Position numbers and translations under genes: made by a program. From a virus (Duplodnaviria; Caudoviricetes), in IMG/VR virus record IMGVR_UViG_3300020375_000001, positions 96,001-160,000 of that record: a stretch of DNA of 64,000 nucleotides; one strand, 5' to 3'. Below the pieces are notes generated by a model. The model was not told where the DNA came from and searched no databases. It worked only from the letters and a program-made list of their open reading frames with translations. Below are positions 1-64,000 of the stretch, piece after piece. Each line of letters begins with the position of its first letter. Position 1 is the stretch's first letter.

Positions 1-1
1 G

Positions 2-319
2 TCGGACTTGTTCTTACGTTGCCGTGTAGGGTCAGACGAAAACATGTCTCGTCTTCCTGCCGCCTATTGGTTGGACTTCTCCAAACTTGTCATCTTGGCT
101 ACCAAGGCCCACATCTTCAGAGAACTTGCCATCCGGATGGATGAAGGTCAGCTGTCGGGCGGTCTTAATCTTGGTCGCTTTAAAGAGACGGTTGATGAGT
201 ATGCTGATGCTCACCAAATGTACAATGAGTTCATCCATGATAGTTGGCCACGTATAGCGGCCTTGACTGATGAGGAACGACATAGTCGGGTAATCCAACA
301 TCAATTTGGAAGACCATAA
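2..319 (+). CDS. C-terminal part of a probable phiKZ-like virion structural protein (5' end outside window)
   Basis: Frame is open from base 2 and is followed by a hairpin+TATGCC terminator. Resemblance to jumbo-phage structural proteins is from recall only. Confidence 0.45.
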   Translation, partial: SDLFLRCRVGSDENMSRLPAAYWLDFSKLVILATKAHIFRELAIRMDEGQLSGGLNLGRFKETVDEYADAHQMYNEFIHDSWPRIAALTDEERHSRVIQHQFGRP

Positions 320-517
320 CTTGTCGCAGTGATATGGGAGTTCCTAAGGGGACTCCCTGTCTACATATGCCTTAAAACTGATTAGACATACATAAGGCCC
401 TCTCCTCCTAGCGTCGGTTCGGCTAGGTTACTCGCTTTCGCTCGTAGAATCAATTCAACTCTCGTAGACAAGCTACTCGACTTTTTATATTCAAATCGTT
501 AGAGACTTGAGTAAAAA

Positions 518-805
518 TTATTTACTGAATTGATGCCAGAAGATTTTGAGCTTACCTATGAAGCACGCCTCGCGATAACGACTCAGAACGTACTCGTAAT
601 GTTTACCCATCTGTGCCATTTCCAGCCCCAGTTGTTTCTTAGACAACTCGAGCATTCGTGGTTCTTTGAACTTGACTGCACAGCGGAGCTTGTACTCTAG
701 CAGTAGCACCTGCTCGCCCAGTCGGTTCTCAGTTAGACGGTTAAACCTTTTGAATAAACTTCTGAGAGCAGAGGAGAGTTCCCTGTCGGATAATGCATTC
801 GACAT
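518..805 (-). CDS. hypothetical helical protein
   Basis: 95 aa ORF with GAGGG SD-like sequence upstream. Confidence 0.55.
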   Translation of the reverse strand: MSNALSDRELSSALRSLFKRFNRLTENRLGEQVLLLEYKLRCAVKFKEPRMLELSKKQLGLEMAQMGKHYEYVLSRYREACFIGKLKIFWHQFSK

Positions 806-912
806 GATAGTGAACCCTCGACTTTGTTATTCATAACAAAAGTTTAATTTTACATATACAGGTTATTTTAAGATAACGTGTGTAGGTTTTTTACACCTTA
901 CTGAAAAAGAAA

Positions 913-1278
913 TTGGAGATTGCAATGAGTAATGCACAGCCTGTGGCTAACCAACCAATGACCCAAGAACAAATGGAACAAGCCTTACGCGAAATGCAGG
1001 CAACTGTACAGCAGCAAGCAGAAACCATCAATAAATTACAAGGCTCTATCCGTAACCTTGGTGGTAACCTGAAGTTCCTACGTGACTTGGTAAATGAATG
1101 TGTTCACTTAACTGAGCAAACGTCTGGTATTGTTGTTGAGCACGTAAGCACACTGGACAAACGTTTAGATAGCGTAGGTACCATCTTCACTGACAAAATC
1201 AAACGTCAGCTTAAAGAGCTTGATGAAAGCGTATTGGTGGATGCAGTAATTACGCAGGTAGATAAAGACGAGGAGTAA
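913..1278 (+). CDS. coiled-coil protein, first gene of the glycosyltransferase operon
   Basis: Q/E/L-rich heptad pattern; 4 nt gap to the next gene. Confidence 0.7.
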   Translation: MEIAMSNAQPVANQPMTQEQMEQALREMQATVQQQAETINKLQGSIRNLGGNLKFLRDLVNECVHLTEQTSGIVVEHVSTLDKRLDSVGTIFTDKIKRQLKELDESVLVDAVITQVDKDEE

Positions 1279-1282
1279 GTCC

Positions 1283-2149
1283 ATGGGTCAGTTACTATAC
1301 GAGAAAACCGTTAAGTTCGATAGTAAGGCCGGTAAGCTTGCTCACTCTGGTTTCCTATCTCGTTCAGATGCAATCACTGAATCGAATAAGATATACAAGT
1401 ACTTGGAAAAGCGTTGTGCTGAACTGAGACGCAAATTGTCCTATGACCTTTCCTACAATGGTTTCCCCCGTGACTTGATTGTTACCGAAGCCTTTGGTGG
1501 GCATGGTTGTTTGGTTATTCACCCTGCCGACGATGACTTTACAATTAAATTGTTAAAAGGTTGCGGTAAAGGTGAACGCGACTTTGACTTCCTGAGCGTA
1601 AAGAAAGATAAGTACTCTCTGTTTGATGCAGAACATCCAGCGAAGAAAGTGGTTATCCTGCCGGGTACTAACTTACTGTGTCGTATGTCACCGAATGTTA
1701 TTAAAGGGATGAACAAGCCAGGGGTTTACTTTAAGCCTCACCCAATCACCACTGAGTTCTACATTCGTGAAATCGAATCGTTCGTTGGCCGTGATAAACT
1801 TATCCATAAGCTGGCCTCAGGTGCTAAGGTACTTGAAAATGCGGATGAGGTTTGGGTATCGCGTTCTACGGAACTTGGTCTGTACGCTAAGCTGGACGGT
1901 AAAAAGGTACACACGTACAAAATCAATTACCAGAACAAAGGTAGCTATTTTGGACTGTATGACCAGATTGACCGGTTAGAAGAAGTACTTTCAACTGCAC
2001 GCTCTGGCGTCATCTTCCCAACCGATGATTACGAAGCGCAAATTGACGAGTACCTCGCCTATTACGAAGAAAGTCTTGCTGGGTATAAGCCCAAGGCTAA
2101 GCCACGCGTAAACCAGAAGAACAAGCGTAAAAGAAAGAAGAGGAAGTAA
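1283..2149 (+). CDS. KpsS/KpsC-like (Capsule_synth, GT-B) CMP-sugar transferase, candidate beta-Kdo transferase
   Basis: VYFKPHP motif followed by ASGAKVLENADEVWVSRSTELGLYAKLDGKKV, matching the 'S..ll..ad.V.t..St.glea.l.gkkV' pattern of KpsC/KpsS-type C-terminal domains; no TM or signal peptide. Confidence 0.6.
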   Translation: MGQLLYEKTVKFDSKAGKLAHSGFLSRSDAITESNKIYKYLEKRCAELRRKLSYDLSYNGFPRDLIVTEAFGGHGCLVIHPADDDFTIKLLKGCGKGERDFDFLSVKKDKYSLFDAEHPAKKVVILPGTNLLCRMSPNVIKGMNKPGVYFKPHPITTEFYIREIESFVGRDKLIHKLASGAKVLENADEVWVSRSTELGLYAKLDGKKVHTYKINYQNKGSYFGLYDQIDRLEEVLSTARSGVIFPTDDYEAQIDEYLAYYEESLAGYKPKAKPRVNQKNKRKRKKRK

Positions 2150-2152
2150 GTC

Positions 2153-3142
2153 GTGATAGTATTTACTTGTGTAGATAAAGAAAGTGAAGATGCTGCTGTT
2201 ATCTGGGCTGCCTCACTACAACAACAGTTGCTAAAGGGGACAGGTGGGGTTCGTACCTTCATCTTCCATACGGCAGATGTAGACGTATCGCGGTTTACTG
2301 ACTTCAGTGCGTTCTGTGTTTCTGTGGGTAATATGGAAGGGCAGAGTAAACAAGAGATGCTGATTCGTGTCTTGGACATGATGCACAGCCGTGGTTTTGA
2401 AGACCATGTCATGTATGCACACACTGATGTATTGTGGCAAGGGGATGTAGAAGAGATTCGCAACTGTCCTCTGGATTCAAAGTTGTGGCTGGCTGCCCGT
2501 AACGAACACGTGTACTTCGATTCAAAGCGTAATCAGAAGTTCTACCCAATGTACGATGAGGACTATCAGCGTAAAAGTACCATTGCGCCCATGGGTTACT
2601 TCAACAGTGACGTAATGATGTTGCTGATATCCGGTCTGTATCGCGCTGTGAAGCGTGCTGGCTACGCATCCTTAGAAGAACTCTATCTTGCTAAGAAAAT
2701 GTCTAAGGGCTGGTCTCCGACCGATACACTAAACTCTTTGATTACTGAGTACATCAACTTGTTTGACCGCTACAATGCCTTTACCGAAGAATATTTTGAG
2801 TTGGACTTCGGCGAGATGCTTAGTCGTCGTATGGAGATTAAGTTATCTAAACTGGTTAACTTTGTAGGGGTACACAAGCCTTGGCGTGAAACTTCGGACT
2901 TTGACCTTCCTGAGTTGGCCGGTGCTATGTATCCATTCCACCACTACTTACAAGCTTGCGATATTTACCGTACGTATATCACCAAAGATTTCTACGAACG
3001 AGTAAAAGCAAACGTACACCGTTACCGAATGATTGTTGATTGGGAACGGGACGTACTGGATGCTGCGCGACCGTTAAAGGAAAAATTGGAAAAGTTCGAT
3101 GATGACCTAAAGCAAATGATGCAGGACATCAAAGCAATCTAA
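2153..3142 (+). CDS. GT8-family glycosyltransferase
   Basis: YAHTDVLWQGDVEEI (DxD region), YFNSDVMML (YFNSGV motif), DTLN, NFVGVHKPW (H.g..KPW motif). Confidence 0.8.
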   Translation: MIVFTCVDKESEDAAVIWAASLQQQLLKGTGGVRTFIFHTADVDVSRFTDFSAFCVSVGNMEGQSKQEMLIRVLDMMHSRGFEDHVMYAHTDVLWQGDVEEIRNCPLDSKLWLAARNEHVYFDSKRNQKFYPMYDEDYQRKSTIAPMGYFNSDVMMLLISGLYRAVKRAGYASLEELYLAKKMSKGWSPTDTLNSLITEYINLFDRYNAFTEEYFELDFGEMLSRRMEIKLSKLVNFVGVHKPWRETSDFDLPELAGAMYPFHHYLQACDIYRTYITKDFYERVKANVHRYRMIVDWERDVLDAARPLKEKLEKFDDDLKQMMQDIKAI

Positions 3143-3157
3143 AAAAAAAAGATTGCC

Positions 3158-3200
3158 GACGGCATAATTAGTAGGGGCCATTGCCCCTACTTTATGCTGC
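3158..3200. terminator. bidirectional hairpin terminator with TATGCCGTC/TTTATGCTG flanks
   Basis: GTAGGGGC-CATT-GCCCCTAC hairpin between convergent genes. Confidence 0.75.
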
Positions 3201-3201
3201 T

Positions 3202-4032
3202 TTAATATAAACCATGTTTCTGTAACGCTTCTTTGATGTCAAACATTAACCCATTTCTTACACCCCGCCAATAACTATCGGAGTAGGGCCAAACGTATTC
3301 TTTAGTTACTTCGGTGATTAGTTTATTCTCAACCTTAGATAACTTACCGTTTTGTTTGTTATCAATAACCATACGCGCCAATTCCAACAGCCTTGCATCG
3401 CTGATTTCTACATTGAACGGTGGCTTGTTATCAATCTGACCTTCAACAAGTTTATTTCTAAATAACTCAGCCACGCCATACACCGGTGCATTTTTACCAA
3501 CAACCGTAATTGGCCTTGCACCTTTAGGTGGGAATATAATGCAGGTCTCCGGATTACGTGGATTGGGCACGTATTGAACCGTGGCCTTAGGTGTCTTCAA
3601 TTTACAACCTTCCAATAGATTGCGAGATGACAGTGGTGGTATTTCCAGCATTTTAGTTAAGTTATAGACAGGGTCATAGTTTATCCGATAAATAGCAACA
3701 CGAGACCCTAACATAGGTATTGCAACAATGTCGCCTGTGACCAACTTTGGCATTTTACGAGTTAATGCGACATCAAACTTGGGAAGGTCTTCTTTCTTCA
3801 TAGAGAAAAGTTCTTCCAAATTAGAATCGGCCATTATCCCAAACAAGTCACCAGTTATGTTTTCTACATCAAAGCCAACAACGTGTATTTCAGTAAGTTT
3901 AGAAATGTCCTCTGCCCAACGACTAGGGTCATCGAGAATCTTATCCATTTCTAATATATCCACAGTAGTCTTACCCGACAACTTACTGCTATCATGGTTA
4001 TAGCCACCCTCTGTTAAGATTATAAGTTTCAT
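3202..4032 (-). CDS. hypothetical protein
   Basis: 276 aa ORF with AGGAGG-like SD (AGGAAGGA). Confidence 0.7.
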   Translation of the reverse strand: MKLIILTEGGYNHDSSKLSGKTTVDILEMDKILDDPSRWAEDISKLTEIHVVGFDVENITGDLFGIMADSNLEELFSMKKEDLPKFDVALTRKMPKLVTGDIVAIPMLGSRVAIYRINYDPVYNLTKMLEIPPLSSRNLLEGCKLKTPKATVQYVPNPRNPETCIIFPPKGARPITVVGKNAPVYGVAELFRNKLVEGQIDNKPPFNVEISDARLLELARMVIDNKQNGKLSKVENKLITEVTKEYVWPYSDSYWRGVRNGLMFDIKEALQKHGLY

Positions 4033-4147
4033 TTGTTCCTTCCTGTTGTAGATAAATGAGGTATTATCCTCATTAATAATGTATGTATGTAATTTTATTG
4101 ATAGGGCATAAACAGGGGTTCCCTAGGGAACCCCTACCTATGTCGTT

Positions 4148-4690
4148 TTAACGATATTGTACTTCTACTTCATACCCTATAGCAATACGAAGATGCTCGA
4201 TAATTTTAGCATCCGGTGCTCCCTTCTTTATTTCCTTAGCAACTATGTACCAAGGAAGAGAACCTTTCATGTTACCAGATGTGGTAATCTTAGACAGCAC
4301 AGTTCCTCTCTCAATTTTATCCCTAATGAGAACTATAGCGGAACGGACGTGTAGTGGACTGTGGCGCATACCACCAAACGCCATGTGGGCAATGTGACTA
4401 ATGTCAGGACCAGTTATTTTATCAAGCCAAGGTACGATGGATAGCGCTGGTTTAGTATCTTCCGTTAAAAAACGGCTGCACTCTTTTTCTAAAGCTTCCT
4501 GCCACGATGCATTATGCACATCCGTAGGGTCACTCAACTTATCCAAACGAGGTAAAATATCCTCTGCAACATGGTTAAGGATTTCGGCATTGAAATTTTC
4601 TAACTGCATGTCCCACACTAGAGTAGCCAGTGTACTTTTAATGTTGGCAATAGCAACTGCTTCTAAGATTTTATCGGCATCGATAATCAT
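4148..4690 (-). CDS. hypothetical protein
   Basis: 180 aa ORF. Confidence 0.65.
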   Translation of the reverse strand: MIIDADKILEAVAIANIKSTLATLVWDMQLENFNAEILNHVAEDILPRLDKLSDPTDVHNASWQEALEKECSRFLTEDTKPALSIVPWLDKITGPDISHIAHMAFGGMRHSPLHVRSAIVLIRDKIERGTVLSKITTSGNMKGSLPWYIVAKEIKKGAPDAKIIEHLRIAIGYEVEVQYR

Positions 4691-4720
4691 TGTTCTTCTT
4701 ACCTTTTATTTAAGTATCAT

Positions 4721-5194
4721 TTAATCCAGATAACTGGCATAACGCAAAACTTCACTGTACCCATCGATAAACCCTTTGGTACCAAACGAAGTAGGGCCTA
4801 AGTGAACCACAGTCTTCGTTAGAAACTCATCGATGATGTACTTTGTCTCATTTTTATATTTAGGCCAGAGTTTAACGACATTGTCATCACACTCGCCTTC
4901 GTAAGTAATGATTCTACCATTAACATCCCAGACATTCGGGTATCTGTCGGTGTCTAATAGAGCACATACGTTTTTGTCGGAGTCTTCGTCACCGTTAACT
5001 ACAATAATCTCAACGCGCATTTCTTTGTCGTAAAACAAACGTATCGTGATACCATAGCCAGCCGGACTGACACGGGACGGAGATTCAAAGACCACATCTT
5101 TAACACGTTCCCACTTCTGTGGCTTCAAAGGGCCGGAAGAACCAGCAGCAAAGGAAAACAAAAGTAGTACGATAGTGAGTTGGAATTTAAACAT
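4721..5194 (-). CDS. exported protein with N-terminal signal peptide
   Basis: MFKFQLTIVLLLFSFAAGS: basic n-region, hydrophobic h-region, AxG-type cleavage site. Confidence 0.65.
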   Translation of the reverse strand: MFKFQLTIVLLLFSFAAGSSGPLKPQKWERVKDVVFESPSRVSPAGYGITIRLFYDKEMRVEIIVVNGDEDSDKNVCALLDTDRYPNVWDVNGRIITYEGECDDNVVKLWPKYKNETKYIIDEFLTKTVVHLGPTSFGTKGFIDGYSEVLRYASYLD

Positions 5195-5206
5195 ACACCG
5201 AGCCTT

Positions 5207-5656
5207 TTAGTTGGGTTGATAGAAATGTACAGTGATACCATCTTGGCATAAGTGACGTTCCACCAGGGGTAGAACATCATCTATAACCAAACCGCCAGCA
5301 CCGCACCCCAGGGGTGGGACATGTAGAGTTTTAATTGGGCTACGTGGTAAACAGCGACTAAACTTGTATAGCACATTGTCCACCCACTCTACCCTACTGC
5401 CGTGACGCCACTCATATTTAGTCGGAACTAACATAAGTCCATAGTCATCACGTAACAAGTAGAAGTCCAATGTGAGTAAGTTGAAGTTACCAGACTTACA
5501 ACGTTTCCGATAACTCTGATATACCAGTGGGAACCTTTCCTTACATTCTTTAGCAAGTCCAAGTCCCATTACTCCCTCACAATTCACAGGAATAAGGACA
5601 ATCCCGGTTTTAGTTTCCCAGATGTCTTTTCCTTTCTCTATAATGAGTTTACCCAC
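5207..5656 (-). CDS. macro domain (ADP-ribose glycohydrolase, DarG/TARG1-like)
   Basis: LIPVNCEGVMGLGLAKECKERFP and LHVPPLGCGAGGL motifs. Confidence 0.9.
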   Translation of the reverse strand: MGKLIIEKGKDIWETKTGIVLIPVNCEGVMGLGLAKECKERFPLVYQSYRKRCKSGNFNLLTLDFYLLRDDYGLMLVPTKYEWRHGSRVEWVDNVLYKFSRCLPRSPIKTLHVPPLGCGAGGLVIDDVLPLVERHLCQDGITVHFYQPN

Positions 5657-5674
5657 ACTGTCTCCATAGGTTAC

Positions 5675-6511
5675 TTACTCGGACGAACAAGTAACACGTA
5701 AAGCCCTTACCTTGGAGTTGCGTAGATTACTGGTAGTGGTAAATCCCTCGTGCTGTATAATAGCTGTGGTCCCTAAATACATCTCAGGACTGTTATACAT
5801 GTCACGTAAGTCGTGGCGTTCAATGCCTCGCTTTACTTCTACCGGTTGTCTAAACTCAGGAACCTTCACTAAGATGCCCCCAACTTCACCCCACCGTTTT
5901 GAATCAAGAAAGCCCACTACTTCCAAATGGTCTTCCTCAACTTTACTGAGTCGATAAACTTTCTTACCCACTCTAACTACCGCTGAGGTATAACCCCGGC
6001 CATAGATGTTTTTAAGCTGACGTTTAAAGTCGTTAGGTCCTGCTACCTTATTCCAGCGAAGCAGTTTCATTTTCTTAGATTCACCAGGAAGCCATTCCTC
6101 TAGCTCCATGTCATCCAGAGTCTGATAAACCAAATCGTCTTTTTTAAGTGGACAAAGCACAAACCCAGCTTGTGACGTCTTACCAAGTAAGGCATTCTTA
6201 GCCGTGATGCTTGCTTTCGTTGCACCGTCACGTGCTTGACTGTGCCAAAGAAATAAGTACTTGCCATATTGTAAGCGAGGTTCTAAGTCCTTCATTAACT
6301 TCAATACCGATGGGTAGCAACAAGAGTATTGTTCACCATCAATAGTAGCGGTTACACCGCTGAAGTTTTTAACAACATGAAGTAGAACCCCAGTTGTATA
6401 CGGTCTTACTACAACACCTTTAGCCAGAGCCGAATCCGTAATGTTGCCTAGTACCGTATGTTCCCGTTTAAATGAATTGTTCTTGCGCATTTTATTGTCT
6501 CCATTTATCAC
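5675..6511 (-). CDS. degenerate ATP-dependent DNA ligase-like protein (OB fold recognisable, catalytic motifs eroded)
   Basis: C-terminus GEVGGILVK...YLGTTAIIQHEGFTTTSNLRNSKVRALR resembles the ligase OB domain and motif VI; no KxDG or EG motif IV. Confidence 0.55.
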   Translation of the reverse strand: MINGDNKMRKNNSFKREHTVLGNITDSALAKGVVVRPYTTGVLLHVVKNFSGVTATIDGEQYSCCYPSVLKLMKDLEPRLQYGKYLFLWHSQARDGATKASITAKNALLGKTSQAGFVLCPLKKDDLVYQTLDDMELEEWLPGESKKMKLLRWNKVAGPNDFKRQLKNIYGRGYTSAVVRVGKKVYRLSKVEEDHLEVVGFLDSKRWGEVGGILVKVPEFRQPVEVKRGIERHDLRDMYNSPEMYLGTTAIIQHEGFTTTSNLRNSKVRALRVTCSSE

Positions 6512-6607
6512 GCGCTTGCAGAACCTTTATATATGAACTTTAGACAACCATAAGTTGGATGCCCCTACAAAGGTAAAGCGTCCCGAGTAAAAAACGTAGG
6601 TATTATA

Positions 6608-7831
6608 ATGAAATTGACGATTTTAAAAATCTTCGATGCGGAAGCAGGACATCTTAAAATAGATAGCCGACTCATCAAGGACATCACTCGATATGTAGCA
6701 AGCTTCGTCAATAAGAATGACGATACCCTACAATTCCTTGGGTCACCCTTAGTAGGTGTTTATCCTTTCAGATATGCCAAGACGGATGAGAACGAGTGGT
6801 TCGATGATGTGCTTGAGATGGATGACCTTACCCTCCAAAGCAATATCCGTGAACACTTTGGTGATTCAGACAACAATCTTTCTGCCACATGGAAGATTTC
6901 TTCGAATGTCACCAACCTGTCTTTCGTGTGGTTGGCTCATAGGATTCGTAACTCTAACCTAAAAGACCGTGAAAAGACCGAAGGCGAAATGGCCTGTATG
7001 AAGATGTTACAGTATAAACTGATATCTTCTTTGGACTCTCATTTCTTCCGCTACCCTGCCAATTCTGAGGTTGCCTCTGCGGTATATGCCAGCCTCTCTA
7101 AGAAGTACTTGCTTAAAAAGTACGGCAGTTGGGCTAAGGTAATTGAAGCACGTTCTGAGGATTTACTAGGGGACGACTCTATTCATAAACGCGCCATTGA
7201 TAAAATGGATGACGATGAAGATATTGTCTACCTTATTAACGATACACAAGGTCGACATAAAGACATCTACAAGCGTGTGACCACATTGTTCTACGAGTTC
7301 CGTGAAAGTGACTCCCGCATTCAATCTATCTCAGCTACCATTGAGTTGTCTGGTGAGATGGGCGTTCGTGATAAACAGAACAACTACGGGAAGTATCGTG
7401 CGGCAGCGCATGATATAGCCTCTACGCCGTCCTCTCTGCTACGAGAGAAGGCATTGGGGGTCATTGCCTCAATTGTACATACAGCGCCACCACAGGCCGT
7501 TAAGGAGTCTCTGGAATGGTTAGCTTCTAACTACGGTGCACCTCGTACTGGTTACATCAAAGAGTTTGTTGAATTGAACATCACCCATGCGTGTGAATAC
7601 ATTCGTAAAAACGAACTTCCTTTAAGTGACCTTGCTACAATATTGGTTAGGCTTCGCGGTATCCATTTAGCGTCTCGCCAATCGGATAAAACCGTATTGG
7701 AGATTCGTGAGTTGGGTACTAAGATAACTGACCAGAGTGTACAGAGTAAAAACCAAGCGGTACATGCATCGGTACGTGCCGCGATTATTCTGTATTTGGT
7801 ATTGCGTACATTGGCTAAGGATAATTTATAA
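6608..7831 (+). CDS. conserved phiKZ-like helical protein, possibly virion-associated
   Basis: 407 aa ORF; family resemblance from recall only. Confidence 0.55.
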   Translation: MKLTILKIFDAEAGHLKIDSRLIKDITRYVASFVNKNDDTLQFLGSPLVGVYPFRYAKTDENEWFDDVLEMDDLTLQSNIREHFGDSDNNLSATWKISSNVTNLSFVWLAHRIRNSNLKDREKTEGEMACMKMLQYKLISSLDSHFFRYPANSEVASAVYASLSKKYLLKKYGSWAKVIEARSEDLLGDDSIHKRAIDKMDDDEDIVYLINDTQGRHKDIYKRVTTLFYEFRESDSRIQSISATIELSGEMGVRDKQNNYGKYRAAAHDIASTPSSLLREKALGVIASIVHTAPPQAVKESLEWLASNYGAPRTGYIKEFVELNITHACEYIRKNELPLSDLATILVRLRGIHLASRQSDKTVLEIRELGTKITDQSVQSKNQAVHASVRAAIILYLVLRTLAKDNL

Positions 7832-7986
7832 TGTATACAGAAAACGAGGTAATGGGTACTAAAGAAGAATCAATCTCTCCAGATTGGGACGTGTAACCAA
7901 AAAAAAATAAGGGAGGCCTCGGCCTCCCTGTTTATGTCGTTTAAATAACATCCTATGACACTAACAACCTTTTAAGGGAGAAAGAA

Positions 7987-8247
7987 ATGGATGGTTACAT
8001 CGCACCAGAACAACTTGGGTTCTGGATGAACTATGGTGGTCTTATTGTAGACCTTAGCGTAAAAGTAGTAATTGCAATGTTCGGTCTTTGCATTTCTTAC
8101 TTTGCACTTATCTTTATTCAAAGCAGAGACAAACGTCTTGTTGAAATCAGGGAGAAATGGGATGGTACAGCTCAAGCTATTTATCGCGGTCTTACTATTG
8201 TCGGTATCTGCATTCTCATGGGGTTCATCCTTTCCGCGCCAATATGA
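7987..8247 (+). CDS. two-TM membrane protein, holin-like
   Basis: GGGAG SD; two hydrophobic helices separated by a charged loop; overlaps the lytic transglycosylase gene. Confidence 0.55.
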   Translation: MDGYIAPEQLGFWMNYGGLIVDLSVKVVIAMFGLCISYFALIFIQSRDKRLVEIREKWDGTAQAIYRGLTIVGICILMGFILSAPI

Positions 8248-8731
8248 CCCATACTTCAAGGCAGCAGCAAAATACCTTCCGCCTGGAATGACGTGGCAAC
8301 AACTTAAAGCTCAGTGTTATCAGGAGTCTCGTCTGAATCCTAAGGCAGTGAGTCCGGTTGGCGCACAGGGTCTGTGTCAGTTCATGCCGGGGACGTGGAA
8401 AGAAATGATGAAGTACGGGTTGAACAATCCGTGGAATCCTGCACAGTCTATTCGGGCTGCTGCCATCTACATGTCTTACCAACATCGGTTCTGGTCTAGT
8501 GAAAGACCGTGGATTGACAGAAGTATGCTAGCCACCGCTAACTATAATGCAGGTGGTGGCAACATGCTTAAGGCACAGAGAAAATGTCCGGGGAGTATCC
8601 TGTACAATGAAGTGGTAAAGTGCTTACCTGAGATTACAGGGAGGCATAGCAGGGAGACCATCGATTACGTATGGCTCATTCACTTCAAATGGTATCCAGC
8701 TATCTTAGCCGATGATGGATATAAGCCATAA
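8162..8731 (+). CDS. lytic transglycosylase (SLT family) with signal peptide, probable endolysin
   Basis: QESRLNPKAVSPVGAQGLCQFMPGTW and ANYNAGGGN motifs. Start reassigned from 8072 to ATG 8162, which has an AGGGAG SD 8 nt upstream and gives MVQLKLFIAVLLLSVSAFS. Confidence 0.85.
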   Translation: MVQLKLFIAVLLLSVSAFSWGSSFPRQYDPYFKAAAKYLPPGMTWQQLKAQCYQESRLNPKAVSPVGAQGLCQFMPGTWKEMMKYGLNNPWNPAQSIRAAAIYMSYQHRFWSSERPWIDRSMLATANYNAGGGNMLKAQRKCPGSILYNEVVKCLPEITGRHSRETIDYVWLIHFKWYPAILADDGYKP

Positions 8732-8775
8732 CGACATAAAGCAGAGGGTCATTGCGACCCTCTTATTTTTTTGTC

Positions 8776-9006
8776 TTACCAGTTACTAAAGACCCAGAAT
8801 GGACTCATGATTATGGAAACTACTATAACGGTGAGGAGCATGTCCTTAAATATCACCCACCACTTTTCTTCATGGTGGGTATACCCGTTACAACAACCAC
8901 TGAACTCAGAAGTACATTTTCCTTGCTGGTAGTTGATGCAGGTTTTGCACCTGCTCATATCTTTGACTTGTCTGTTTACTGCTATACCACTGATGATATT
9001 ATTCAT
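8776..9006 (-). CDS. small Cys-rich protein with C-terminal TM helix
   Basis: CKTC..C...CC cluster, then a hydrophobic tail. Confidence 0.55.
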   Translation of the reverse strand: MNNIISGIAVNRQVKDMSRCKTCINYQQGKCTSEFSGCCNGYTHHEEKWWVIFKDMLLTVIVVSIIMSPFWVFSNW

Positions 9007-9349
9007 ACTGACACATATCCATTATTATTTCTGTTTCGTCTGTTAACTCAAACTTAGGAAATAACTGGAGTATACGGTAAATGAATGCACCTGCGTCCCC
9101 ATGGTCGGTTATGTATTCCAGTACTGCTGTATCAGAACTCACGTCGACCTCATCCACTCGCCAACTATTTACCATCTGTTCACGCATGGATTCAATGCTA
9201 CCTAGGCAAGACACTGGTAATTCAGTCTTTACCGGTAACATTCTCTTTTCCCCAAACAATGGTCCAAAATACTCCTTGAACCATTCTCGTATATCGCAGG
9301 GTAGCGTATCCCATCTAATCAACACTACTTTCTTACTCACTATTCCCAT
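8999..9349 (-). CDS. hypothetical protein
   Basis: 116 aa ORF, GGAG SD, 8 nt overlap with the next gene. Confidence 0.6.
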   Translation of the reverse strand: MGIVSKKVVLIRWDTLPCDIREWFKEYFGPLFGEKRMLPVKTELPVSCLGSIESMREQMVNSWRVDEVDVSSDTAVLEYITDHGDAGAFIYRILQLFPKFELTDETEIIMDMCQYE

Positions 9350-9633
9350 ACAAGCTAACTCCAGAGGGTTGGTAAACCTTATTATTCCTTTGTCCTTTAC
9401 CTATACCGCATGAGTAACGAATATCCTGTTAGTTACCGCTATTCATACGGCTCTTGTGACCTGTACAGCTATTACCAGTCGTGAGGGTTTTTACACAGCA
9501 ACGTTACCACTCTCCCCTCATGCAATTAAAGAGCTCGTTATTTTTTGGAACGACGGCATAAAGGGCGGATAGCCCGCCCCTTACGTGTAGCATAATTACA
9601 ATCTGTTAAGACGAGGTTTGCCCTAGTGTCTGG

Positions 9634-10380
9634 TTATGACGCGGACTTACAACCTATTCGGTCTGCTATCAGAGCAGACTCCTTTATGGTTGGCAGTTGA
9701 TAAGGCAAAACCTTTTGTAATTCCACAATAGCAATTTGAGTTGCGCAGTACATAGTACCTAACTCAATGGACTGTTCCATCAGAAACGCCACGCCACCCG
9801 AATCATCGTACACCAACTTATAGTATCCGGATGGCACGACATGATATTCATCTGCGCTGGGCAGCTTGGGCATCTCCTTACCGTAAACCGGACCTGCGAT
9901 GACATAGAATTCATGTTCGTATTGGGCTGCATACTTAACGGCGTCTTCCAATTCCCGCCACACACCTCGATTGAGGGTTTGGTTTTGTGGAACGACATTA
10001 CTCATGTAATCCAACTCATGCCGGTAGTGCGAACCATAGTGGGCTGCCGACGGCGCAAGGTGTCCCCTGTCCGCTTCCAACTCACTGGCGTTTGCACTTT
10101 TATAGTCAGATACCTCTAAGGTTTCATCACTTGGTAGGTCAGGGTCACTACGGAAAGCTCTTCCCGTTGGTGCACCATAGTTAACCGGATTAACCTCATA
10201 GGCTACCCAATTGGCAAATTTAGTTGTGGGATTGTTAGAGAGCGCGTAGACATGACGATAGATTACCGTTGAGCCTTCCGGGTTCTCAGGACATCCTTGA
10301 GGACAGTGCACTGAAATAGTCGAGGCCATTGCTGGCAAAGACATAACCAGAAACACCATTGCTGAAATAATACATTTCAC
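9634..10380 (-). CDS. secreted DNA/RNA non-specific endonuclease (NucA/EndoG family)
   Basis: DRGHLAP active-site motif, NVVPQNQTLNRGVWRELE, N-terminal signal peptide ending in AMA|S. Confidence 0.92.
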   Translation of the reverse strand: MKCIISAMVFLVMSLPAMASTISVHCPQGCPENPEGSTVIYRHVYALSNNPTTKFANWVAYEVNPVNYGAPTGRAFRSDPDLPSDETLEVSDYKSANASELEADRGHLAPSAAHYGSHYRHELDYMSNVVPQNQTLNRGVWRELEDAVKYAAQYEHEFYVIAGPVYGKEMPKLPSADEYHVVPSGYYKLVYDDSGGVAFLMEQSIELGTMYCATQIAIVELQKVLPYQLPTIKESALIADRIGCKSAS

Positions 10381-10420
10381 GATAATGCTCCTTAACTAAA
10401 TGAACGAAGTTGTTCATATA

Positions 10421-10780
10421 TTAGGCTGTATGTATCTTAGCTAAAGCAGCAGTTATTGGCCTACTGCTCTCAGGAGCTATATGGACAATAGAAAATTTAT
10501 GGGGATTCATCCTCACCCATAAGTTGTACAGGATGTCGTAGAAGTAATAATGGTGGTCACCTCTACGTTTTGCAATGTACGTTGGAGTTGGTTTACGGAA
10601 TACATACCTCAACCATTCCAAACAATCCGTTGTGGGTACTGGGAAAGCTTCGTTCTCGCCATACACAGGGATATGTACTAATGATGCAACTCCGCTGATT
10701 TCGTTTATGACGTAAACTGATTCTACTTCCGTGCTTCTTTGTTTCATGACGCACCCCCAAAAAAAAATAAGTCGATTCAT
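10421..10780 (-). CDS. hypothetical protein
   Basis: 119 aa ORF; the real start is probably the second Met. Confidence 0.5.
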   Translation of the reverse strand: MNRLIFFWGCVMKQRSTEVESVYVINEISGVASLVHIPVYGENEAFPVPTTDCLEWLRYVFRKPTPTYIAKRRGDHHYYFYDILYNLWVRMNPHKFSIVHIAPESSRPITAALAKIHTA

Positions 10781-10821
10781 AAAAAATAAAGGGAGCCGAA
10801 GCTCCCTTGTATTTATGTCAC

Positions 10822-12336
10822 TTATTCACCACAGGTAGACAGACTGCTTGTACCGCCAGTCCAAGTACCACACTGCTTAGTCCAAGTACCATCTGGATTG
10901 TAAGTAGTTACTTCATACACGTCTTGGTCGTTGTGCATGTGAACTTCTTGCGTCGCATTCCAGAACTCTTCAGAAGAGTAACGGTTATCAATGCGATACC
11001 AGCTGTCGGCGTCGTAGCCATAGTCATCTTCAAAGCTCAGAGAGATGTGAGACAGGGCGCTAGATAACCAGCCACCGCTTAAGTCTTGCGCATCTGCACC
11101 AATCATTGATTCAAACTTGTATACGTTCTCAGCGCCGTACGAGTGACCTGATTCAGTTTTAACAGTTTCGTTATCACTGTAGTAAGTTTTAGTCATCAGC
11201 ATTTGTGAAACATTCAGAGCCACGCGGTCCATAGTCAGACAGTTGCTCCATCCCACATTTTCCGCAGACGCAATATTCACCAGCGCATAACCAACACCGT
11301 CACCTTTCTCAGTGAAGTATTCAGAGATAGTACATTGACCATCTTCTAAGTTAGCGGCAACTTCTACTTCCAGACCACTGGCGTTAGTAGTACGTTGCTG
11401 ACGGCGATAAAGCTCCTTACCCTTTTTGTTCAGGCCTTGCTCCATGTTGTTACCGATTTCATCCCAGTTACCCGCACTCTGTTGAACGAATTCACGACGT
11501 GACCAGTTCTGACCACGAGTCGCTGACTCATCCTTAAAGTAGTATTCTACGAACGCTACACGAGAGTTAGGGTTTGCTTTTTCCAGCGCTACTGAATCGG
11601 CATAACCTTTAGTCAGGCCAGGTACCAAGCTTTTCGCCAAACCGTGCAGAGCGTTGTCCCCGCCTTTGACATAGTCAGAGTACAGGTCTTTCACTTTACG
11701 GTTGTAACGTTTAGCCACACGCTTTTCCTGCGCTTCCAGACGAGCGATTACACCCTTACGGATGGTTTCACTTTCGATAACAGATTCACAGGTAAGTTCT
11801 TCGCCGTCTTTGGCAAGTTCACGTTCAATGTGTTTCCACACAACTGAAGTCAGAGGCGTAACGTTACGCATGTCTTGTTGAGAAGTGATTGCAAACGAAG
11901 GTGGTACTGTCATGTAGTACTCTTCAGTGATTGGATTCTCAGGGTCATCCAAATCAACTGCACCTACTGGTACATGGGTTACCAGAGGAACGTACTGACC
12001 GCAGTCTTCGTGAACGTCTGGGATTTCAATTACGAAACCAGGGTTATCCGCAGTGGGCTCTGTAGTCACGGTACTTGGTTCGCCTTCATCGTATTTACCG
12101 TTGAAGTTCAAGTCCATGAAGATAGTGGCACCGACGATATAACCGTCGATTACGTTACCAGAGATTGTTACTGGCTCCTTGTCAGGAGTAGAAGTCGCCG
12201 GTGGTGGAGTTACCGCTGTTGGGGTTTCTGCCTTAGTGTCAGAACCACCGCCACCACAAGCTGTTAAAGTAAGTGCAACTGCGGCAGTCAGGATTGATTT
12301 ATTAAATAATGATTTCATGTTTTCTTTTCCTTTCAT
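10822..12336 (-). CDS. Vibrio-type outer-membrane lipoprotein
   Basis: Lipobox LTAC followed by a GGGGS linker and a Thr/Pro stretch, then SGNVIDGYIVGATIFMDLNFNGKYDEGEP; likely start at 12318. Confidence 0.8.
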   Translation of the reverse strand: MKGKENMKSLFNKSILTAAVALTLTACGGGGSDTKAETPTAVTPPPATSTPDKEPVTISGNVIDGYIVGATIFMDLNFNGKYDEGEPSTVTTEPTADNPGFVIEIPDVHEDCGQYVPLVTHVPVGAVDLDDPENPITEEYYMTVPPSFAITSQQDMRNVTPLTSVVWKHIERELAKDGEELTCESVIESETIRKGVIARLEAQEKRVAKRYNRKVKDLYSDYVKGGDNALHGLAKSLVPGLTKGYADSVALEKANPNSRVAFVEYYFKDESATRGQNWSRREFVQQSAGNWDEIGNNMEQGLNKKGKELYRRQQRTTNASGLEVEVAANLEDGQCTISEYFTEKGDGVGYALVNIASAENVGWSNCLTMDRVALNVSQMLMTKTYYSDNETVKTESGHSYGAENVYKFESMIGADAQDLSGGWLSSALSHISLSFEDDYGYDADSWYRIDNRYSSEEFWNATQEVHMHNDQDVYEVTTYNPDGTWTKQCGTWTGGTSSLSTCGE

Positions 12337-12378
12337 GTAAAGAAATTGTTTATGGTTATAGTTAATTAAGTAACTACT

Positions 12379-12396
12379 TCACCTGTAGAATATAGG
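12379..12396 (-). promoter_or_regulatory. candidate phage early promoter motif C(A/C)TATAT(T/C)(A/C)T-N4-GTG
   Basis: CCTATATTCTACAGGTGA; same spacing at 37253, 46740 and 49726. Confidence 0.55.
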
Positions 12397-12468
12397 TCTG
12401 ATGATATTTGGAATCGACTCTAGACGGCATAGAAGAGAGCCTGGCGGACTCTCAACTATACGAAGCTT

Positions 12469-12627
12469 TTACTTCCGATGCTGTCTGCGTTGGGTACGAT
12501 TCATGTGCCCACCACGCTCACCGCCAGAACTACTTACTGATTGACGCTTAGCCTTACGGCGACGTACCACATAAACAATCCCGCCGACAACAGCGGCAAC
12601 GATAATGAAAGGAATGTACTGTTCCAT
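12469..12627 (-). CDS. 52 aa single-TM membrane protein (not in ORF track)
   Basis: GGAG SD; MEQYIPFIIVAAVVGGIVYVVRRRKAKRQ...RQHRK*. Confidence 0.7.
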   Translation of the reverse strand: MEQYIPFIIVAAVVGGIVYVVRRRKAKRQSVSSSGGERGGHMNRTQRRQHRK

Positions 12628-12687
12628 GACTTTCTACTCCAAAGTGATTTATCGTGCAAGAGGATTCAACCCTCTCATACTATCACC

Positions 12688-13137
12688 CTAGACGAACAGG
12701 TTTTTATATCCATCAAATCGCATTGAGGTAAAATCCCTACCCACAATGTAATGGTCAGTTAAAAAGATATCTAGCGGGTGAAGTACCTGCCTAATCTTTT
12801 TAGTTAACTCAATATCAAAGCGAGAAGGCATCGAGTCCTTAAAAGGATGGGAGTGCACCAAGGCCAAATTAATAGCTTTATGCTTTAGCGCAGACTCCAC
12901 GATGGGTCGACAATATGCGGTTACCTTATCCACAGTACCAAAGAACAATTCTTCATAGGCAATGACATGGTGGTTATGTCCCATGAGAATGACACCAAAG
13001 ACCTCGCGGTCATGTTGATGCATCTTGCACTCTAGGTACTTGCGAATATGCTCAGGTCCACTAAGACGCTGTCCTTGGATATTTCTATCAAAGACTATCT
13101 TAGCTGCACGTTCAAGTATCTCGTCATCCGTAAGCAT
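12688..13137 (-). CDS. radC: RadC-family JAB domain protein
   Basis: REVF ... HSHP ... PSRFDIELT metal-binding pattern. Confidence 0.9.
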   Translation of the reverse strand: MLTDDEILERAAKIVFDRNIQGQRLSGPEHIRKYLECKMHQHDREVFGVILMGHNHHVIAYEELFFGTVDKVTAYCRPIVESALKHKAINLALVHSHPFKDSMPSRFDIELTKKIRQVLHPLDIFLTDHYIVGRDFTSMRFDGYKNLFV

Positions 13138-13139
13138 GG

Positions 13140-13337
13140 TTACTTCTTCTTACGGCTTGCTTTACGTGCTTTCTTCTGTACCGACCGTTTCTTTTTGGTA
13201 GCACTGCTTGCACCGGGTTTAACATACGCCTGACGCTGACTGGTGCCATATAAAGGTGAATGACTTAACCCAGCTGCAATTGCAGCCATCATAGCAGCTT
13301 GATGTGACATGTTGTGTACCCTACCTTTTGTCATCAT
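13140..13337 (-). CDS. small basic protein (start probably at MSHQ)
   Basis: K/R-rich C-terminus. Confidence 0.55.
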   Translation of the reverse strand: MMTKGRVHNMSHQAAMMAAIAAGLSHSPLYGTSQRQAYVKPGASSATKKKRSVQKKARKASRKKK

Positions 13338-13488
13338 GGCGATAGTCCAAATCTAACGGAATGGTCTCGCCACTGGTTTTAATAATAGGTGGAAGGTCCA
13401 CCGGTTTCTTTTTCTTTTTAACTTCCCCATGTTCGGGGTGATGGTACGGGGAACTATGTCCCCGCCCATACAAGTTGTTTATTGACAT
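13321..13488 (-). CDS. 55 aa hypothetical protein (not in ORF track)
   Basis: MSINNLYGRGHSSPYHHPEHGEVKKKKKPVDLPP...HDDKR*; fills the gap directly after the upstream stop. Confidence 0.5.
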   Translation of the reverse strand: MSINNLYGRGHSSPYHHPEHGEVKKKKKPVDLPPIIKTSGETIPLDLDYRHDDKR

Positions 13489-13489
13489 A

Positions 13490-14695
13490 TTACTTTTCCA
13501 AGTCCCGTAGCCATCCAGTGAAGAAATCGCTCAAGGGTTTCTCCGGTGTTTCGGTAAACTTAAACGTTAGTTCCTTCTTATCCATCAGGTCAGCAACTAC
13601 AACATCTTGCTGGTCATGGACACTGGCTAACATGCCACCTATGGCAAATTGTCCAAGGACCGTTTCGCTGGGATAATCTACAAGAGTGGTTACCACTGGT
13701 ATATCACCTGGGATGTCGACCAATGATGTATCGGTGAATGGAAAGTGGTCCATATGAAACATGGGTGTGGTGTGACCACGTCCAATGTCGGGGTTTAAAG
13801 GTTGAGGAGTCTCAGTTGTAAAACAACCGTCGCGATTAATAACCTGATTACCGTACACCCCGTGAAGTTGAAGCTTTTTAGGCTTTAACTTTTTGGTTTC
13901 AGGGTCAAACTCAACCGGTTCAACGTGTTTCCAATCGGTAGGGGTATTACGTCCTTCCATACCAAACATCTCAGCGTTACGTTCAGCACGATAAGCATTG
14001 GATTCTTCTTCAGTATCGCTAAAGCAACGCCAAGAGTTACCCAAGTCTTCAAATGTACAAAGCTTAACGGCAAGGACATCATACTCGCTAATTTGCACAC
14101 CTTCTTCGGAATGGAATGCATCGGCATTGGGATAACAGCACTTGTGAATAGTCCCATCCTTCAACATGACATCATACGTGTCTTTAAATCGCCATGAATT
14201 GTAGGCAACCCAAACACCAAAATCATCAGGACGGTGTGTCCAGTGAGTGTAATCTTCTTTACCTTCAGGTGACCACTCTATTCCCAGCTGGGTTATGTCG
14301 CCAGACTCTATAGGAGGCTTAGGACGCTCGTAAGAGATGTTAGGGTCGGTCATTACACCCGTTTCAATCTTAAGCTTGTCAGACGCCTCTCTGTCCGCCT
14401 GAGACTGTGCTTCATTTTTCCACAGTTTGATTTCACTGATACGGTTAGCCAGTTTAGCGTAGTCGCCAACTCCCAACATGTCATCGGTGGCAATATCAAC
14501 CGCCTTATGGGACTGTAGTCGTTTACGGCTAGACCATGGGCCATAGTGTAGACAACCACCACAAAACCAATGGTTCTTTGGTAACATCATGTAATCGGTT
14601 TTACCCTGAAGACTCATGCCTTTTCGAGTATTGAAGATAGCAGGGTTGTCACAAGCCGGACAAAGACTAATTATTTTTCCACCTTTACTAAGCAT
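13490..14695 (-). CDS. hypothetical protein with N-terminal zinc ribbon
   Basis: CPAC ... CGGC. Confidence 0.65.
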   Translation of the reverse strand: MLSKGGKIISLCPACDNPAIFNTRKGMSLQGKTDYMMLPKNHWFCGGCLHYGPWSSRKRLQSHKAVDIATDDMLGVGDYAKLANRISEIKLWKNEAQSQADREASDKLKIETGVMTDPNISYERPKPPIESGDITQLGIEWSPEGKEDYTHWTHRPDDFGVWVAYNSWRFKDTYDVMLKDGTIHKCCYPNADAFHSEEGVQISEYDVLAVKLCTFEDLGNSWRCFSDTEEESNAYRAERNAEMFGMEGRNTPTDWKHVEPVEFDPETKKLKPKKLQLHGVYGNQVINRDGCFTTETPQPLNPDIGRGHTTPMFHMDHFPFTDTSLVDIPGDIPVVTTLVDYPSETVLGQFAIGGMLASVHDQQDVVVADLMDKKELTFKFTETPEKPLSDFFTGWLRDLEK

Positions 14696-15230
14696 ACGTT
14701 ACTCCTTTTAAGTCAATCAACTGAACCTTGTGGTCAGCAAAACACGTTGCATAACTCCACTCGTCTATATCTAACGATGTGGCCAGTACGAATTGGGGGA
14801 TACCCTCCAAACCACCGTTACGACTAATCCACTCCAAATATTGGTAGATGTCTTCGCGATAAAAGTAGTCGTCTACGATGACGATATCGTAGTCTTTGAA
14901 GTTTTCCGGTAACTCCCCAGCAGCGAACCCTATAGGGTTTTTAAAGGAACCCCAGCTCACAACCTTACCCTTTTCTATTTCTTTTGTTGCGGCTTCGTTG
15001 TTGCCAAGGTACAACACTTTCTTACCCATATGTTTGGCCATAAAAGTTGCACCCAACATTACAGCAGTGGTAGTACCTTCCTGTCTACCCATAACTACAG
15101 CGAGGTGTTTACCCCGTGTCATCATCTTAGCGATGGTAACTTGCTCAGGTTTAGGGAACTGCTCCATTATAAGGTGGGAGTATTTAATGGGGTGTGCACC
15201 TAAAACCTCATCGATACTTTTAAAAGACAT
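14688..15230 (-). CDS. small terminase/helicase-like P-loop domain with degenerate Walker A
   Basis: LAVVMGRQEGTTT (cf. RQxGKS/T) and DIVIVDD Walker B-like. Confidence 0.45.
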   Translation of the reverse strand: MSFKSIDEVLGAHPIKYSHLIMEQFPKPEQVTIAKMMTRGKHLAVVMGRQEGTTTAVMLGATFMAKHMGKKVLYLGNNEAATKEIEKGKVVSWGSFKNPIGFAAGELPENFKDYDIVIVDDYFYREDIYQYLEWISRNGGLEGIPQFVLATSLDIDEWSYATCFADHKVQLIDLKGVTYA

Positions 15231-15242
15231 CTTCGTTTCCTT

Positions 15243-15797
15243 CTACCACACGTTACCTGCTGCATATACTGCCTTGGTGACAATACTAGTCGGGTCGCAG
15301 TAATCGGTATCGTGGTTTATAATTTTAACGTAAGGGTTTAGTGCTTGTTGGTACTCCCCAGCAAATACTATTTCCCTGCTACGTATCGAGTAGTGAATTT
15401 CACGCAAAGCGTAATACGGCATGGAGGCAAACACTTGGTTATATAAATGTTCAATTCCATACCAAAGTTTGTTTGTACAGTCTTCCGCTCTATCGCCCTG
15501 TAGGAAAGAGATTGCCTTATACTGCACATAACTCCACCCACCAAAATCATTCACCACATTTCCCATGGCGTCGCGAACTGCCAATGCTTTTCGCAGGCAC
15601 ATCTCAACAAGGGTACACATGACTTCATCTTCTAGTCGGTTAACAGTAATGTCGTTTGCATATATACTCGGCAGAAAAGAAAGTGTCGCAACGACAATCG
15701 ATTTGCCGTTGGACATTTTCTCAATCTCTTCCATAGTACCTATTGCTAACGTCATTGAAGGGTCAATAACTTTGACCCGACAGTTCCGTATTCTCAT
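15243..15797 (-). CDS. hypothetical protein
   Basis: 184 aa ORF in a tightly packed operon. Confidence 0.6.
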   Translation of the reverse strand: MRIRNCRVKVIDPSMTLAIGTMEEIEKMSNGKSIVVATLSFLPSIYANDITVNRLEDEVMCTLVEMCLRKALAVRDAMGNVVNDFGGWSYVQYKAISFLQGDRAEDCTNKLWYGIEHLYNQVFASMPYYALREIHYSIRSREIVFAGEYQQALNPYVKIINHDTDYCDPTSIVTKAVYAAGNVW

Positions 15798-15808
15798 AGG
15801 TTTTCCTG

Positions 15809-16534
15809 TTAGGGGTTGTGACGAATGTGGAACTCCGCGTTTTGTACAGCTTTGATGGCCGACTCAACAGATTCGTGCTTTTCCAGTTCGTCACTGGTGG
15901 TTAGGTCGCAGTTATATATCCAACCTTCATCATCCAGTGTCAGGTAGGTATACAACGGACTACTTAATTCGATATCGTCGAGTGATTGTTCGATGAGAAT
16001 CCCAACTTCCTGGGTGTGAGGAACCATCCAAGGGAGAGCGTCTATCGTACGTTTAACGTAGATGTCCCCTTTGTGATTAAACAACAGTTCCTCTATTGAA
16101 AGTTTATGGTCCCACTTAGAAGAAGCTTTGTTAACGACTGGCAGGGTCATATCCAAGAAGTGTTCATACTTGGTTGGCTGACGAAGTGAAGCCTTGAATA
16201 CCTTTTTGAACGTTGGGGCACCTTTGAAGCTACCACCAGCTTGATAACTAATCAGGTTAGATATCTTGAGTTCCGCACCTTCTTTCATAGGTTCCAGAAT
16301 TTCATGGATGTCCAGTTCAACCACCCACATTACACGAGCGTATCCCCGATGCGGACTTGGTAGCAATACGACCTCGTCAATGTAGCCCCATAAAGTTTCT
16401 TCCTCTAAACAAGGATGGTCCACTTTACATTTTTCGCCTTCGGTACGTTTTAATAATTCTGCGAAGGCATTGGTTGTTAGTCTTTCAAAGTGTAAAGACA
16501 CCTGTTCTCCACTAACGTCAATATGGAAAGACAT
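15809..16534 (-). CDS. hypothetical protein
   Basis: 241 aa ORF, GGGAGAG SD. Confidence 0.65.
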   Translation of the reverse strand: MSFHIDVSGEQVSLHFERLTTNAFAELLKRTEGEKCKVDHPCLEEETLWGYIDEVVLLPSPHRGYARVMWVVELDIHEILEPMKEGAELKISNLISYQAGGSFKGAPTFKKVFKASLRQPTKYEHFLDMTLPVVNKASSKWDHKLSIEELLFNHKGDIYVKRTIDALPWMVPHTQEVGILIEQSLDDIELSSPLYTYLTLDDEGWIYNCDLTTSDELEKHESVESAIKAVQNAEFHIRHNP

Positions 16535-16551
16535 ACGTCCACTCTCCCTTT

Positions 16552-17508
16552 TTATTTTTGTACAACACCCACCACGTTGTTATTTTCAACAACAATCAAG
16601 CGGGTAACTTTATTCGATTCCATGATATCCAAGGCATCGCCAAAGCGAGTACCCTTTTCTACTGTTATTGGGTTCTTGGTCATGAAATCAAAAATGTGGT
16701 TACCAATAGGTTCGTTTACGCTGGCTTGCAAACAACGGCGTAAGTCGCCGTCGGTTATAATCCCTTTAAGGTCCTCTGATGTACCCACTAAGGCCAAGCC
16801 AAGTTTACACCTACTCATACTCCAAACGATGTCACCAAAGTCTGTCTCTGTAGTTACAAAAGGTAACTCCTCAGAAACCATGACATCTTCGACTTTATAC
16901 AGTAGCTTCTTCCCTAAAGACCCACCCGGATGAAACCGAGCAAAATCCTCAGGTTGGAAATCCCGTGCCTTTAAAAGGGCAACGGTTAGCGCATCACCTA
17001 AAGCCATAGTGGCGGTGGTAGATGCAGTAGGGGCTAGTTGTAAAGGACAGGCCTCTCTACTAACCCCTGAACGTAAGCTAAAGTTCGCAGCTCTAGCTAA
17101 CGTATTGGTGTGGCTTTGTGTAAACGAGATAATGGTGTTTTTATTACCCTCTAAGAAAGATAGTAACTTTAACACTTCTTCGGTTTCTCCCGAATTACTC
17201 AAGGCCAGAAAGATGTCATCGGGATGGACCATTCCTAAATCACCATGGAATGCTTCACCCGGATGCATAAAGAAGGAAGGGGTGCCGGTAGATGCTAGAC
17301 TAGCTGCAATCTTTTTACCCACAATACCTGATTTACCCATACCGCAGACAATCACACGACCCTTGGTATTAAGGATAGCGTCTACTGCGTCGCTGAAGCA
17401 CTGGGCATCCAACGTAAGATTCTTTGCCAACTCTTGTAGACCATCGACTTCGGTAAGGATTGCTTTAAGTCCATGAACGGTTGACTTTGGAACAGCTGGT
17501 TTTGACAT
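16552..17508 (-). CDS. kdsD: arabinose-5-phosphate isomerase (KdsD/KpsF/GutQ; SIS + 2 CBS)
   Basis: VCGMGKSGIVGKKIAASLASTGTPSFFMHPGEAFHGDLG, SNSGET, LAPTASTT, FARFHPGGSLG, GIITDGDLRR. Confidence 0.96.
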   Translation of the reverse strand: MSKPAVPKSTVHGLKAILTEVDGLQELAKNLTLDAQCFSDAVDAILNTKGRVIVCGMGKSGIVGKKIAASLASTGTPSFFMHPGEAFHGDLGMVHPDDIFLALSNSGETEEVLKLLSFLEGNKNTIISFTQSHTNTLARAANFSLRSGVSREACPLQLAPTASTTATMALGDALTVALLKARDFQPEDFARFHPGGSLGKKLLYKVEDVMVSEELPFVTTETDFGDIVWSMSRCKLGLALVGTSEDLKGIITDGDLRRCLQASVNEPIGNHIFDFMTKNPITVEKGTRFGDALDIMESNKVTRLIVVENNNVVGVVQK

Positions 17509-18287
17509 TAGGATAATTCCGTACGTTTTAAGAGTTCACGATAGTCCTCTTCTGTATCAATCCCCTTACAGGGTTCAGTACAAGCAGTAACTACCTTGAT
17601 TGACATACCGTGTTCCAACGCCCTTAGCTGTTCAAGCTGCTCGACATCTTCCAGTGACGATGTTGGTAATGCCCCATACTTCTTTAAAGCACCCACGGTG
17701 TATCCATAAATACCTACATGTCTGTAATATTTATATTGCTTCAAAGGCGTACGTAGATACGGTACAGCAGCTCTTGAGAATAGCAATGCCTTGTTATCGG
17801 CAGTGGTGATAACTTTAACCACGTTTGGATTGAGGGCTTCCTCGGCAGTCTTGATGGGCGTTTGGAGTGTGGCAATGTCACAATCCGTTTCCATCATTTC
17901 ACTGATTAGCTGTTTAATCAATTCCGGCGGCATCTCAGGTTCATCACCCTGGACGTTAATAACAATGTCGTTGTCGTTTAACTTAAGTATCTTTGCCGCT
18001 TGAATAATCCGGTCGGTTCCGGATTTATGCTTTGCACTAGTGACAACCGTGGGAACACCGTAACGGTACATTGCGTCTGTAATAGCACTGTGGTCAGTAG
18101 CGACATAGACATTACGTCTTGACAGCCCTGCATTACGACACGCACTATATACGTGGGATACCATAGGCTTACCGTTGACTGGTAGTACAGGTTTACCGGG
18201 TAAGCGCTGCGACTGCATTCTTGCTGGGATAATGGCCACCACTCTGGGCGGCTTAATCCCTAATAGTTTTCTAATTAGTTGTTTCAT
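17508..18287 (-). CDS. kdsB: CMP-Kdo synthetase (3-deoxy-manno-octulosonate cytidylyltransferase, KdsB/KpsU)
   Basis: IIPARMQSQRLPGKP, SGTDR, INVQGDEP, RHVGIYGY, EQLEQLRALEHG, GIDTEED; stop overlaps the kdsD start. Confidence 0.96.
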   Translation of the reverse strand: MKQLIRKLLGIKPPRVVAIIPARMQSQRLPGKPVLPVNGKPMVSHVYSACRNAGLSRRNVYVATDHSAITDAMYRYGVPTVVTSAKHKSGTDRIIQAAKILKLNDNDIVINVQGDEPEMPPELIKQLISEMMETDCDIATLQTPIKTAEEALNPNVVKVITTADNKALLFSRAAVPYLRTPLKQYKYYRHVGIYGYTVGALKKYGALPTSSLEDVEQLEQLRALEHGMSIKVVTACTEPCKGIDTEEDYRELLKRTELS

Positions 18288-18484
18288 TTCTCTTTTACCG
18301 TTAAGACGACCTATAGATTAAGGGTACTAAATTATTTTTTGACGGCATAAAAGAGGGCCCCTCAGCAAAAGGGCCCTTTTACTTTAAGGAAGTTTTAGGG
18401 GAGTGGAAGGTCCCCTAAGGTATTTCATGAAACTAGAGACACGGGTCAAGGGCGTCTCTATACTAAGGTACCGTTATGTATTTT

Positions 18485-18859
18485 TTATTCAGCACGTTTA
18501 GAAGGGTTTAGAAACTTAGAGTTTTTAACTAGGTGCTCCATATCATACTCTACATCTAATAATAGGGCAGTTTCCTGAACGGTCACGAAATAACTATCCT
18601 TATTACAAGTCATTCTCATTTGCGACTGTTCCTTATTTAAGCTGGGGTAGGTATCTGGGGTTGCGGTAAAACTTTTTACCTTACGCTTTAGGTCCAGATA
18701 TGTAACGTCAGCATATTCCATCAGCGTTTCAGTATCGGTAATTTTCTGATTATAGTTGTCACCTAGTCGCTGTTTTGAATCGACCCGGTTCATCCATAGC
18801 AACGCGGCCGCACCCATGGTGGACATCATGGTTTTAACCATCGTTAATGAATTAGTCAT
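18485..18859 (-). CDS. hypothetical protein, paralog of 18890-19303
   Basis: Shared MGA, DTETL and CN..Y..T.Q motifs. Confidence 0.65.
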   Translation of the reverse strand: MTNSLTMVKTMMSTMGAAALLWMNRVDSKQRLGDNYNQKITDTETLMEYADVTYLDLKRKVKSFTATPDTYPSLNKEQSQMRMTCNKDSYFVTVQETALLLDVEYDMEHLVKNSKFLNPSKRAE

Positions 18860-18889
18860 GATAAGTTCCTTATTTTTTATTCAGTGCGT

Positions 18890-19303
18890 TTAAACGGTTT
18901 CTATATCCCTTACGGACATTTTAAAAAAGCGTGAATGGTCCTTAGCATGTTCCAGGCAGATTTCTACCCCCACATCTTTAGCCAGTGCTTGTAGGGTAAG
19001 GAGATAGTTTCGAGTATTGCAGCGATGTTTCATGTCGACGTACGTTAAATGGTGATTGACATGCTCACCCGTTTGTTCCCGCTCAAATATTTTCTTACGC
19101 ATGGTAATGTACTGCTGGTCTAAAATGGAAACCAGTGTTTCTGTATCTACACGCCGTTCACTATAGATAAGTGGTTCTGACCCAGCGACCAATCGCTTGT
19201 GGTTATTGGAAAATATCTCATCTTTGGCCGACAAACGACTGCTGCTAATAAATGCCTTTGCGCCCATAACTAGCATGGAGTTCTCTACTACACTATCCAT
19301 CAT
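18890..19303 (-). CDS. hypothetical protein, paralog of 18485-18859
   Basis: As above. Confidence 0.65.
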   Translation of the reverse strand: MMDSVVENSMLVMGAKAFISSSRLSAKDEIFSNNHKRLVAGSEPLIYSERRVDTETLVSILDQQYITMRKKIFEREQTGEHVNHHLTYVDMKHRCNTRNYLLTLQALAKDVGVEICLEHAKDHSRFFKMSVRDIETV

Positions 19304-19370
19304 GCCCTCTTCAAATTTATAACTTGGTTTCTATAGTAGTAGGCTACTGTGTAGAAAAATAACTTTTTGT

Positions 19371-19799
19371 ATGACTGATAACTTGGAGAGGACCACTATG
19401 AACACAGTCGTTATTGGTAACATTGAGTTAATCGACTTACTAACTAAGGTTGATGGACTTAAGTTATATAAGCTAGCAAAAGAACATATAGATGACGACT
19501 TCCCACAGTACCCTGTACCGAAAGACACCGTCATCAACGGTGCATCTGTTCCTAAGTTCTTACGAGATATCATCTCACCCACTGGTGAGTTATTTAGGGC
19601 GTCCGTGCCTCATGATTACTTCTATACTACAAAAGTAATCAGTAGAAGAAAAGCGGATGCCATTTTTAGAAAGATAGTTTTGGATGACACGGGCGACTAC
19701 ATCCTTGCTTACGGAGCTTGGTTGGCACTTAGAGCTTGGGGCTGGAAGGCGTGGAGAAACGCAAAACAGATTGAACATCCTGAACTACTAATTGATTAA
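19371..19799 (+). CDS. DUF1353-family protein (start likely 19398)
   Basis: INGASVPKFL ... RASVPHDYFY ... RRKADAIFR pattern. Confidence 0.75.
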   Translation: MTDNLERTTMNTVVIGNIELIDLLTKVDGLKLYKLAKEHIDDDFPQYPVPKDTVINGASVPKFLRDIISPTGELFRASVPHDYFYTTKVISRRKADAIFRKIVLDDTGDYILAYGAWLALRAWGWKAWRNAKQIEHPELLID

Positions 19800-19810
19800 G
19801 GGGACAGGTT

Positions 19811-20350
19811 ATGTCTGAAACAATTGCTATTTGTTACCTTGATGATAAGGATAACGTTGTTGGACTGAAATACGACAATGGTATATTCAAGGTTAACGAA
19901 GGAACCCCTACGGAAAAAACCCTACCGTACCCCTATGAGCGTATCTTCCCTACAAATTTTCTGATAGTGGATAATGGCGCAGTGCGGGTCTATACCACTG
20001 AAGAACTGGCAATGCAGGGTAGGATAGAAGAAGCGGAAAGGGCCCGTAACAAGGCCATTAATGAACCCATTGTGGTACATGGTGAAATATGGAAAATGAA
20101 CCTACGGGACCGCAACAATATTCAAGACGGTATCGATGAAGCCGCTATGAATAATTTACCCGATGACTACAAGCAAGATTGGATTATGGCAGATGGGTCC
20201 ATATTTATTGCCACACCGTTAAAACTCAAACAAGTCCTAGCTGCTTATCGTCAACGTAAAAAGCAAATCTATGACCACTACATTGCGTGGTTAAGTGCTG
20301 GGGCAATTGAGGATTACCACTGCGATTGCAACAATGAATTCACGTATTAA
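19811..20350 (+). CDS. tail-fibre-associated DUF4376-like protein
   Basis: PIVVHGEIWKMNLRDRNNI ... DWIMADGS pattern. Confidence 0.55.
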   Translation: MSETIAICYLDDKDNVVGLKYDNGIFKVNEGTPTEKTLPYPYERIFPTNFLIVDNGAVRVYTTEELAMQGRIEEAERARNKAINEPIVVHGEIWKMNLRDRNNIQDGIDEAAMNNLPDDYKQDWIMADGSIFIATPLKLKQVLAAYRQRKKQIYDHYIAWLSAGAIEDYHCDCNNEFTY

Positions 20351-20360
20351 AGGATAGTCC

Positions 20361-20957
20361 ATGAGTACTCCTATTATAGTGAGACACGGTTTGGAGACAG
20401 ACCGTGCTAATTTTACTCCGGCTATCGGCGAATGGATTTTTGCCACGGATTCCAAGCGTAGTTACATGGGTGATGGTGTCACGCCGGGTGGATTAAATGT
20501 TGTCAAGAAACATTTTGACGTGGAAACTTTTGATGATATTGCCAACATTGGCTTTAGTCGTGATGGCGACACCTGTGACGTAACCGCTACCAATAAAGTA
20601 TACATTCGAGTCAATGGGACCTGGATTAATATCTATACTCCGGTAGAACCCGTCACGTGGAATCAACCGACACTAAATGCAGGTTGGACTAATTATGGTA
20701 ATGACACGTCGCCCGTTAGATATACTAAACGTGATAACGTAGTTTATCTTGAAGGTAGTTGTAGCCGGACTAACGAAGAAGATGTCATCTTCACACTACC
20801 TGTAGGTTATCGACCAGAGTACGATATCACCAATGTGGTTTTTGGGTTTAGTGGCGTTATGCGCATGGATATCCTTAACACTGGGGAAGTAACCCTGATA
20901 ACCAACGGTACCGTAGATTGGGTATCGTTTAACATTAGTTATATAGTTGGGGGGTAA
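20361..20957 (+). CDS. Mtd_N-like domain plus fibre-tip beta domain
   Basis: IIVRHG...FTPAIGEWIFATDSKRSYMGDGVTPGG; C-terminal WNQPTLNAGW...KRDNVVYLEG...FTLPVGYRP. Confidence 0.7.
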   Translation: MSTPIIVRHGLETDRANFTPAIGEWIFATDSKRSYMGDGVTPGGLNVVKKHFDVETFDDIANIGFSRDGDTCDVTATNKVYIRVNGTWINIYTPVEPVTWNQPTLNAGWTNYGNDTSPVRYTKRDNVVYLEGSCSRTNEEDVIFTLPVGYRPEYDITNVVFGFSGVMRMDILNTGEVTLITNGTVDWVSFNISYIVGG

Positions 20958-21594
20958 CATGGTTGAAACTAATGGTAATGTGTTTAGTCTGGGCGAGGCT
21001 TTCTCGTTTGCGATATCTGAGCACCCCGACACTATATTAGATGTCGGTATAACGGTTGTTGACCCCGTAACAATGAAACTTGTCGTTGGCGATGGCATTA
21101 CTAAAGGCGGCATCCCACCCAAAGGTAAAATCTGGAAAGTCCCTTCTTTAAATACTGCCTCTAAACGCAGATTTATAGTTGGAGACTATCTACTGGTAGA
21201 CGACGCCGACTATTATTACGTTGGTAGCGACGGTGTAGATAAAGTACTATTACGAGACGGTAGTAGTCTGATGGGTTGGAAAACCCTTACCCTTAATAGC
21301 GGGTGGCGTGAGAGTAACGATGCTGGCGGTGAACCTAGGGTCCGTAAAGATGGTAACCTAGTCACTATCGATGCAATGCTGGGTAAGGACAAGAAAAGTG
21401 AATACTCGCCTTTCCGATTACCTAGCTGGGCGCGACCCAATCGACTGATGTGCATGGTTATTGAATGTAATTATGGCTACGGCACTACGCCGTTGGTAGT
21501 TTATCCTGACGGGTGGGTTTATCCTTGGGCAATTGCCACCAGAAGTTGTAGTCGGGTATCTATACAACTAAGTTTCTGGGTAGAACCAAGTTAA
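20947..21594 (+). CDS. second Mtd_N-like/fibre-tip protein, paralog of 20361
   Basis: KLVVGDGITKGG; WKTLTLNSGW...RKDGNLVTID...FRLPSWARP. Confidence 0.65.
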   Translation: MGGNMVETNGNVFSLGEAFSFAISEHPDTILDVGITVVDPVTMKLVVGDGITKGGIPPKGKIWKVPSLNTASKRRFIVGDYLLVDDADYYYVGSDGVDKVLLRDGSSLMGWKTLTLNSGWRESNDAGGEPRVRKDGNLVTIDAMLGKDKKSEYSPFRLPSWARPNRLMCMVIECNYGYGTTPLVVYPDGWVYPWAIATRSCSRVSIQLSFWVEPS

Positions 21595-21643
21595 CAAAAA
21601 AAAATAAGGGAGGCCGAAGCCTCCCTTGCTTATGTCGTCTTTA

Positions 21644-22555
21644 CTATTCGCTAATGGTAGTAAACTTTTCAGGGAACAGCTTTTCTTCTACCTTAAAGTT
21701 CCAACGGTCACGAATAATGTGCTCTTCTATCGAACCCTTCGCTCGATTGGATAGCCAGATGTTAAACACAACCGGTTTACCTGTATCGTCACAGTTCTTA
21801 ACACAGTGTGAATCCAAGTTAGTGAAGTTGTCCGCATTTAGCATGGGGCAAAACACGTCTACTGGGTAGCTACCGTAGATGATTGTTTCGTACACGACAT
21901 CAGCCATAGCAAACCATTGCTTATAACAATGTCCGCCACCGATAACAATCAGGTCAGTTTCACTGTGCTCTTCCAACAGGGTAGGGATATCTGGATAATA
22001 ATAACCGTTACCCTCTGTACCATCAATTGGAGTCTTCTCACTTACGCTGGTGGTCAGTACTGCAAACTGGCGGTCAGGTAGCGGTGGGAGGCCTTCATAT
22101 GTCTCACGGCCAACTACCAGTAATGCTTTAGGGTTATGGGTAGTAACCGCTTTAAACCATTTCAGGTCGGTAGGGAAATCACGACCCCACGGTAAGTCAC
22201 CTTTGTGACCAATACCAAAGTTATGGGTACGCGCCCAAATTAACGAGATAACGCCCGCATGGCCATACTGGTCACGTAACATATTACGACTTGCATCCAA
22301 GTTGGCATTTTCCCACACCAGCTCAACCCATGCCGCTTCAATAAATGCTTCATGACCACACTCTTTACATTCATGGGGTATTAGTACTGGGTCAGTAGGA
22401 CTATTTCCCACACGTACTTTACGCTTAGTAGAGCGACGGTAAGAACCGTCTTCGCACTCATTACACAGTACGATGCGCCGTGTTGCTTTTACTGGTATCG
22501 ATACGGTGGTAACTTTATCATTACCAATGACCGGTATCTCAGTTGCTTCTGTCAT
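21644..22555 (-). CDS. folA: dihydrofolate reductase fused to an N-terminal zinc-ribbon domain
   Basis: GIGHKGDLPW..DLKWFKAVT, VGRETYE.LPPLPDR, VIGGG; the N-terminus has CNEC and CKEC. Confidence 0.88.
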   Translation of the reverse strand: MTEATEIPVIGNDKVTTVSIPVKATRRIVLCNECEDGSYRRSTKRKVRVGNSPTDPVLIPHECKECGHEAFIEAAWVELVWENANLDASRNMLRDQYGHAGVISLIWARTHNFGIGHKGDLPWGRDFPTDLKWFKAVTTHNPKALLVVGRETYEGLPPLPDRQFAVLTTSVSEKTPIDGTEGNGYYYPDIPTLLEEHSETDLIVIGGGHCYKQWFAMADVVYETIIYGSYPVDVFCPMLNADNFTNLDSHCVKNCDDTGKPVVFNIWLSNRAKGSIEEHIIRDRWNFKVEEKLFPEKFTTISE

Positions 22556-22564
22556 TATTGTCTC

Positions 22565-22852
22565 CTAATTAATCATTACACTTACGTACAACTCACGTAA
22601 TAGATGTAGTGCACTCATGGCCACTACAAAGATAGCTAGCCATGTCCAACCCGAACTGCCCTTTTCTTCTTCAGTCCACAATTGGGAACCGTCCCAGTCT
22701 TCAACGACCTCACGTTTACCTGTTGCGGTATTGAACAGATAAGGTTTGTCTTCCCAGCCAATACCGGTCGTGAAAAACATTTTCTTACAAGTTAGTTGCT
22801 CAGCATCATCAGGGACATTGCTTTCATTATTCCAATTCTCGATGTCGGACAT
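22565..22852 (-). CDS. small protein with C-terminal TM helix
   Basis: WTWLAIFVVAMSALHLL. Confidence 0.6.
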   Translation of the reverse strand: MSDIENWNNESNVPDDAEQLTCKKMFFTTGIGWEDKPYLFNTATGKREVVEDWDGSQLWTEEEKGSSGWTWLAIFVVAMSALHLLRELYVSVMIN

Positions 22853-22863
22853 GGTACTACTCT

Positions 22864-23787
22864 CTACGCACTAAATTTGTACTTAATTGGCCCTTGTGGT
22901 TTATACCCTGTTACCGCAAAGTGTTCAGGTGTCACCCACGTTTCAATATCTTCCAGTGTCTTCATTTCATCCGGTAGAATAAACTGGGGTTTCTGGTCGT
23001 CTGGTTTACGGGCCATATGAACCTTGAAGTTCTCCAGTTGGTCTTCGTAAACATGCGCATTTACCAGTTTGTGGAAAACCTTACCAGGCTTGTGTCCGGT
23101 GATGCGAGCCATAATGGCTAAGAAAGCATAACATTGAACCATGTTATAGTTCAAGCCCAGCGGCACGTCACAAGAACGCTGAGTGGCGTGTAGGTGTAGT
23201 GTACCGTTCAGTAAAGAAAACTGATACCCATACATACACGGACGTAGACATCCGAGGTGGTGTTCACCTGGGTTCCACATCATCAGTATCTCACCACGGT
23301 CATCAATGCCCATTTTCAGGTTATTGTACACCTTTCTTAACTGGTCAATGGTTTGGCGAGGACTAACTTCGTCCTTAGGAACAAAGCGGTCAGGAATAAT
23401 CCAACTACGTAACTGTTTACCGTAGGGACGACCCATATACGTTTCAGGTGGTTCTTTATCCTGGTTACCGGGAATAAGTTGATACACCAGTTTACGGAAC
23501 TTACTTTTAACCCAAGTAGGGGATGCCGCATTCTTCAACCACGTGCCCGTACCTAACGCTTTAAATAAAGAAGCGTCATCCAAGCCCCGAAGATATCCAA
23601 GAAGTTCTGCTACAGCACCTTCCCAGTTACTTTCACGGGTGGTGTCAATAGGAAACTCCCCTGCACCTACGTTATACGTAAGGTCGTGGTCAATGAGTGT
23701 GAGGCAATTTTTACCCGTGCGGTCATTAAAGGTAAATTCGCCTTCTGCTAGGATTCGCTGCCCCAGTTTATTATACTGTAACGACAT
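22864..23787 (-). CDS. thyA: thymidylate synthase
   Basis: DRTG, LRPCM catalytic Cys, QRSCDVPLGLNYN, NAHVYEDQ. Confidence 0.96.
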   Translation of the reverse strand: MSLQYNKLGQRILAEGEFTFNDRTGKNCLTLIDHDLTYNVGAGEFPIDTTRESNWEGAVAELLGYLRGLDDASLFKALGTGTWLKNAASPTWVKSKFRKLVYQLIPGNQDKEPPETYMGRPYGKQLRSWIIPDRFVPKDEVSPRQTIDQLRKVYNNLKMGIDDRGEILMMWNPGEHHLGCLRPCMYGYQFSLLNGTLHLHATQRSCDVPLGLNYNMVQCYAFLAIMARITGHKPGKVFHKLVNAHVYEDQLENFKVHMARKPDDQKPQFILPDEMKTLEDIETWVTPEHFAVTGYKPQGPIKYKFSA

Positions 23788-23821
23788 TTGATATTTCCTG
23801 TCTTACTTTAAAGATACTGGA

Positions 23822-23953
23822 CTACCACCAAAGTTGACAGCCCAGTGCGATAAGACCCACCACAACCAATACCCACACGCCCTTTGGTGGTGGAGGTGGA
23901 GGATTGGGTGAATTACGTGGTGAGTCTTTAAGTGCAGTGTACATGTGTACCAT
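23822..23953 (-). CDS. 43 aa polyproline + TM peptide (not in ORF track)
   Basis: GGAG SD; MVHMYTALKDSPRNSPNPPPPPPKGVWVLVVVGLIALGCQLWW*. Confidence 0.6.
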   Translation of the reverse strand: MVHMYTALKDSPRNSPNPPPPPPKGVWVLVVVGLIALGCQLWW

Positions 23954-23955
23954 AA

Positions 23956-24273
23956 CTAGTACTCCGCTTTGACTCCAGCGAGCCAGTCTATAAATTTTAC
24001 AATTCCAAAGAAGCCTGCCACTAAAACAGGGAAACCCACAAGCTTAATCAGTGAACCTTTAAACTCTTCTTTAGGCACACCTTCCAGACCTTGGTAAATT
24101 TCCATACCCGTATTAAGCGTCATGGCGGCGAGGAACAGGGAGATGACAAGCAGTACTCTTTTTGTGCTGTACCTAACATCTGAGCTACGTTGTCGTAATG
24201 TTCTTGGGTCCAGCATATTCATATCCGGCATTGCTTGTTCTACAGGGTTAATCTTAGGCATTGAATTGTTCAT
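23956..24273 (-). CDS. two-TM membrane protein
   Basis: Two hydrophobic helices; AGGAG SD. Confidence 0.65.
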   Translation of the reverse strand: MNNSMPKINPVEQAMPDMNMLDPRTLRQRSSDVRYSTKRVLLVISLFLAAMTLNTGMEIYQGLEGVPKEEFKGSLIKLVGFPVLVAGFFGIVKFIDWLAGVKAEY

Positions 24274-24296
24274 GATGTAATACTCCTTTTACGTAA

Positions 24297-24641
24297 TTAA
24301 CTTCTGCCGCTAGAGACAAAGCATAACAGTAAACCCATTAAAATCCACATCGCGGTATCTTCCCACGCCTCTGGCCTTTCAGCCAAGGGTAGTTCCATGA
24401 TGTTGTTGTATTGCCAAAAGCCGAGGCCTATGACAATAGTAAGTAACGCTAGAGCAACATACACGAAGCTGCGGTCAACACGGTCCCCAGAGCGGCGATT
24501 GCGTTTTGTTTCAGCACTGGTATCCCATACCCGGTCTTCTGGATGTGGGCGGGACATTGGCCAGCAACTGACCATCTTTGCATTTTCGGGTGAGTCAATG
24601 TCACCATAGGTGGTTGTAAGACTTGGTTTATTTTCTTCCAT
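24297..24641 (-). CDS. two-TM membrane protein
   Basis: Two hydrophobic helices. Confidence 0.65.
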   Translation of the reverse strand: MEENKPSLTTTYGDIDSPENAKMVSCWPMSRPHPEDRVWDTSAETKRNRRSGDRVDRSFVYVALALLTIVIGLGFWQYNNIMELPLAERPEAWEDTAMWILMGLLLCFVSSGRS

Positions 24642-24646
24642 TACAA

Positions 24647-25711
24647 TTACTCCCGCATTGCAATCACATCAACATGGTCGTCCACATCGATGTCTGTATA
24701 ATTAGCGTTGAGCAGGTAAGTCAATTTACGGATACTGTATTCCGTTTTGTTAACTACTACACACCCATCCAACAATGATGGTAACTCATTAAAAGAGTCA
24801 TCTTCGAATATCCCCGTCGGTCCCATGCCAAGGTAGATGACTGCCATGGCATTCTTGTCAAAGGAGACTGGGTTGTCCTGAGCATACAATCTCTCAGTAC
24901 CTTCACCCTTCACCGCATCGACAGCTAAGAAATAACTGTAAGTCTGTTTAGTTTCTTTTATCTTAAAGAAACCGGCACCGCCATGGTACCTGACTAAATC
25001 GCGAAGCGCATGGTAACCCTGTGTGTCAATCGGCACACCAGCTCTAGGCTGTAGTGTATGTGTACGAGATGTAATTGCTGCCTGACAAGAAGAGCATTTA
25101 CCACAAGAGAAAAGTATCCCACCTAATTTGGTGGTGGAATCACAGAAAGAGATGTTTTTCATTACATCGCCAATACCGAAGTCGGCACAAATGCCATGTA
25201 ACCACGGCACGATATCCTCTTTACTCATTTTGAGTAAGGGGAAAAATATCTTAGGTTGGGTTACTGACTCTTTGATGTTCCACGACGAAGCTTTCCATTG
25301 TCTAACGACATCATCGTTCATGGAAATGGTGTCGTCTGCTACTGCCCCGACGGCGATGTAATCGGTTTCTTTTGGTATTAGAAAAGACAGTAGCGATAAC
25401 CAAAAATGTTTTTGTGCGTACCTGATATTATTTGGCCACGCCGTGTCTCCGACAATACCCGGCATTGTAAACTTGGTAAACTTAATGTTTCTACCCAAGG
25501 CCGATACACCAATAATGTTTGACAAACGGGTTCTAGCCAACTCTTCATGGTTGGGATTAGGTAAGTTAATTCCATTGAGACTTACTGCAGTGACATTAGC
25601 CCCAGCGGCGGCTAAGCCTAAAAGGGCGGCGGTTGAATCTAATCCACCCGACCATGGGACTACTACGTTTTTACCTTTATACTTTCTAAGGTTACCTGGA
25701 TTCTTTTTCAT
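24647..25711 (-). CDS. QueC-like PP-loop ATP pyrophosphatase with C-terminal extension
   Basis: VVPWSGGLDST PP-loop; FC...CGKCSSC zinc site; PLLKMSKEDIV. Confidence 0.75.
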   Translation of the reverse strand: MKKNPGNLRKYKGKNVVVPWSGGLDSTAALLGLAAAGANVTAVSLNGINLPNPNHEELARTRLSNIIGVSALGRNIKFTKFTMPGIVGDTAWPNNIRYAQKHFWLSLLSFLIPKETDYIAVGAVADDTISMNDDVVRQWKASSWNIKESVTQPKIFFPLLKMSKEDIVPWLHGICADFGIGDVMKNISFCDSTTKLGGILFSCGKCSSCQAAITSRTHTLQPRAGVPIDTQGYHALRDLVRYHGGAGFFKIKETKQTYSYFLAVDAVKGEGTERLYAQDNPVSFDKNAMAVIYLGMGPTGIFEDDSFNELPSLLDGCVVVNKTEYSIRKLTYLLNANYTDIDVDDHVDVIAMRE

Positions 25712-26046
25712 CGGTCCCCGGCCTTAGGTGTTGATAGCTCATCAATAACTTTAGCCGATGACTCCAACGCTTCACGATTAATATTGGCTAAGGCTAAGCC
25801 CTCTGCACGATAGGCTGCGATGTCATTAATGAACTCTCTAACCAATCGTTTTTCCGTGGAGTCATTTAAGTTAAGTTCCAAACCTACCTGATTGCCAAAA
25901 GCTCCCTCATCCATGTTGGTTACGGTTATAGTGGCAAAATCACTATCGCCACCAACCTCTACCACCTCACGCATTTTCTCGCAGCTCTCAACGGACTGCT
26001 CCAGTTTTTTGAAATGGTCTTTTACCGCTTTTACTGCATAATTCAT
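25708..26046 (-). CDS. hypothetical protein
   Basis: 112 aa ORF overlapping both neighbours. Confidence 0.6.
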   Translation of the reverse strand: MNYAVKAVKDHFKKLEQSVESCEKMREVVEVGGDSDFATITVTNMDEGAFGNQVGLELNLNDSTEKRLVREFINDIAAYRAEGLALANINREALESSAKVIDELSTPKAGDR

Positions 26047-26537
26047 TATTGTTCATCCCGTTTGATAAATTGACGACAGGGAATACCCTTGTCTAATAGA
26101 AACTGCTTACCATCGTGTTTCTTGTAATCGTTTTCATCGGGTAAGCTATCGGCGTTACGTTGGAACTCATTTAAGTACCATACCTCTTTTATTCCCAGCA
26201 AGTACATGCTCTTTGCACATTCTAAGCAAGGGCCATGGGTAATAAAGACAATAGCACCCACGGTAGTGTGCCCTGTGCGGGACAACTTATCTAAAGAGTT
26301 ACGTTCAGCATGTACTACTTCAGGGCGGGTCTTGTTGGGCAAATGTGGGTGGTCGCATTCGTACTCACATTTATTATCGGACCCAGGTGGCATCCCGTTC
26401 CAACCTACGGAGATTAATCCGTTGCTGGTAACCAGAATACTACCAACCTTTCTTCTTTTAGCTACGGACTCCTGAGAGCATCGAATAGCCATATCCATAT
26501 ACAATGGAAAATATTTGGACTTATGTGGGTCAATCAT
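26046..26537 (-). CDS. dCMP deaminase
   Basis: GWNG, HAERN, PCLECAK zinc deaminase motifs. Confidence 0.93.
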   Translation of the reverse strand: MIDPHKSKYFPLYMDMAIRCSQESVAKRRKVGSILVTSNGLISVGWNGMPPGSDNKCEYECDHPHLPNKTRPEVVHAERNSLDKLSRTGHTTVGAIVFITHGPCLECAKSMYLLGIKEVWYLNEFQRNADSLPDENDYKKHDGKQFLLDKGIPCRQFIKRDEQ

Positions 26538-26813
26538 GGCAAAATAAAATAGGTTACGTGGTTCTATAAAATAGTTACTGAGCGTATTTTTTCATTAGAC
26601 GGCATAAAGCAGGGCAACTGCCCTACAAGACAAGACGAAAAAAAAAAGGGGCCCAAGGGAAGGGCCCCTAACGGGAGTGGAGGTCGCGAACCTCCTCGTG
26701 GACGCTACTGTGTCGTGCGAACCGCTTGAATAAAAAAGGAGAGAGGCACTAGTCCAGCTCTCCAAGGGGAACACTCAGAAAACACTCAAAGATAGCATTC
26801 CCAGGACACTTCG

Positions 26814-27563
26814 TTAACCGACCTTATCGAGTCTATACATTAAGTTCACTAAACGCGATACTTTATATTCGAATAAGTCAGAGGAGCTATATACCACCAA
26901 TGTTCCAGTTGGGTCACAGTTCTCAGAAGGGGAATAGATTCCAGTTGATATTGGAAAGCACTCCGGCTCTTCACGATTTTCAAGAGCTGCAATTTCGAAC
27001 GTGTCGTAGGCCGCTTGCATTACTGCGTCGCGGTCAAACGCTTTGTCCTTAGACATAAGAAGTTCATGCGGTGCTGGTTTGGTAAGTACGAAGTCAATAC
27101 CTTTATCCAGCAGCAGTTTCTTCAACCCTTTCCACAGCGGAAGTTCCGACATGAGATAGGTGTCGCTAGTGAGATGTGGCCAAAGGTCAGGTACATCAAT
27201 CAAAACCATTCCCACGTCGCACTGGGCAGCGTTAAGGTTATGTTCTAATAAATCTAGAAAACATTGTGCGGTACCGTATCCACCCGCCATCGTAGTGACG
27301 ATGTCAAACTGTACGTTGGTATTACCGCTGTACAAAGCGTCGATTATCGTAGTAAGGGTAGACTCACCGTCAAACACTAGTACACCCCGTTTATTAGACT
27401 GCTCGTTTAAACCTTTAGCAGCTTCTCTAACAAGATATCGTGAGAACAATGACTTACCACTGTGTACATGTGAATGTACAACGATACCCAGTGCACTGTC
27501 AGGATTTTCGACGGTGGCAAAAATTGGTTCGAGCTCAGACCCCTGAATTAATGACTTAATCAT
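26814..27563 (-). CDS. divergent RecA/DnaB-like P-loop protein
   Basis: HSGKS Walker A-like, VLVFDGE, MVLID Walker B-like. Confidence 0.45.
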   Translation of the reverse strand: MIKSLIQGSELEPIFATVENPDSALGIVVHSHVHSGKSLFSRYLVREAAKGLNEQSNKRGVLVFDGESTLTTIIDALYSGNTNVQFDIVTTMAGGYGTAQCFLDLLEHNLNAAQCDVGMVLIDVPDLWPHLTSDTYLMSELPLWKGLKKLLLDKGIDFVLTKPAPHELLMSKDKAFDRDAVMQAAYDTFEIAALENREEPECFPISTGIYSPSENCDPTGTLVVYSSSDLFEYKVSRLVNLMYRLDKVG

Positions 27564-27642
27564 TAAGTGATTCCTTTTATTTTGGTTTAATGTAAAAGAC
27601 TACCTTCACTCAAAAGATTATTTGAGTGTGTAATTTCTAGCG

Positions 27643-28065
27643 TTATTTATTTGCAGTGACTTTCTTCTTTTTACGGAAGTCCATCTCTTTACCAAGAACA
27701 GCGGTAAGCAGTTCTACACCCCTGTCCGTTATCCCGTAGGCAACGTAACGACCATCTCTGTGGCGATTAAGGTAACCCTGTTTAGCTAGGTTACGTAGTA
27801 AACGACATATGGCTGAGTATGACCACGACTTAACATCGTCTTGCCCCGATGTAAATGAGATATACATTCCTTCTACTTCACCCGGATAAATCGTTGGGTA
27901 ACGTGCAGAGTAGTTATCATTTACAATACCTAGGCAAACCAAGGCAGGTAGGGATAGACTAGCGCCACGCAATTGTGCCAACACACCTATGTCCCCTGAG
28001 ACTTTTAAAGCTTTACGGACCGTTTTATGGTTGGTGTCCTCAACCGGTACTTTTTGTGTTTTCAT
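27643..28065 (-). CDS. winged-helix DNA-binding protein
   Basis: YSAICRLLRNLAKQGYLNRHRDGRYVAYGITDRGVELL (MarR/PadR-like wing). Confidence 0.7.
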   Translation of the reverse strand: MKTQKVPVEDTNHKTVRKALKVSGDIGVLAQLRGASLSLPALVCLGIVNDNYSARYPTIYPGEVEGMYISFTSGQDDVKSWSYSAICRLLRNLAKQGYLNRHRDGRYVAYGITDRGVELLTAVLGKEMDFRKKKKVTANK

Positions 28066-28126
28066 TTCTTCATCCTGTTATTCGAAAAAAACTAAAACGT
28101 TATAAAAGAGGGGAAACCCCCTCCAC

Positions 28127-29182
28127 CTATTTACTACTATCACGCTCCATGGTATTATCCTCCAACGCCAAAGGGCGTGCAGTTCCAACCATTACGTGTA
28201 AATCGGGTAATTCTTGCATTACCTTCATTATCTCCTCTTGGGTGCAGTCCCAGTACTCCATTTCTACTAATACCTCACCTAAATTAAGGTCCGGTAAAAA
28301 CTTTGTAACTCTGTGACATAACCCCTTTTCAACCAACGTGTTTGAGAATTTAAATACATCAGCCTGACACTCAGCCCGATATGAAAGACAGTCTAACTTA
28401 GGCGCTGCATCCGCGTTATGGTAAGCGCCAAGATTGTAAATCTCGAGCTTTATGGTCTTCCCATCCTTTTGGATAACTGGTACCGAATCATCCGTAATAC
28501 CGCTAAGAACTTCTTTAGCCCCATACCACTCGATGACGCCAGCTAACTCACCCCAGAAATTATTGTCAAGGGAATTATCAGTAATGGCTAACTCGGTAGC
28601 ATGTTGGAACGCATGGAACTTACGGAACCCCAGATTTTCTATACTGAGCAAAATAACCATGGTTGGTTTTAGCTCAATGATGTTAGTCGGGAGTATTGCA
28701 CAGCGAACTACCTCTTTTCCGTCCTTACCAAAATAATACCCAGTTAGTTCCTTGTACTTTTTGGTTTGGTTAGGGTCACTGTAATCATTTAAACTAACCC
28801 CAAATATAAAATGTTTTGGAGTGACTAAAAGGGCAACGTCTCCCATGACCACAATTTTATCCATGTAACCACAGATATTGTCGTAAGTTGTAGCAATGAA
28901 ATTTTCATTATCTTTGGGATTGTGCACCATGTAAGGAACATCTTGGGACTCTAGTGAGTCTATGATACTACACACAGAGCTATTACTATTTAACCTTCGG
29001 TCGATATACTCATCCCTAGGTATGTGGTTATAACTTACAGTATCCGCATCGGAATACTTGCCAGTGTCGTTAAGTCTACGTACACCATTCTCACCAACCT
29101 TAGTTTGGTAAACTTTGCCGTCTACTGCAAAATCACCATCGGACCTTATTGCGGCGGCGTACGGCACGTTATACAATGACAT
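28127..29182 (-). CDS. hypothetical protein
   Basis: 351 aa ORF. Confidence 0.7.
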   Translation of the reverse strand: MSLYNVPYAAAIRSDGDFAVDGKVYQTKVGENGVRRLNDTGKYSDADTVSYNHIPRDEYIDRRLNSNSSVCSIIDSLESQDVPYMVHNPKDNENFIATTYDNICGYMDKIVVMGDVALLVTPKHFIFGVSLNDYSDPNQTKKYKELTGYYFGKDGKEVVRCAILPTNIIELKPTMVILLSIENLGFRKFHAFQHATELAITDNSLDNNFWGELAGVIEWYGAKEVLSGITDDSVPVIQKDGKTIKLEIYNLGAYHNADAAPKLDCLSYRAECQADVFKFSNTLVEKGLCHRVTKFLPDLNLGEVLVEMEYWDCTQEEIMKVMQELPDLHVMVGTARPLALEDNTMERDSSK

Positions 29183-29793
29183 TATCTTCTCCTACCTGCT
29201 CTACGATTAGCCTGTCGGTTCATCGCTCGCTGTTGTTTGCGGTTAGGCTGATAGCCTTTTTGTTTTGGTATACGACATTCTTTTGGAAATAACATGCGGT
29301 CCCCATCGAAGTCGGCAAAGTGAACATCCGACATGGCGACAGCTACGTCAGCTAAACTTAACTCATGGTCCGGATGACTAGTCAGTGAATCCACCAACAC
29401 TACTTTATTGGATGTCGCCAAGGCAAGCATGGCTGCCCTAGTGGCTGCGCTAGCACCGCCTATAACGACGGTCTCACCTAGAATTTCGTCGAGCTTTTCG
29501 GTGGCTTGACGTACTTCGTACTCAGCCATAGCCTCTCCATCAGCTTTTGGTGTATGGGTAGTAAATGAACCGCAGCCGTAATGTTCCTTACAGTACATTA
29601 TCATCATCATGGTTTGGTCTTCACCAACCCAACCTGGGTCATGGGTGGCATCTTCTTCGTTATCCACCATAACCCAAATGGGTGCACCTTCTACACCGGC
29701 TCGAATTTCATCGATGTTCAATTTAATGAATTTACCAGTTTCGGTACACTTCAGTAACATGCGTTGTTCTGGCTTCTTCATTTCACACCCCAC
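29182..29793 (-). CDS. hypothetical protein with basic tail
   Basis: 203 aa ORF. Confidence 0.6.
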   Translation of the reverse strand: MGCEMKKPEQRMLLKCTETGKFIKLNIDEIRAGVEGAPIWVMVDNEEDATHDPGWVGEDQTMMMIMYCKEHYGCGSFTTHTPKADGEAMAEYEVRQATEKLDEILGETVVIGGASAATRAAMLALATSNKVVLVDSLTSHPDHELSLADVAVAMSDVHFADFDGDRMLFPKECRIPKQKGYQPNRKQQRAMNRQANRRAGRRR

Positions 29794-30038
29794 CCATTAG
29801 TTCGTTCACGAATCATCAGTACCAGTATGTTTGCTGCGAGTGATAAAACAATCCAAATCAACAGCACGGTTGGTACCATTAACACGTGGCTATTAAATTC
29901 ACTGTGACCTAACCACTCACCCAGTAACCCGTAGCTATCCGAACAAAATGGCTGGACGGTAGCTAAAATAAACCAAGCAACAAGTGACTGCGTCACTATT
30001 GTAACCAAAGATATCTTTTTCATTTTTTCCCACATCAC
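29778..30038 (-). CDS. two-TM membrane protein
   Basis: Hydrophobic helices; GGAG SD. Confidence 0.6.
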   Translation of the reverse strand: MMWEKMKKISLVTIVTQSLVAWFILATVQPFCSDSYGLLGEWLGHSEFNSHVLMVPTVLLIWIVLSLAANILVLMIRERTNGWGVK

Positions 30039-30096
30039 TTTTTCTCCTGTTATTTAAAAAGTAAAAGGCGACCCTACGGCCGCCTAGTATTGGGGT

Positions 30097-30459
30097 CTAA
30101 CTGATTAGCACGATTAGCATTGCAATAGATGTTGTGGCAATGATGTAACACATTACCCACAATACAAACCGTCTTAGTTTCTTTAAAATTAAAGTCCATT
30201 GAGCTTTGGCTACCGTGAGGTTAAGCATTACGCCATACGCCACCAGTAAACCAATTGGCCAAAGGAACCACCCGATGTGAAATAGAATGGCTGCGGGCAA
30301 TGAACCTACAGCATATTCTAGTTGTTTGTACAAGAACAGACTATCCTTACCGAATGCTAAGTTAATAGCAATCACACACGACAGCAACCACAAAGCTATT
30401 GCGATTGTTATACTTAAGGCAGCGGGAACTTGTTCAATACACCATGTCAACCAATCCAT
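30097..30459 (-). CDS. multi-TM membrane protein
   Basis: Three hydrophobic segments. Confidence 0.6.
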   Translation of the reverse strand: MDWLTWCIEQVPAALSITIAIALWLLSCVIAINLAFGKDSLFLYKQLEYAVGSLPAAILFHIGWFLWPIGLLVAYGVMLNLTVAKAQWTLILKKLRRFVLWVMCYIIATTSIAMLIVLIS

Positions 30460-30479
30460 CTTTCACCTCAGTATTACTT

Positions 30480-30842
30480 TCAAGCCACTTTCTGTTCGGT
30501 GTGCTTTTGCAGTTGGTCGAGGCGACGGCGAATGATACGGTCACGTTGTTTCTTCGTGCTACCGGCAATATCCTGCATGTAATCACGGCGTTCACCCACA
30601 TAGGCCATGAACGTTAAGGCGTCGGCGTAGTCTTCCACAGACTTGAGCTTTTTAGGATACTCAATGTTGTCGGCAGTAAGGACACCGTCTTTATATTCGC
30701 GGCGAAGTTCACCTTCGAACTCAACGCGGATGTTGGCTTTAGGGTCTTTAAATAAGAAGCGATTTACTTCTCCGTCGGGGTTAGCAGTGATAACGCTATT
30801 CGGCTCATCGACACCCGGTACCAGTAAGCTTACTTTCCACAT
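30480..30842 (-). CDS. hypothetical protein
   Basis: 120 aa ORF, AAGGA SD. Confidence 0.6.
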   Translation of the reverse strand: MWKVSLLVPGVDEPNSVITANPDGEVNRFLFKDPKANIRVEFEGELRREYKDGVLTADNIEYPKKLKSVEDYADALTFMAYVGERRDYMQDIAGSTKKQRDRIIRRRLDQLQKHTEQKVA

Positions 30843-30874
30843 GACTTATTTCCTTTTATTTAAGTAAATTGATT

Positions 30875-31153
30875 TTAGAGAGCGAGGACCTTACGACCCT
30901 CAGGACTTTCAATAACTCCGGTTACCCAACCGAAACTATCAGACTCACCTGGGTAAACTTTAACGTTAAACTCATCTTCCAATTGGACGATGAGTCCGTA
31001 GTGCGGATTACCTTTGGGAGTAATGAGATATTTCTCGGCGGCGCTGAAAAACTCATCCGGTAATGAACTAAGTTCTACAAAGCCTTCTTCATTGACTGAC
31101 ACTTTTCTTTTATCAAGCGAAAGCATGTGGTCAACAATAACTTGGGGTTCCAT
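30875..31153 (-). CDS. hypothetical protein
   Basis: 92 aa ORF, AGGA SD. Confidence 0.6.
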   Translation of the reverse strand: MEPQVIVDHMLSLDKRKVSVNEEGFVELSSLPDEFFSAAEKYLITPKGNPHYGLIVQLEDEFNVKVYPGESDSFGWVTGVIESPEGRKVLAL

Positions 31154-31563
31154 CTACTATTCCTTTCTTCTAGGTCTAGTTTATTTCTAGTTAATAGGAT
31201 ATCGGCAACAATCTCGCCGGTATACTTTGGATTATCAATAAGAATTTGAATGGCTTCATCCATCAATCTTTTAGGTGGTGGAAATCCTGCCACCATATTA
31301 ATTGAATGAAATGTATTTTTACCACCATCTCGAGTGTACTCCATCGTCGCGCGTCGCTTACCTAAGTAAGAAACGTGTGATGCGGCCAACTCATGCACTT
31401 TATTATATTCCCTTCGGTGCGTGCGTAAATCTCCCTCCATGGTTATTTTATTTACCTCTACCAGAAACAGAGGACGTGCACCACCTAACAAAGCGTTGAT
31501 GTGTAACACCAATACTTGCCGTAGTAACTCCTCTTGTTCTTCACGAGTACCCATTAGTAACAC
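31075..31563 (-). CDS. hypothetical protein
   Basis: 162 aa ORF, AGGAG SD; 3' end overlaps the next gene. Confidence 0.5.
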   Translation of the reverse strand: MLLMGTREEQEELLRQVLVLHINALLGGARPLFLVEVNKITMEGDLRTHRREYNKVHELAASHVSYLGKRRATMEYTRDGGKNTFHSINMVAGFPPPKRLMDEAIQILIDNPKYTGEIVADILLTRNKLDLEERNSRWNPKLLLTTCFRLIKEKCQSMKKAL

Positions 31564-31682
31564 TCCTGTTATTAGTTATACTAGTAGTACATCTTTATAA
31601 TATATTTTTAAAATAATTTAGTATTAATGGCAAAAGTAAATAGGGCCCCGACCAAAATCGGGTACCCTATTGTTTTCTGACG

Positions 31683-31901
31683 TTAGTGGAAAATGCTATT
31701 CGACTGAATACACCCACATGAAGTGCTCTCCCCAGAACACAAACTTGTCTCTGATACAATAATCTCTCCACCGCAATCGCACTTACATTTCCAATGTGGA
31801 ACCTCTTGCTGGGTTCCTACAGGACGCGCACCTACAAAAGCTGATACAGTGAGTTTATTAAAACGACCATTGGTTAGGTCTTGTTGGCTGTTATCAGTCA
31901 T
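31683..31901 (-). CDS. standalone CxCxCG...SCGC zinc domain of the type found N-terminally in HNH/AP2 homing endonucleases
   Basis: DLTNGRFNKLTV...WKCKCDCG...SLCSGESTSCGC; followed by its own terminator at ~31627-31670. Confidence 0.7.
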   Translation of the reverse strand: MTDNSQQDLTNGRFNKLTVSAFVGARPVGTQQEVPHWKCKCDCGGEIIVSETSLCSGESTSCGCIQSNSIFH

Positions 31902-32014
31902 AATACGACTTATACTCCATTATCATTTTATTGGAAGATACCTCTGCTTCCATAAAAGAAGAATGGGGCGTAATTTTTTTATCCTGCGAAAACTATGCCC
32001 CTCGATATACCCAT

Positions 32015-34240
32015 CTAACCGTAGATAACCTCAGCATCAGGGTGAGCTTTTAGGAACTTATCGGTTGCCGTTTGCTTCTGATAGTTGGGTTTCTGGTTAG
32101 ACCGAGCTTCCTCAGCTTCTTTAACTAACTCGTCGTAGGTTAAAGGAACGCCGCCGTCTTCCTGACTGATAGCCACAAGGTAACGCAACGTTTGTTCTAA
32201 GCGCACTCGTGAGAATGCATCCTTAGTCTCCGCCATTTTATCCTTGACTCTATCAATCTCATCCCGTAGTGCTTTCTGTTCTTGCTGGATAACGACTTGT
32301 TCTTCAGTAAGTTTGTTTCCATCCTTACCAGCCAAACGCATACAGTCACGTGGGTCAATTCCATAGTGCTGTAAGTTCTTAGCTTTCATAACAAACCAGC
32401 CAGCCAGCAGCCATGAAATAACCATATCGTCATGCCCAGATGCAGTATGGTCAATACGACCATTTTTAACAACCAGAGACCTAATTTGGTCAGACAGCAC
32501 CTTACAACAAACGGAGCCACCCGCACGCTTAGCCAATTCAGGGAGAATGTTAACGTACAGCTCTTTACGAGAATCGGCAGTTGTAACGAAACCAAACTTA
32601 GTCTTGATAGATTCGTAGAAGAAGCCATTGCGTGATGTCAATGGCGTGTTAAGCATAGCCTGTAGTTTCTTATCACTTGCAGCATCGTTCACTACCGTGT
32701 TGTAAATACGGGTGAATGGGTCAATGCCGTGTTTCGGTAATTCGATTAGCAACGTCTCAAGGAATGTGATACCCGATGACTTACGCTCGATGTTGATAGT
32801 GATGTTGCGGTATTTAACCATTAGCTCCACCACATACAAGGCAAGGGTTAGGATATACGATTCGTTTACACAAGCCGTACCAACTACAGACATATCCGTG
32901 ATGTCAACCAAGACCATACCGGTATCGTCTCGACCAACCAATTCGGATGTATCCATGCCCAATACGAATTTACCATTGTGCATTCTTTCCTCAATCTCGT
33001 CTTCTGGGATTAACCAGTTAAAGATGTAGCCTTCTTTAGAGAACGAGTTATGCTCGTATTCCCTTTCAGAGTCTTTAATTAAGTCATTCAGTTTTGGAGA
33101 TAGTGGTGAACGCAATGTACCAGACGTCCAGACGTTAAAGAAGTCACGGTCGGCTTCATCACCTACGGCATTGGTGTTAGCCAATACCTCACGTAGCCAA
33201 TTGTCGTCTTTACCCACCTGACGGTGAGAGAACGTACCATTGATAAGAGGCTTCTTACCTTTGGAGTTCTTCTTAACAACAAAGTGTAGTTCCGCCTTGT
33301 CTTTCAGGTCAAAGTATTTCTCAGACCAGATAGCCCCACCATGAATTAGGTCGTACATGTACTTACCGTCACGGTCATCCTTTTTACCAGCTGTTGTAGT
33401 AAAGATGTTACCGTAGGGTTGACTGTTACGCTCTGCTTCTTCACGGGCCGCTGTAGTCGATGCAAGCATCGCAGGGATGATGGTGCCGATGAATTTAATA
33501 AATGGACCTTCGTCAATATGGATGATTGGAGAAGTCAGTCCACGACCAACGTTAAGTGCCGCAGCTTCTGATGACTGGGCAACTGACGTTAGGTATTTGT
33601 TACCACGTTCGTTGTACGTGATGATTTGTTGGTTATCTGCATCGTTACGGTGAACACGCAGGTAATCCGGTAACAGATTGATGATGTTCTTAATACGCTC
33701 AACGTTAGCTACACGTAGGCCATTATCTTTAGTTAACATGTTAATCTTTGAGTTCCATAACTGGAAGAGCTCCAGCCACACAATCAACAAGTCAGTACCT
33801 AGTGACTTACCTAACTGACGAGGCATGATTAACGCAAAGTCAACACTGTTAAAGAAACAGAAGTACAGTGCAACGTTAGCACGATTCATTCTGTACTGGT
33901 TTGGTTTCATACCCGCCTGTGCAGGTACGCGTGCAACTTCCCTGAAGAAATACCATGGGTTATGCTCAATCTCCTGAGCAATCATGATTTTCTGTTGTTC
34001 GGTTAGAGTCTTTGAATACGGGTCAACGCCCTGTAATTCAGGTTGTAATAACACCAACGGGAAATAGCAATTTTTAACCCCCATCGCGCGATAGAGACCA
34101 ACCAGATTCAGTGCAGACTGGTTTGTGGTCTTCGTATCGATAATCGCATTGGGGTAGTAACGGTAGTGGTCTTGAAATAAAATCATGAGTCCGCCTTTAT
34201 TGTCCCCGCCAAAAAATGGATACAGTTCATATAAAGACAA
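32015..34240 (-). CDS. terL: terminase large subunit (phiKZ gp25-like)
   Basis: MPRQLGKS Walker A, IHIDEG Walker B, TTTAG coupling motif, LGMDTS nuclease Asp, HDDMVISW. Confidence 0.9.
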   Translation of the reverse strand: MSLYELYPFFGGDNKGGLMILFQDHYRYYPNAIIDTKTTNQSALNLVGLYRAMGVKNCYFPLVLLQPELQGVDPYSKTLTEQQKIMIAQEIEHNPWYFFREVARVPAQAGMKPNQYRMNRANVALYFCFFNSVDFALIMPRQLGKSLGTDLLIVWLELFQLWNSKINMLTKDNGLRVANVERIKNIINLLPDYLRVHRNDADNQQIITYNERGNKYLTSVAQSSEAAALNVGRGLTSPIIHIDEGPFIKFIGTIIPAMLASTTAAREEAERNSQPYGNIFTTTAGKKDDRDGKYMYDLIHGGAIWSEKYFDLKDKAELHFVVKKNSKGKKPLINGTFSHRQVGKDDNWLREVLANTNAVGDEADRDFFNVWTSGTLRSPLSPKLNDLIKDSEREYEHNSFSKEGYIFNWLIPEDEIEERMHNGKFVLGMDTSELVGRDDTGMVLVDITDMSVVGTACVNESYILTLALYVVELMVKYRNITINIERKSSGITFLETLLIELPKHGIDPFTRIYNTVVNDAASDKKLQAMLNTPLTSRNGFFYESIKTKFGFVTTADSRKELYVNILPELAKRAGGSVCCKVLSDQIRSLVVKNGRIDHTASGHDDMVISWLLAGWFVMKAKNLQHYGIDPRDCMRLAGKDGNKLTEEQVVIQQEQKALRDEIDRVKDKMAETKDAFSRVRLEQTLRYLVAISQEDGGVPLTYDELVKEAEEARSNQKPNYQKQTATDKFLKAHPDAEVIYG

Positions 34241-34273
34241 AAAAATAAAAGGGACTTTCGTCCCTTCTACTAT

Positions 34274-34876
34274 TTATTGCGTAGCTGCATCGCCGACGTA
34301 ATCAAACGATACCACCATACCAAACTCACGTACCATCTGTGGCTGCTGTTTAATCCTGCAAATACCACGGATACCAAATGATGGTGTTTCTACACCAGCT
34401 AAGGCGTTACCCGCATCAGAGTCAAGAAGACGAACGTAGATGTACACCTGCCCGTCCTTGTTCTCTATATCTAGAATCTCGTGGGAGACGCGAGACATTT
34501 CAACTTGCATATAGCGGCGACTTACTGCTATATTATCCAAGTCGTTCTGTGGGTCACTAGGTGAACCATATTCACCATAAAGATTACCTTTTGCCAGACG
34601 GTCCTTAACGGCCACTAACAGCGTTTGGTCGTATACATAGCCGTTAGCATTAGGTTCGTTTAAATTGCCCATGTAGACCGGTATGATGTTTGCTGCGTTG
34701 TAATGTAGCTTAGCATCGTCCAGTCTTGGGATATCTACCAACAAATCTCCGTAATTAACAGTAAGACTGTTGATGACTGCTGTTTCCAATTGCAAAGGAT
34801 GGATGATATCCATGACTTCTTTGCGAGCAGTTTCCGGTAGACCCCAAAACGATACTACCTTTTTAGTTGAATCCAT
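34274..34876 (-). CDS. catalytically inactive paralog of the prohead protease
   Basis: GNLNEPNANGYVY...GEYGSP...RVSHEI...FGIRG aligns to the 49801 protein, but His is replaced by Ser and Ser by Gly. Confidence 0.6.
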   Translation of the reverse strand: MDSTKKVVSFWGLPETARKEVMDIIHPLQLETAVINSLTVNYGDLLVDIPRLDDAKLHYNAANIIPVYMGNLNEPNANGYVYDQTLLVAVKDRLAKGNLYGEYGSPSDPQNDLDNIAVSRRYMQVEMSRVSHEILDIENKDGQVYIYVRLLDSDAGNALAGVETPSFGIRGICRIKQQPQMVREFGMVVSFDYVGDAATQ

Positions 34877-34897
34877 TGTAACCTCCTGCGGTTAATT

Positions 34898-35788
34898 TTA
34901 ATCGGGGTAGTACGATGCGCCATTAAACTGGTCATGGTGTTCCAAGGCCCAACGACCCGCAGTTACTTCCAACGAAACATCGTGAATGTACCAATCGTTG
35001 GCGGTGGCCAGACGACGAAATAACTCAGGATGGAAATTATGGTCAATAACCGGAGTTCCCACTTCAAGACCGGGGACATCCAATTTACTAATGCCCAAAT
35101 CCCCTAAACCCTTCACTGACCCATCCGGGAACAGTACATACAAATCGTACCACTTACCATAGTTTTCAGCAGTAAGGATAGGTTTGTCGGATGTACTTTG
35201 ACAAAGAAGATTTTTACCCCGCTCACTTCGGTACACCGAAACAGGAGAGGGTAACTCCTCATTACCACGGCGGTTGTTACGCATCAATTTAACTACGTCA
35301 TCTTCTATATAAGCCATGTAAGACGTGATGTATAGTGATAACGTAACCAATGGCTTTACTGCCGCAATGATATCTTCTCGTCGCTGTAAATCAAACTCGT
35401 TATGGACGGTATCTATGGATACAATATAATTATCGTTTCGTTTACAGGTTACAGTTATCCGCTTAAGTATTTCTTGAGTCATTTTGATTGACTTTAGACC
35501 CTCATCAAACACCGCAGTGGAAAAACCTTCACTTTGTTCGGCTGAAGGATGAGAGAAACCATGGCCCGACTGAAGCATGTGTGGAATGGCTATTTTAAGT
35601 CCATTACCTGAATCAACCATTGCCAATACGGTTTCATAATCCTTAACGCTAGTTAGCGGGTCGAGTATTTTAAATCCATGAGCAGTCAACTCGTCAGTAT
35701 GGAAGTTCTTTTTGTTTTCATGACAAATCAGTTGATGTAAACCGGCTTTGCTATCGAAGATGTCTCGTATATATTGCTTTGTTCCCAT
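34898..35788 (-). CDS. hypothetical protein
   Basis: 296 aa ORF. Confidence 0.65.
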   Translation of the reverse strand: MGTKQYIRDIFDSKAGLHQLICHENKKNFHTDELTAHGFKILDPLTSVKDYETVLAMVDSGNGLKIAIPHMLQSGHGFSHPSAEQSEGFSTAVFDEGLKSIKMTQEILKRITVTCKRNDNYIVSIDTVHNEFDLQRREDIIAAVKPLVTLSLYITSYMAYIEDDVVKLMRNNRRGNEELPSPVSVYRSERGKNLLCQSTSDKPILTAENYGKWYDLYVLFPDGSVKGLGDLGISKLDVPGLEVGTPVIDHNFHPELFRRLATANDWYIHDVSLEVTAGRWALEHHDQFNGASYYPD

Positions 35789-35809
35789 CGTACTTTGTTC
35801 CTGTTATTA

Positions 35810-36004
35810 CTAAGAGTCAATTTCTACAAACAGTAGAGTGATAGCCGCAATAACTATCACCCACCTTCTTATTAGTGACCACGGGGTACTGCTTTTATTT
35901 TCCCTTGGTCGATAGTGGCGACGTCCGTCGCACACGTGTGCCATACTAGATACACATCCGTATTTCTTATTCCAGTCTGCGCATGTAAGGCAAGTTTTCT
36001 TCAT
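35810..36004 (-). CDS. small Cys-rich protein with C-terminal TM
   Basis: CLTC..C..C, then a hydrophobic tail; same layout as 8776-9006. Confidence 0.55.
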   Translation of the reverse strand: MKKTCLTCADWNKKYGCVSSMAHVCDGRRHYRPRENKSSTPWSLIRRWVIVIAAITLLFVEIDS

Positions 36005-36744
36005 TTGTTACTCTTTTCCCAAATTCTTAATAATCGTGCCCCATCTTCTTTTAACATTAAATCACTGACTTTGAGCTGTTCGGTTGCCCACTGGTCTGGA
36101 GTAAACAACTCTTTGTCAAAGCGTTCTGACACCTCACCTTTTAGGTTTACAACACACCAAGGATTATTTTGAATGAGGTCGTTATATTTAGCAACTGTCT
36201 CACTGTCCATATCCAGCTTAATTAGCGATGTGTGTTTAGCATCTGTCAGGGATGGATACTTGCGAATTACGATATCCCACGTGTAGCCCGATACCAGTAA
36301 ATCACATACGTTGTTGTCAAATTCCACCAGCCAACAGTACTTCAGTTTCACCGGCTTATTCTTCACTGAGTTATCCCAGATTTGCTCCAACCGCATGTAC
36401 GTGTAAATGATGCTGTGGAAATATCCCGGAAACACTTTAGGATATTGCCCCTCTAAACGAGCATTGAGTTCGTTTACTTCCACACACAAATCGACGATGG
36501 CATGGGTCATTGCCTTATGCTTTTCGTCTTTCTCAAAGCAGACCTCAATTGAATTTGCTTCCAATAAAGGATTGGTGGTGAAGTACTTATCGATAAGCAG
36601 TACAAAGAGGTTTTTCTTTGCCCCAAAGTCAGCCACCAGATGTGTTAATATTGCTTTACGTACAAAAGCGTTGATATACATTTGAAACTGCGTTTTGTAC
36701 ATATAGTTCATGTTACCCATTACCATATTGCATCCCCACTCCAA
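36001..36744 (-). CDS. hypothetical protein
   Basis: 247 aa ORF. Confidence 0.65.
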   Translation of the reverse strand: MEWGCNMVMGNMNYMYKTQFQMYINAFVRKAILTHLVADFGAKKNLFVLLIDKYFTTNPLLEANSIEVCFEKDEKHKAMTHAIVDLCVEVNELNARLEGQYPKVFPGYFHSIIYTYMRLEQIWDNSVKNKPVKLKYCWLVEFDNNVCDLLVSGYTWDIVIRKYPSLTDAKHTSLIKLDMDSETVAKYNDLIQNNPWCVVNLKGEVSERFDKELFTPDQWATEQLKVSDLMLKEDGARLLRIWEKSNK

Positions 36745-36866
36745 TTAAAACGACCCCATATACAACGGTCACGATAGCGCCACCAAATATAAGAGCACTT
36801 AACCATGGTTGTTTGTGTGCAAAATTGGCAGCTTTAATTATAAACTTTTCCACTAATACTTTTCCA

Positions 36867-37154
36867 TTAATGACCATAGTTGAAACCAATCCAGAAACTG
36901 TTACCCGTCTTAGCGTTGGTTACTTTCTCATCCGTAGAACCACAGCACCCAGCCTCTTGCACTCGACGATACTTGTCGGTCATTCCGCCAGTTTCATCAG
37001 CAAGGCACACCCGAGCATTATCTACGCATCCACCCTTTTCAATTTTTCGATACAACTTACCCATTTGATTACATAGCCACAAGTAGTCCTTTGTGTTATC
37101 AACTACCTGTCTAACCATGTGTCCGTATATTTTAGTATTAAACGTTTGTGGCAT
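36867..37154 (-). CDS. hypothetical phage protein
   Basis: 95 aa ORF ending GCCGS...FWIGFNYGH; strong SD. Confidence 0.65.
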   Translation of the reverse strand: MPQTFNTKIYGHMVRQVVDNTKDYLWLCNQMGKLYRKIEKGGCVDNARVCLADETGGMTDKYRRVQEAGCCGSTDEKVTNAKTGNSFWIGFNYGH

Positions 37155-37252
37155 TTCCCCTTCCTTTTATTTAAGAGATAACGGTACCCATCAATAAGAT
37201 AATCGGACTCAATAATTTTTGCCCTATCACAACTTCTACATTAAGTATCTGT

Positions 37253-37270
37253 CCACTTGGATAATATAGG
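37253..37270 (-). promoter_or_regulatory. candidate early promoter motif
   Basis: CCTATATTATCCAAGTGG. Confidence 0.55.
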
Positions 37271-37325
37271 GCTGTAATATTCTGGTCTACGGCATAAGTG
37301 GACGGTTTCCCGTCCACCCATTTAG

Positions 37326-38969
37326 CTACACGGCACGTACCATGAAACCAGACACGCCCAAGTAAAGGTCTTCGTGTTCGGCCTCAATAATCCATACCAC
37401 GCCTACCAATGCACCCGTATCTAACTTCACACCAAAGTTCAGTGTTTGATTCCACGATGAGATTGGATAGCGTTTACGCTCTTCACCTACCACCACATCA
37501 AAGTGGGTTGGTACAGGCGCAGACGATTCAATGGCTTTATCGTACAGCGGTAGCGTTGGACGGAAGGTCTTAGTTAACCACTCGTCCACGGAGTTCGCAT
37601 CTACATCTAACTTAAATGCGTAATCCGATACCGTTACCAGACGCTGTTCCGCGTAGATACCTTCACCATAGGCTTGGCCACCATGGTCTTCGTAATGCAC
37701 TAACCAGCTTACCGTATTCGAGATACGTGGCGGACCAAAGACCACCAGCTTAATGCTTTGTACATGACGATATGGTGCGTACGATGCATCTACTTCGTTC
37801 AGACGGATAGATACAGTAAACGTTTGTTCCACACCCCACAAGGTAGGGTTAAACGTACCCAAAGAACCTTCACCGTACGTAACCAAGTTAGTCACTTCCA
37901 GAATTTCTGAACGAGACAGGTTAGCCAAGAAGTAGCGCGGCTTCCACATACTACCGTCCCAATCAGGGTACACAAACAACTTAAGGTTGTATTCGTGTTG
38001 AGCAGGTAGCGTATGAATGCTGTACTCTTTGGTAATGTGGTTGCTTCCTGTAGCAGATTGCTTCGTTGAGATTTCATTAGCATCCATGCGGTAGCTTAGT
38101 ACCAGAGGATGATTGTAATCAGGCGAAGACGCTACGTAGTTATCCAAACCGTAAACACTAAAACGAGTGCCATCAACTGGATGTGTGACACGGTCACCGT
38201 TATTGTAGATAACCTCTGCCATAAGACCTAACGAGGACACAGGCAGGTTTACAGGAACTTCTAAGACGTTTGAATCAGTACGCATCCATGGGGACTTAAG
38301 ACTGATGCCGCTGACATAGCGAGCACTGTTCAATCCCTTGTTGGACAACGCCGTTTCTACCACGACCATTTCCGTAGTAGAAATCCGACCACCCTGTTCA
38401 TTGAAGATAACGGCGGTAACGATATCGCCGCCGGTCAATGTATGGGTAGTATGGGATTGCTCTGGTGTAAATGCAGTATGAATACCTGGCTCACCCTGCT
38501 GGATAGGCTCAAGACCCACACGGTCATTTAGGTAATTACCAGTGCCGTCGTAGTTCTTCGAAATGACTTCGTCAACTTGTTCGTCATTGTACCCAAGGTA
38601 ATACTTAACATGGTCTGCGTCCTTACGGTACAGACGCAACTTAGCGTCTGCCGTAATAGTAGCTGGAACAACTGAGTTGTCCACATGTAAGACGTAATAC
38701 TCGCGAGGAGTATGACCACCATTACCGAGGAGAACGTCCAAGCCAGACGCATCGATGTTTTGATTAGGAGCCTGCCACGGTTCTACGATAGAAATCCCCG
38801 TGTCAACATTCAGGCTAATGCATCGCATTGGCCCATGGACCCAGCTCCAAATCATGTCATCAACGTTAGGACATACCTGACCAGTCCCGTTCGGGCCGGT
38901 ATAGATGTCCTTTTCAGAATGGACAGTAAAACTTCTGTCCAACTGAATGATAGGTCTTTTAATAGACAT
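37326..38969 (-). CDS. baseplate/virion structural protein (phiKZ gp26-like)
   Basis: Synteny between terminase and sheath; beta-rich 547 aa. Confidence 0.65.
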   Translation of the reverse strand: MSIKRPIIQLDRSFTVHSEKDIYTGPNGTGQVCPNVDDMIWSWVHGPMRCISLNVDTGISIVEPWQAPNQNIDASGLDVLLGNGGHTPREYYVLHVDNSVVPATITADAKLRLYRKDADHVKYYLGYNDEQVDEVISKNYDGTGNYLNDRVGLEPIQQGEPGIHTAFTPEQSHTTHTLTGGDIVTAVIFNEQGGRISTTEMVVVETALSNKGLNSARYVSGISLKSPWMRTDSNVLEVPVNLPVSSLGLMAEVIYNNGDRVTHPVDGTRFSVYGLDNYVASSPDYNHPLVLSYRMDANEISTKQSATGSNHITKEYSIHTLPAQHEYNLKLFVYPDWDGSMWKPRYFLANLSRSEILEVTNLVTYGEGSLGTFNPTLWGVEQTFTVSIRLNEVDASYAPYRHVQSIKLVVFGPPRISNTVSWLVHYEDHGGQAYGEGIYAEQRLVTVSDYAFKLDVDANSVDEWLTKTFRPTLPLYDKAIESSAPVPTHFDVVVGEERKRYPISSWNQTLNFGVKLDTGALVGVVWIIEAEHEDLYLGVSGFMVRAV

Positions 38970-38974
38970 TGTTG

Positions 38975-41503
38975 CTATTCCCCATTATCAGTTTTAATAG
39001 TCAAGTGACCGGTCATGTCAACTCGACCATTTAGATAAAGTAGTGATACCCTATCCATAAACGAGTAAACTTTTTGCGGTACTTCAATTAAGGTACCACT
39101 GGCATGTGGACGAGCCGAAACTAATCCTGACTCCACCGCACCATCAAGTCCAGTTTTAGCAATATCGAACTTCAATAAGTATTCGTACTGCTTTACCATG
39201 GTTTTGATTTTACTATCCAGGATACGGTAATCCGGAATATGCAGTACCCCAGTAATCGCATCGTCCAAAATACGCGCACAGAAGATACTGTACATTTGGT
39301 GGCGATAGGGAATTGGGGATACATTTGTAAATGGTGGTATCGGTGCATGTAGCGTTAGATAGTCACGGACAATCTTGTCGCGGCTCAGTGCGTCAGAGCG
39401 AAGAGACTTTTCTGCACTGGGTGGGATACCAATTGCCTGTAGACGAGGCCTAACCATGGAGATAGAATAAGGTGCACCGTTACGTAGTGACCCATTTACT
39501 CCACGATACTCCTCATGTCTTTCCACATAACTACGTTGCAGATGTTTGTTATCTACATTAGCACGATACAATAACCCACTGTGTAGGTCATACCCGTTCC
39601 CTACATTAATCATGCCGTGGTCAACCCAACCTACGTGTTCAGGTCTACCCCAGTCAACGTATCCTTCACCACCGTCATCGGGGAAGTCGTAAGCTACAAT
39701 AAAGACTTCGTTGTCCCCTTCCGCCTTTAAGTGGGTTGTAGAACTAATCCAGATTGATTGACGATTAATCTCGTAATCAATTCCCTGTACCAATTCTTTC
39801 CCGTTGAGGCGAACGATGATTCTACGGAATGGAAGCTCCATTGTACCGTTGGCATCTACCAGACTAACTTCACCTACACCCTGACGCAGCGGTAGCACAA
39901 ATGTTTTACTCCATGCCCAACCTGAGTGACGAACCACCCATTCATGATTAGGACTAGAATAGTTGTGACGTAGGAAGCCGTCTTTCTGGTCGGTAAAAGA
40001 TACAGACTTGGTAATGTCTACCCAATCCTGCGTCCCATTGAGGCGATGGTACAAACGATACTCGCGGTGACCAGAAGGAACCAATTCCGTATTGTAATAA
40101 TCCGGACAGTCTTCTACAAATTCATCCTCGAAGAATTCAACTAGGGCAGTCTCCCGTTCGGAGTAACCTAAGCCATCGTCTCGAATGCGTTTTATGGCCA
40201 GTACGTTATCGTCTTTATCATACTCCACCATTGTCCCTTTGCGGTATGCCTCAGGTGCTACAATACGCTGAATGCCACCCGTATTAAAAACAGGTTGTTG
40301 GTTATCGGCGCTGTAGTACGCAATGGAGTTGTAACCGTAACAGCGATACAGGTCAATAGTTACCGCACTATCAATCTTAGGTAGCCGCATGACTTTAGGA
40401 TAGGCTGAGCGTTCCAAAGAAGTAATGTCCCACAAACTACAAGAGGTTACTTTACCAGTAATGATATTGTAGCGTTGTTCTTCCGGTAACTTATTTAACT
40501 CGTGTAGACGGTTGTTTTCGAAAATCAGTGGACGTTTGTACCCTGACTCTCTGACAGTGAGGCGAATAAAGGCTTCACCTAACTCCAACTCCTGACGAAT
40601 ATATTCGACCTGGTCGACGTTGACTGAATATGTGGCAGACGCAAGCATCCGCACGTTCTCCGGCTTGTTACGGTTTAACAACAAACCTTTAGTCACCAAC
40701 CCATCCGCATTCTTTTTACAGATACGAATTTCGATGTCATCGTGATACCGAATAGTTTCAGCAACCCCAAGGTCAACCACATACTTACGTGCATTGTCCA
40801 AATTGGAGTAAGCGTAATAAAGGCTGTCCAGAGAGATGTCAATGACTTCTTCAATAGAATCGTCTACACGCACTTCTAGCGTGTCCCCTACCAAAATGTT
40901 AGCAGGTGGCAAACTTTCTACTAAAACACCGTTGTGGATTAACTGAGGCTTCTTACCGTACAGTTTTGCAGCGTGCCACTTATTGTACAAAGTTAGAACC
41001 GCCTGCTCGTTGGAACTAATGCGAGTAATGCCCTCTACCCAAAAATCCAATTCCTCAGATGAGCGCTGCGATGCCCAGTAAGCGTTAGTATAATGATGGA
41101 AGTAAATGTCCTCATTTACCATGTCCACATATTTACTTTCGCGGATTGCCAATAGTACTGTTTTATTATCCAACTGAATGATGAATACTTCATGCAGAGG
41201 AAGGAGCAGACCCTTGGTATTATAAATGTTTATCGTACACTTACTCTCCGAAGATAACCCCGCCAAAGGTAACCAAGTGTTAGTTACCCCTTTAAGGCCA
41301 AACAGTGCTGGAGGATAGTGTCCGATTTGATAGACAATATAGTTGTCTCTGGTTGGTGTTTGCAATTCGTCCCAACCAAGAACGATACGTTCGTATACGC
41401 CACGAACTTTACCGTAACGGACTGGCTTTAAAATTGCCTGACGGTCTTGTTCTGGGGTACACCAAACATTTCGAATGGCATGTTGTTGTAAAAACGCGGA
41501 CAC
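38975..41503 (-). CDS. virion structural protein (phiKZ gp27-like)
   Basis: NVWCTPEQDRQAIL N-terminus and synteny, from recall. Confidence 0.7.
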   Translation of the reverse strand: MSAFLQQHAIRNVWCTPEQDRQAILKPVRYGKVRGVYERIVLGWDELQTPTRDNYIVYQIGHYPPALFGLKGVTNTWLPLAGLSSESKCTINIYNTKGLLLPLHEVFIIQLDNKTVLLAIRESKYVDMVNEDIYFHHYTNAYWASQRSSEELDFWVEGITRISSNEQAVLTLYNKWHAAKLYGKKPQLIHNGVLVESLPPANILVGDTLEVRVDDSIEEVIDISLDSLYYAYSNLDNARKYVVDLGVAETIRYHDDIEIRICKKNADGLVTKGLLLNRNKPENVRMLASATYSVNVDQVEYIRQELELGEAFIRLTVRESGYKRPLIFENNRLHELNKLPEEQRYNIITGKVTSCSLWDITSLERSAYPKVMRLPKIDSAVTIDLYRCYGYNSIAYYSADNQQPVFNTGGIQRIVAPEAYRKGTMVEYDKDDNVLAIKRIRDDGLGYSERETALVEFFEDEFVEDCPDYYNTELVPSGHREYRLYHRLNGTQDWVDITKSVSFTDQKDGFLRHNYSSPNHEWVVRHSGWAWSKTFVLPLRQGVGEVSLVDANGTMELPFRRIIVRLNGKELVQGIDYEINRQSIWISSTTHLKAEGDNEVFIVAYDFPDDGGEGYVDWGRPEHVGWVDHGMINVGNGYDLHSGLLYRANVDNKHLQRSYVERHEEYRGVNGSLRNGAPYSISMVRPRLQAIGIPPSAEKSLRSDALSRDKIVRDYLTLHAPIPPFTNVSPIPYRHQMYSIFCARILDDAITGVLHIPDYRILDSKIKTMVKQYEYLLKFDIAKTGLDGAVESGLVSARPHASGTLIEVPQKVYSFMDRVSLLYLNGRVDMTGHLTIKTDNGE

Positions 41504-41517
41504 GACCTACTCCTTTA

Positions 41518-42399
41518 TTAGCGTAAAAGACTCAGGATGGCACGTTGGTATTGTGCAGGGTCTGCCTTAGTGCGTTGCAGTAGGCGACCAATGTTTGAAT
41601 TGCGTAACGCTCTGTCACCCACAGCATGGTAAACACACGCCATCCATGTTACTGGCATTTCCAGTGCTACGCCCATGACTTCAGGTCCATGGTGCGTAAA
41701 CCACCCCGGCGTTAGAATGCTGAACAGTAGCCCCACATTCATTTTACCCAAACGAGGATTATCCATCTCGTTAGCCATGTACATAGCCAGTTCGTCCAGA
41801 GATTGGAAACTAATTGGGTCAGGGAACATTTGCGTTAGGCGTCCCGCAGGGATACGAGTAACGCGGGCTACAATAGCGACGTTACGTTGCCACACCCGGT
41901 CATTCATTTCTTTTTCTACACAGCTGAGGTAGAAGAACCCCGCTACACCAGCTAAGATAGCTTGTGTTTCTGCATCCAAACCAAGACGACGAGTAATGTT
42001 CTCAGAGAACCACTTACAATATAGTTCTAAAGGTAAGTCAGAAATAGAAGTAAGTTGGTCACGGTAGTCTTCACTTTCCGCCCAACGTAATTCCATGGCG
42101 GCACGCAGTACACGGAAGTTATACTCTGCTCTTTCCTTAACACGATAATCACCATGTTGACTTACCACAGAAATCAGGGGACGGACATCAACATACACAT
42201 CCCCACCATCAACAATGGGATGTGCGAAGAACGGTAAATCACTGTGTTTATCTACCACAGTAAGGACATGGCCAAACCCTTCGGTTTCGGCACCCGCCAA
42301 TTGGCGGTCAGCTTTTGCTAACCGTAGACCACTGATGATTTTATCAACAGCGTATGAACGAAGGGCAATAGCTTCGTACGAATTTTGATAAGGATACAT
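41518..42399 (-). CDS. virion structural protein (phiKZ gp28-like)
   Basis: Synteny; divergent from the sheath gene. Confidence 0.6.
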   Translation of the reverse strand: MYPYQNSYEAIALRSYAVDKIISGLRLAKADRQLAGAETEGFGHVLTVVDKHSDLPFFAHPIVDGGDVYVDVRPLISVVSQHGDYRVKERAEYNFRVLRAAMELRWAESEDYRDQLTSISDLPLELYCKWFSENITRRLGLDAETQAILAGVAGFFYLSCVEKEMNDRVWQRNVAIVARVTRIPAGRLTQMFPDPISFQSLDELAMYMANEMDNPRLGKMNVGLLFSILTPGWFTHHGPEVMGVALEMPVTWMACVYHAVGDRALRNSNIGRLLQRTKADPAQYQRAILSLLR

Positions 42400-42562
42400 T
42401 TTGTCTCCGCTCCCTTTATTAATAATAGCGTCATAAGAAAGTCAGCAATTTATTATTTATCAGTGATTAAGGTACTATACTTATGACGGTCTATGGCAGC
42501 TAGCGGCATATAGCACCTGATTTACCCATTTCAATTTTTTTGCAAAAAAATGGAGTTCGATA

Positions 42563-44623
42563 ATGAATGTATTAAGTGGCGCGCCCACCATACAGTTAGC
42601 AGGTATCCAAGACCTGTCTATCCGTATTCCTTTACCTGAGGGTGAAGCTTTGCCGATGCATTTGCCTTTCTGTGTACTCAACACTGAGCGTGGACCTGAA
42701 TCCACTCAGTTAGTTGGTGGCGCAGATGCAGCGCGAATGTTCGGTGTAAATTCGTTCGACGCATCCAAACAATACGCTAACCATGCTACGATGATGTTTA
42801 ACACCATCAATGCTCGTGGTAACGTACAAATGGTTCGTCGTTATATTTCTGAATCACACGCAAAGGCCAGTGTCCGTCTTGCACTTGAAGTAAGTGCTGG
42901 CGAAGTTCCTGTTTGGGAACGTGACGAAGCTGGTGGTCTGGTTTACGGTGCTGACGGCAAAGCTATCCAAACGGAAGCTGACGGCGTACCTGTAACTACT
43001 TCAGGCTACAATGCTCGTTGGGTAATCATCCCAATCGACGAAACTGCTCCTTTTGGTGCCGGTCAGAAAACTGTAGGTAGCTTTGGCGGTGAGTCTACTA
43101 TCTATCCTTGGATGGATTTTGAAGTATCACACCACGGTTCTTACGGTGACAACATTGGTTTCGCGCTGAGCTGTCCTACTACCGAGACTTTAAGCGGTCC
43201 GGTAAAAGAAGACGTTGTATACGAAAACATGGCGATGATGTATCGTCTGCAGTTCGTAGAGCGTCCTGACAAGCAGTCAAGTCCGAACATCACTCAAACT
43301 CTTATGGGCGGTCAGTACACTGAATTCTGCTTTAAGAAGGGTGCTGTTGATAAGAGCACAGACCGTAACCTGCACATCGACAAAGTACTGCCAAAAGCAT
43401 ACCGCGATGTAGACAGCAAAGGTTTTGCACCTATCTACGGTCCAATGGACAACTACCACGTTTACGAAGCTAACATGCTCGAAGCGTTAGGTATGTTAGC
43501 TGCTGCTGAAGAAGCATCGCCTGAATACATGGGTGAACCCATGGAACCACACATGTTCAATGCCGTTAGCGGTGTTGATGTAAGCGGTGTTCGTTACCAC
43601 ACTTTCAACCTTCAGGGTCCGGAAGCCGGTGGCATCCTTCTTGGTGAAGGCATCTACCATTACGCCAAAGGCGGTTCTGATGGTGACCAAAGCCCTGAAG
43701 CATTTGATGCGTTCGTTAAGAACCTGTTCGATACTTTCGAATTCAACAATGTTGATGAGTTCATGGATTCTGCTGAATTCCCATTCAGTGTTATCTACGA
43801 TTCTGGTTTCTCTATCGAAACTAAGAAAGCGATGTTGGCTCCAATTGGTCTGCGTAAAGACTTGTATGTTGTTCTGTCTACTCAGGACGTAAACAAGCCT
43901 CAGAACACTGCCGACGAAGAACTGTCAATTGCGATTGCATTGCGTGCCCGTGCTCGCCTGTATCCAGAATCAACTCACTACGGTACGTCTACTTGTCGTG
44001 CTATCATCGTGGGTCACTCTGGTAAACTGCTGAACAGCAACTACGACGGCTTACTGCCTCTGACGTTGGACTTCGCAGACAAGTGTGCGGCTTACATGGG
44101 TGCATCCCACGGTTCAATGAAAGAAGAATTCTCTATGGATACTTCTCCTCTGAACAACGTGACGATGTTCCGTGACATCAACTGCGTGTACAAGTCTCCA
44201 CGTGTACGTCAGAAAGACTGGGCTGCTGGTCTGGTTTGGGTACAACGTAAAGACCGCAACGACTTCTTCTATCCTGCGTATCAGACTGTGTACGACAACG
44301 ACACGTCTGTAATCAACTCAGCCATCAACATGATGATTGCTGTTGAGCTTGAGAAGGTCTGTGAGCGTACTTGGCGTAACCTTACTGGTGACACTAAGTT
44401 GACTGATGCCCAGTTCTTCGAGAAGTCTGACAAGATGATTTCTAGCTACACTGCTGGACGTTTCGATGGTCGTGTTACGGTTATCCCTGAAACGTACAAA
44501 ACTGAAGCTGACGAATTACGTGGTTACAGCTGGTCTTGTAAGCTACACATGTATGCTAACAACATGCGTACTGTTGGTACTTACACTGTTACCGCTAATC
44601 GCGCATCTGACTTACAAGCATAA
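42563..44623 (+). CDS. contractile tail sheath protein (phiKZ gp29-like)
   Basis: GIQDLS, P.HLP, RARARLYPESTHYGT, YDSGFS motifs; 686 aa; followed by the tube gene. Confidence 0.85.
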   Translation: MNVLSGAPTIQLAGIQDLSIRIPLPEGEALPMHLPFCVLNTERGPESTQLVGGADAARMFGVNSFDASKQYANHATMMFNTINARGNVQMVRRYISESHAKASVRLALEVSAGEVPVWERDEAGGLVYGADGKAIQTEADGVPVTTSGYNARWVIIPIDETAPFGAGQKTVGSFGGESTIYPWMDFEVSHHGSYGDNIGFALSCPTTETLSGPVKEDVVYENMAMMYRLQFVERPDKQSSPNITQTLMGGQYTEFCFKKGAVDKSTDRNLHIDKVLPKAYRDVDSKGFAPIYGPMDNYHVYEANMLEALGMLAAAEEASPEYMGEPMEPHMFNAVSGVDVSGVRYHTFNLQGPEAGGILLGEGIYHYAKGGSDGDQSPEAFDAFVKNLFDTFEFNNVDEFMDSAEFPFSVIYDSGFSIETKKAMLAPIGLRKDLYVVLSTQDVNKPQNTADEELSIAIALRARARLYPESTHYGTSTCRAIIVGHSGKLLNSNYDGLLPLTLDFADKCAAYMGASHGSMKEEFSMDTSPLNNVTMFRDINCVYKSPRVRQKDWAAGLVWVQRKDRNDFFYPAYQTVYDNDTSVINSAINMMIAVELEKVCERTWRNLTGDTKLTDAQFFEKSDKMISSYTAGRFDGRVTVIPETYKTEADELRGYSWSCKLHMYANNMRTVGTYTVTANRASDLQA

Positions 44624-44639
44624 AGGGGAGTATTAAGAC

Positions 44640-45515
44640 ATGGCTCGTTTATCAAACAAAACGCTGGTTAATAAACCAGACGATACCAGTGCTCTGTTCG
44701 GCGGAGCTACTGGTGGAGCCGTGACTGACCTGCGTTACAGCGGTCAGAGCGGTTTTGCTACTAACCCTAAGTCTCTGGTTAGCAATGCTAACTACGTTAA
44801 GCGTAACGTTATTGCAATCCTGTTGGAATCTCCAACTGGGTTCAACGACCTGCCTAACTCAGAGTTACTTCACGGTACTCTGAAGGCATTGGTTGAGCGT
44901 CACGCTAAACAAATCACCGGCTTGACTTCTACTCTTACAGTAGAATACGTAGCACAGCCTGTGGGCGGTGCGGGTGAAGAGCAAGAAGACGTTTCTAACG
45001 TTACTCGTGCTCGTTCTAACCCAGCGTTCGTATGGCCTGAGAAAGAAGGGATGCCAGTTCAGAAGTTCATCGACTACTGGATTCTTAACCTTCTTGGTGA
45101 CCCTGAGACTAAGGTTCCGCGCGTTGTTCAATACATGGATGGTGAGGTAGGTGACTTACTGCCTGACTACCGTGGCATGACAGTGCTGTTCTTTGAACCA
45201 GACTCAACCCACACGAAAGTTGAAAAGGCGTGGTTGACCACTGCCATGATGCCTCGTGTAGGTGGAACGGTTGAAGGTTCTCGTGACCTGTCTGCTCCGG
45301 GTGAAGGCCTTGAGCATTCAATTGAGTTCACTGGTGTGACTCAAGTAGGTGAAGGTGTTAAACAAACTGCCCAGAAGTTCTTGGACGAAATGGGTCTGAC
45401 GTCTGTTAACACTAACCTGCGTCCTGCTATTGTAGAAGCAGTTTCAGCTGACGTTGAAGCAGCCGAGCAAGGCAATGCGCAGATGATTGATGAAGCAGCG
45501 AAAGAATACGTTTAA
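44640..45515 (+). CDS. tail tube protein (phiKZ gp30-like)
   Basis: Directly downstream of sheath; TVLFFEPD, WLTTAMMP. Confidence 0.8.
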   Translation: MARLSNKTLVNKPDDTSALFGGATGGAVTDLRYSGQSGFATNPKSLVSNANYVKRNVIAILLESPTGFNDLPNSELLHGTLKALVERHAKQITGLTSTLTVEYVAQPVGGAGEEQEDVSNVTRARSNPAFVWPEKEGMPVQKFIDYWILNLLGDPETKVPRVVQYMDGEVGDLLPDYRGMTVLFFEPDSTHTKVEKAWLTTAMMPRVGGTVEGSRDLSAPGEGLEHSIEFTGVTQVGEGVKQTAQKFLDEMGLTSVNTNLRPAIVEAVSADVEAAEQGNAQMIDEAAKEYV

Positions 45516-45622
45516 TCGCTGATTGATTGAATCACATTTCTGGGGAGTCCGAAAGGGCTCCCTAGTTATGCCGTCTAGACAAAAAAAAATAAAGGGGCAC
45601 TTGCCCCTCTACTTAGTAAATA

Positions 45623-46114
45623 TTATTCAGAATCGCTATCTGAATCGTCACCGTCATCCATCTCACCGTACTCTTCGGCATTGTGCTCACGGTCAAGGAT
45701 ATAAAACTTGACAGCAATGTTGTACAAGCCCATGTCCTTAATGAGTCCCTTAGAATGCGTGTGAGGCGGTTCTTTGCTAACTTCCACACCGCTAGTACCG
45801 GCCGATGGTTGTATGTTGATGATAAGTACGTTGTCACCTTGGGCAATTTTCACATCGCCGTTGCTGAAGTTGGTGTTCCACGTTTTCTCATCAAAGTCAA
45901 TGACTGCCTCAATCATCTCTTCGTACATCTCAGTCAGAGAATCCATTTCCAGTAGGTCAGCCCACATGTCATCGAGGTTATCAGCATCAGCGTCAGTTAC
46001 GAAGTCATAGAGCGCAGGGGTAATAGGTAGCAACGTATCTTTGTTGTTAGCGAATTCTTCACCATTGTAGAAATCTAAGATAAACGTCGCAAGTTTACTT
46101 TGTTCAGTTGACAT
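45623..46114 (-). CDS. acidic hypothetical protein
   Basis: 163 aa, strongly D/E-rich. Confidence 0.65.
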   Translation of the reverse strand: MSTEQSKLATFILDFYNGEEFANNKDTLLPITPALYDFVTDADADNLDDMWADLLEMDSLTEMYEEMIEAVIDFDEKTWNTNFSNGDVKIAQGDNVLIINIQPSAGTSGVEVSKEPPHTHSKGLIKDMGLYNIAVKFYILDREHNAEEYGEMDDGDDSDSDSE

Positions 46115-46196
46115 AACTCTTTATCCTGTTATTCGGTTATGAGAAAAAATAAAGGAGGGCCGAAGCCCCCCAATACTCTTGCAGATGGTAGGCTAA

Positions 46197-46667
46197 TTAC
46201 TTAGCCATGCTCGCGAAGTGAGCTTTAACTTTGCTCAGTGCACCGGACGGGCTGGTGCTTTGAGTTTTGTGTTTGACAACCAGGTAGTTTGCACGCTCTT
46301 CTTTAGTAGCAGGTGCGCCGTTACGACCAGGAATTGTAACTTCACGTGAGCGGTCCATTGAGGCCGCCATTTTGTCACCGAAGAACTTAATGGTGCTGGA
46401 GACCGATTGAACGTCTTTGGTTTCACCGAACACGTCTTGTGCGATTTCGCCAGTTGCGTAACCAAGTGCTGCCAGGGTAACCTTTTCTTGTTCTTTGAAC
46501 GACTTCGCCATTTTCGCGTCCATGCCTTCAGGCAGGTTTGCTTCGATGACTGCTTGGATACCTTTAGCATCAGTATCGATGATACCTTCACCAGCATGGG
46601 TCATGTGCTTTTTGAATTCTTCGGCACGGGTTACAACAGCTGCTGGTACTTGATTTTCGTTTGACAT
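46197..46667 (-). CDS. hypothetical protein, probably early and highly expressed
   Basis: Has its own promoter motif (46740-46757), AAGGA SD and terminator. Confidence 0.7.
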   Translation of the reverse strand: MSNENQVPAAVVTRAEEFKKHMTHAGEGIIDTDAKGIQAVIEANLPEGMDAKMAKSFKEQEKVTLAALGYATGEIAQDVFGETKDVQSVSSTIKFFGDKMAASMDRSREVTIPGRNGAPATKEERANYLVVKHKTQSTSPSGALSKVKAHFASMAK

Positions 46668-46739
46668 AGTATTGTCCTTTTATATCATTTGTTTTGAATT
46701 AACAGTTATACATTCGAATGTATAGAGTAAGTTCTCTAT

Positions 46740-46757
46740 GCACCATGATGATATATG
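46740..46757 (-). promoter_or_regulatory. candidate early promoter motif
   Basis: CATATATCATCATGGTGC. Confidence 0.55.
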
Positions 46758-46830
46758 TATCAAATTATCTTAAATACGTTATATCATTGTTTCTCATACA
46801 AGGTGAAGTGTGTGTATTTTTTCACCTTGC

Positions 46831-47223
46831 TTAGCTCAGGGCTAATTTCTCACTAGCTACCCAATCGTTCTGGTATTCACGTTGGTAATCCTGCTCACCG
46901 GCAAAGTCCGTAGTGAAAGATGCCATGCGTGGGCGAACGACGTCATCCAGCCCAAGTTGAGTAGCAGTTTTCATGTTATACTTAAAGTATATTTCAGAAA
47001 ACAACAATTCATCGTGGTTGGTAACTACTACGTTTGTACGATGCTTTAGGAAGCTTTTCTTCCATGCATCAAATGAATTTTTCACACCACAGATACGTCC
47101 ACTGAATGACACCACCCAGCAAAGCATTGAGAAGTCTTTTTGAACGTTACCACTTGGTTGAGTGCGCACTGCTTTTCCGTACCAAGACCGGAATTCTTCG
47201 GTTTGATGTAATTCTTGCATCAT
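46831..47223 (-). CDS. hypothetical protein
   Basis: 130 aa ORF. Confidence 0.6.
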   Translation of the reverse strand: MMQELHQTEEFRSWYGKAVRTQPSGNVQKDFSMLCWVVSFSGRICGVKNSFDAWKKSFLKHRTNVVVTNHDELLFSEIYFKYNMKTATQLGLDDVVRPRMASFTTDFAGEQDYQREYQNDWVASEKLALS

Positions 47224-47579
47224 AGTTCCCCTAAATAAGTAAAAGGTATTCCTTTGGCTTCTGCGACCTTTTGGAATATATCTCTAAGTAAGTACCGATG
47301 GCAAAACTCTCCGGAAGGACAGTAACAACCAATGGCAAGAGTTTCATGAGACAATAGCCTGTCCCACTCATCGGGATGGTTTCTCAGACTGTCTCGCATT
47401 AAAGCATAGAAGCTTTCCGTGTACTCCTCTTCCGTTATTAGCTTACTTTTATATTTCGCTAACAGTGGCCATGTAGGAGCAAACAGTTTGTTTCCCGATT
47501 TAACCGTGACGTCTTCAAACGGAATGTCTAGTTCCTTTGCTCGTCTCCAGCTCTGTACCCGTATTGTGTATAGTTTCAT
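47220..47579 (-). CDS. DUF488-like protein
   Basis: LFAPTWPLL...EEYTESF...LAIGCYC...FCHRYLL. Confidence 0.7.
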   Translation of the reverse strand: MKLYTIRVQSWRRAKELDIPFEDVTVKSGNKLFAPTWPLLAKYKSKLITEEEYTESFYALMRDSLRNHPDEWDRLLSHETLAIGCYCPSGEFCHRYLLRDIFQKVAEAKGIPFTYLGEL

Positions 47580-47655
47580 GAAATACCTCCACTACGTCAT
47601 AAGAGAGGCGTCCTCTCGAACACCCCTCAAGAACACAACGTATAGGACATTTTAT

Positions 47656-48375
47656 TTAACCACAGTTACTGCGTTGAACGATGAATGTTCGTGTAGGTTC
47701 GAATACCTGCCCGACCCAACCAACACCGTCCCTGTAGTATATATTACCTAAAACTAGACCTTGTTCCATATTGGTATCTATTGAATATAGCATACCGTTA
47801 AGAAACTCCTCAGCCTCATTATCTTTAAGGATTACGCTACGACGTTCGCGCTCCTCATCAATGTAGTCAGAGTCACGGTCAGTTTGGTAATACCTCTCAG
47901 GGTCTTGTAAAGCTGGTTCTCGAGCAGAAATACAATCGTACAGTCTGTCCACATCAAAGCAATCGGCAACCCTGGATTTATCGAGTCGGTATCGTTTACG
48001 TATCCGTTTTACATGGGGATAGGTAAAGATGAACTCTTGTTTAAGTGTCCAGAATTTATCTTTTACAATCATAGTGGCAGCGTTTTTTGTAATGGACGGG
48101 TATTCGTGTTCACGTAACGCGAAACCAGTTCCTGCTCGTAGGTCATCCAAAGTAATTAAATCCGACATCTTTTTTGTCTCACCATTACTAAACGTTTCGT
48201 ACGTGGTGAGTACTTCATAGTTGTCGATTAATATTTGGGTTATTGTGTCAAACTCAGAATCGGTTATGAAGCTATCTAAGTCTGGTCTTAAGTAATAGAT
48301 GTACGATGCCATCAACCATATACGTATTGCGTGCGGAACGTTCGCATCTGATATGGTGAATCTATCATGTATCAT
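47656..48375 (-). CDS. Nlig-Ia (NAD+-ligase domain Ia-like) domain fused to an unknown domain
   Basis: WLMASYIYY...FITDSEFDTITQIL resembles the YY..D.P.ISDAEYD.L pattern of LigA domain Ia. Confidence 0.6.
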   Translation of the reverse strand: MIHDRFTISDANVPHAIRIWLMASYIYYLRPDLDSFITDSEFDTITQILIDNYEVLTTYETFSNGETKKMSDLITLDDLRAGTGFALREHEYPSITKNAATMIVKDKFWTLKQEFIFTYPHVKRIRKRYRLDKSRVADCFDVDRLYDCISAREPALQDPERYYQTDRDSDYIDEERERRSVILKDNEAEEFLNGMLYSIDTNMEQGLVLGNIYYRDGVGWVGQVFEPTRTFIVQRSNCG

Positions 48376-48376
48376 A

Positions 48377-48997
48377 CTACGCCTGCTCTTTCTCTTCCAA
48401 TTCCTTTAACGCCTCTTCGGCGGCAAAGACATCGAAAGCAGCAATAGCAGCAAGACGGTTACGCATGTGCTCGGCCTCAAAGAAGTCAGTGTCAATCATC
48501 CACTGGCCAATATTGGTGATGTACTCTATCTCATCGTAGGTGTCGGGTAACACCGCTGGGATAGCCATCCATACTTGACCTAAACGCGACATAACGGGTT
48601 CGTTACGGAATTCTTTTGCCATGGTGTAGTTTGCTACAGTGGCCATACCATCTGCATCTGCACCATGAATCACCATAGAGTCAGCCTCAATTACAAAGCT
48701 GTCCTCACCTTGCTCATGAATGAATCCGTAGATAACAGTCCAATCACGGGGAACCTGATTAAGACATTCAGAGATTGCTTCTGCAAGTAACACTCTGTTT
48801 TTCTGGTTCGGTTCTGCGCGAAGTAAATCTTGCATACCCATATTGGCAGTGCTGTCAATTGCAGTGCCGCCAACAAACCGTAACTTAGAGCCACGGCGAT
48901 TTAGTATACTTTGTGCTTTTCTAGCAAAGCGCTTTGCTAAAGCCTCGTTATTTCTTGCCATTTTCAGTACCTCGTTTATTTTACTTGTAATGGTCAA
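48377..48997 (-). CDS. hypothetical protein
   Basis: 206 aa ORF. Confidence 0.65.
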   Translation of the reverse strand: MTITSKINEVLKMARNNEALAKRFARKAQSILNRRGSKLRFVGGTAIDSTANMGMQDLLRAEPNQKNRVLLAEAISECLNQVPRDWTVIYGFIHEQGEDSFVIEADSMVIHGADADGMATVANYTMAKEFRNEPVMSRLGQVWMAIPAVLPDTYDEIEYITNIGQWMIDTDFFEAEHMRNRLAAIAAFDVFAAEEALKELEEKEQA

Positions 48998-49038
48998 TTG
49001 AACAGGGAATGCTGTATTTTTTTATTGTTAGTTTTCTT

Positions 49039-49323
49039 CTAACTTTTCTTACCAAACCCACCTACGATATTCATGAAGCCAGTTTTAATACCTCTGAACT
49101 TACCTATAGGAGCCCGTGACGTTCTGGTTTCATATTCTGCAATAACATCATCAAATGAAATTGCAGGGTCTAAATCATGGATGTTCTTACCGGTAAGTTC
49201 TGGTATAGTAACCTCTCTGCCATCTTTATATACCGCAATAACGTTTTGGGACATTACTACGATATCGTACAGACTTACAGTTGTTACTTGGCCGTATCTG
49301 AGTAAATCTACTTTATCAGACAT
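49039..49323 (-). CDS. hypothetical protein
   Basis: 94 aa ORF. Confidence 0.6.
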   Translation of the reverse strand: MSDKVDLLRYGQVTTVSLYDIVVMSQNVIAVYKDGREVTIPELTGKNIHDLDPAISFDDVIAEYETRTSRAPIGKFRGIKTGFMNIVGGFGKKS

Positions 49324-49337
49324 ACGTTGGTTTCCTT

Positions 49338-49688
49338 TTATTGGGGCTTACGTCGCGTCGTTCTTTTAATGGGCGGGGCGTAAGGTTTACTTATTTCGAT
49401 ACCCAGCTTTTCAAGGTTATCAAGCTGGTCGTCTGGTACGGCCTGCATGATTTCGCCGTATACATCATTCAATGTATCATCTCTGTATTTTTCACACGCC
49501 GCTATAATAGCACTTAGGATTTCTGCCGTTAGCGTACTAACCGTTTGCGTCACATCGAGGACGAGCATTGTCTGACCTTTCACTTCGATTGAAAACGAGT
49601 CACCGGAACCAGCTATTAACACGATGTCTTTACTTAGGGTTATGGATTCACCTTTCTTCAAGGCTTTGATTTCTTGCAATAATGACAT
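49338..49688 (-). CDS. hypothetical protein
   Basis: 116 aa ORF, AGGAG SD, downstream of the promoter motif at 49726. Confidence 0.65.
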   Translation of the reverse strand: MSLLQEIKALKKGESITLSKDIVLIAGSGDSFSIEVKGQTMLVLDVTQTVSTLTAEILSAIIAACEKYRDDTLNDVYGEIMQAVPDDQLDNLEKLGIEISKPYAPPIKRTTRRKPQ

Positions 49689-49725
49689 ACTTTTCTCCTT
49701 TTATTTGTTTAAGTTTATCATCAAC

Positions 49726-49743
49726 TCACTAGGATGATATATG
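49726..49743 (-). promoter_or_regulatory. candidate early promoter motif
   Basis: CATATATCATCCTAGTGA. Confidence 0.55.
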
Positions 49744-49800
49744 TCTATAAAAAAATTAATGCGGCATAGGTAGCGGGTTTCCCCGCTAACCTAATAACAC

Positions 49801-50574
49801 TTACCAGTTTGCTAAAGCACTCAAGTTAGCAACCTTACGCTTGAATCCCTGTTGGTCAATGACAGTCAGGATGTCCAGTCCCGATTCCATAGAGACCCCA
49901 GAAGTTTCTTGCTCACCTTTGGCGTTGTTAAAATCTTCCATACCCAACGATACAGAATCATCTAAGCTTTCCAGAGATGGGTTATGGTACTTGGTGGCGA
50001 TAGAGATACCCGGCTCGTTAACGTAATCCCACGTAACCAATGTGGTCATGTGTTTGTACTTCTGTCCGGCAATACGTGTGTCACGTGTCAATGAGCGTAC
50101 AGAGAACGATACGTTTTCATTTGGGTTATCCAACGCTTCTTTCAATGCAGGTCCCATTGGACCAGAAGGTTTGATTTTACCCATAACCGCAGTAACCGCA
50201 CGGCCGTTTGGACCCTTAACCGTTTCCTTATCTATCCACACTTCTTTGATGTGGAAAGCGACTTTGGTCTCTTCGATAGTACAGATACGGGTAATGAACT
50301 GCGTTTTAGTCATCCCTGGCTCGAGTTTAGGATGACCACATTCACCACGTTGTTGGCCGGTGGTAATACGACGCAACAAAGCACCTGAAGCATCAAACAG
50401 CTTTTTAGCAGATTGCCATGGGTAGATATCACCCGTTGAGTTAGGGAAATCAAATGCACCTAGGATAACGGTATAATAACCATCTGCATCCGGCGCTAAT
50501 ACCCCTGCTTTGTTTGTACCGGCCAGCGCAGTACAGTTGTAAAAGACTTTATCCGACATTAGATTCAACTCCAT
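49801..50574 (-). CDS. prohead (head maturation) serine protease, phiKZ gp175-like
   Basis: GECGHP (His), FSVRS (Ser), TWDYVNEPG; synteny with the vRNAP block. Confidence 0.82.
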   Translation of the reverse strand: MELNLMSDKVFYNCTALAGTNKAGVLAPDADGYYTVILGAFDFPNSTGDIYPWQSAKKLFDASGALLRRITTGQQRGECGHPKLEPGMTKTQFITRICTIEETKVAFHIKEVWIDKETVKGPNGRAVTAVMGKIKPSGPMGPALKEALDNPNENVSFSVRSLTRDTRIAGQKYKHMTTLVTWDYVNEPGISIATKYHNPSLESLDDSVSLGMEDFNNAKGEQETSGVSMESGLDILTVIDQQGFKRKVANLSALANW

Positions 50575-50608
50575 CTAAAAGTAGTTATAAGCAGCAGCTC
50601 TCACAGTA

Positions 50609-51391
50609 TTAACGTCGTAAGAGCTCTTCTACGCCTTCCAGACGGTCTGACTTAGTTACCAAGGCCGATGACAAGCCATCATTGAAATAGTTCCCCATAA
50701 GCTTTGCTGTAGTGTTTGTAGCACCCAGTTCGATGTTCTTCAGTGAGATATAACTCACACCACCGTTGCCAAGGATTTCAGGATGTTCAAAGTCTGCCTG
50801 TGAACGCAGTGCATGGCGTAAATACTTTGTACGGTCTTTTACCTGACGAGAAAGACTGGCCGCAATTGCCTCAAGGATTGCCGGGTCAACGTTCAAGTCT
50901 GTACCAGCGTGTTTAATGGCAGTGTCAAATAACTCAGACAAATCGTTGTAATTGATAAACCACGGTACGTCCCCTTTCGAATAGAAATGGTCAGAAATGT
51001 AATATACCAAAATTGCCGATTGTACCAAGTTTAAGGATTTGATGATAACAGCGCCTGCCTCAAAGAACAGTTCAATGTATTCCTCACCCTCAATAATCAC
51101 ACTGCGAGTACTGGTTGGTAGTAGGTCTACGTTAGCACATACCTTCATTACCGAGTAGTGATTACCCACCACGATAGGGAAGATGCCGATTACACGGGTA
51201 GTGTTACCAAACGATGCCAAAGAACGAGCACGGTATTTTAGTGGGACATAAATCCGGGTTTCTTTTTTAGCAACCAGACTACCGTCTTTTGCTTTAGTCA
51301 AATGTGGTAATACCGCATCTGGCTTTCTAATGAGTTTTGAGATATCCATAGATACATCCCCATAAAGTGGGGGACCGAAGTCCCCCGACAT
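50609..51391 (-). CDS. phiKZ gp176-like protein, probable vRNAP beta' C-terminal subunit
   Basis: C-terminus YISLKNIELGATNTTAKLMGNYFNDGLSSALVTKSDRLEGVEELL resembles RpoC/Rpb1 region H. Confidence 0.55.
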   Translation of the reverse strand: MSGDFGPPLYGDVSMDISKLIRKPDAVLPHLTKAKDGSLVAKKETRIYVPLKYRARSLASFGNTTRVIGIFPIVVGNHYSVMKVCANVDLLPTSTRSVIIEGEEYIELFFEAGAVIIKSLNLVQSAILVYYISDHFYSKGDVPWFINYNDLSELFDTAIKHAGTDLNVDPAILEAIAASLSRQVKDRTKYLRHALRSQADFEHPEILGNGGVSYISLKNIELGATNTTAKLMGNYFNDGLSSALVTKSDRLEGVEELLRR

Positions 51392-51397
51392 TTAACA

Positions 51398-52771
51398 CTA
51401 TGCTTGTTCAGTGATTAGCTGGTCTGCCAGCCATTCGCCTACCAAGTCAATGGTAACCATTGTTGCTGCTTCACGGTTAGTCAGCGTTTCATCAGCTGCC
51501 ATGTATTCCATGATACCGGACAATACCGGATATGCATTGTAACGTGGGAAGATGATTCCACACACTGCACGCAGTACATAGTTGTCCAGGTCAAACTTCT
51601 TACGGAAAGGATTGGCTGTTAACCATTCACGTGCACCACGAGTGGTGGGACGGTCCAAATCTTCAGGGAAGTTGTCTTCAGCAATCAATGTAGAAACCAC
51701 ATCGATAACCGCCGCATGAACGTTGGCTTCGTATTCCGCTTTGATACGGTTTTGGATAGCGCGTTCATTTACCTGTACAGCTTTAGCACCACCGTAGGCA
51801 TCTTCCAGTAAGTCAGCGTATACCGGACGAGAGATACCGCGCAGACACGCACCGATGATTGCTTCCGGTGTACCACCTTCTTTCAAGTAACGGCGATAGA
51901 CGCTGGCATTAACACGAATCTCAGCACCAGCAAAGTCAGCAGGCGGCATGTAATCGATAATGTCATTCTGACGTTCGATACGTTCCTGACGACGCAATGC
52001 TTGGAATACACGACGGCCAAACTCAGCAATGAAGAATGCAGTACGCTCACGGTAGAACGCCAACTCTTCATTTACACCTTCAGGTACATTCATGTTAAGG
52101 TTGCGAGCCAAAACAAATGCAACTACGATTTCGCTGTAGCGAGAACCTTCAACGGCGTCTTGGCTAAGTTTGCCCAAGAAGTATTCATCGTAGACACGGC
52201 TAACAATACCTGGAGATGCTTCAATCATCGACTTCAGTTTTTCGTCAATGCGTGACATGCCAGTTTTACAACGCTCAATCAAATCTTCAGCAGACAACTC
52301 CGGCATGATGTTGCCCAGAGGAGTCAGTTCCAACTGTGGTTGAGTTTTGAAGCGGTCAACCATATCGCTCAGGCCACTTTCCAGATATACTTCAGGCAGC
52401 TGTACTTCAACGATAGAGTTACGCAGCGTAGATACCGGAACCTGGTCCAAATGGGCAGTTACCTTTTCAAATGCATCCGTTACAACAGGGCGTACAATTT
52501 CACGCGCAAACTTAAGTTGACGCTGTACGGCACCGGCAGCAATATCTACCATTTCATCAATGGCGACAGCGTAGGCTTTCTCACCAGCAACGTCTTTACG
52601 TTCTGATGCACCAATGACCGATTCTTCGACTGACTCACCCAACGTGAATTCACCAAGTGCATCACCCAGTACTGCAAGTGGGGTGGTGGCTTGTGGAAGG
52701 ATGATGAGGCCGTTTTGTTCAGCTACCTGAGCCAATGAATAAATAGAGGTTACAGATTGACGAGTAATCAT
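51398..52771 (-). CDS. virion/head protein (phiKZ gp177-like)
   Basis: Synteny; helical 457 aa. Confidence 0.55.
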   Translation of the reverse strand: MITRQSVTSIYSLAQVAEQNGLIILPQATTPLAVLGDALGEFTLGESVEESVIGASERKDVAGEKAYAVAIDEMVDIAAGAVQRQLKFAREIVRPVVTDAFEKVTAHLDQVPVSTLRNSIVEVQLPEVYLESGLSDMVDRFKTQPQLELTPLGNIMPELSAEDLIERCKTGMSRIDEKLKSMIEASPGIVSRVYDEYFLGKLSQDAVEGSRYSEIVVAFVLARNLNMNVPEGVNEELAFYRERTAFFIAEFGRRVFQALRRQERIERQNDIIDYMPPADFAGAEIRVNASVYRRYLKEGGTPEAIIGACLRGISRPVYADLLEDAYGGAKAVQVNERAIQNRIKAEYEANVHAAVIDVVSTLIAEDNFPEDLDRPTTRGAREWLTANPFRKKFDLDNYVLRAVCGIIFPRYNAYPVLSGIMEYMAADETLTNREAATMVTIDLVGEWLADQLITEQA

Positions 52772-52962
52772 TACTTAGCGCCCCCATTCAACATTAACTT
52801 TTTAGAGATACGTGCAGACAAGGTATCCTTTACGGTTTCCTTAATTTGCACACCACCGACTTGGTCAGACGCTTCGTTACCTGCAACTTTCTGCACAACG
52901 CGAGCGCCAAGCTCTACGGCATTTGCCAGACTGGCATACGTGATATGTCTTCTATCTTTCAT
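52771..52962 (-). CDS. small hypothetical protein
   Basis: 63 aa, stop overlaps the next start. Confidence 0.5.
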   Translation of the reverse strand: MKDRRHITYASLANAVELGARVVQKVAGNEASDQVGGVQIKETVKDTLSARISKKLMLNGGAK

Positions 52963-53000
52963 TATCAGTCAGGGGAGCGTTTAACTCCCCTCTCCTTTAT

Positions 53001-55562
53001 TTACAAATTTGCAAAGTATTCGTCCGCTACCTTTTTGGAGAGAACTTCTAAAACCCGATTGGTAGTGCCCATGATATCGGGACTTAGTACGATACGGTTA
53101 GCAATCGACTGACGCCCAAAGATTACATCAATCGGTTCCCCGCTCTCGGTTTCGTTAGTACCAGTCATTACCCGCCCGATAATGGTCTTCAGCTGATTAC
53201 CCAATACCGCCTTATCACCGACCCCTGCAGGGAGTGACTTAGTGATATAAATCTTAATAACCGCTTGGTCCATTACAAGTCGACGTCCCTCAACGTTGAT
53301 AGGTTCGTTTACTTGTCCGGTGGTGGCATCTTCCAGAGAAAGACTTTTGACTCGTTCAGCCCGTTCTTTATCAGCTCGGTTGACGATAGTCTTAAGTGAA
53401 CTAGACATGTCGGCTTTGTCACCGTTATAGAGAACTTCGATTTTCTCTACCACACCTTTGTTCTTTGCCTTAGGGTTTAACTGACCCAACGCCTTTAGAG
53501 ATTCCGCACTTTCACTATCAATAAGCGAGTTATTGGCCGTTAGTTGGTCCTCTAGCGTACATAGGATAGTTTCTAAATCTACTTCATCTCCGACTTTTAC
53601 AAGATTTAAAATACCCTGTTCGAAGTCAATTACGATGTTTCGCACCGCTGTGATTTCAGTAGAAAGACCCGCACCCAGTTTTTCCGATACCGCACAGGAG
53701 TCCTCAAGTGTATCTACTGACTCCATCAATGCCACGTTAACAAGCGCACCTGCTTTCCAGTTGACCTGAGTATTATCATCATAGTCACGTTCAAAGAAAC
53801 CAGTGTTCCAAGACAGGATATGTCCCGCCTTAAACTTCTGGCCTTTAATCAAGTCAGACTCAATGCGCTGGGGTACGTGAGTACCGTTAACTGTACCGTA
53901 AACCGTTCCCAGTTCAATCTTCACAGAGCTGCCGTCTTTGTACTCAACTGTCAGGTGCGTTTCCCCAACATCCGTTACCTTCCCTTCTTGCTCCGCTGCA
54001 ACAGCGAACATTGGGTCGACACGGTGAGCCAATACTTGTTCGTATCCAGTGGATAATGGCATGACCTTGTAGTTCTCAGCGGCAACGCCATGAGAATGCT
54101 GAATACTAATGAAGTTTGTCCGCTTAGGGTCATCACTGGTTGCACCCGGTGACAGAATAGCAGACGTTGACAACAGTTTGGTAGCTGACTTCTCTTTACT
54201 ATCCACTCGCTTAGTTGTACCACGAATTGAATCAAAGTTCGGGTCCGCAGTTAAGTAAGTGTTAATAGCTACTGAGCCAGAGTCCACCGTTGCTTCTGAA
54301 ATAACACCCATGTCGTTCTTGTGGTATACACGCGAACTCGCTACCATGGAACGAGAGGAACGACCGCCATCACCAGAGTAAGTCACCAGTTCTTTCTCTT
54401 TCAGGTTATGGACAGGGTTCAACTCTTCTACCGTTTTAGTAGTAGCATCTTTTAGGATGTTCATCCACACAGCTTTTGGATTCATCTCAATGCGAGACTG
54501 AGAGCTCATGGGCTGTGCTTGTTGTTTACGAATAGAAGCAATCAGCTCTTTGTAGATAAAGCCAGGCATACGCTCGTAGCCTTTGATGCGCATATATTCC
54601 GTATCAGTCTCATCAGGAGTTCGGTCGTCTTTTAGCAGTTCAACTGCTTTGACTACCAGCCCTTCAAAAGACCGTGGCTCTTTACGACGCTCTAAGATAC
54701 CATCGGTAATGGGGTCGATAAATAAAGGTTGCAGTAAATCCATCTCACGAATGAAACGAAGTCCCACACCACGAGATTCCAACACTGGTTGGTATACCGT
54801 CTTCTTATCAAACTCTTCGCGGTTGAATTGTTTGATTGCCGAACGATACTCGTAGAACCCATTTAGCAACATGGTGATTTCTGGGTCATCCGTTGGGTAA
54901 ATAAGCGTTTCATCTTTAAAGACGATACTGGCTTCCCCATCCTCTAACTCTACCCGCTGCCCCTTACGTACCGAACGAGTCTTTACTTTAATAATGCGTA
55001 GCAACTTGGTTAAACCAAGCATGTAGCCCAGTACTACGCCCGCCGGTATAGCCGTCGAGAATATCTTAACTTCGGCCATGTCGTTGGGTTCTTTACCCAA
55101 ATCAGTGCCGAGCAGACTAGCCAGACTACCAATAGTGTCAACATTGCCATCAACGTCGCTGTAATGATACAGGCCAGCGTTATCCAAGGTAATGAACTTG
55201 TTACCTTTCCCTTTACCGCAGACCACGTGTCCACGACGTTCAAGTTTCTTAAGTACGTCCGCACCATAAAGAACTTCTCGTTTATCGTACTCATACGACA
55301 TGTCACCAGCAGCACACTTAAAACTAAGAATGCCTTTAGCCATTCCACTATAGGTTGGTGGAACTTTCGCTGACTTACTGACCGCATTACCCTGACGAAC
55401 GGAAGTGATAATTGTGTTTTCATCATCCACTCCAAGCGTAATAATCTTTTTACGCTGCCATGCCGAACGGTCATAGACCGCCTTCGAGCTTCGAGTTACG
55501 AACAGCTTACCGTAATAACTGGTTAGCGCTACGGTATCTGCCTTGGTTTTACGGATGGGAAG
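53001..55562 (-). CDS. virion RNA polymerase beta subunit (phiKZ gp178-like), exon 2
   Basis: LPIRK...VALTSYYGK start; YSGDGGRS, DSGSVAIN, KRTNFISIQ, GDKAVLGNQLKTIIG RpoB-like motifs. Confidence 0.88.
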   Translation of the reverse strand, partial: LPIRKTKADTVALTSYYGKLFVTRSSKAVYDRSAWQRKKIITLGVDDENTIITSVRQGNAVSKSAKVPPTYSGMAKGILSFKCAAGDMSYEYDKREVLYGADVLKKLERRGHVVCGKGKGNKFITLDNAGLYHYSDVDGNVDTIGSLASLLGTDLGKEPNDMAEVKIFSTAIPAGVVLGYMLGLTKLLRIIKVKTRSVRKGQRVELEDGEASIVFKDETLIYPTDDPEITMLLNGFYEYRSAIKQFNREEFDKKTVYQPVLESRGVGLRFIREMDLLQPLFIDPITDGILERRKEPRSFEGLVVKAVELLKDDRTPDETDTEYMRIKGYERMPGFIYKELIASIRKQQAQPMSSQSRIEMNPKAVWMNILKDATTKTVEELNPVHNLKEKELVTYSGDGGRSSRSMVASSRVYHKNDMGVISEATVDSGSVAINTYLTADPNFDSIRGTTKRVDSKEKSATKLLSTSAILSPGATSDDPKRTNFISIQHSHGVAAENYKVMPLSTGYEQVLAHRVDPMFAVAAEQEGKVTDVGETHLTVEYKDGSSVKIELGTVYGTVNGTHVPQRIESDLIKGQKFKAGHILSWNTGFFERDYDDNTQVNWKAGALVNVALMESVDTLEDSCAVSEKLGAGLSTEITAVRNIVIDFEQGILNLVKVGDEVDLETILCTLEDQLTANNSLIDSESAESLKALGQLNPKAKNKGVVEKIEVLYNGDKADMSSSLKTIVNRADKERAERVKSLSLEDATTGQVNEPINVEGRRLVMDQAVIKIYITKSLPAGVGDKAVLGNQLKTIIGRVMTGTNETESGEPIDVIFGRQSIANRIVLSPDIMGTTNRVLEVLSKKVADEYFANL

Positions 55563-57103
55563 CACCCCCATCCAAAGTGGACCATATCTTCATCCTCAAT
55601 TGAGGAGCCTACCGTTTGGGGTTTCCCCTACTCTACTCACTTCAATCACTTGTGTGACCAACCGATTATTACACCACGGTCGTCATTAGTCCGTACTATG
55701 TACGAATGTAGTTTTCGATGGCCTCTGAACACATCCCGTATCTAACGACTTAGGGACTTCGCTGCGTCGGTTATGTCTCCATTAAACGTTTTTACCCTGC
55801 CACCCTCTTCCATTACTGGGGATGGTATTGTGGCGTGTTTCCACCCACAAGTGGTAGTTTAATAGATTATAGACATTTTCCCGCAATTAGGTAGGTTTGT
55901 CTTAGTCGTATTACTACGACTGGGAGACCCTATGTTAATTGGTTTTAAATTATCGAGATATTAAGTTTAGCTAACTCGAGTGAAAGCATCTTCCTAAGTC
56001 TTCTTCTATCCAAATCAAGATAGTTCAATACTACTAGCGGAATCTGTTTACTATTAGCTAACTTTACTTTATCCCAATCCCGCATCTTGGTTTCCTCTAA
56101 AGCTTCGTAACCACCGAACCGTTCTACTGGCTCATAGTGTTGGATACCGTGAAACTCAATGAGTACTTCAAATTTGGGTAGAAAGAAATCGTATCTAAAT
56201 AACGACCCGTCGAATTTATATTCTCTTTTAAACTCAATCCCGTTTACTTCCAAGATATGTGCTATCTGACGCTCACCTAAAGATTCCCTACATCTAGGGC
56301 AACCCTGTTTCTGGGAAACGTGTCGGTTAGGATTAGTTTTAAAAGGACCATGTCCTTTACAGACCACCGTTATAGGTGTCTTGTTATTGACATACTCGAC
56401 TCTGTCGTAATTGTAGATATGACCATGTACCTGTTGTGCCTCAGCTATAAAATCTTCTAAAGTCTTTTTAGTCGACTCACGATAGCAGGCTGGACACCCA
56501 GAACCATTTAGGTGTACCCTAGCCTTTTGATGGAATGTCCCATGTTTGAAACACCCAATCTTTACGGTTTCGGTATAACCCCTGAAATCAAGGTTTTGGT
56601 AACAGTACTTGTTGCCATGTACTAACTTAGCTTTTTCTAGGAACTTCCCTTTATCCATTATGGCTTCCGAAGTCGCACACGTTGGACAATTGGTCCCCAA
56701 CTTGTAATGATTATAGGGCTTTACTTTAAAATCCCCATGCTCCCTACAGGTAACGATAATAGGTGTATCGGTGTTACTAAACACCACCTTATCGTAGAGG
56801 TAGCGGTCACCGTGTTGTTCTTTAGCCAATTTAATAAAATCATCTTTAGTAAATTTACCGGAACAAGCCAAACAACCTTTAGAGCCTCTAACTAAGTAAC
56901 ACGGCTTGGTTATATATTCACCGTGTTCCATACAACGAACTTTAATAGGTTTCTTAGAACCTAAGTATTTTGACTCCGAAAAATCTAATGAGTCATTATA
57001 CATTTCTTTCATCTTGTCGTAGAATTCTTTCTCTCTACGTTTAAAACCTTTTAACATAATTCATATCTCATGGATATTATTCACATAAGATATGTTGCTT
57101 TTT
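55563..57103 (-). mobile_element. group I intron (IA-like, with P7.1/P7.2 region) carrying a homing endonuclease in the P1 loop
   Basis: 5' exon GGGAGAU pairs with IGS GUCUCCC (55922-55928) with a U.G wobble; terminal omega-G at 55563; P3 CCUACC/GGUAGG; P AAUUGCGGGAA; R GUUCAGAGGCCA; S AAGAUAUGGUCC; splicing restores QRGD|LPIRK in frame. Confidence 0.9.
55945..57057 (-). CDS. intron-encoded homing endonuclease: four CxxHG...CxxC repeats (DUF723-like) + PD-(D/E)XK/Vsr-like nuclease
   Basis: Four ~62 aa repeats, then SLGERQI...RYDFFLP...LIEFHGIQHY. Confidence 0.85.
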   Translation of the reverse strand: MLKGFKRREKEFYDKMKEMYNDSLDFSESKYLGSKKPIKVRCMEHGEYITKPCYLVRGSKGCLACSGKFTKDDFIKLAKEQHGDRYLYDKVVFSNTDTPIIVTCREHGDFKVKPYNHYKLGTNCPTCATSEAIMDKGKFLEKAKLVHGNKYCYQNLDFRGYTETVKIGCFKHGTFHQKARVHLNGSGCPACYRESTKKTLEDFIAEAQQVHGHIYNYDRVEYVNNKTPITVVCKGHGPFKTNPNRHVSQKQGCPRCRESLGERQIAHILEVNGIEFKREYKFDGSLFRYDFFLPKFEVLIEFHGIQHYEPVERFGGYEALEETKMRDWDKVKLANSKQIPLVVLNYLDLDRRRLRKMLSLELAKLNISII

Positions 57104-58516
57104 ATCTCCCCGCTGTTTGGCCATATGGTACACAACGCCATTGGCTTTGAACTTGCCATCCTTTCCTACTTTAGGAAGTCTGACGTGAACAGTCGAGGGC
57201 TTACCACCTAACGGAGTTAACTGAATAGAATAGTGGTCGTATTTGTTCGCCGCATCCATTACAGTTTCACGTTTAAAACTGGTTACTGCCACACCGGTGT
57301 TCTGAACATTCAGAACCATTGCCGCTACGTCCTTCTCGAGGATTTTACTGATGTAGTGGGCATCCGCTGTTTTAAGCGATGACTTAAGCATGTTTTTATC
57401 AAGCACGCCATCTAAGTCAGGGGCAGACCATTCAGGAATCTCAAGGTCTTTCTCTTTTACAGTAGCCTGCTCTTCAAGAGACCCAGAGCCATCGGTGGCT
57501 TCGATGGTTTTATACGTGTTGGCCAGACGTACGGCACGTTTGTATTCCGGTAATGACATCTGACCGGCATCGCGCAATTCTCTAGCCTTACCTTCAACCG
57601 CAATAGTGCGGTCATTAGTATACACATTGGTAGACAGGTCAAGGTCTTCTTCGGTGAAGTCTTCTTCGGTTGCATTGGTAATCGTCTCCAATTCCTGCAC
57701 GCGAGTCAGGTAACGAACAAAGGCTTTGTCAAACTCACCATTAATTTGCTCTTCGTCATCGCTTAACTTTTCGACCTTCCATGCCTGTAACTCACCCAAG
57801 TTCAGAATACTGAATTTACCCCCACGCATAAATACCAAGTTAACATACTTGATATTCTCACCAAGAATAGTATCCAGTTCATGAGTACCTTGAGTACAGT
57901 ACTGCCACAGGTAATAGAAGTACAGGGATTCCACTTTCTTAAACGGTTCAAGCGATTCAAGCGTGGGTTTCTTATTTAACATACGCAGTTCTTCCAGCTC
58001 AGGAAATACTTCAGGTATCTCCATGTGGATAAACTGGTTACGTAGAGTTTCTGCCGTTAGTTTTGCCACGGTATCCCAAACAGTACGATTTAGGTTACTC
58101 CACTCGTACCAGCTTTGTAGTGCATTACGGCTATAGCGGTAAATGTGGGGTAGCATGGCATAGTTTACAACAACCAAATTGTTTTGGTCCCGTACACCCT
58201 GCTCAAACTTCCGTAGCTGGCGAATCTTTCTCATTCGCTTGTGGTATATCTTTAAACGCGAACGCAGCTCAGAGCTACGCTGACGCGGTCTACCAAGGTC
58301 TAAGGTTAATTCTTCAATGTGCCATGCATGGCAAGACTCACGTCCATTAAACAGTGGACTGTCCTGGTCTGGACCATTTTCAGTCTCTTCGGTCGGGATG
58401 TGGTGTAGTAGCGATTCCTTTGGAAGAATCAGAGAAGCCTGTTCAAAGAACATTGGCGACTTCAACTTCTCGTAGGTTCGCACACCATACTTCCGATAAA
58501 ATTCTGGATAAAGCAT
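57104..58516 (-). CDS. virion RNA polymerase beta subunit, exon 1
   Basis: YPEFYRKYGVR start; ends NGVVYHMAKQRGD at the 5' splice site. Confidence 0.85.
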
Positions 58517-58529
58517 TTGCTATTTCCTA

Positions 58530-58781
58530 TTAAAAGATGGTGTAATTTAGTAGGAACTGTTCTTCGCTTAGTTGTTCATAAAAGCCGTGGTCGTTCCTAA
58601 TGATGATAAATCCCGAAGGGACGTACACGGTGGCGGTGCCATCTGGAATCCGCACACCGCCATCTGGACCTTTGGTAATTCTACCTTTACCCCAAGCGAT
58701 AATCTCTTCCTGCACTTCTGTATCGAACTCAACTTTACGGAACGATACAAGGTTAGCTTTTAAAGTAGCCTGCATTTTCAT
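58530..58781 (-). CDS. small phage protein
   Basis: 83 aa; GFIII...GFYEQLSEEQFLLNY pattern common in phages. Confidence 0.6.
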   Translation of the reverse strand: MKMQATLKANLVSFRKVEFDTEVQEEIIAWGKGRITKGPDGGVRIPDGTATVYVPSGFIIIRNDHGFYEQLSEEQFLLNYTIF

Positions 58782-59188
58782 TATTTAAGCTCCCGGTTAA
58801 CATTCCAACCAAATTTAATCTGCTTAGCTGGTATATCTTTAGTATAACCAAATGTACCAAAGCGATTAATGGAGTCCAACCAATTCCCCTTACCGGAGTC
58901 TTCGTCAGCTACCGCAAATTCAGGTAGTAGCCCACTAACTTCGAAGACATCAAAGTCCCCGAACTTTTTAAGGAACTCATGGTGCAAATTAACGTTACCG
59001 CTATGGGCAAGGTAAATGGCTTTCTTCTCAGGTGCAGGACCGTACCCAGATGGGTCAGTATCTAAACTTAACCCGTCCTTAAGTATGGATTCTCGATTCT
59101 TTCTAGGGCTATAGTGGTAGAAGACATCTTTCTTAAACTGTCGTTCTTCCTTAATGGCCTCTAGACCTTCGGCTAGTATGGGTCTCAT
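58781..59188 (-). CDS. ADP-ribosyltransferase-fold protein (Tpt1/PARP-like)
   Basis: FYHYSPRKNRESILKDGL...AIYLA...VFEV...YTKDIPAKQI. Confidence 0.6.
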   Translation of the reverse strand: MRPILAEGLEAIKEERQFKKDVFYHYSPRKNRESILKDGLSLDTDPSGYGPAPEKKAIYLAHSGNVNLHHEFLKKFGDFDVFEVSGLLPEFAVADEDSGKGNWLDSINRFGTFGYTKDIPAKQIKFGWNVNRELK

Positions 59189-60825
59189 TATTTCAATACC
59201 TTTTCTGAACCGAAAGTTAAACCACGTAACAACCAGTCGATAGTATCCGTACCAAACATCTGTAATCCACCACGAGGGTCGATGTAACCAGTAGGCTTAT
59301 CAAAATACTTGTGAATTTCACTTTCGGCATCATCTGACATCAGGAAGTTACAACTTACTGTATCACCATCGAAGTCAGCACCTAGACCTACGAGTCGGTT
59401 AGGGTTAACACCAATGGTATCGAAGAACGGAACATTGAAGCGCGGGAACTCGTAAGCAACGTGTTCATCGTCCATCGGTTCCCACTGGTCATCAAGTTCA
59501 CGTAAGATGTCACCTTCAACCGTAGTCTTTAAATAGACCGTCGAAGGATACGTTGAACCTAGGCCGGTAATTGGATATCGGGTAATGGTACACGTCAAAC
59601 GATTCCAGTGACGATACCCGGCGATGTACAGGAACTCAGCATACGTTACCGGGTGACACTTTTCTTTTTGGCTAGGTACCAATCGGTCAAACTCACCAGG
59701 GTTTAATAGACGGAAGTGTTGCTCGTCTTTAAAAATCAGAGCAAGATACTTACCTTCTACCAAGATAGGCTTATGGCGAATGGAAGCATTCCCGTAATAG
59801 TTGATGAACTTCTCGAGTCCTTCTACTGTGGTCCAGCGGTCCATGGTTTCCGTGGTAACATTAACCCAGACAGTTTTCTTTGTCTTGCGGTCTACCAATG
59901 GAACATTCGTACCGCCAGTAAATATTTTCGAGAGGTGTCCTTTAGATAACCATGAAGTAGTTAAAGGTAGAACCCCTTTCGCCGTTTGGTATAAACCCAC
60001 TACGGTGTCAGTGGAGTCGATACTACGTGGACTGTCCAAGTCGTCGGTACCAACATCCATGGAAGTGATTACGTTACGTGTACCGTTGAAGATACGACGT
60101 GAACCCCACTTAGCCTGAATGAAACCTTTCTTACCAGTGATAAACGTTTCAAGATGCTCGTAGATAGCATTGATGGCTAACTGGAGCGAGTAGCGCGAAC
60201 GGTCATAGACCGGGTCGTTATTGTTATTAACGTTCACGGCTATCGTATTGGCAACGGAGAGTACTTTACGATACATGTCGTTAATCTCATCTTCTTGGGT
60301 ATACCCGTCTTCTGAGACTTGTACTTCACGTAACCCAGCAGGCAACACTAACCATTTATTGGTGGTGGCCGTGTCACGATATTTTTCAATTACGCTAATC
60401 CGTAGATTACGCTGGTCAGACTCCGTCTTCTTAAAACGCAGGTCTTTAAAATGGGACATGAAGAAAGCGTAACCAGTTTCCCCCTCTACTTCGCTAGATG
60501 CAACGAAGTCTTTCTCACCAGCAACCCATTTGGCATATTTCTTACCGGCAAGGATTTCACCATACAGTCCTTTAATACGAACAAGGTGGCGATGGATTAA
60601 AGGGTGGAGTACTTGTACTTTCAAGTCGATGAAACTAAAACGGTTACTTCTTTCCGTGGTACCAGACGCACCGAAGATAGAAACAGAGTAGAGTCCATCT
60701 TCATGGAAGTTTGTAGTGCCGCCATCGTATATATCTGAAACCCTAACAGGTTTCATGGATGCAGTATTCTGACCCGTCAAGTTTAACAGTTGAACATTGA
60801 ACGGCATCTTGCCTATTGCTGTCAT
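59188..60825 (-). CDS. virion RNA polymerase beta' subunit with catalytic motif (phiKZ gp180-like)
   Basis: LGADFDGDTVS catalytic DxDGD; FHEDGLYSVSIFG, VLPAGLR, GKKGFIQ..WGSR, TRYP. Confidence 0.92.
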   Translation of the reverse strand: MTAIGKMPFNVQLLNLTGQNTASMKPVRVSDIYDGGTTNFHEDGLYSVSIFGASGTTERSNRFSFIDLKVQVLHPLIHRHLVRIKGLYGEILAGKKYAKWVAGEKDFVASSEVEGETGYAFFMSHFKDLRFKKTESDQRNLRISVIEKYRDTATTNKWLVLPAGLREVQVSEDGYTQEDEINDMYRKVLSVANTIAVNVNNNNDPVYDRSRYSLQLAINAIYEHLETFITGKKGFIQAKWGSRRIFNGTRNVITSMDVGTDDLDSPRSIDSTDTVVGLYQTAKGVLPLTTSWLSKGHLSKIFTGGTNVPLVDRKTKKTVWVNVTTETMDRWTTVEGLEKFINYYGNASIRHKPILVEGKYLALIFKDEQHFRLLNPGEFDRLVPSQKEKCHPVTYAEFLYIAGYRHWNRLTCTITRYPITGLGSTYPSTVYLKTTVEGDILRELDDQWEPMDDEHVAYEFPRFNVPFFDTIGVNPNRLVGLGADFDGDTVSCNFLMSDDAESEIHKYFDKPTGYIDPRGGLQMFGTDTIDWLLRGLTFGSEKVLK

Positions 60826-60899
60826 ATTGCTGTTCCTATGATTAGGTGGTCTTATTATAGGCGACCACAGTATTTTTTAAATTAGAAAAGGAGTCCGTT

Positions 60900-63800
60900 A
60901 TGTCCGACGATATAGACATCGATGATGACGGCTTTGATAGCTTTGATGATTTCGATGCTCCTGATTTCGACGGTGATGTCGGGGGCGGTAATGAATCCCG
61001 CACGCCGATTACGGCTGCAGCCAGTAGCTTCACTGAAGCGGCAACTAACGACTTAATGAGCGTTAATGCGGCTAAGCAGATAGCTCGTAAGGGATTACCC
61101 GAAGGCTATGGCGAGGCCATGGACCTCGTTGATGAGACTGCAGGCCGGGCTTCTGACCTATACGATAAAGCCGAGAAAAGGTTAGAACCTGCTATCAAAT
61201 CCACGAAACAGGCAACCCGTGGATTGCTTCCTAAGGCAGAGGGTATTCTTCCTAAAAAACTATACGAACGTATGGCTAAATGGTCGGAGGATGATGATAA
61301 CAGTGGTCCTCGAGTCAATGCCGATGAGGAATCTATTTCCACTGCACTAAGTAGTATCTTCACTACGCAGTTAGAACAACAGGAAGCCGACAAGCAAGAA
61401 CAAACCGTCCGTGACACATTAAAAGGTGAAGTGGAAGGGGAGCGACACGAGCAGAACATTGACAAGTTGAGTCTGATTCAAAAGTCGATGTCGCGCTTGG
61501 TTGGCTATCAAGATTCTGTTACTGCAGCGTACCAAAAGAAATCATTGGACCTACAGTTTCGTCATTACTTCGCAGCGCGTGATTTACTTAAATTACAAAC
61601 CGCAAGTAATGCTGATGTTATCACAGCCTTAAATGACATCAAAACAAACACAGGTTTACCTGACTGGATTAAAACCCAGACTAACGAAAACTTTAATGCA
61701 ATGCTCTCTCAACGGTTGATGGGTGGTACCGTTGATACTGTTAGTGACTACATGGGCAATTTCCGTGAGAACCTTTTTAAGGGTATTGAGACGAAAGTCA
61801 TGGGTACTGTGGGAGAGGTTGCTGACGGTATTCAGGAAATTACTGGCGGTATCAGTCAGATGAATGAAGCCCAAGCAATGATGGCGGATTTCGATGATGG
61901 ACCAACTAAAAGCGGGGCGGTGCAAGCTGCCGAGATGGCTGGTGGCATTGGTGGTAGTACGGTTGCTAATAAAATTATTAACTTTATTGGTAGGCGGATG
62001 CGTAAGGAAACTGGCGCAACTAAAGCCATTGCTGAAAAGGGTATTGAAGCATCTAACTTTGTCAGAGGCTTCGACGGTAGATTGAAGGAGTTTATAGATA
62101 CTGCGGATAGTCGCGATGGAATGCTAGGTGTAGCTGGACGCTTCTTACAGGACGTTGCACCTACAATGAATACTACGCCAAGTGTACTGCAAAATCTTTC
62201 TAAGGATGCTACAGCTTCGGTTGAGTGGGATTTATTGTCTCGCCGTACTTTGGTGGAAATCATTCCTGAGTATTTAGCACGCATTACTCAAAACACCGAA
62301 TCTATGGCAACGGGTAAAGCTGCTGAGAAGATGGTGTACAGTAAGCAATCTGAATCTTTCATGACAGAATCGGATGCTATTGCTGAAGCTACTGATAAGT
62401 TTGTGCGTCGTGATGAGATTACGGAATACCGTAGTCGTTCTGATGAGTTACTGAATAGACTGTTTAGTGGTGCACGTATTTCACCTGAAGCCCGTATGGC
62501 AATGTCTGAACAGTTACACACCGACCTGAGTCGTGGTTGGAACTTTGATGTACGTCGCTATGTAAACGCCGATGCCTTTGAATCACACCTAGACCCTGAT
62601 GCTGTTGCTGAACTACGTGACTTTTTCCGCGATAAGTTTAAAGCGAAAGAGAAGGTCGTTGACGGTAAGAGTAGTTGGGATTTTGAGTACGGTGAGCAAA
62701 CCGGTAAGTTACTTGGTAGCTTGCAGAATCAGGGTAAGAATCTTCAAAATCGAATCCCTGAAATGCAAAGTAGTATCAATGAGTTCGTTGCCACTGGCGA
62801 TAAAGATTTGTTGCGCGCTACGGGGTGGATTGACTCTACCTCAGGTAGAGACCAGTTTAACTTACAGCGCATGAATAACCTGATGACCGGTCGTCTTGAA
62901 TTAGATGACTTACAGTCGGAATGGGAACGTGACCGCTTGAAAGAGGAACGGGGTGCTGAGAAAACCAAGTGGCAAGAGCGCGACCGTGGACAATGGGTAG
63001 TTGACGATAACAGTACTGTGGAACCTGTTAAGAGCGAGCGGGCTGAGAAATCTAACCTACCACCTGTCATGAGCAGTGAAGACCGTAGTATTATCTCTGG
63101 TCTGAATGCAATGATGGGGCAGTTAAGTACTACCAGTAAAGCAAGCCTTGACCGTTTAGCGGAAATGGCTACTAACAATGTAGAAGCTTCTGAATTCAAC
63201 AGTCAACAGGTACAAATCCTGACTGAGATTCGTGACCTACTGATTGCACAGCAGATGACTGGCTTGTCCAGTGAAGACGCAGCAATGGGTGCGGAGCTAT
63301 TGAAGAAGTTTACTGCGGCGGCTAACTGGGAACAACCTAAATGGTACAATACCCTTACTAGTGGCATTGTCGATGGTGCTAAAGCTGGCGCGGGGATGTT
63401 AAGTAGTTACTACGGTGCACTTGGTAATGCTGCGTCATCCACTGTCGGTTTCTTGAAAGAGAAGGGTACTGCAGCTTGGGGTAAAATCCAAGAAAAAGGT
63501 GCCGCACTGTCAGATGTCTACATAAACGGTATGCAAATGCCTGCACTGCGTGCACAGCTTATAAAGGCTGGTCGCTATGTGGACTCGCAGACGGGGAAGG
63601 TAATTACTAGCTTAGACGATATCAGTGGCGAGGTCATTGATAAAGTAACCGGCAATGTAGTTATCTCAGCTGAGGATTATCGTGGGGGTCTATTTGATAA
63701 CCGTGGCAATACCCTGTTCGCTAAACTAGGTGCAGGAGCTCAGAAGTTAATCTCTGGCGGAATGGAAGCTCTGGGTAGCTACTATGGCTTTTTAGGTAAC

Positions 63801-64000
63801 ACTGCTGGTAATGTACTCACATGGGGCAAGGAGAAGATTACGGACCTTGACCGTAAACTAAGAACTGAGAGTGACGTATACGTTAAGAACCGTATGGGCG
63901 ATGGTCCTGCATTATTACGTACTAAGTTGTTGCGTGGTGCATACTTCGATATTGAAGGTAATCCTATCTTCTCTGTCGGGGACATTACGGGACCAGTCTT
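60900..64000 (+). CDS. giant tail protein (phiKZ gp181-like tape measure/tail lysin), N-terminal >1030 aa; missing from ORF track
   Basis: AAGGAG SD + ATG at 60900; frame checked as open at the start and at the window end only; acidic N-terminus; repeated DVY..G...L....G.Y.D...G..I....DI.G.V units; divergent from vRNAP beta' as in phiKZ. Confidence 0.8.
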   Translation, partial: MSDDIDIDDDGFDSFDDFDAPDFDGDVGGGNESRTPITAAASSFTEAATNDLMSVNAAKQIARKGLPEGYGEAMDLVDETAGRASDLYDKAEKRLEPAIKSTKQATRGLLPKAEGILPKKLYERMAKWSEDDDNSGPRVNADEESISTALSSIFTTQLEQQEADKQEQTVRDTLKGEVEGERHEQNIDKLSLIQKSMSRLVGYQDSVTAAYQKKSLDLQFRHYFAARDLLKLQTASNADVITALNDIKTNTGLPDWIKTQTNENFNAMLSQRLMGGTVDTVSDYMGNFRENLFKGIETKVMGTVGEVADGIQEITGGISQMNEAQAMMADFDDGPTKSGAVQAAEMAGGIGGSTVANKIINFIGRRMRKETGATKAIAEKGIEASNFVRGFDGRLKEFIDTADSRDGMLGVAGRFLQDVAPTMNTTPSVLQNLSKDATASVEWDLLSRRTLVEIIPEYLARITQNTESMATGKAAEKMVYSKQSESFMTESDAIAEATDKFVRRDEITEYRSRSDELLNRLFSGARISPEARMAMSEQLHTDLSRGWNFDVRRYVNADAFESHLDPDAVAELRDFFRDKFKAKEKVVDGKSSWDFEYGEQTGKLLGSLQNQGKNLQNRIPEMQSSINEFVATGDKDLLRATGWIDSTSGRDQFNLQRMNNLMTGRLELDDLQSEWERDRLKEERGAEKTKWQERDRGQWVVDDNSTVEPVKSERAEKSNLPPVMSSEDRSIISGLNAMMGQLSTTSKASLDRLAEMATNNVEASEFNSQQVQILTEIRDLLIAQQMTGLSSEDAAMGAELLKKFTAAANWEQPKWYNTLTSGIVDGAKAGAGMLSSYYGALGNAASSTVGFLKEKGTAAWGKIQEKGAALSDVYINGMQMPALRAQLIKAGRYVDSQTGKVITSLDDISGEVIDKVTGNVVISAEDYRGGLFDNRGNTLFAKLGAGAQKLISGGMEALGSYYGFLGNTAGNVLTWGKEKITDLDRKLRTESDVYVKNRMGDGPALLRTKLLRGAYFDIEGNPIFSVGDITGPV

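Follow-up and report, generated by a model that had tools for sequence, protein, structure and literature searches.

A phage-specific GT-B family distantly related to capsule Kdo transferases as a candidate partner of phage-encoded CMP-Kdo synthesis

Kdo is considered a Gram-negative envelope sugar, found in the LPS core and in capsule linkers. What, then, might enzymes of CMP-Kdo synthesis do in a phage whose genome also encodes two glycosyltransferase-like proteins? The initial annotation of the window analyzed here, a 64,000-nucleotide stretch of a 207,748-bp phage record, held that the phage carries the kpsF/kpsU/kpsS-C subset of group 2 capsule loci and builds a Kdo-containing glycan. The present study supports this interpretation in part: the gene subset and the co-occurrence of the GT family with KdsB in other viruses are supported, whereas the assignment of a beta-Kdo transferase is not established. 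The features concerned are as follows.

913-1278, plus strand: coiled-coil-like ORF of 121 aa from the ORF list, 4 nt upstream of the GT-B gene
1283-2149, plus strand: P0001, compact GT-B protein of 288 aa (fold model, structure search, profile-profile alignment, motifs)
2153-3142, plus strand: P0002, GT8-like GT-A protein of 329 aa, 3 nt downstream of the GT-B gene
16552-17508, minus strand: kdsD/kpsF, arabinose-5-phosphate isomerase with SIS and two CBS domains (KpsF/GutQ subfamily HMM)
17508-18287, minus strand: kdsB/kpsU, CMP-Kdo synthetase (equivalog-level HMMs)
18354-18377, minus strand: terminator-like hairpin just upstream of kdsB (consensus scan only)

The genes for P0001, P0002, KdsD, and KdsB were all found where they had first been placed, as two pairs on opposite strands separated by 13 kb of unrelated genes, among them a weak macro-domain match, an SLT transglycosylase, a non-specific endonuclease, and a RadC-like JAB protein. 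The ORF at 913-1278 opens a plus-strand island of three genes and gave only weak coiled-coil-type matches in Pfam (DUF16, 2.6e-05, below the cut-off). A Megablast comparison of the first 20 kb with GenBank phages returned no match.

KdsB is a member of its family at the equivalog level (TIGR00466, 3.5e-69, 232.8 bits against a cut-off of 155.2; NF003952, 279 bits against 193; both NCBIfam) and also matches PF02348 in Pfam (2.2e-55). KdsD belongs to the KpsF/GutQ subfamily (TIGR00393, 3e-100, 335 bits against 203.7) and has the expected architecture, with a SIS domain (4.6e-26) and two CBS stretches; it scores below the equivalog cut-offs of both KdsD (310 vs 505 bits) and GutQ (265 vs 481 bits). 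The kdsB stop and the kdsD start have one base in common, in TAATG, as the coupled arrangement described earlier had it. The hairpin upstream of kdsB suggests that the two genes open their own transcription unit, which may continue into four ORFs at 13490-16534; no bidirectional terminator turned up after 3142 in this consensus scan. None of these four matched Pfam or NCBIfam, and a protein-atlas search with 15809-16534 and 15243-15797 returned nothing usable. Among the closest bacterial KdsD relatives recovered by a peptide-pattern search, a biased sample, 15 of 42 lie in loci with KpsC/KpsS, and there a kpsU-like gene stands directly upstream of a kpsF-like gene, which is the phage gene order and makes the parallel with capsule loci closer than the initial annotation had drawn it. 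These relatives point loosely to Proteobacteria; given the bias of the search, no host is assigned.

The absence of kdsA and kdsC, first noted for the window, extends to the whole 207,748-bp record, in which KdsA and KdsC HMMs returned nothing at E up to 1 and no Capsule_synth match was found. WaaA, GT2, GT4, and NeuB were likewise not found in this record, nor was any other recognizable glycosyltransferase or nucleotide-sugar pathway elsewhere in the phage genome. TM-like segments are missing from all four proteins (maximum Kyte-Doolittle 19-residue mean, 1.19), in agreement with the annotation of both glycosyltransferases as lacking them.

P0001 itself divided the HMM and structure searches that had been suggested for it. 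It has no Pfam or NCBIfam match, including at the gathering score of Capsule_synth (PF05159), whereas structure searches place KpsC, WbbB, and KrkA at or near the top. Its AF2 model (pLDDT 81) has the two-domain, Rossmann-like GT-B fold that had been predicted. When 48,161 chains were searched exhaustively with VIA, Kdo transferases took ranks 1, 2, 3, and 5 (KpsC 6mgb, Z 8.8, 213 residues aligned; WbbB 5fa0, Z 8.1; KpsC 6mgd, Z 7.9; KrkA 9yfx, Z 6.8), with sialyltransferases ranking after them; the KpsC, WbbB, and KrkA alignments cover both domains, revealing a modified GT-B fold. The same proteins again head the Foldseek list, most of the matching AFDB clusters are named capsule polysaccharide biosynthesis proteins, and a KpsS/LipB (Capsule_synth) cluster in the ESM Atlas matches with a TM of 0.66 over 248 residues. 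Structural support is moderate: Z lies between 7 and 9, and Foldseek E-values are about 1e-3. A 108-member family profile was aligned by hhalign with KpsC-C (97% probability, E 1e-10), KpsC-N (95%, E 4e-8), and KpsS (83%, E 1e-5), reversed and unrelated controls staying below 1%, and KpsC was the only PDB sequence that the family profile reached. These alignments pair KPHP with KxHP, S-E-x-G with S-x-x-G-F-E, and D-K110-Y with the lysine of the KpsC "KYN," which we take from a residue-number offset to be Lys133. In KpsC, Lys133 binds the Kdo adduct (PMC10148158).

The family to which P0001 belongs is phrog_26179, which is confined to phages and comprises at least 342 clusters at 50% identity. 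Profile and model comparisons indicate that this previously unnamed, phage-specific family is distantly related to capsule Kdo transferases. Within it, K-x-H-P (K151-P-H153-P154 in P0001, the KPHP motif of the initial annotation) aligns with KpsC KxHP and is invariant (108 of 108 members), while K110, D55, G128, N130, and E197 are kept in at least 105 of the 108, a pattern typical of a conserved active site; in P0001 itself, K110 is followed by Y111, and E197 follows (S/T)196. The leading weak Pfam matches within the family are to Capsule_synth (sub-threshold in 7 of 108 members, best E 0.006) and to the polysialyltransferase model A-2_8-polyST (six members, best E 2e-4). A family paralogue encoded in the same phage genome has lost KxHP and lies between two very large ORFs. 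The polybasic C-terminal tail of P0001 was considered as a family-wide clue to the acceptor and rejected: a net charge of at least +6 in the last 25 residues occurs in only 3 of 108 members.

Retaining beta-Kdo transferases are defined by QxxxD, whose Gln binds the Kdo carboxylate while its Asp acts as covalent nucleophile (PMC10148158, PMC12887879). G128-T-N130 occupies this place in P0001: the family motif after the first C-domain strand is L-P-G-(S/T)-N (G128 in 107 of 108 members, N130 in 106), there is no conserved acidic residue at this position across the 108 members, and hhalign sets the QxxxD Asp of KpsC opposite a gap in the family profile. As QxxxD is replaced by G-(S/T)-N, P0001 is, judged by its sequence motifs, not a member of GT107, GT99, or GT140, and its stereochemistry is not predictable. 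The description of this protein as a beta-Kdo transferase like KpsS/KpsC is thus not established: with the Asp nucleophile missing, neither linkage nor mechanism can be read from the resemblance.

The neighboring P0002 had been called a GT8 enzyme. Its Pfam match to GT8 (PF01501) is sub-threshold (E 0.0028; 17.7 bits against a cut-off of 24.3), and the GT8-type YFNS and KPW motifs are kept. The model is mediocre (pLDDT 65) and shows a GT-A fold, and all of its top 50 Foldseek matches belong to GT8/GT24 or to related retaining GT-A enzymes (E 2e-6 to 6e-5), including UGGT, LgtC, glycogenin, GlyE, and Skp1 alpha-galactosyltransferase. LgtC and glycogenin bind Mn2+ through an intact DxD and the HxxGxxKPW histidine. 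In P0002 the DxD reads H-T-D, with DTD, DTH, TVD, and STD as the other readings among eight homologues, and the His corresponds to an Asn (Asn236) that is invariant in P0002 and these homologues, the KPW being retained; the metal-binding motif is degraded. P0002 has the GT-A fold of GT8 enzymes but scores below the Pfam gathering cut-off and lacks an intact DxD and His. A P0002-type gene always adjoins the GT-B gene in genomes G001-G003 and is confined to the jumbo clade. A GT8 as the general partner of the P0001 family was rejected, being missing from all seven clade II records.

Among other viruses, the independent distribution of GT and kds genes that would have refuted the initial annotation was not observed: KdsB accompanies the family far more often than background would give. 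Few phages carry KdsB (7 of 50,697 GenBank records; at least 327 matching stretches among 2.9 million IMG/VR contigs), yet a cytidylyltransferase is present in 8 of 50 family-bearing viral records, including all four that are at least 90% complete, rates that are rough because most family records lacking KdsB are fragments. For all eight cytidylyltransferases the best match is a KdsB model, four scoring above the cut-off of their own best-matching NCBIfam KdsB model, and NeuA/PseF/LegF-type models matched none at E <1e-10, bar one marginal PseF match. KdsA was found in 6 of 10 relatives tested, and the four complete family-bearing records all carry both KdsB and KdsA. The two family clades, deeply split and about 25% identical, differ in their kds subsets (KdsB with KdsD versus KdsB with KdsA), and L174 has the family gene co-directional with KdsB and KdsA within 4 kb. 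The co-occurrence in two clades and the L174 block make CMP-Kdo the likely donor of the family. Phage kds genes also occur without the family, in 38 of 43 KdsB-bearing viral records, including seven of the eight that are at least 90% complete. KdsB was not found at E 1e-5 in the cultured family-bearing phages Lullwater, Cr30, DLP6, and KVP40. Homologues in Lullwater, Cr30, and DLP6 adjoin tail-fiber or neck genes, and the morphogenesis module holds homologues upstream of the terminase and portal genes at more than 60 metagenomic loci. KVP40-type matches were discounted as evidence of context, covering only the C-domain and lying amid metabolic genes.

The explanation that we consider probable, though far from certain, is a phage Kdo module in which KdsD and KdsB feed CMP-Kdo to P0001, a CMP-Kdo-using GT-B. 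What the analysis shows is the identity of the genes, the fold, the remote homology, the motifs, and the co-occurrence; the donor, the mechanism, and the acceptor are inferred. Alternatively, the two gene pairs could be functionally unrelated, kdsB-kdsD being ordinary AMGs that maintain or change the supply of Kdo for host LPS or capsule during infection and the GT-B and GT8 proteins doing other work with host-made donors. The dispersal of the pairs on opposite strands, the many KdsB-bearing records without the family, and the treatment of phage kdsA/kdsB as cell-wall modification AMGs (PMC12801897) fit such a separation; it is nevertheless unlikely, given the presence of KdsB and KdsA in every complete family-bearing record, the physical clustering in L174, the repetition of the association in two divergent clades with different kds subsets, and the lack of any other candidate CMP-Kdo user in the genome.

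The identity of the sugar bears on a further alternative, that P0001 is a CMP-sugar transferase for another host-made ulosonic acid (sialic, pseudaminic, or legionaminic). KpsC homologues can take other CMP-ulosonic acids, as in a Pse transferase, and KxHP is common to sialyltransferase families (PMC12887879), which come next after the Kdo transferases in the structure search; the polysialyltransferase matches of six members and a missing QxxxD reminiscent of inverting sialyltransferases point the same way. However, the genome lacks NeuB, every co-occurring cytidylyltransferase best matches KdsB (the marginal PseF match aside), KdsA accompanies the family, and the best structural and profile matches are Kdo enzymes, which leaves this alternative very unlikely. 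Slimmer still is the chance that P0001 is no enzyme but a structural or assembly factor of fibers that has retained a GT-B-like nucleotide-binding fold: the position of homologues beside fiber and neck genes and in morphogenesis modules, and the paralogue without KxHP, would suit such a factor, but the invariance of K-x-H-P and the near-invariance of K110, D55, G128, N130, and E197 are typical of an active site.

In the Kdo module, KdsD (KpsF-type) and KdsB would boost CMP-Kdo synthesis at its first and last steps, the host would provide KdsA and KdsC, and P0001, a soluble, compact GT-B, would consume the CMP-Kdo. Its family would have ancestry and CMP-binding (K/R)xHP machinery in common with KpsC/KpsS (GT107), WbbB (GT99), and KrkA (GT140). 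The replacement of QxxxD by G-(S/T)-N, together with the invariant N-domain Asp55, makes the covalent Asp-Kdo double-displacement route improbable, and P0001 may work by direct displacement, like inverting sialyltransferases. In the jumbo clade, the adjoining GT8-like protein may add or receive a second sugar. With two activated-Kdo enzymes and a KpsC-related transferase in one phage, Kdo is probably attached to some acceptor. Our leading guess is a virion fiber or neck-region protein, weakly favored by the position of the cultured-phage homologues beside tail-fiber and neck genes, with an anionic lipid or an LPS/capsule intermediate a close second. DNA, a candidate prompted by the GT-B fold and the basic tail, is given low weight, being unsupported and the tail being lineage-specific.

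Stated in full, the proposal would be that a new phage family of the KxHP superfamily, fed by kdsB with kdsA or kdsD, puts Kdo on virion fiber or neck proteins without an Asp-Kdo intermediate, a tentative reading that we think rather unlikely to hold in every part. If it is true, it would provide the first case of a protein glycosylated with Kdo and the first virion decorated with this sugar, by a mechanism unlike that of all characterized KpsC-like Kdo transferases. Phage kds genes, hitherto annotated as generic host cell-wall AMGs, are now linked to phrog_26179, a large, unnamed, phage-only family whose members are homologues of capsule Kdo transferases and often stand beside fiber or neck genes. 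It is a concrete, testable candidate for phage-directed Kdo glycosylation, with cultured members in Caulobacter phages Lullwater and Cr30 and Stenotrophomonas phage DLP6, and, as a naturally occurring version of the KpsC fold that lacks the QxxxD nucleophile, it is informative on the mechanism and evolution of CMP-ulosonic-acid transferases. An acceptor that is a receptor-binding protein or host surface glycan would bear on host range, superinfection exclusion, and phage immunogenicity.

The poly-Kdo linker of group 2 capsules is assembled by the beta-Kdo transferases KpsC and KpsS (GT107, PF05159). P0001 has in common with them the modified GT-B fold, KxHP, the S-x-x-G helix, the K-Y(N) lysine, a soluble cytoplasmic nature, and KpsF- and KpsU-type genes alongside. 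It differs in its length (about 290 aa, against modules of roughly 330 aa in proteins of 400-700 aa), in having no threshold Pfam match, in G-(S/T)-N for QxxxD, and in its restriction to phages. WbbB's N-terminal domain (GT99) and KrkA (GT140), which are retaining Kdo transferases, likewise have the modified GT-B architecture and an HP motif that binds CMP, although their sequence similarity to P0001 is negligible; both rely on QxxxD and form a covalent Asp-Kdo adduct (PMC9587256, PMC12887879), whereas P0001 has no QxxxD. The inverting sialyltransferases of GT38, GT52, and GT80 resemble P0001 in (K/R)xHP, in lacking QxxxD, and in their C-terminal Rossmann domain, the only domain that aligns (Z 5.2-6.3). 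The acidic N-domain residue of P0001 could be a general base, as in these enzymes; their D/E-D/E-G motif was not identified in P0001, and the phage genomic context indicates Kdo rather than sialic acid.

Virus-encoded glycosyltransferases near structural genes, as in the P0001 family, also characterize mycobacteriophage virion and chlorovirus capsid glycosylation. The mycobacteriophage glycosyltransferases use sugars other than Kdo. No phage Kdo transferase or Kdo-modified virion was found in the literature searched; the kdsA/kdsB AMGs of cyanophage S-SCSM2R demonstrate that phages can carry Kdo synthesis genes (PMC12801897). Group 2-type capsule loci duplicate kpsF and kpsU and leave kdsA and kdsC to the housekeeping copies, and the phage duplicates the same two steps. 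In Burkholderiales-type loci, kpsU is directly upstream of kpsF and near kpsC/kpsS; the phage has the same order, at identities of about 50% (KdsD) and 43% (KdsB) to capsule-locus enzymes, with its transferase, unlike theirs, 13 kb from the kds pair. The initially recognized likeness to the kpsF/kpsU/kpsS-C subset is borne out by the gene content: an A5P isomerase, a CMP-Kdo synthetase, and a transferase resembling KpsC/KpsS, with kdsA and kdsC both missing.

The most likely reading of the genes listed below, stated with fair confidence, is that they form a phage Kdo module: CMP-Kdo would be used by a new GT-B protein, specific to phages and related to KpsC but lacking the QxxxD motif. The 207,748-bp IMG/VR virus record that carries them (G000) is bounded by direct terminal repeats, and the window covers its bases 96001-160000. 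GenBank phages include no close nucleotide relative; in IMG/VR its siblings are two records, 206 and 218 kb long, and a 148-kb record is more distantly related.

Genes of the two pairs and matches between them (window coordinates)
1283-2149, +, 288-aa GT-B protein with the motif K151-P-H153-P154 (P0001)
2153-3142, +, 329-aa GT8-like protein, 3 nt downstream of the P0001 gene (P0002)
5207-5656, -, weak macro-domain match (E 0.0012, below cut-off)
8072-8731, +, SLT lytic transglycosylase (E 1.2e-17)
9634-10380, -, DNA/RNA non-specific endonuclease (E 4.5e-32)
10822-12336, -, 504-aa ORF with a weak Ntox35 match (E 0.0011)
12688-13137, -, RadC-like JAB protein (E 1.6e-30)
16552-17508, -, arabinose-5-phosphate isomerase (kdsD) with SIS and two CBS domains (KpsF/GutQ subfamily model, 335 bits against 203.7)
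17508-18287, -, CMP-Kdo synthetase (kdsB) (TIGR00466, 232.8 bits against a cut-off of 155.2; PF02348, E 2.2e-55)

The initial annotation had proposed a phage Kdo pathway mirroring the kpsF/kpsU/kpsS(C) genes of group 2 capsule loci, and its gene observations hold: the KdsB and KdsD models are passed at the positions listed, the KdsD protein doing so at the subfamily level and passing neither the KdsD nor the GutQ equivalog model. The two genes are joined by a one-base overlap (TAATG) and preceded by a terminator-like hairpin. After kdsD, on the same strand, lie four ORFs of 241, 184, 180 and 401 aa (13490-16534, -), none with a Pfam or NCBIfam match; no strong terminator-like hairpin (at least 6 stem pairs) occurs downstream of kdsD before about 13400, and the four are possibly cotranscribed with kdsB-kdsD. 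The absence of kdsA and kdsC, noted originally for the window, extends to the whole record, where HMM searches found no KdsA, KdsC, Capsule_synth, WaaA-type GT30, GT2, GT4 or NeuB; thus, no gene of the record is recognisably related to sugars apart from the kds pair, the GT-like pair at 1283-3142 and one degenerate paralogue. Neither GT-like protein has a TM-like segment, as had been claimed, and the same is true of KdsB and KdsD.

P0001 matches no Pfam or NCBIfam model and falls in phrog_26179, whose function is unknown. Its AlphaFold model, made with 11 homologues, has two alpha/beta domains (pLDDT 81, pTM 0.80), and Foldseek against the PDB places KpsC, KrkA and WbbB first (E 8e-4 to 7e-3). 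An exhaustive structural alignment against 48,161 representative chains, which does not depend on Foldseek, put four Kdo transferases within the top five, with matches to KpsC 6mgb (Z 8.8, 213 residues), WbbB 5fa0 (Z 8.1), KpsC 6mgd (Z 7.9) and KrkA 9yfx (Z 6.8); HP-motif sialyltransferases rank after these and match the C-domain only. Those AlphaFold DB cluster matches that carry names are mostly capsule polysaccharide biosynthesis proteins, and the ESM Atlas matches are led by three clusters of viral proteins only (TM 0.80-0.82), with a KpsS/LipB (Capsule_synth) cluster from bacteria next (TM 0.66, 248 residues). Profile comparisons point to the same relatives. An exhaustive search recovered a family of 342 clusters (50% identity representatives, E up to 1e-3), nearly all of 250-320 aa; among the 108 clusters aligned, K110, K151, H153 and P154 are invariant and D55, T68, Y111, G128, N130, E197, K207, S241 and G242 at least 90% conserved. 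The only PDB sequences that the family profile reached were those of KpsC (E 0.07-0.11), the match falling on KxHP and the S-x-x-G helix after it. In hhalign comparisons with KpsC and KpsS genes taken from bacterial genomes, the family matched KpsC C-modules at 97% (E 1.2e-10), KpsC N-modules at 95% (E 3.6e-8) and KpsS at 83% (E 1e-5), with all controls (reversed KpsC/KpsS, and unrelated KdsB and GT8 alignments) below 1%. The alignment pairs the invariant D-K110-Y of the family with the lysine of the KpsC 'KYN' motif, which, judging by the offset of residue numbering, we equate with Lys133 of KpsC-N, a residue that contacts the Kdo adduct (PMC10148158).

The family departs from these enzymes in one essential feature. 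Retaining Kdo transferases of GT99, GT107 and GT140 carry an invariant QxxxD whose Asp forms a covalent Kdo adduct (PMC10148158, PMC9587256, PMC12887879), whereas the P0001 family lacks it. In genuine KpsC and KpsS the motif begins 36-40 residues before KxHP; at the topologically equivalent site, just after the first C-domain strand, the phage proteins read L-P-G-(S/T)-N, without a conserved acidic residue, and the KpsC Asp falls in an hhalign gap. Because QxxxD and its Asp are missing, P0001 is not filed as GT107; the family is homologous to GT107 enzymes and mechanistically divergent. The invariant N-domain Asp55 and the HP histidine would be compatible with direct displacement, as in inverting sialyltransferases. 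The proposal of a KpsS/KpsC-type Kdo transferase is thus upheld in structural and profile homology but not in the catalytic motif. The overall interpretation of the initial annotation is partly supported, and the observation beneath it is confirmed.

That Kdo is the donor is suggested by gene content. IMG/VR has at least 249 stretches coding for a P0001 relative, and co-occurrence among relatives, proposed earlier as a check, was found: a PF02348 cytidylyltransferase is present in 8/50 viral records carrying the family, and these eight include all four records with a completeness of 90% or more. KdsB models are the best match for each of the eight enzymes; four exceed the cut-off of the NCBIfam KdsB model that fits them best, and none matches NeuA- or LegF-type models. 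KdsA occurs in six of 10 family-bearing relatives tested, the four complete ones among them. The family splits into two clades, about 25% identical.

Kdo-related genes by clade
Clade I (jumbo), G000, G001 and G002: kdsB-kdsD and an adjacent GT8-like gene
Clade I (jumbo), G003 (54% complete): adjacent GT8-like gene and a KpsF-like match; kdsB not found
Clade II (35-70 kb genomes and fragments), G006, G008, G009, G011, G015, G029 and G079: KdsB 7/7, KdsA 6/7, GT8-like 0/7

These different Kdo gene subsets around one GT family argue for independent recruitment, which is the strongest, if indirect, evidence for a functional link between GT and kds genes. In one locus (L174, IMGVR_UViG_3300021964_000077, 654-4484) the family gene, three small ORFs, KdsB and KdsA are codirectional within 4 kb; the small ORFs (115, 176 and 188 aa) have no NCBIfam match and may encode additional parts of the pathway or of the acceptor. 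The KdsA matches of two complete clade II genomes (G006:C1:45256-46005 and G009:C1:49493-50242; records of 68-71 kb) each contain one in-frame TGA, a possible sequencing error, mark of a pseudogene or case of recoding. KdsB is rare in phages (7/50,697 GenBank records; at least 327 matching stretches in 2.9 million IMG/VR contigs), and the association is asymmetric, the family being present in only 5/43 KdsB-bearing viral records and one of the eight complete ones. Cultured phages that have a family member yielded no KdsB match; their hosts are all Gram-negative, so CMP-Kdo is presumably supplied by the host cell.

The GT8-like P0002 is accessory: its gene always adjoins the GT-B gene in clade I and is absent from clade II. 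Its Pfam match is subthreshold, its eight homologues all come from this phage clade, and its model is mediocre (pLDDT 65), but every top match is a GT8/GT24 enzyme or a retaining GT-A enzyme related to these. The protein retains the YFNS and KPW motifs; the DxD is variable (H-T-D in P0002) and the motif His is an invariant Asn. Its metal dependence is possibly altered.

As to the acceptor, gene context weakly favours a virion-associated one. The family homologue of Caulobacter phage Lullwater (gp42) lies between a tail-fibre gene and the holin, those of the T4-like phages Cr30 and DLP6 one or two genes upstream of neck proteins, and in more than 60 metagenomic loci the gene sits within the morphogenesis block, after large unannotated ORFs and before terminase and portal. 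An anionic lipid or an LPS/capsule intermediate, by analogy with KpsS, would be about as likely; P0001 has a polybasic tail specific to the jumbo clade. A further weak contextual hint towards the virion is the degenerate paralogue that G000 encodes about 40 kb past the window end (G000:C1:200439-201242, +; 267 aa; E 3.6e-8 over the C-domain). It has A-E-D-T-P in place of KxHP, lies between ORFs of 937 and 1390 aa and is followed by an ORF of 319 aa; G001 and G002 each carry this second copy too. In clade II, two large ORFs of fibre size flank a 187-aa ORF that weakly matches a methyltransferase PHROG (L007 7830-8393 and equivalents; cluster 13, 17 loci), shortly before the family gene. Neither a Kdo transferase from a phage nor a virion modified with Kdo appeared in the literature searched; phage kdsA and kdsB have been reported as cell-wall modification AMGs (PMC12801897).

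The bacterial relatives of the phage KdsD, about 50% identical to it, were recovered by a peptide-pattern search that biases which relatives appear. KpsC/KpsS-like genes lie within 10 kb in 15 of their 42 loci, mainly the best-scoring Burkholderiales ones, and there a KdsB/KpsU-like gene directly precedes the KpsF-like gene, as in the phage; within the limits of that biased search, the proposed resemblance to kpsF/kpsU is therefore supported. In the Burkholderiales loci L094-L115 (about 8500-10950 in each), the kpsU-like and kpsF-like genes are adjacent and codirectional beside kpsC/kpsS. The E. coli capsule order is kpsFEDUCS; the Burkholderiales kpsU-kpsF arrangement differs from it and matches that of the phage.
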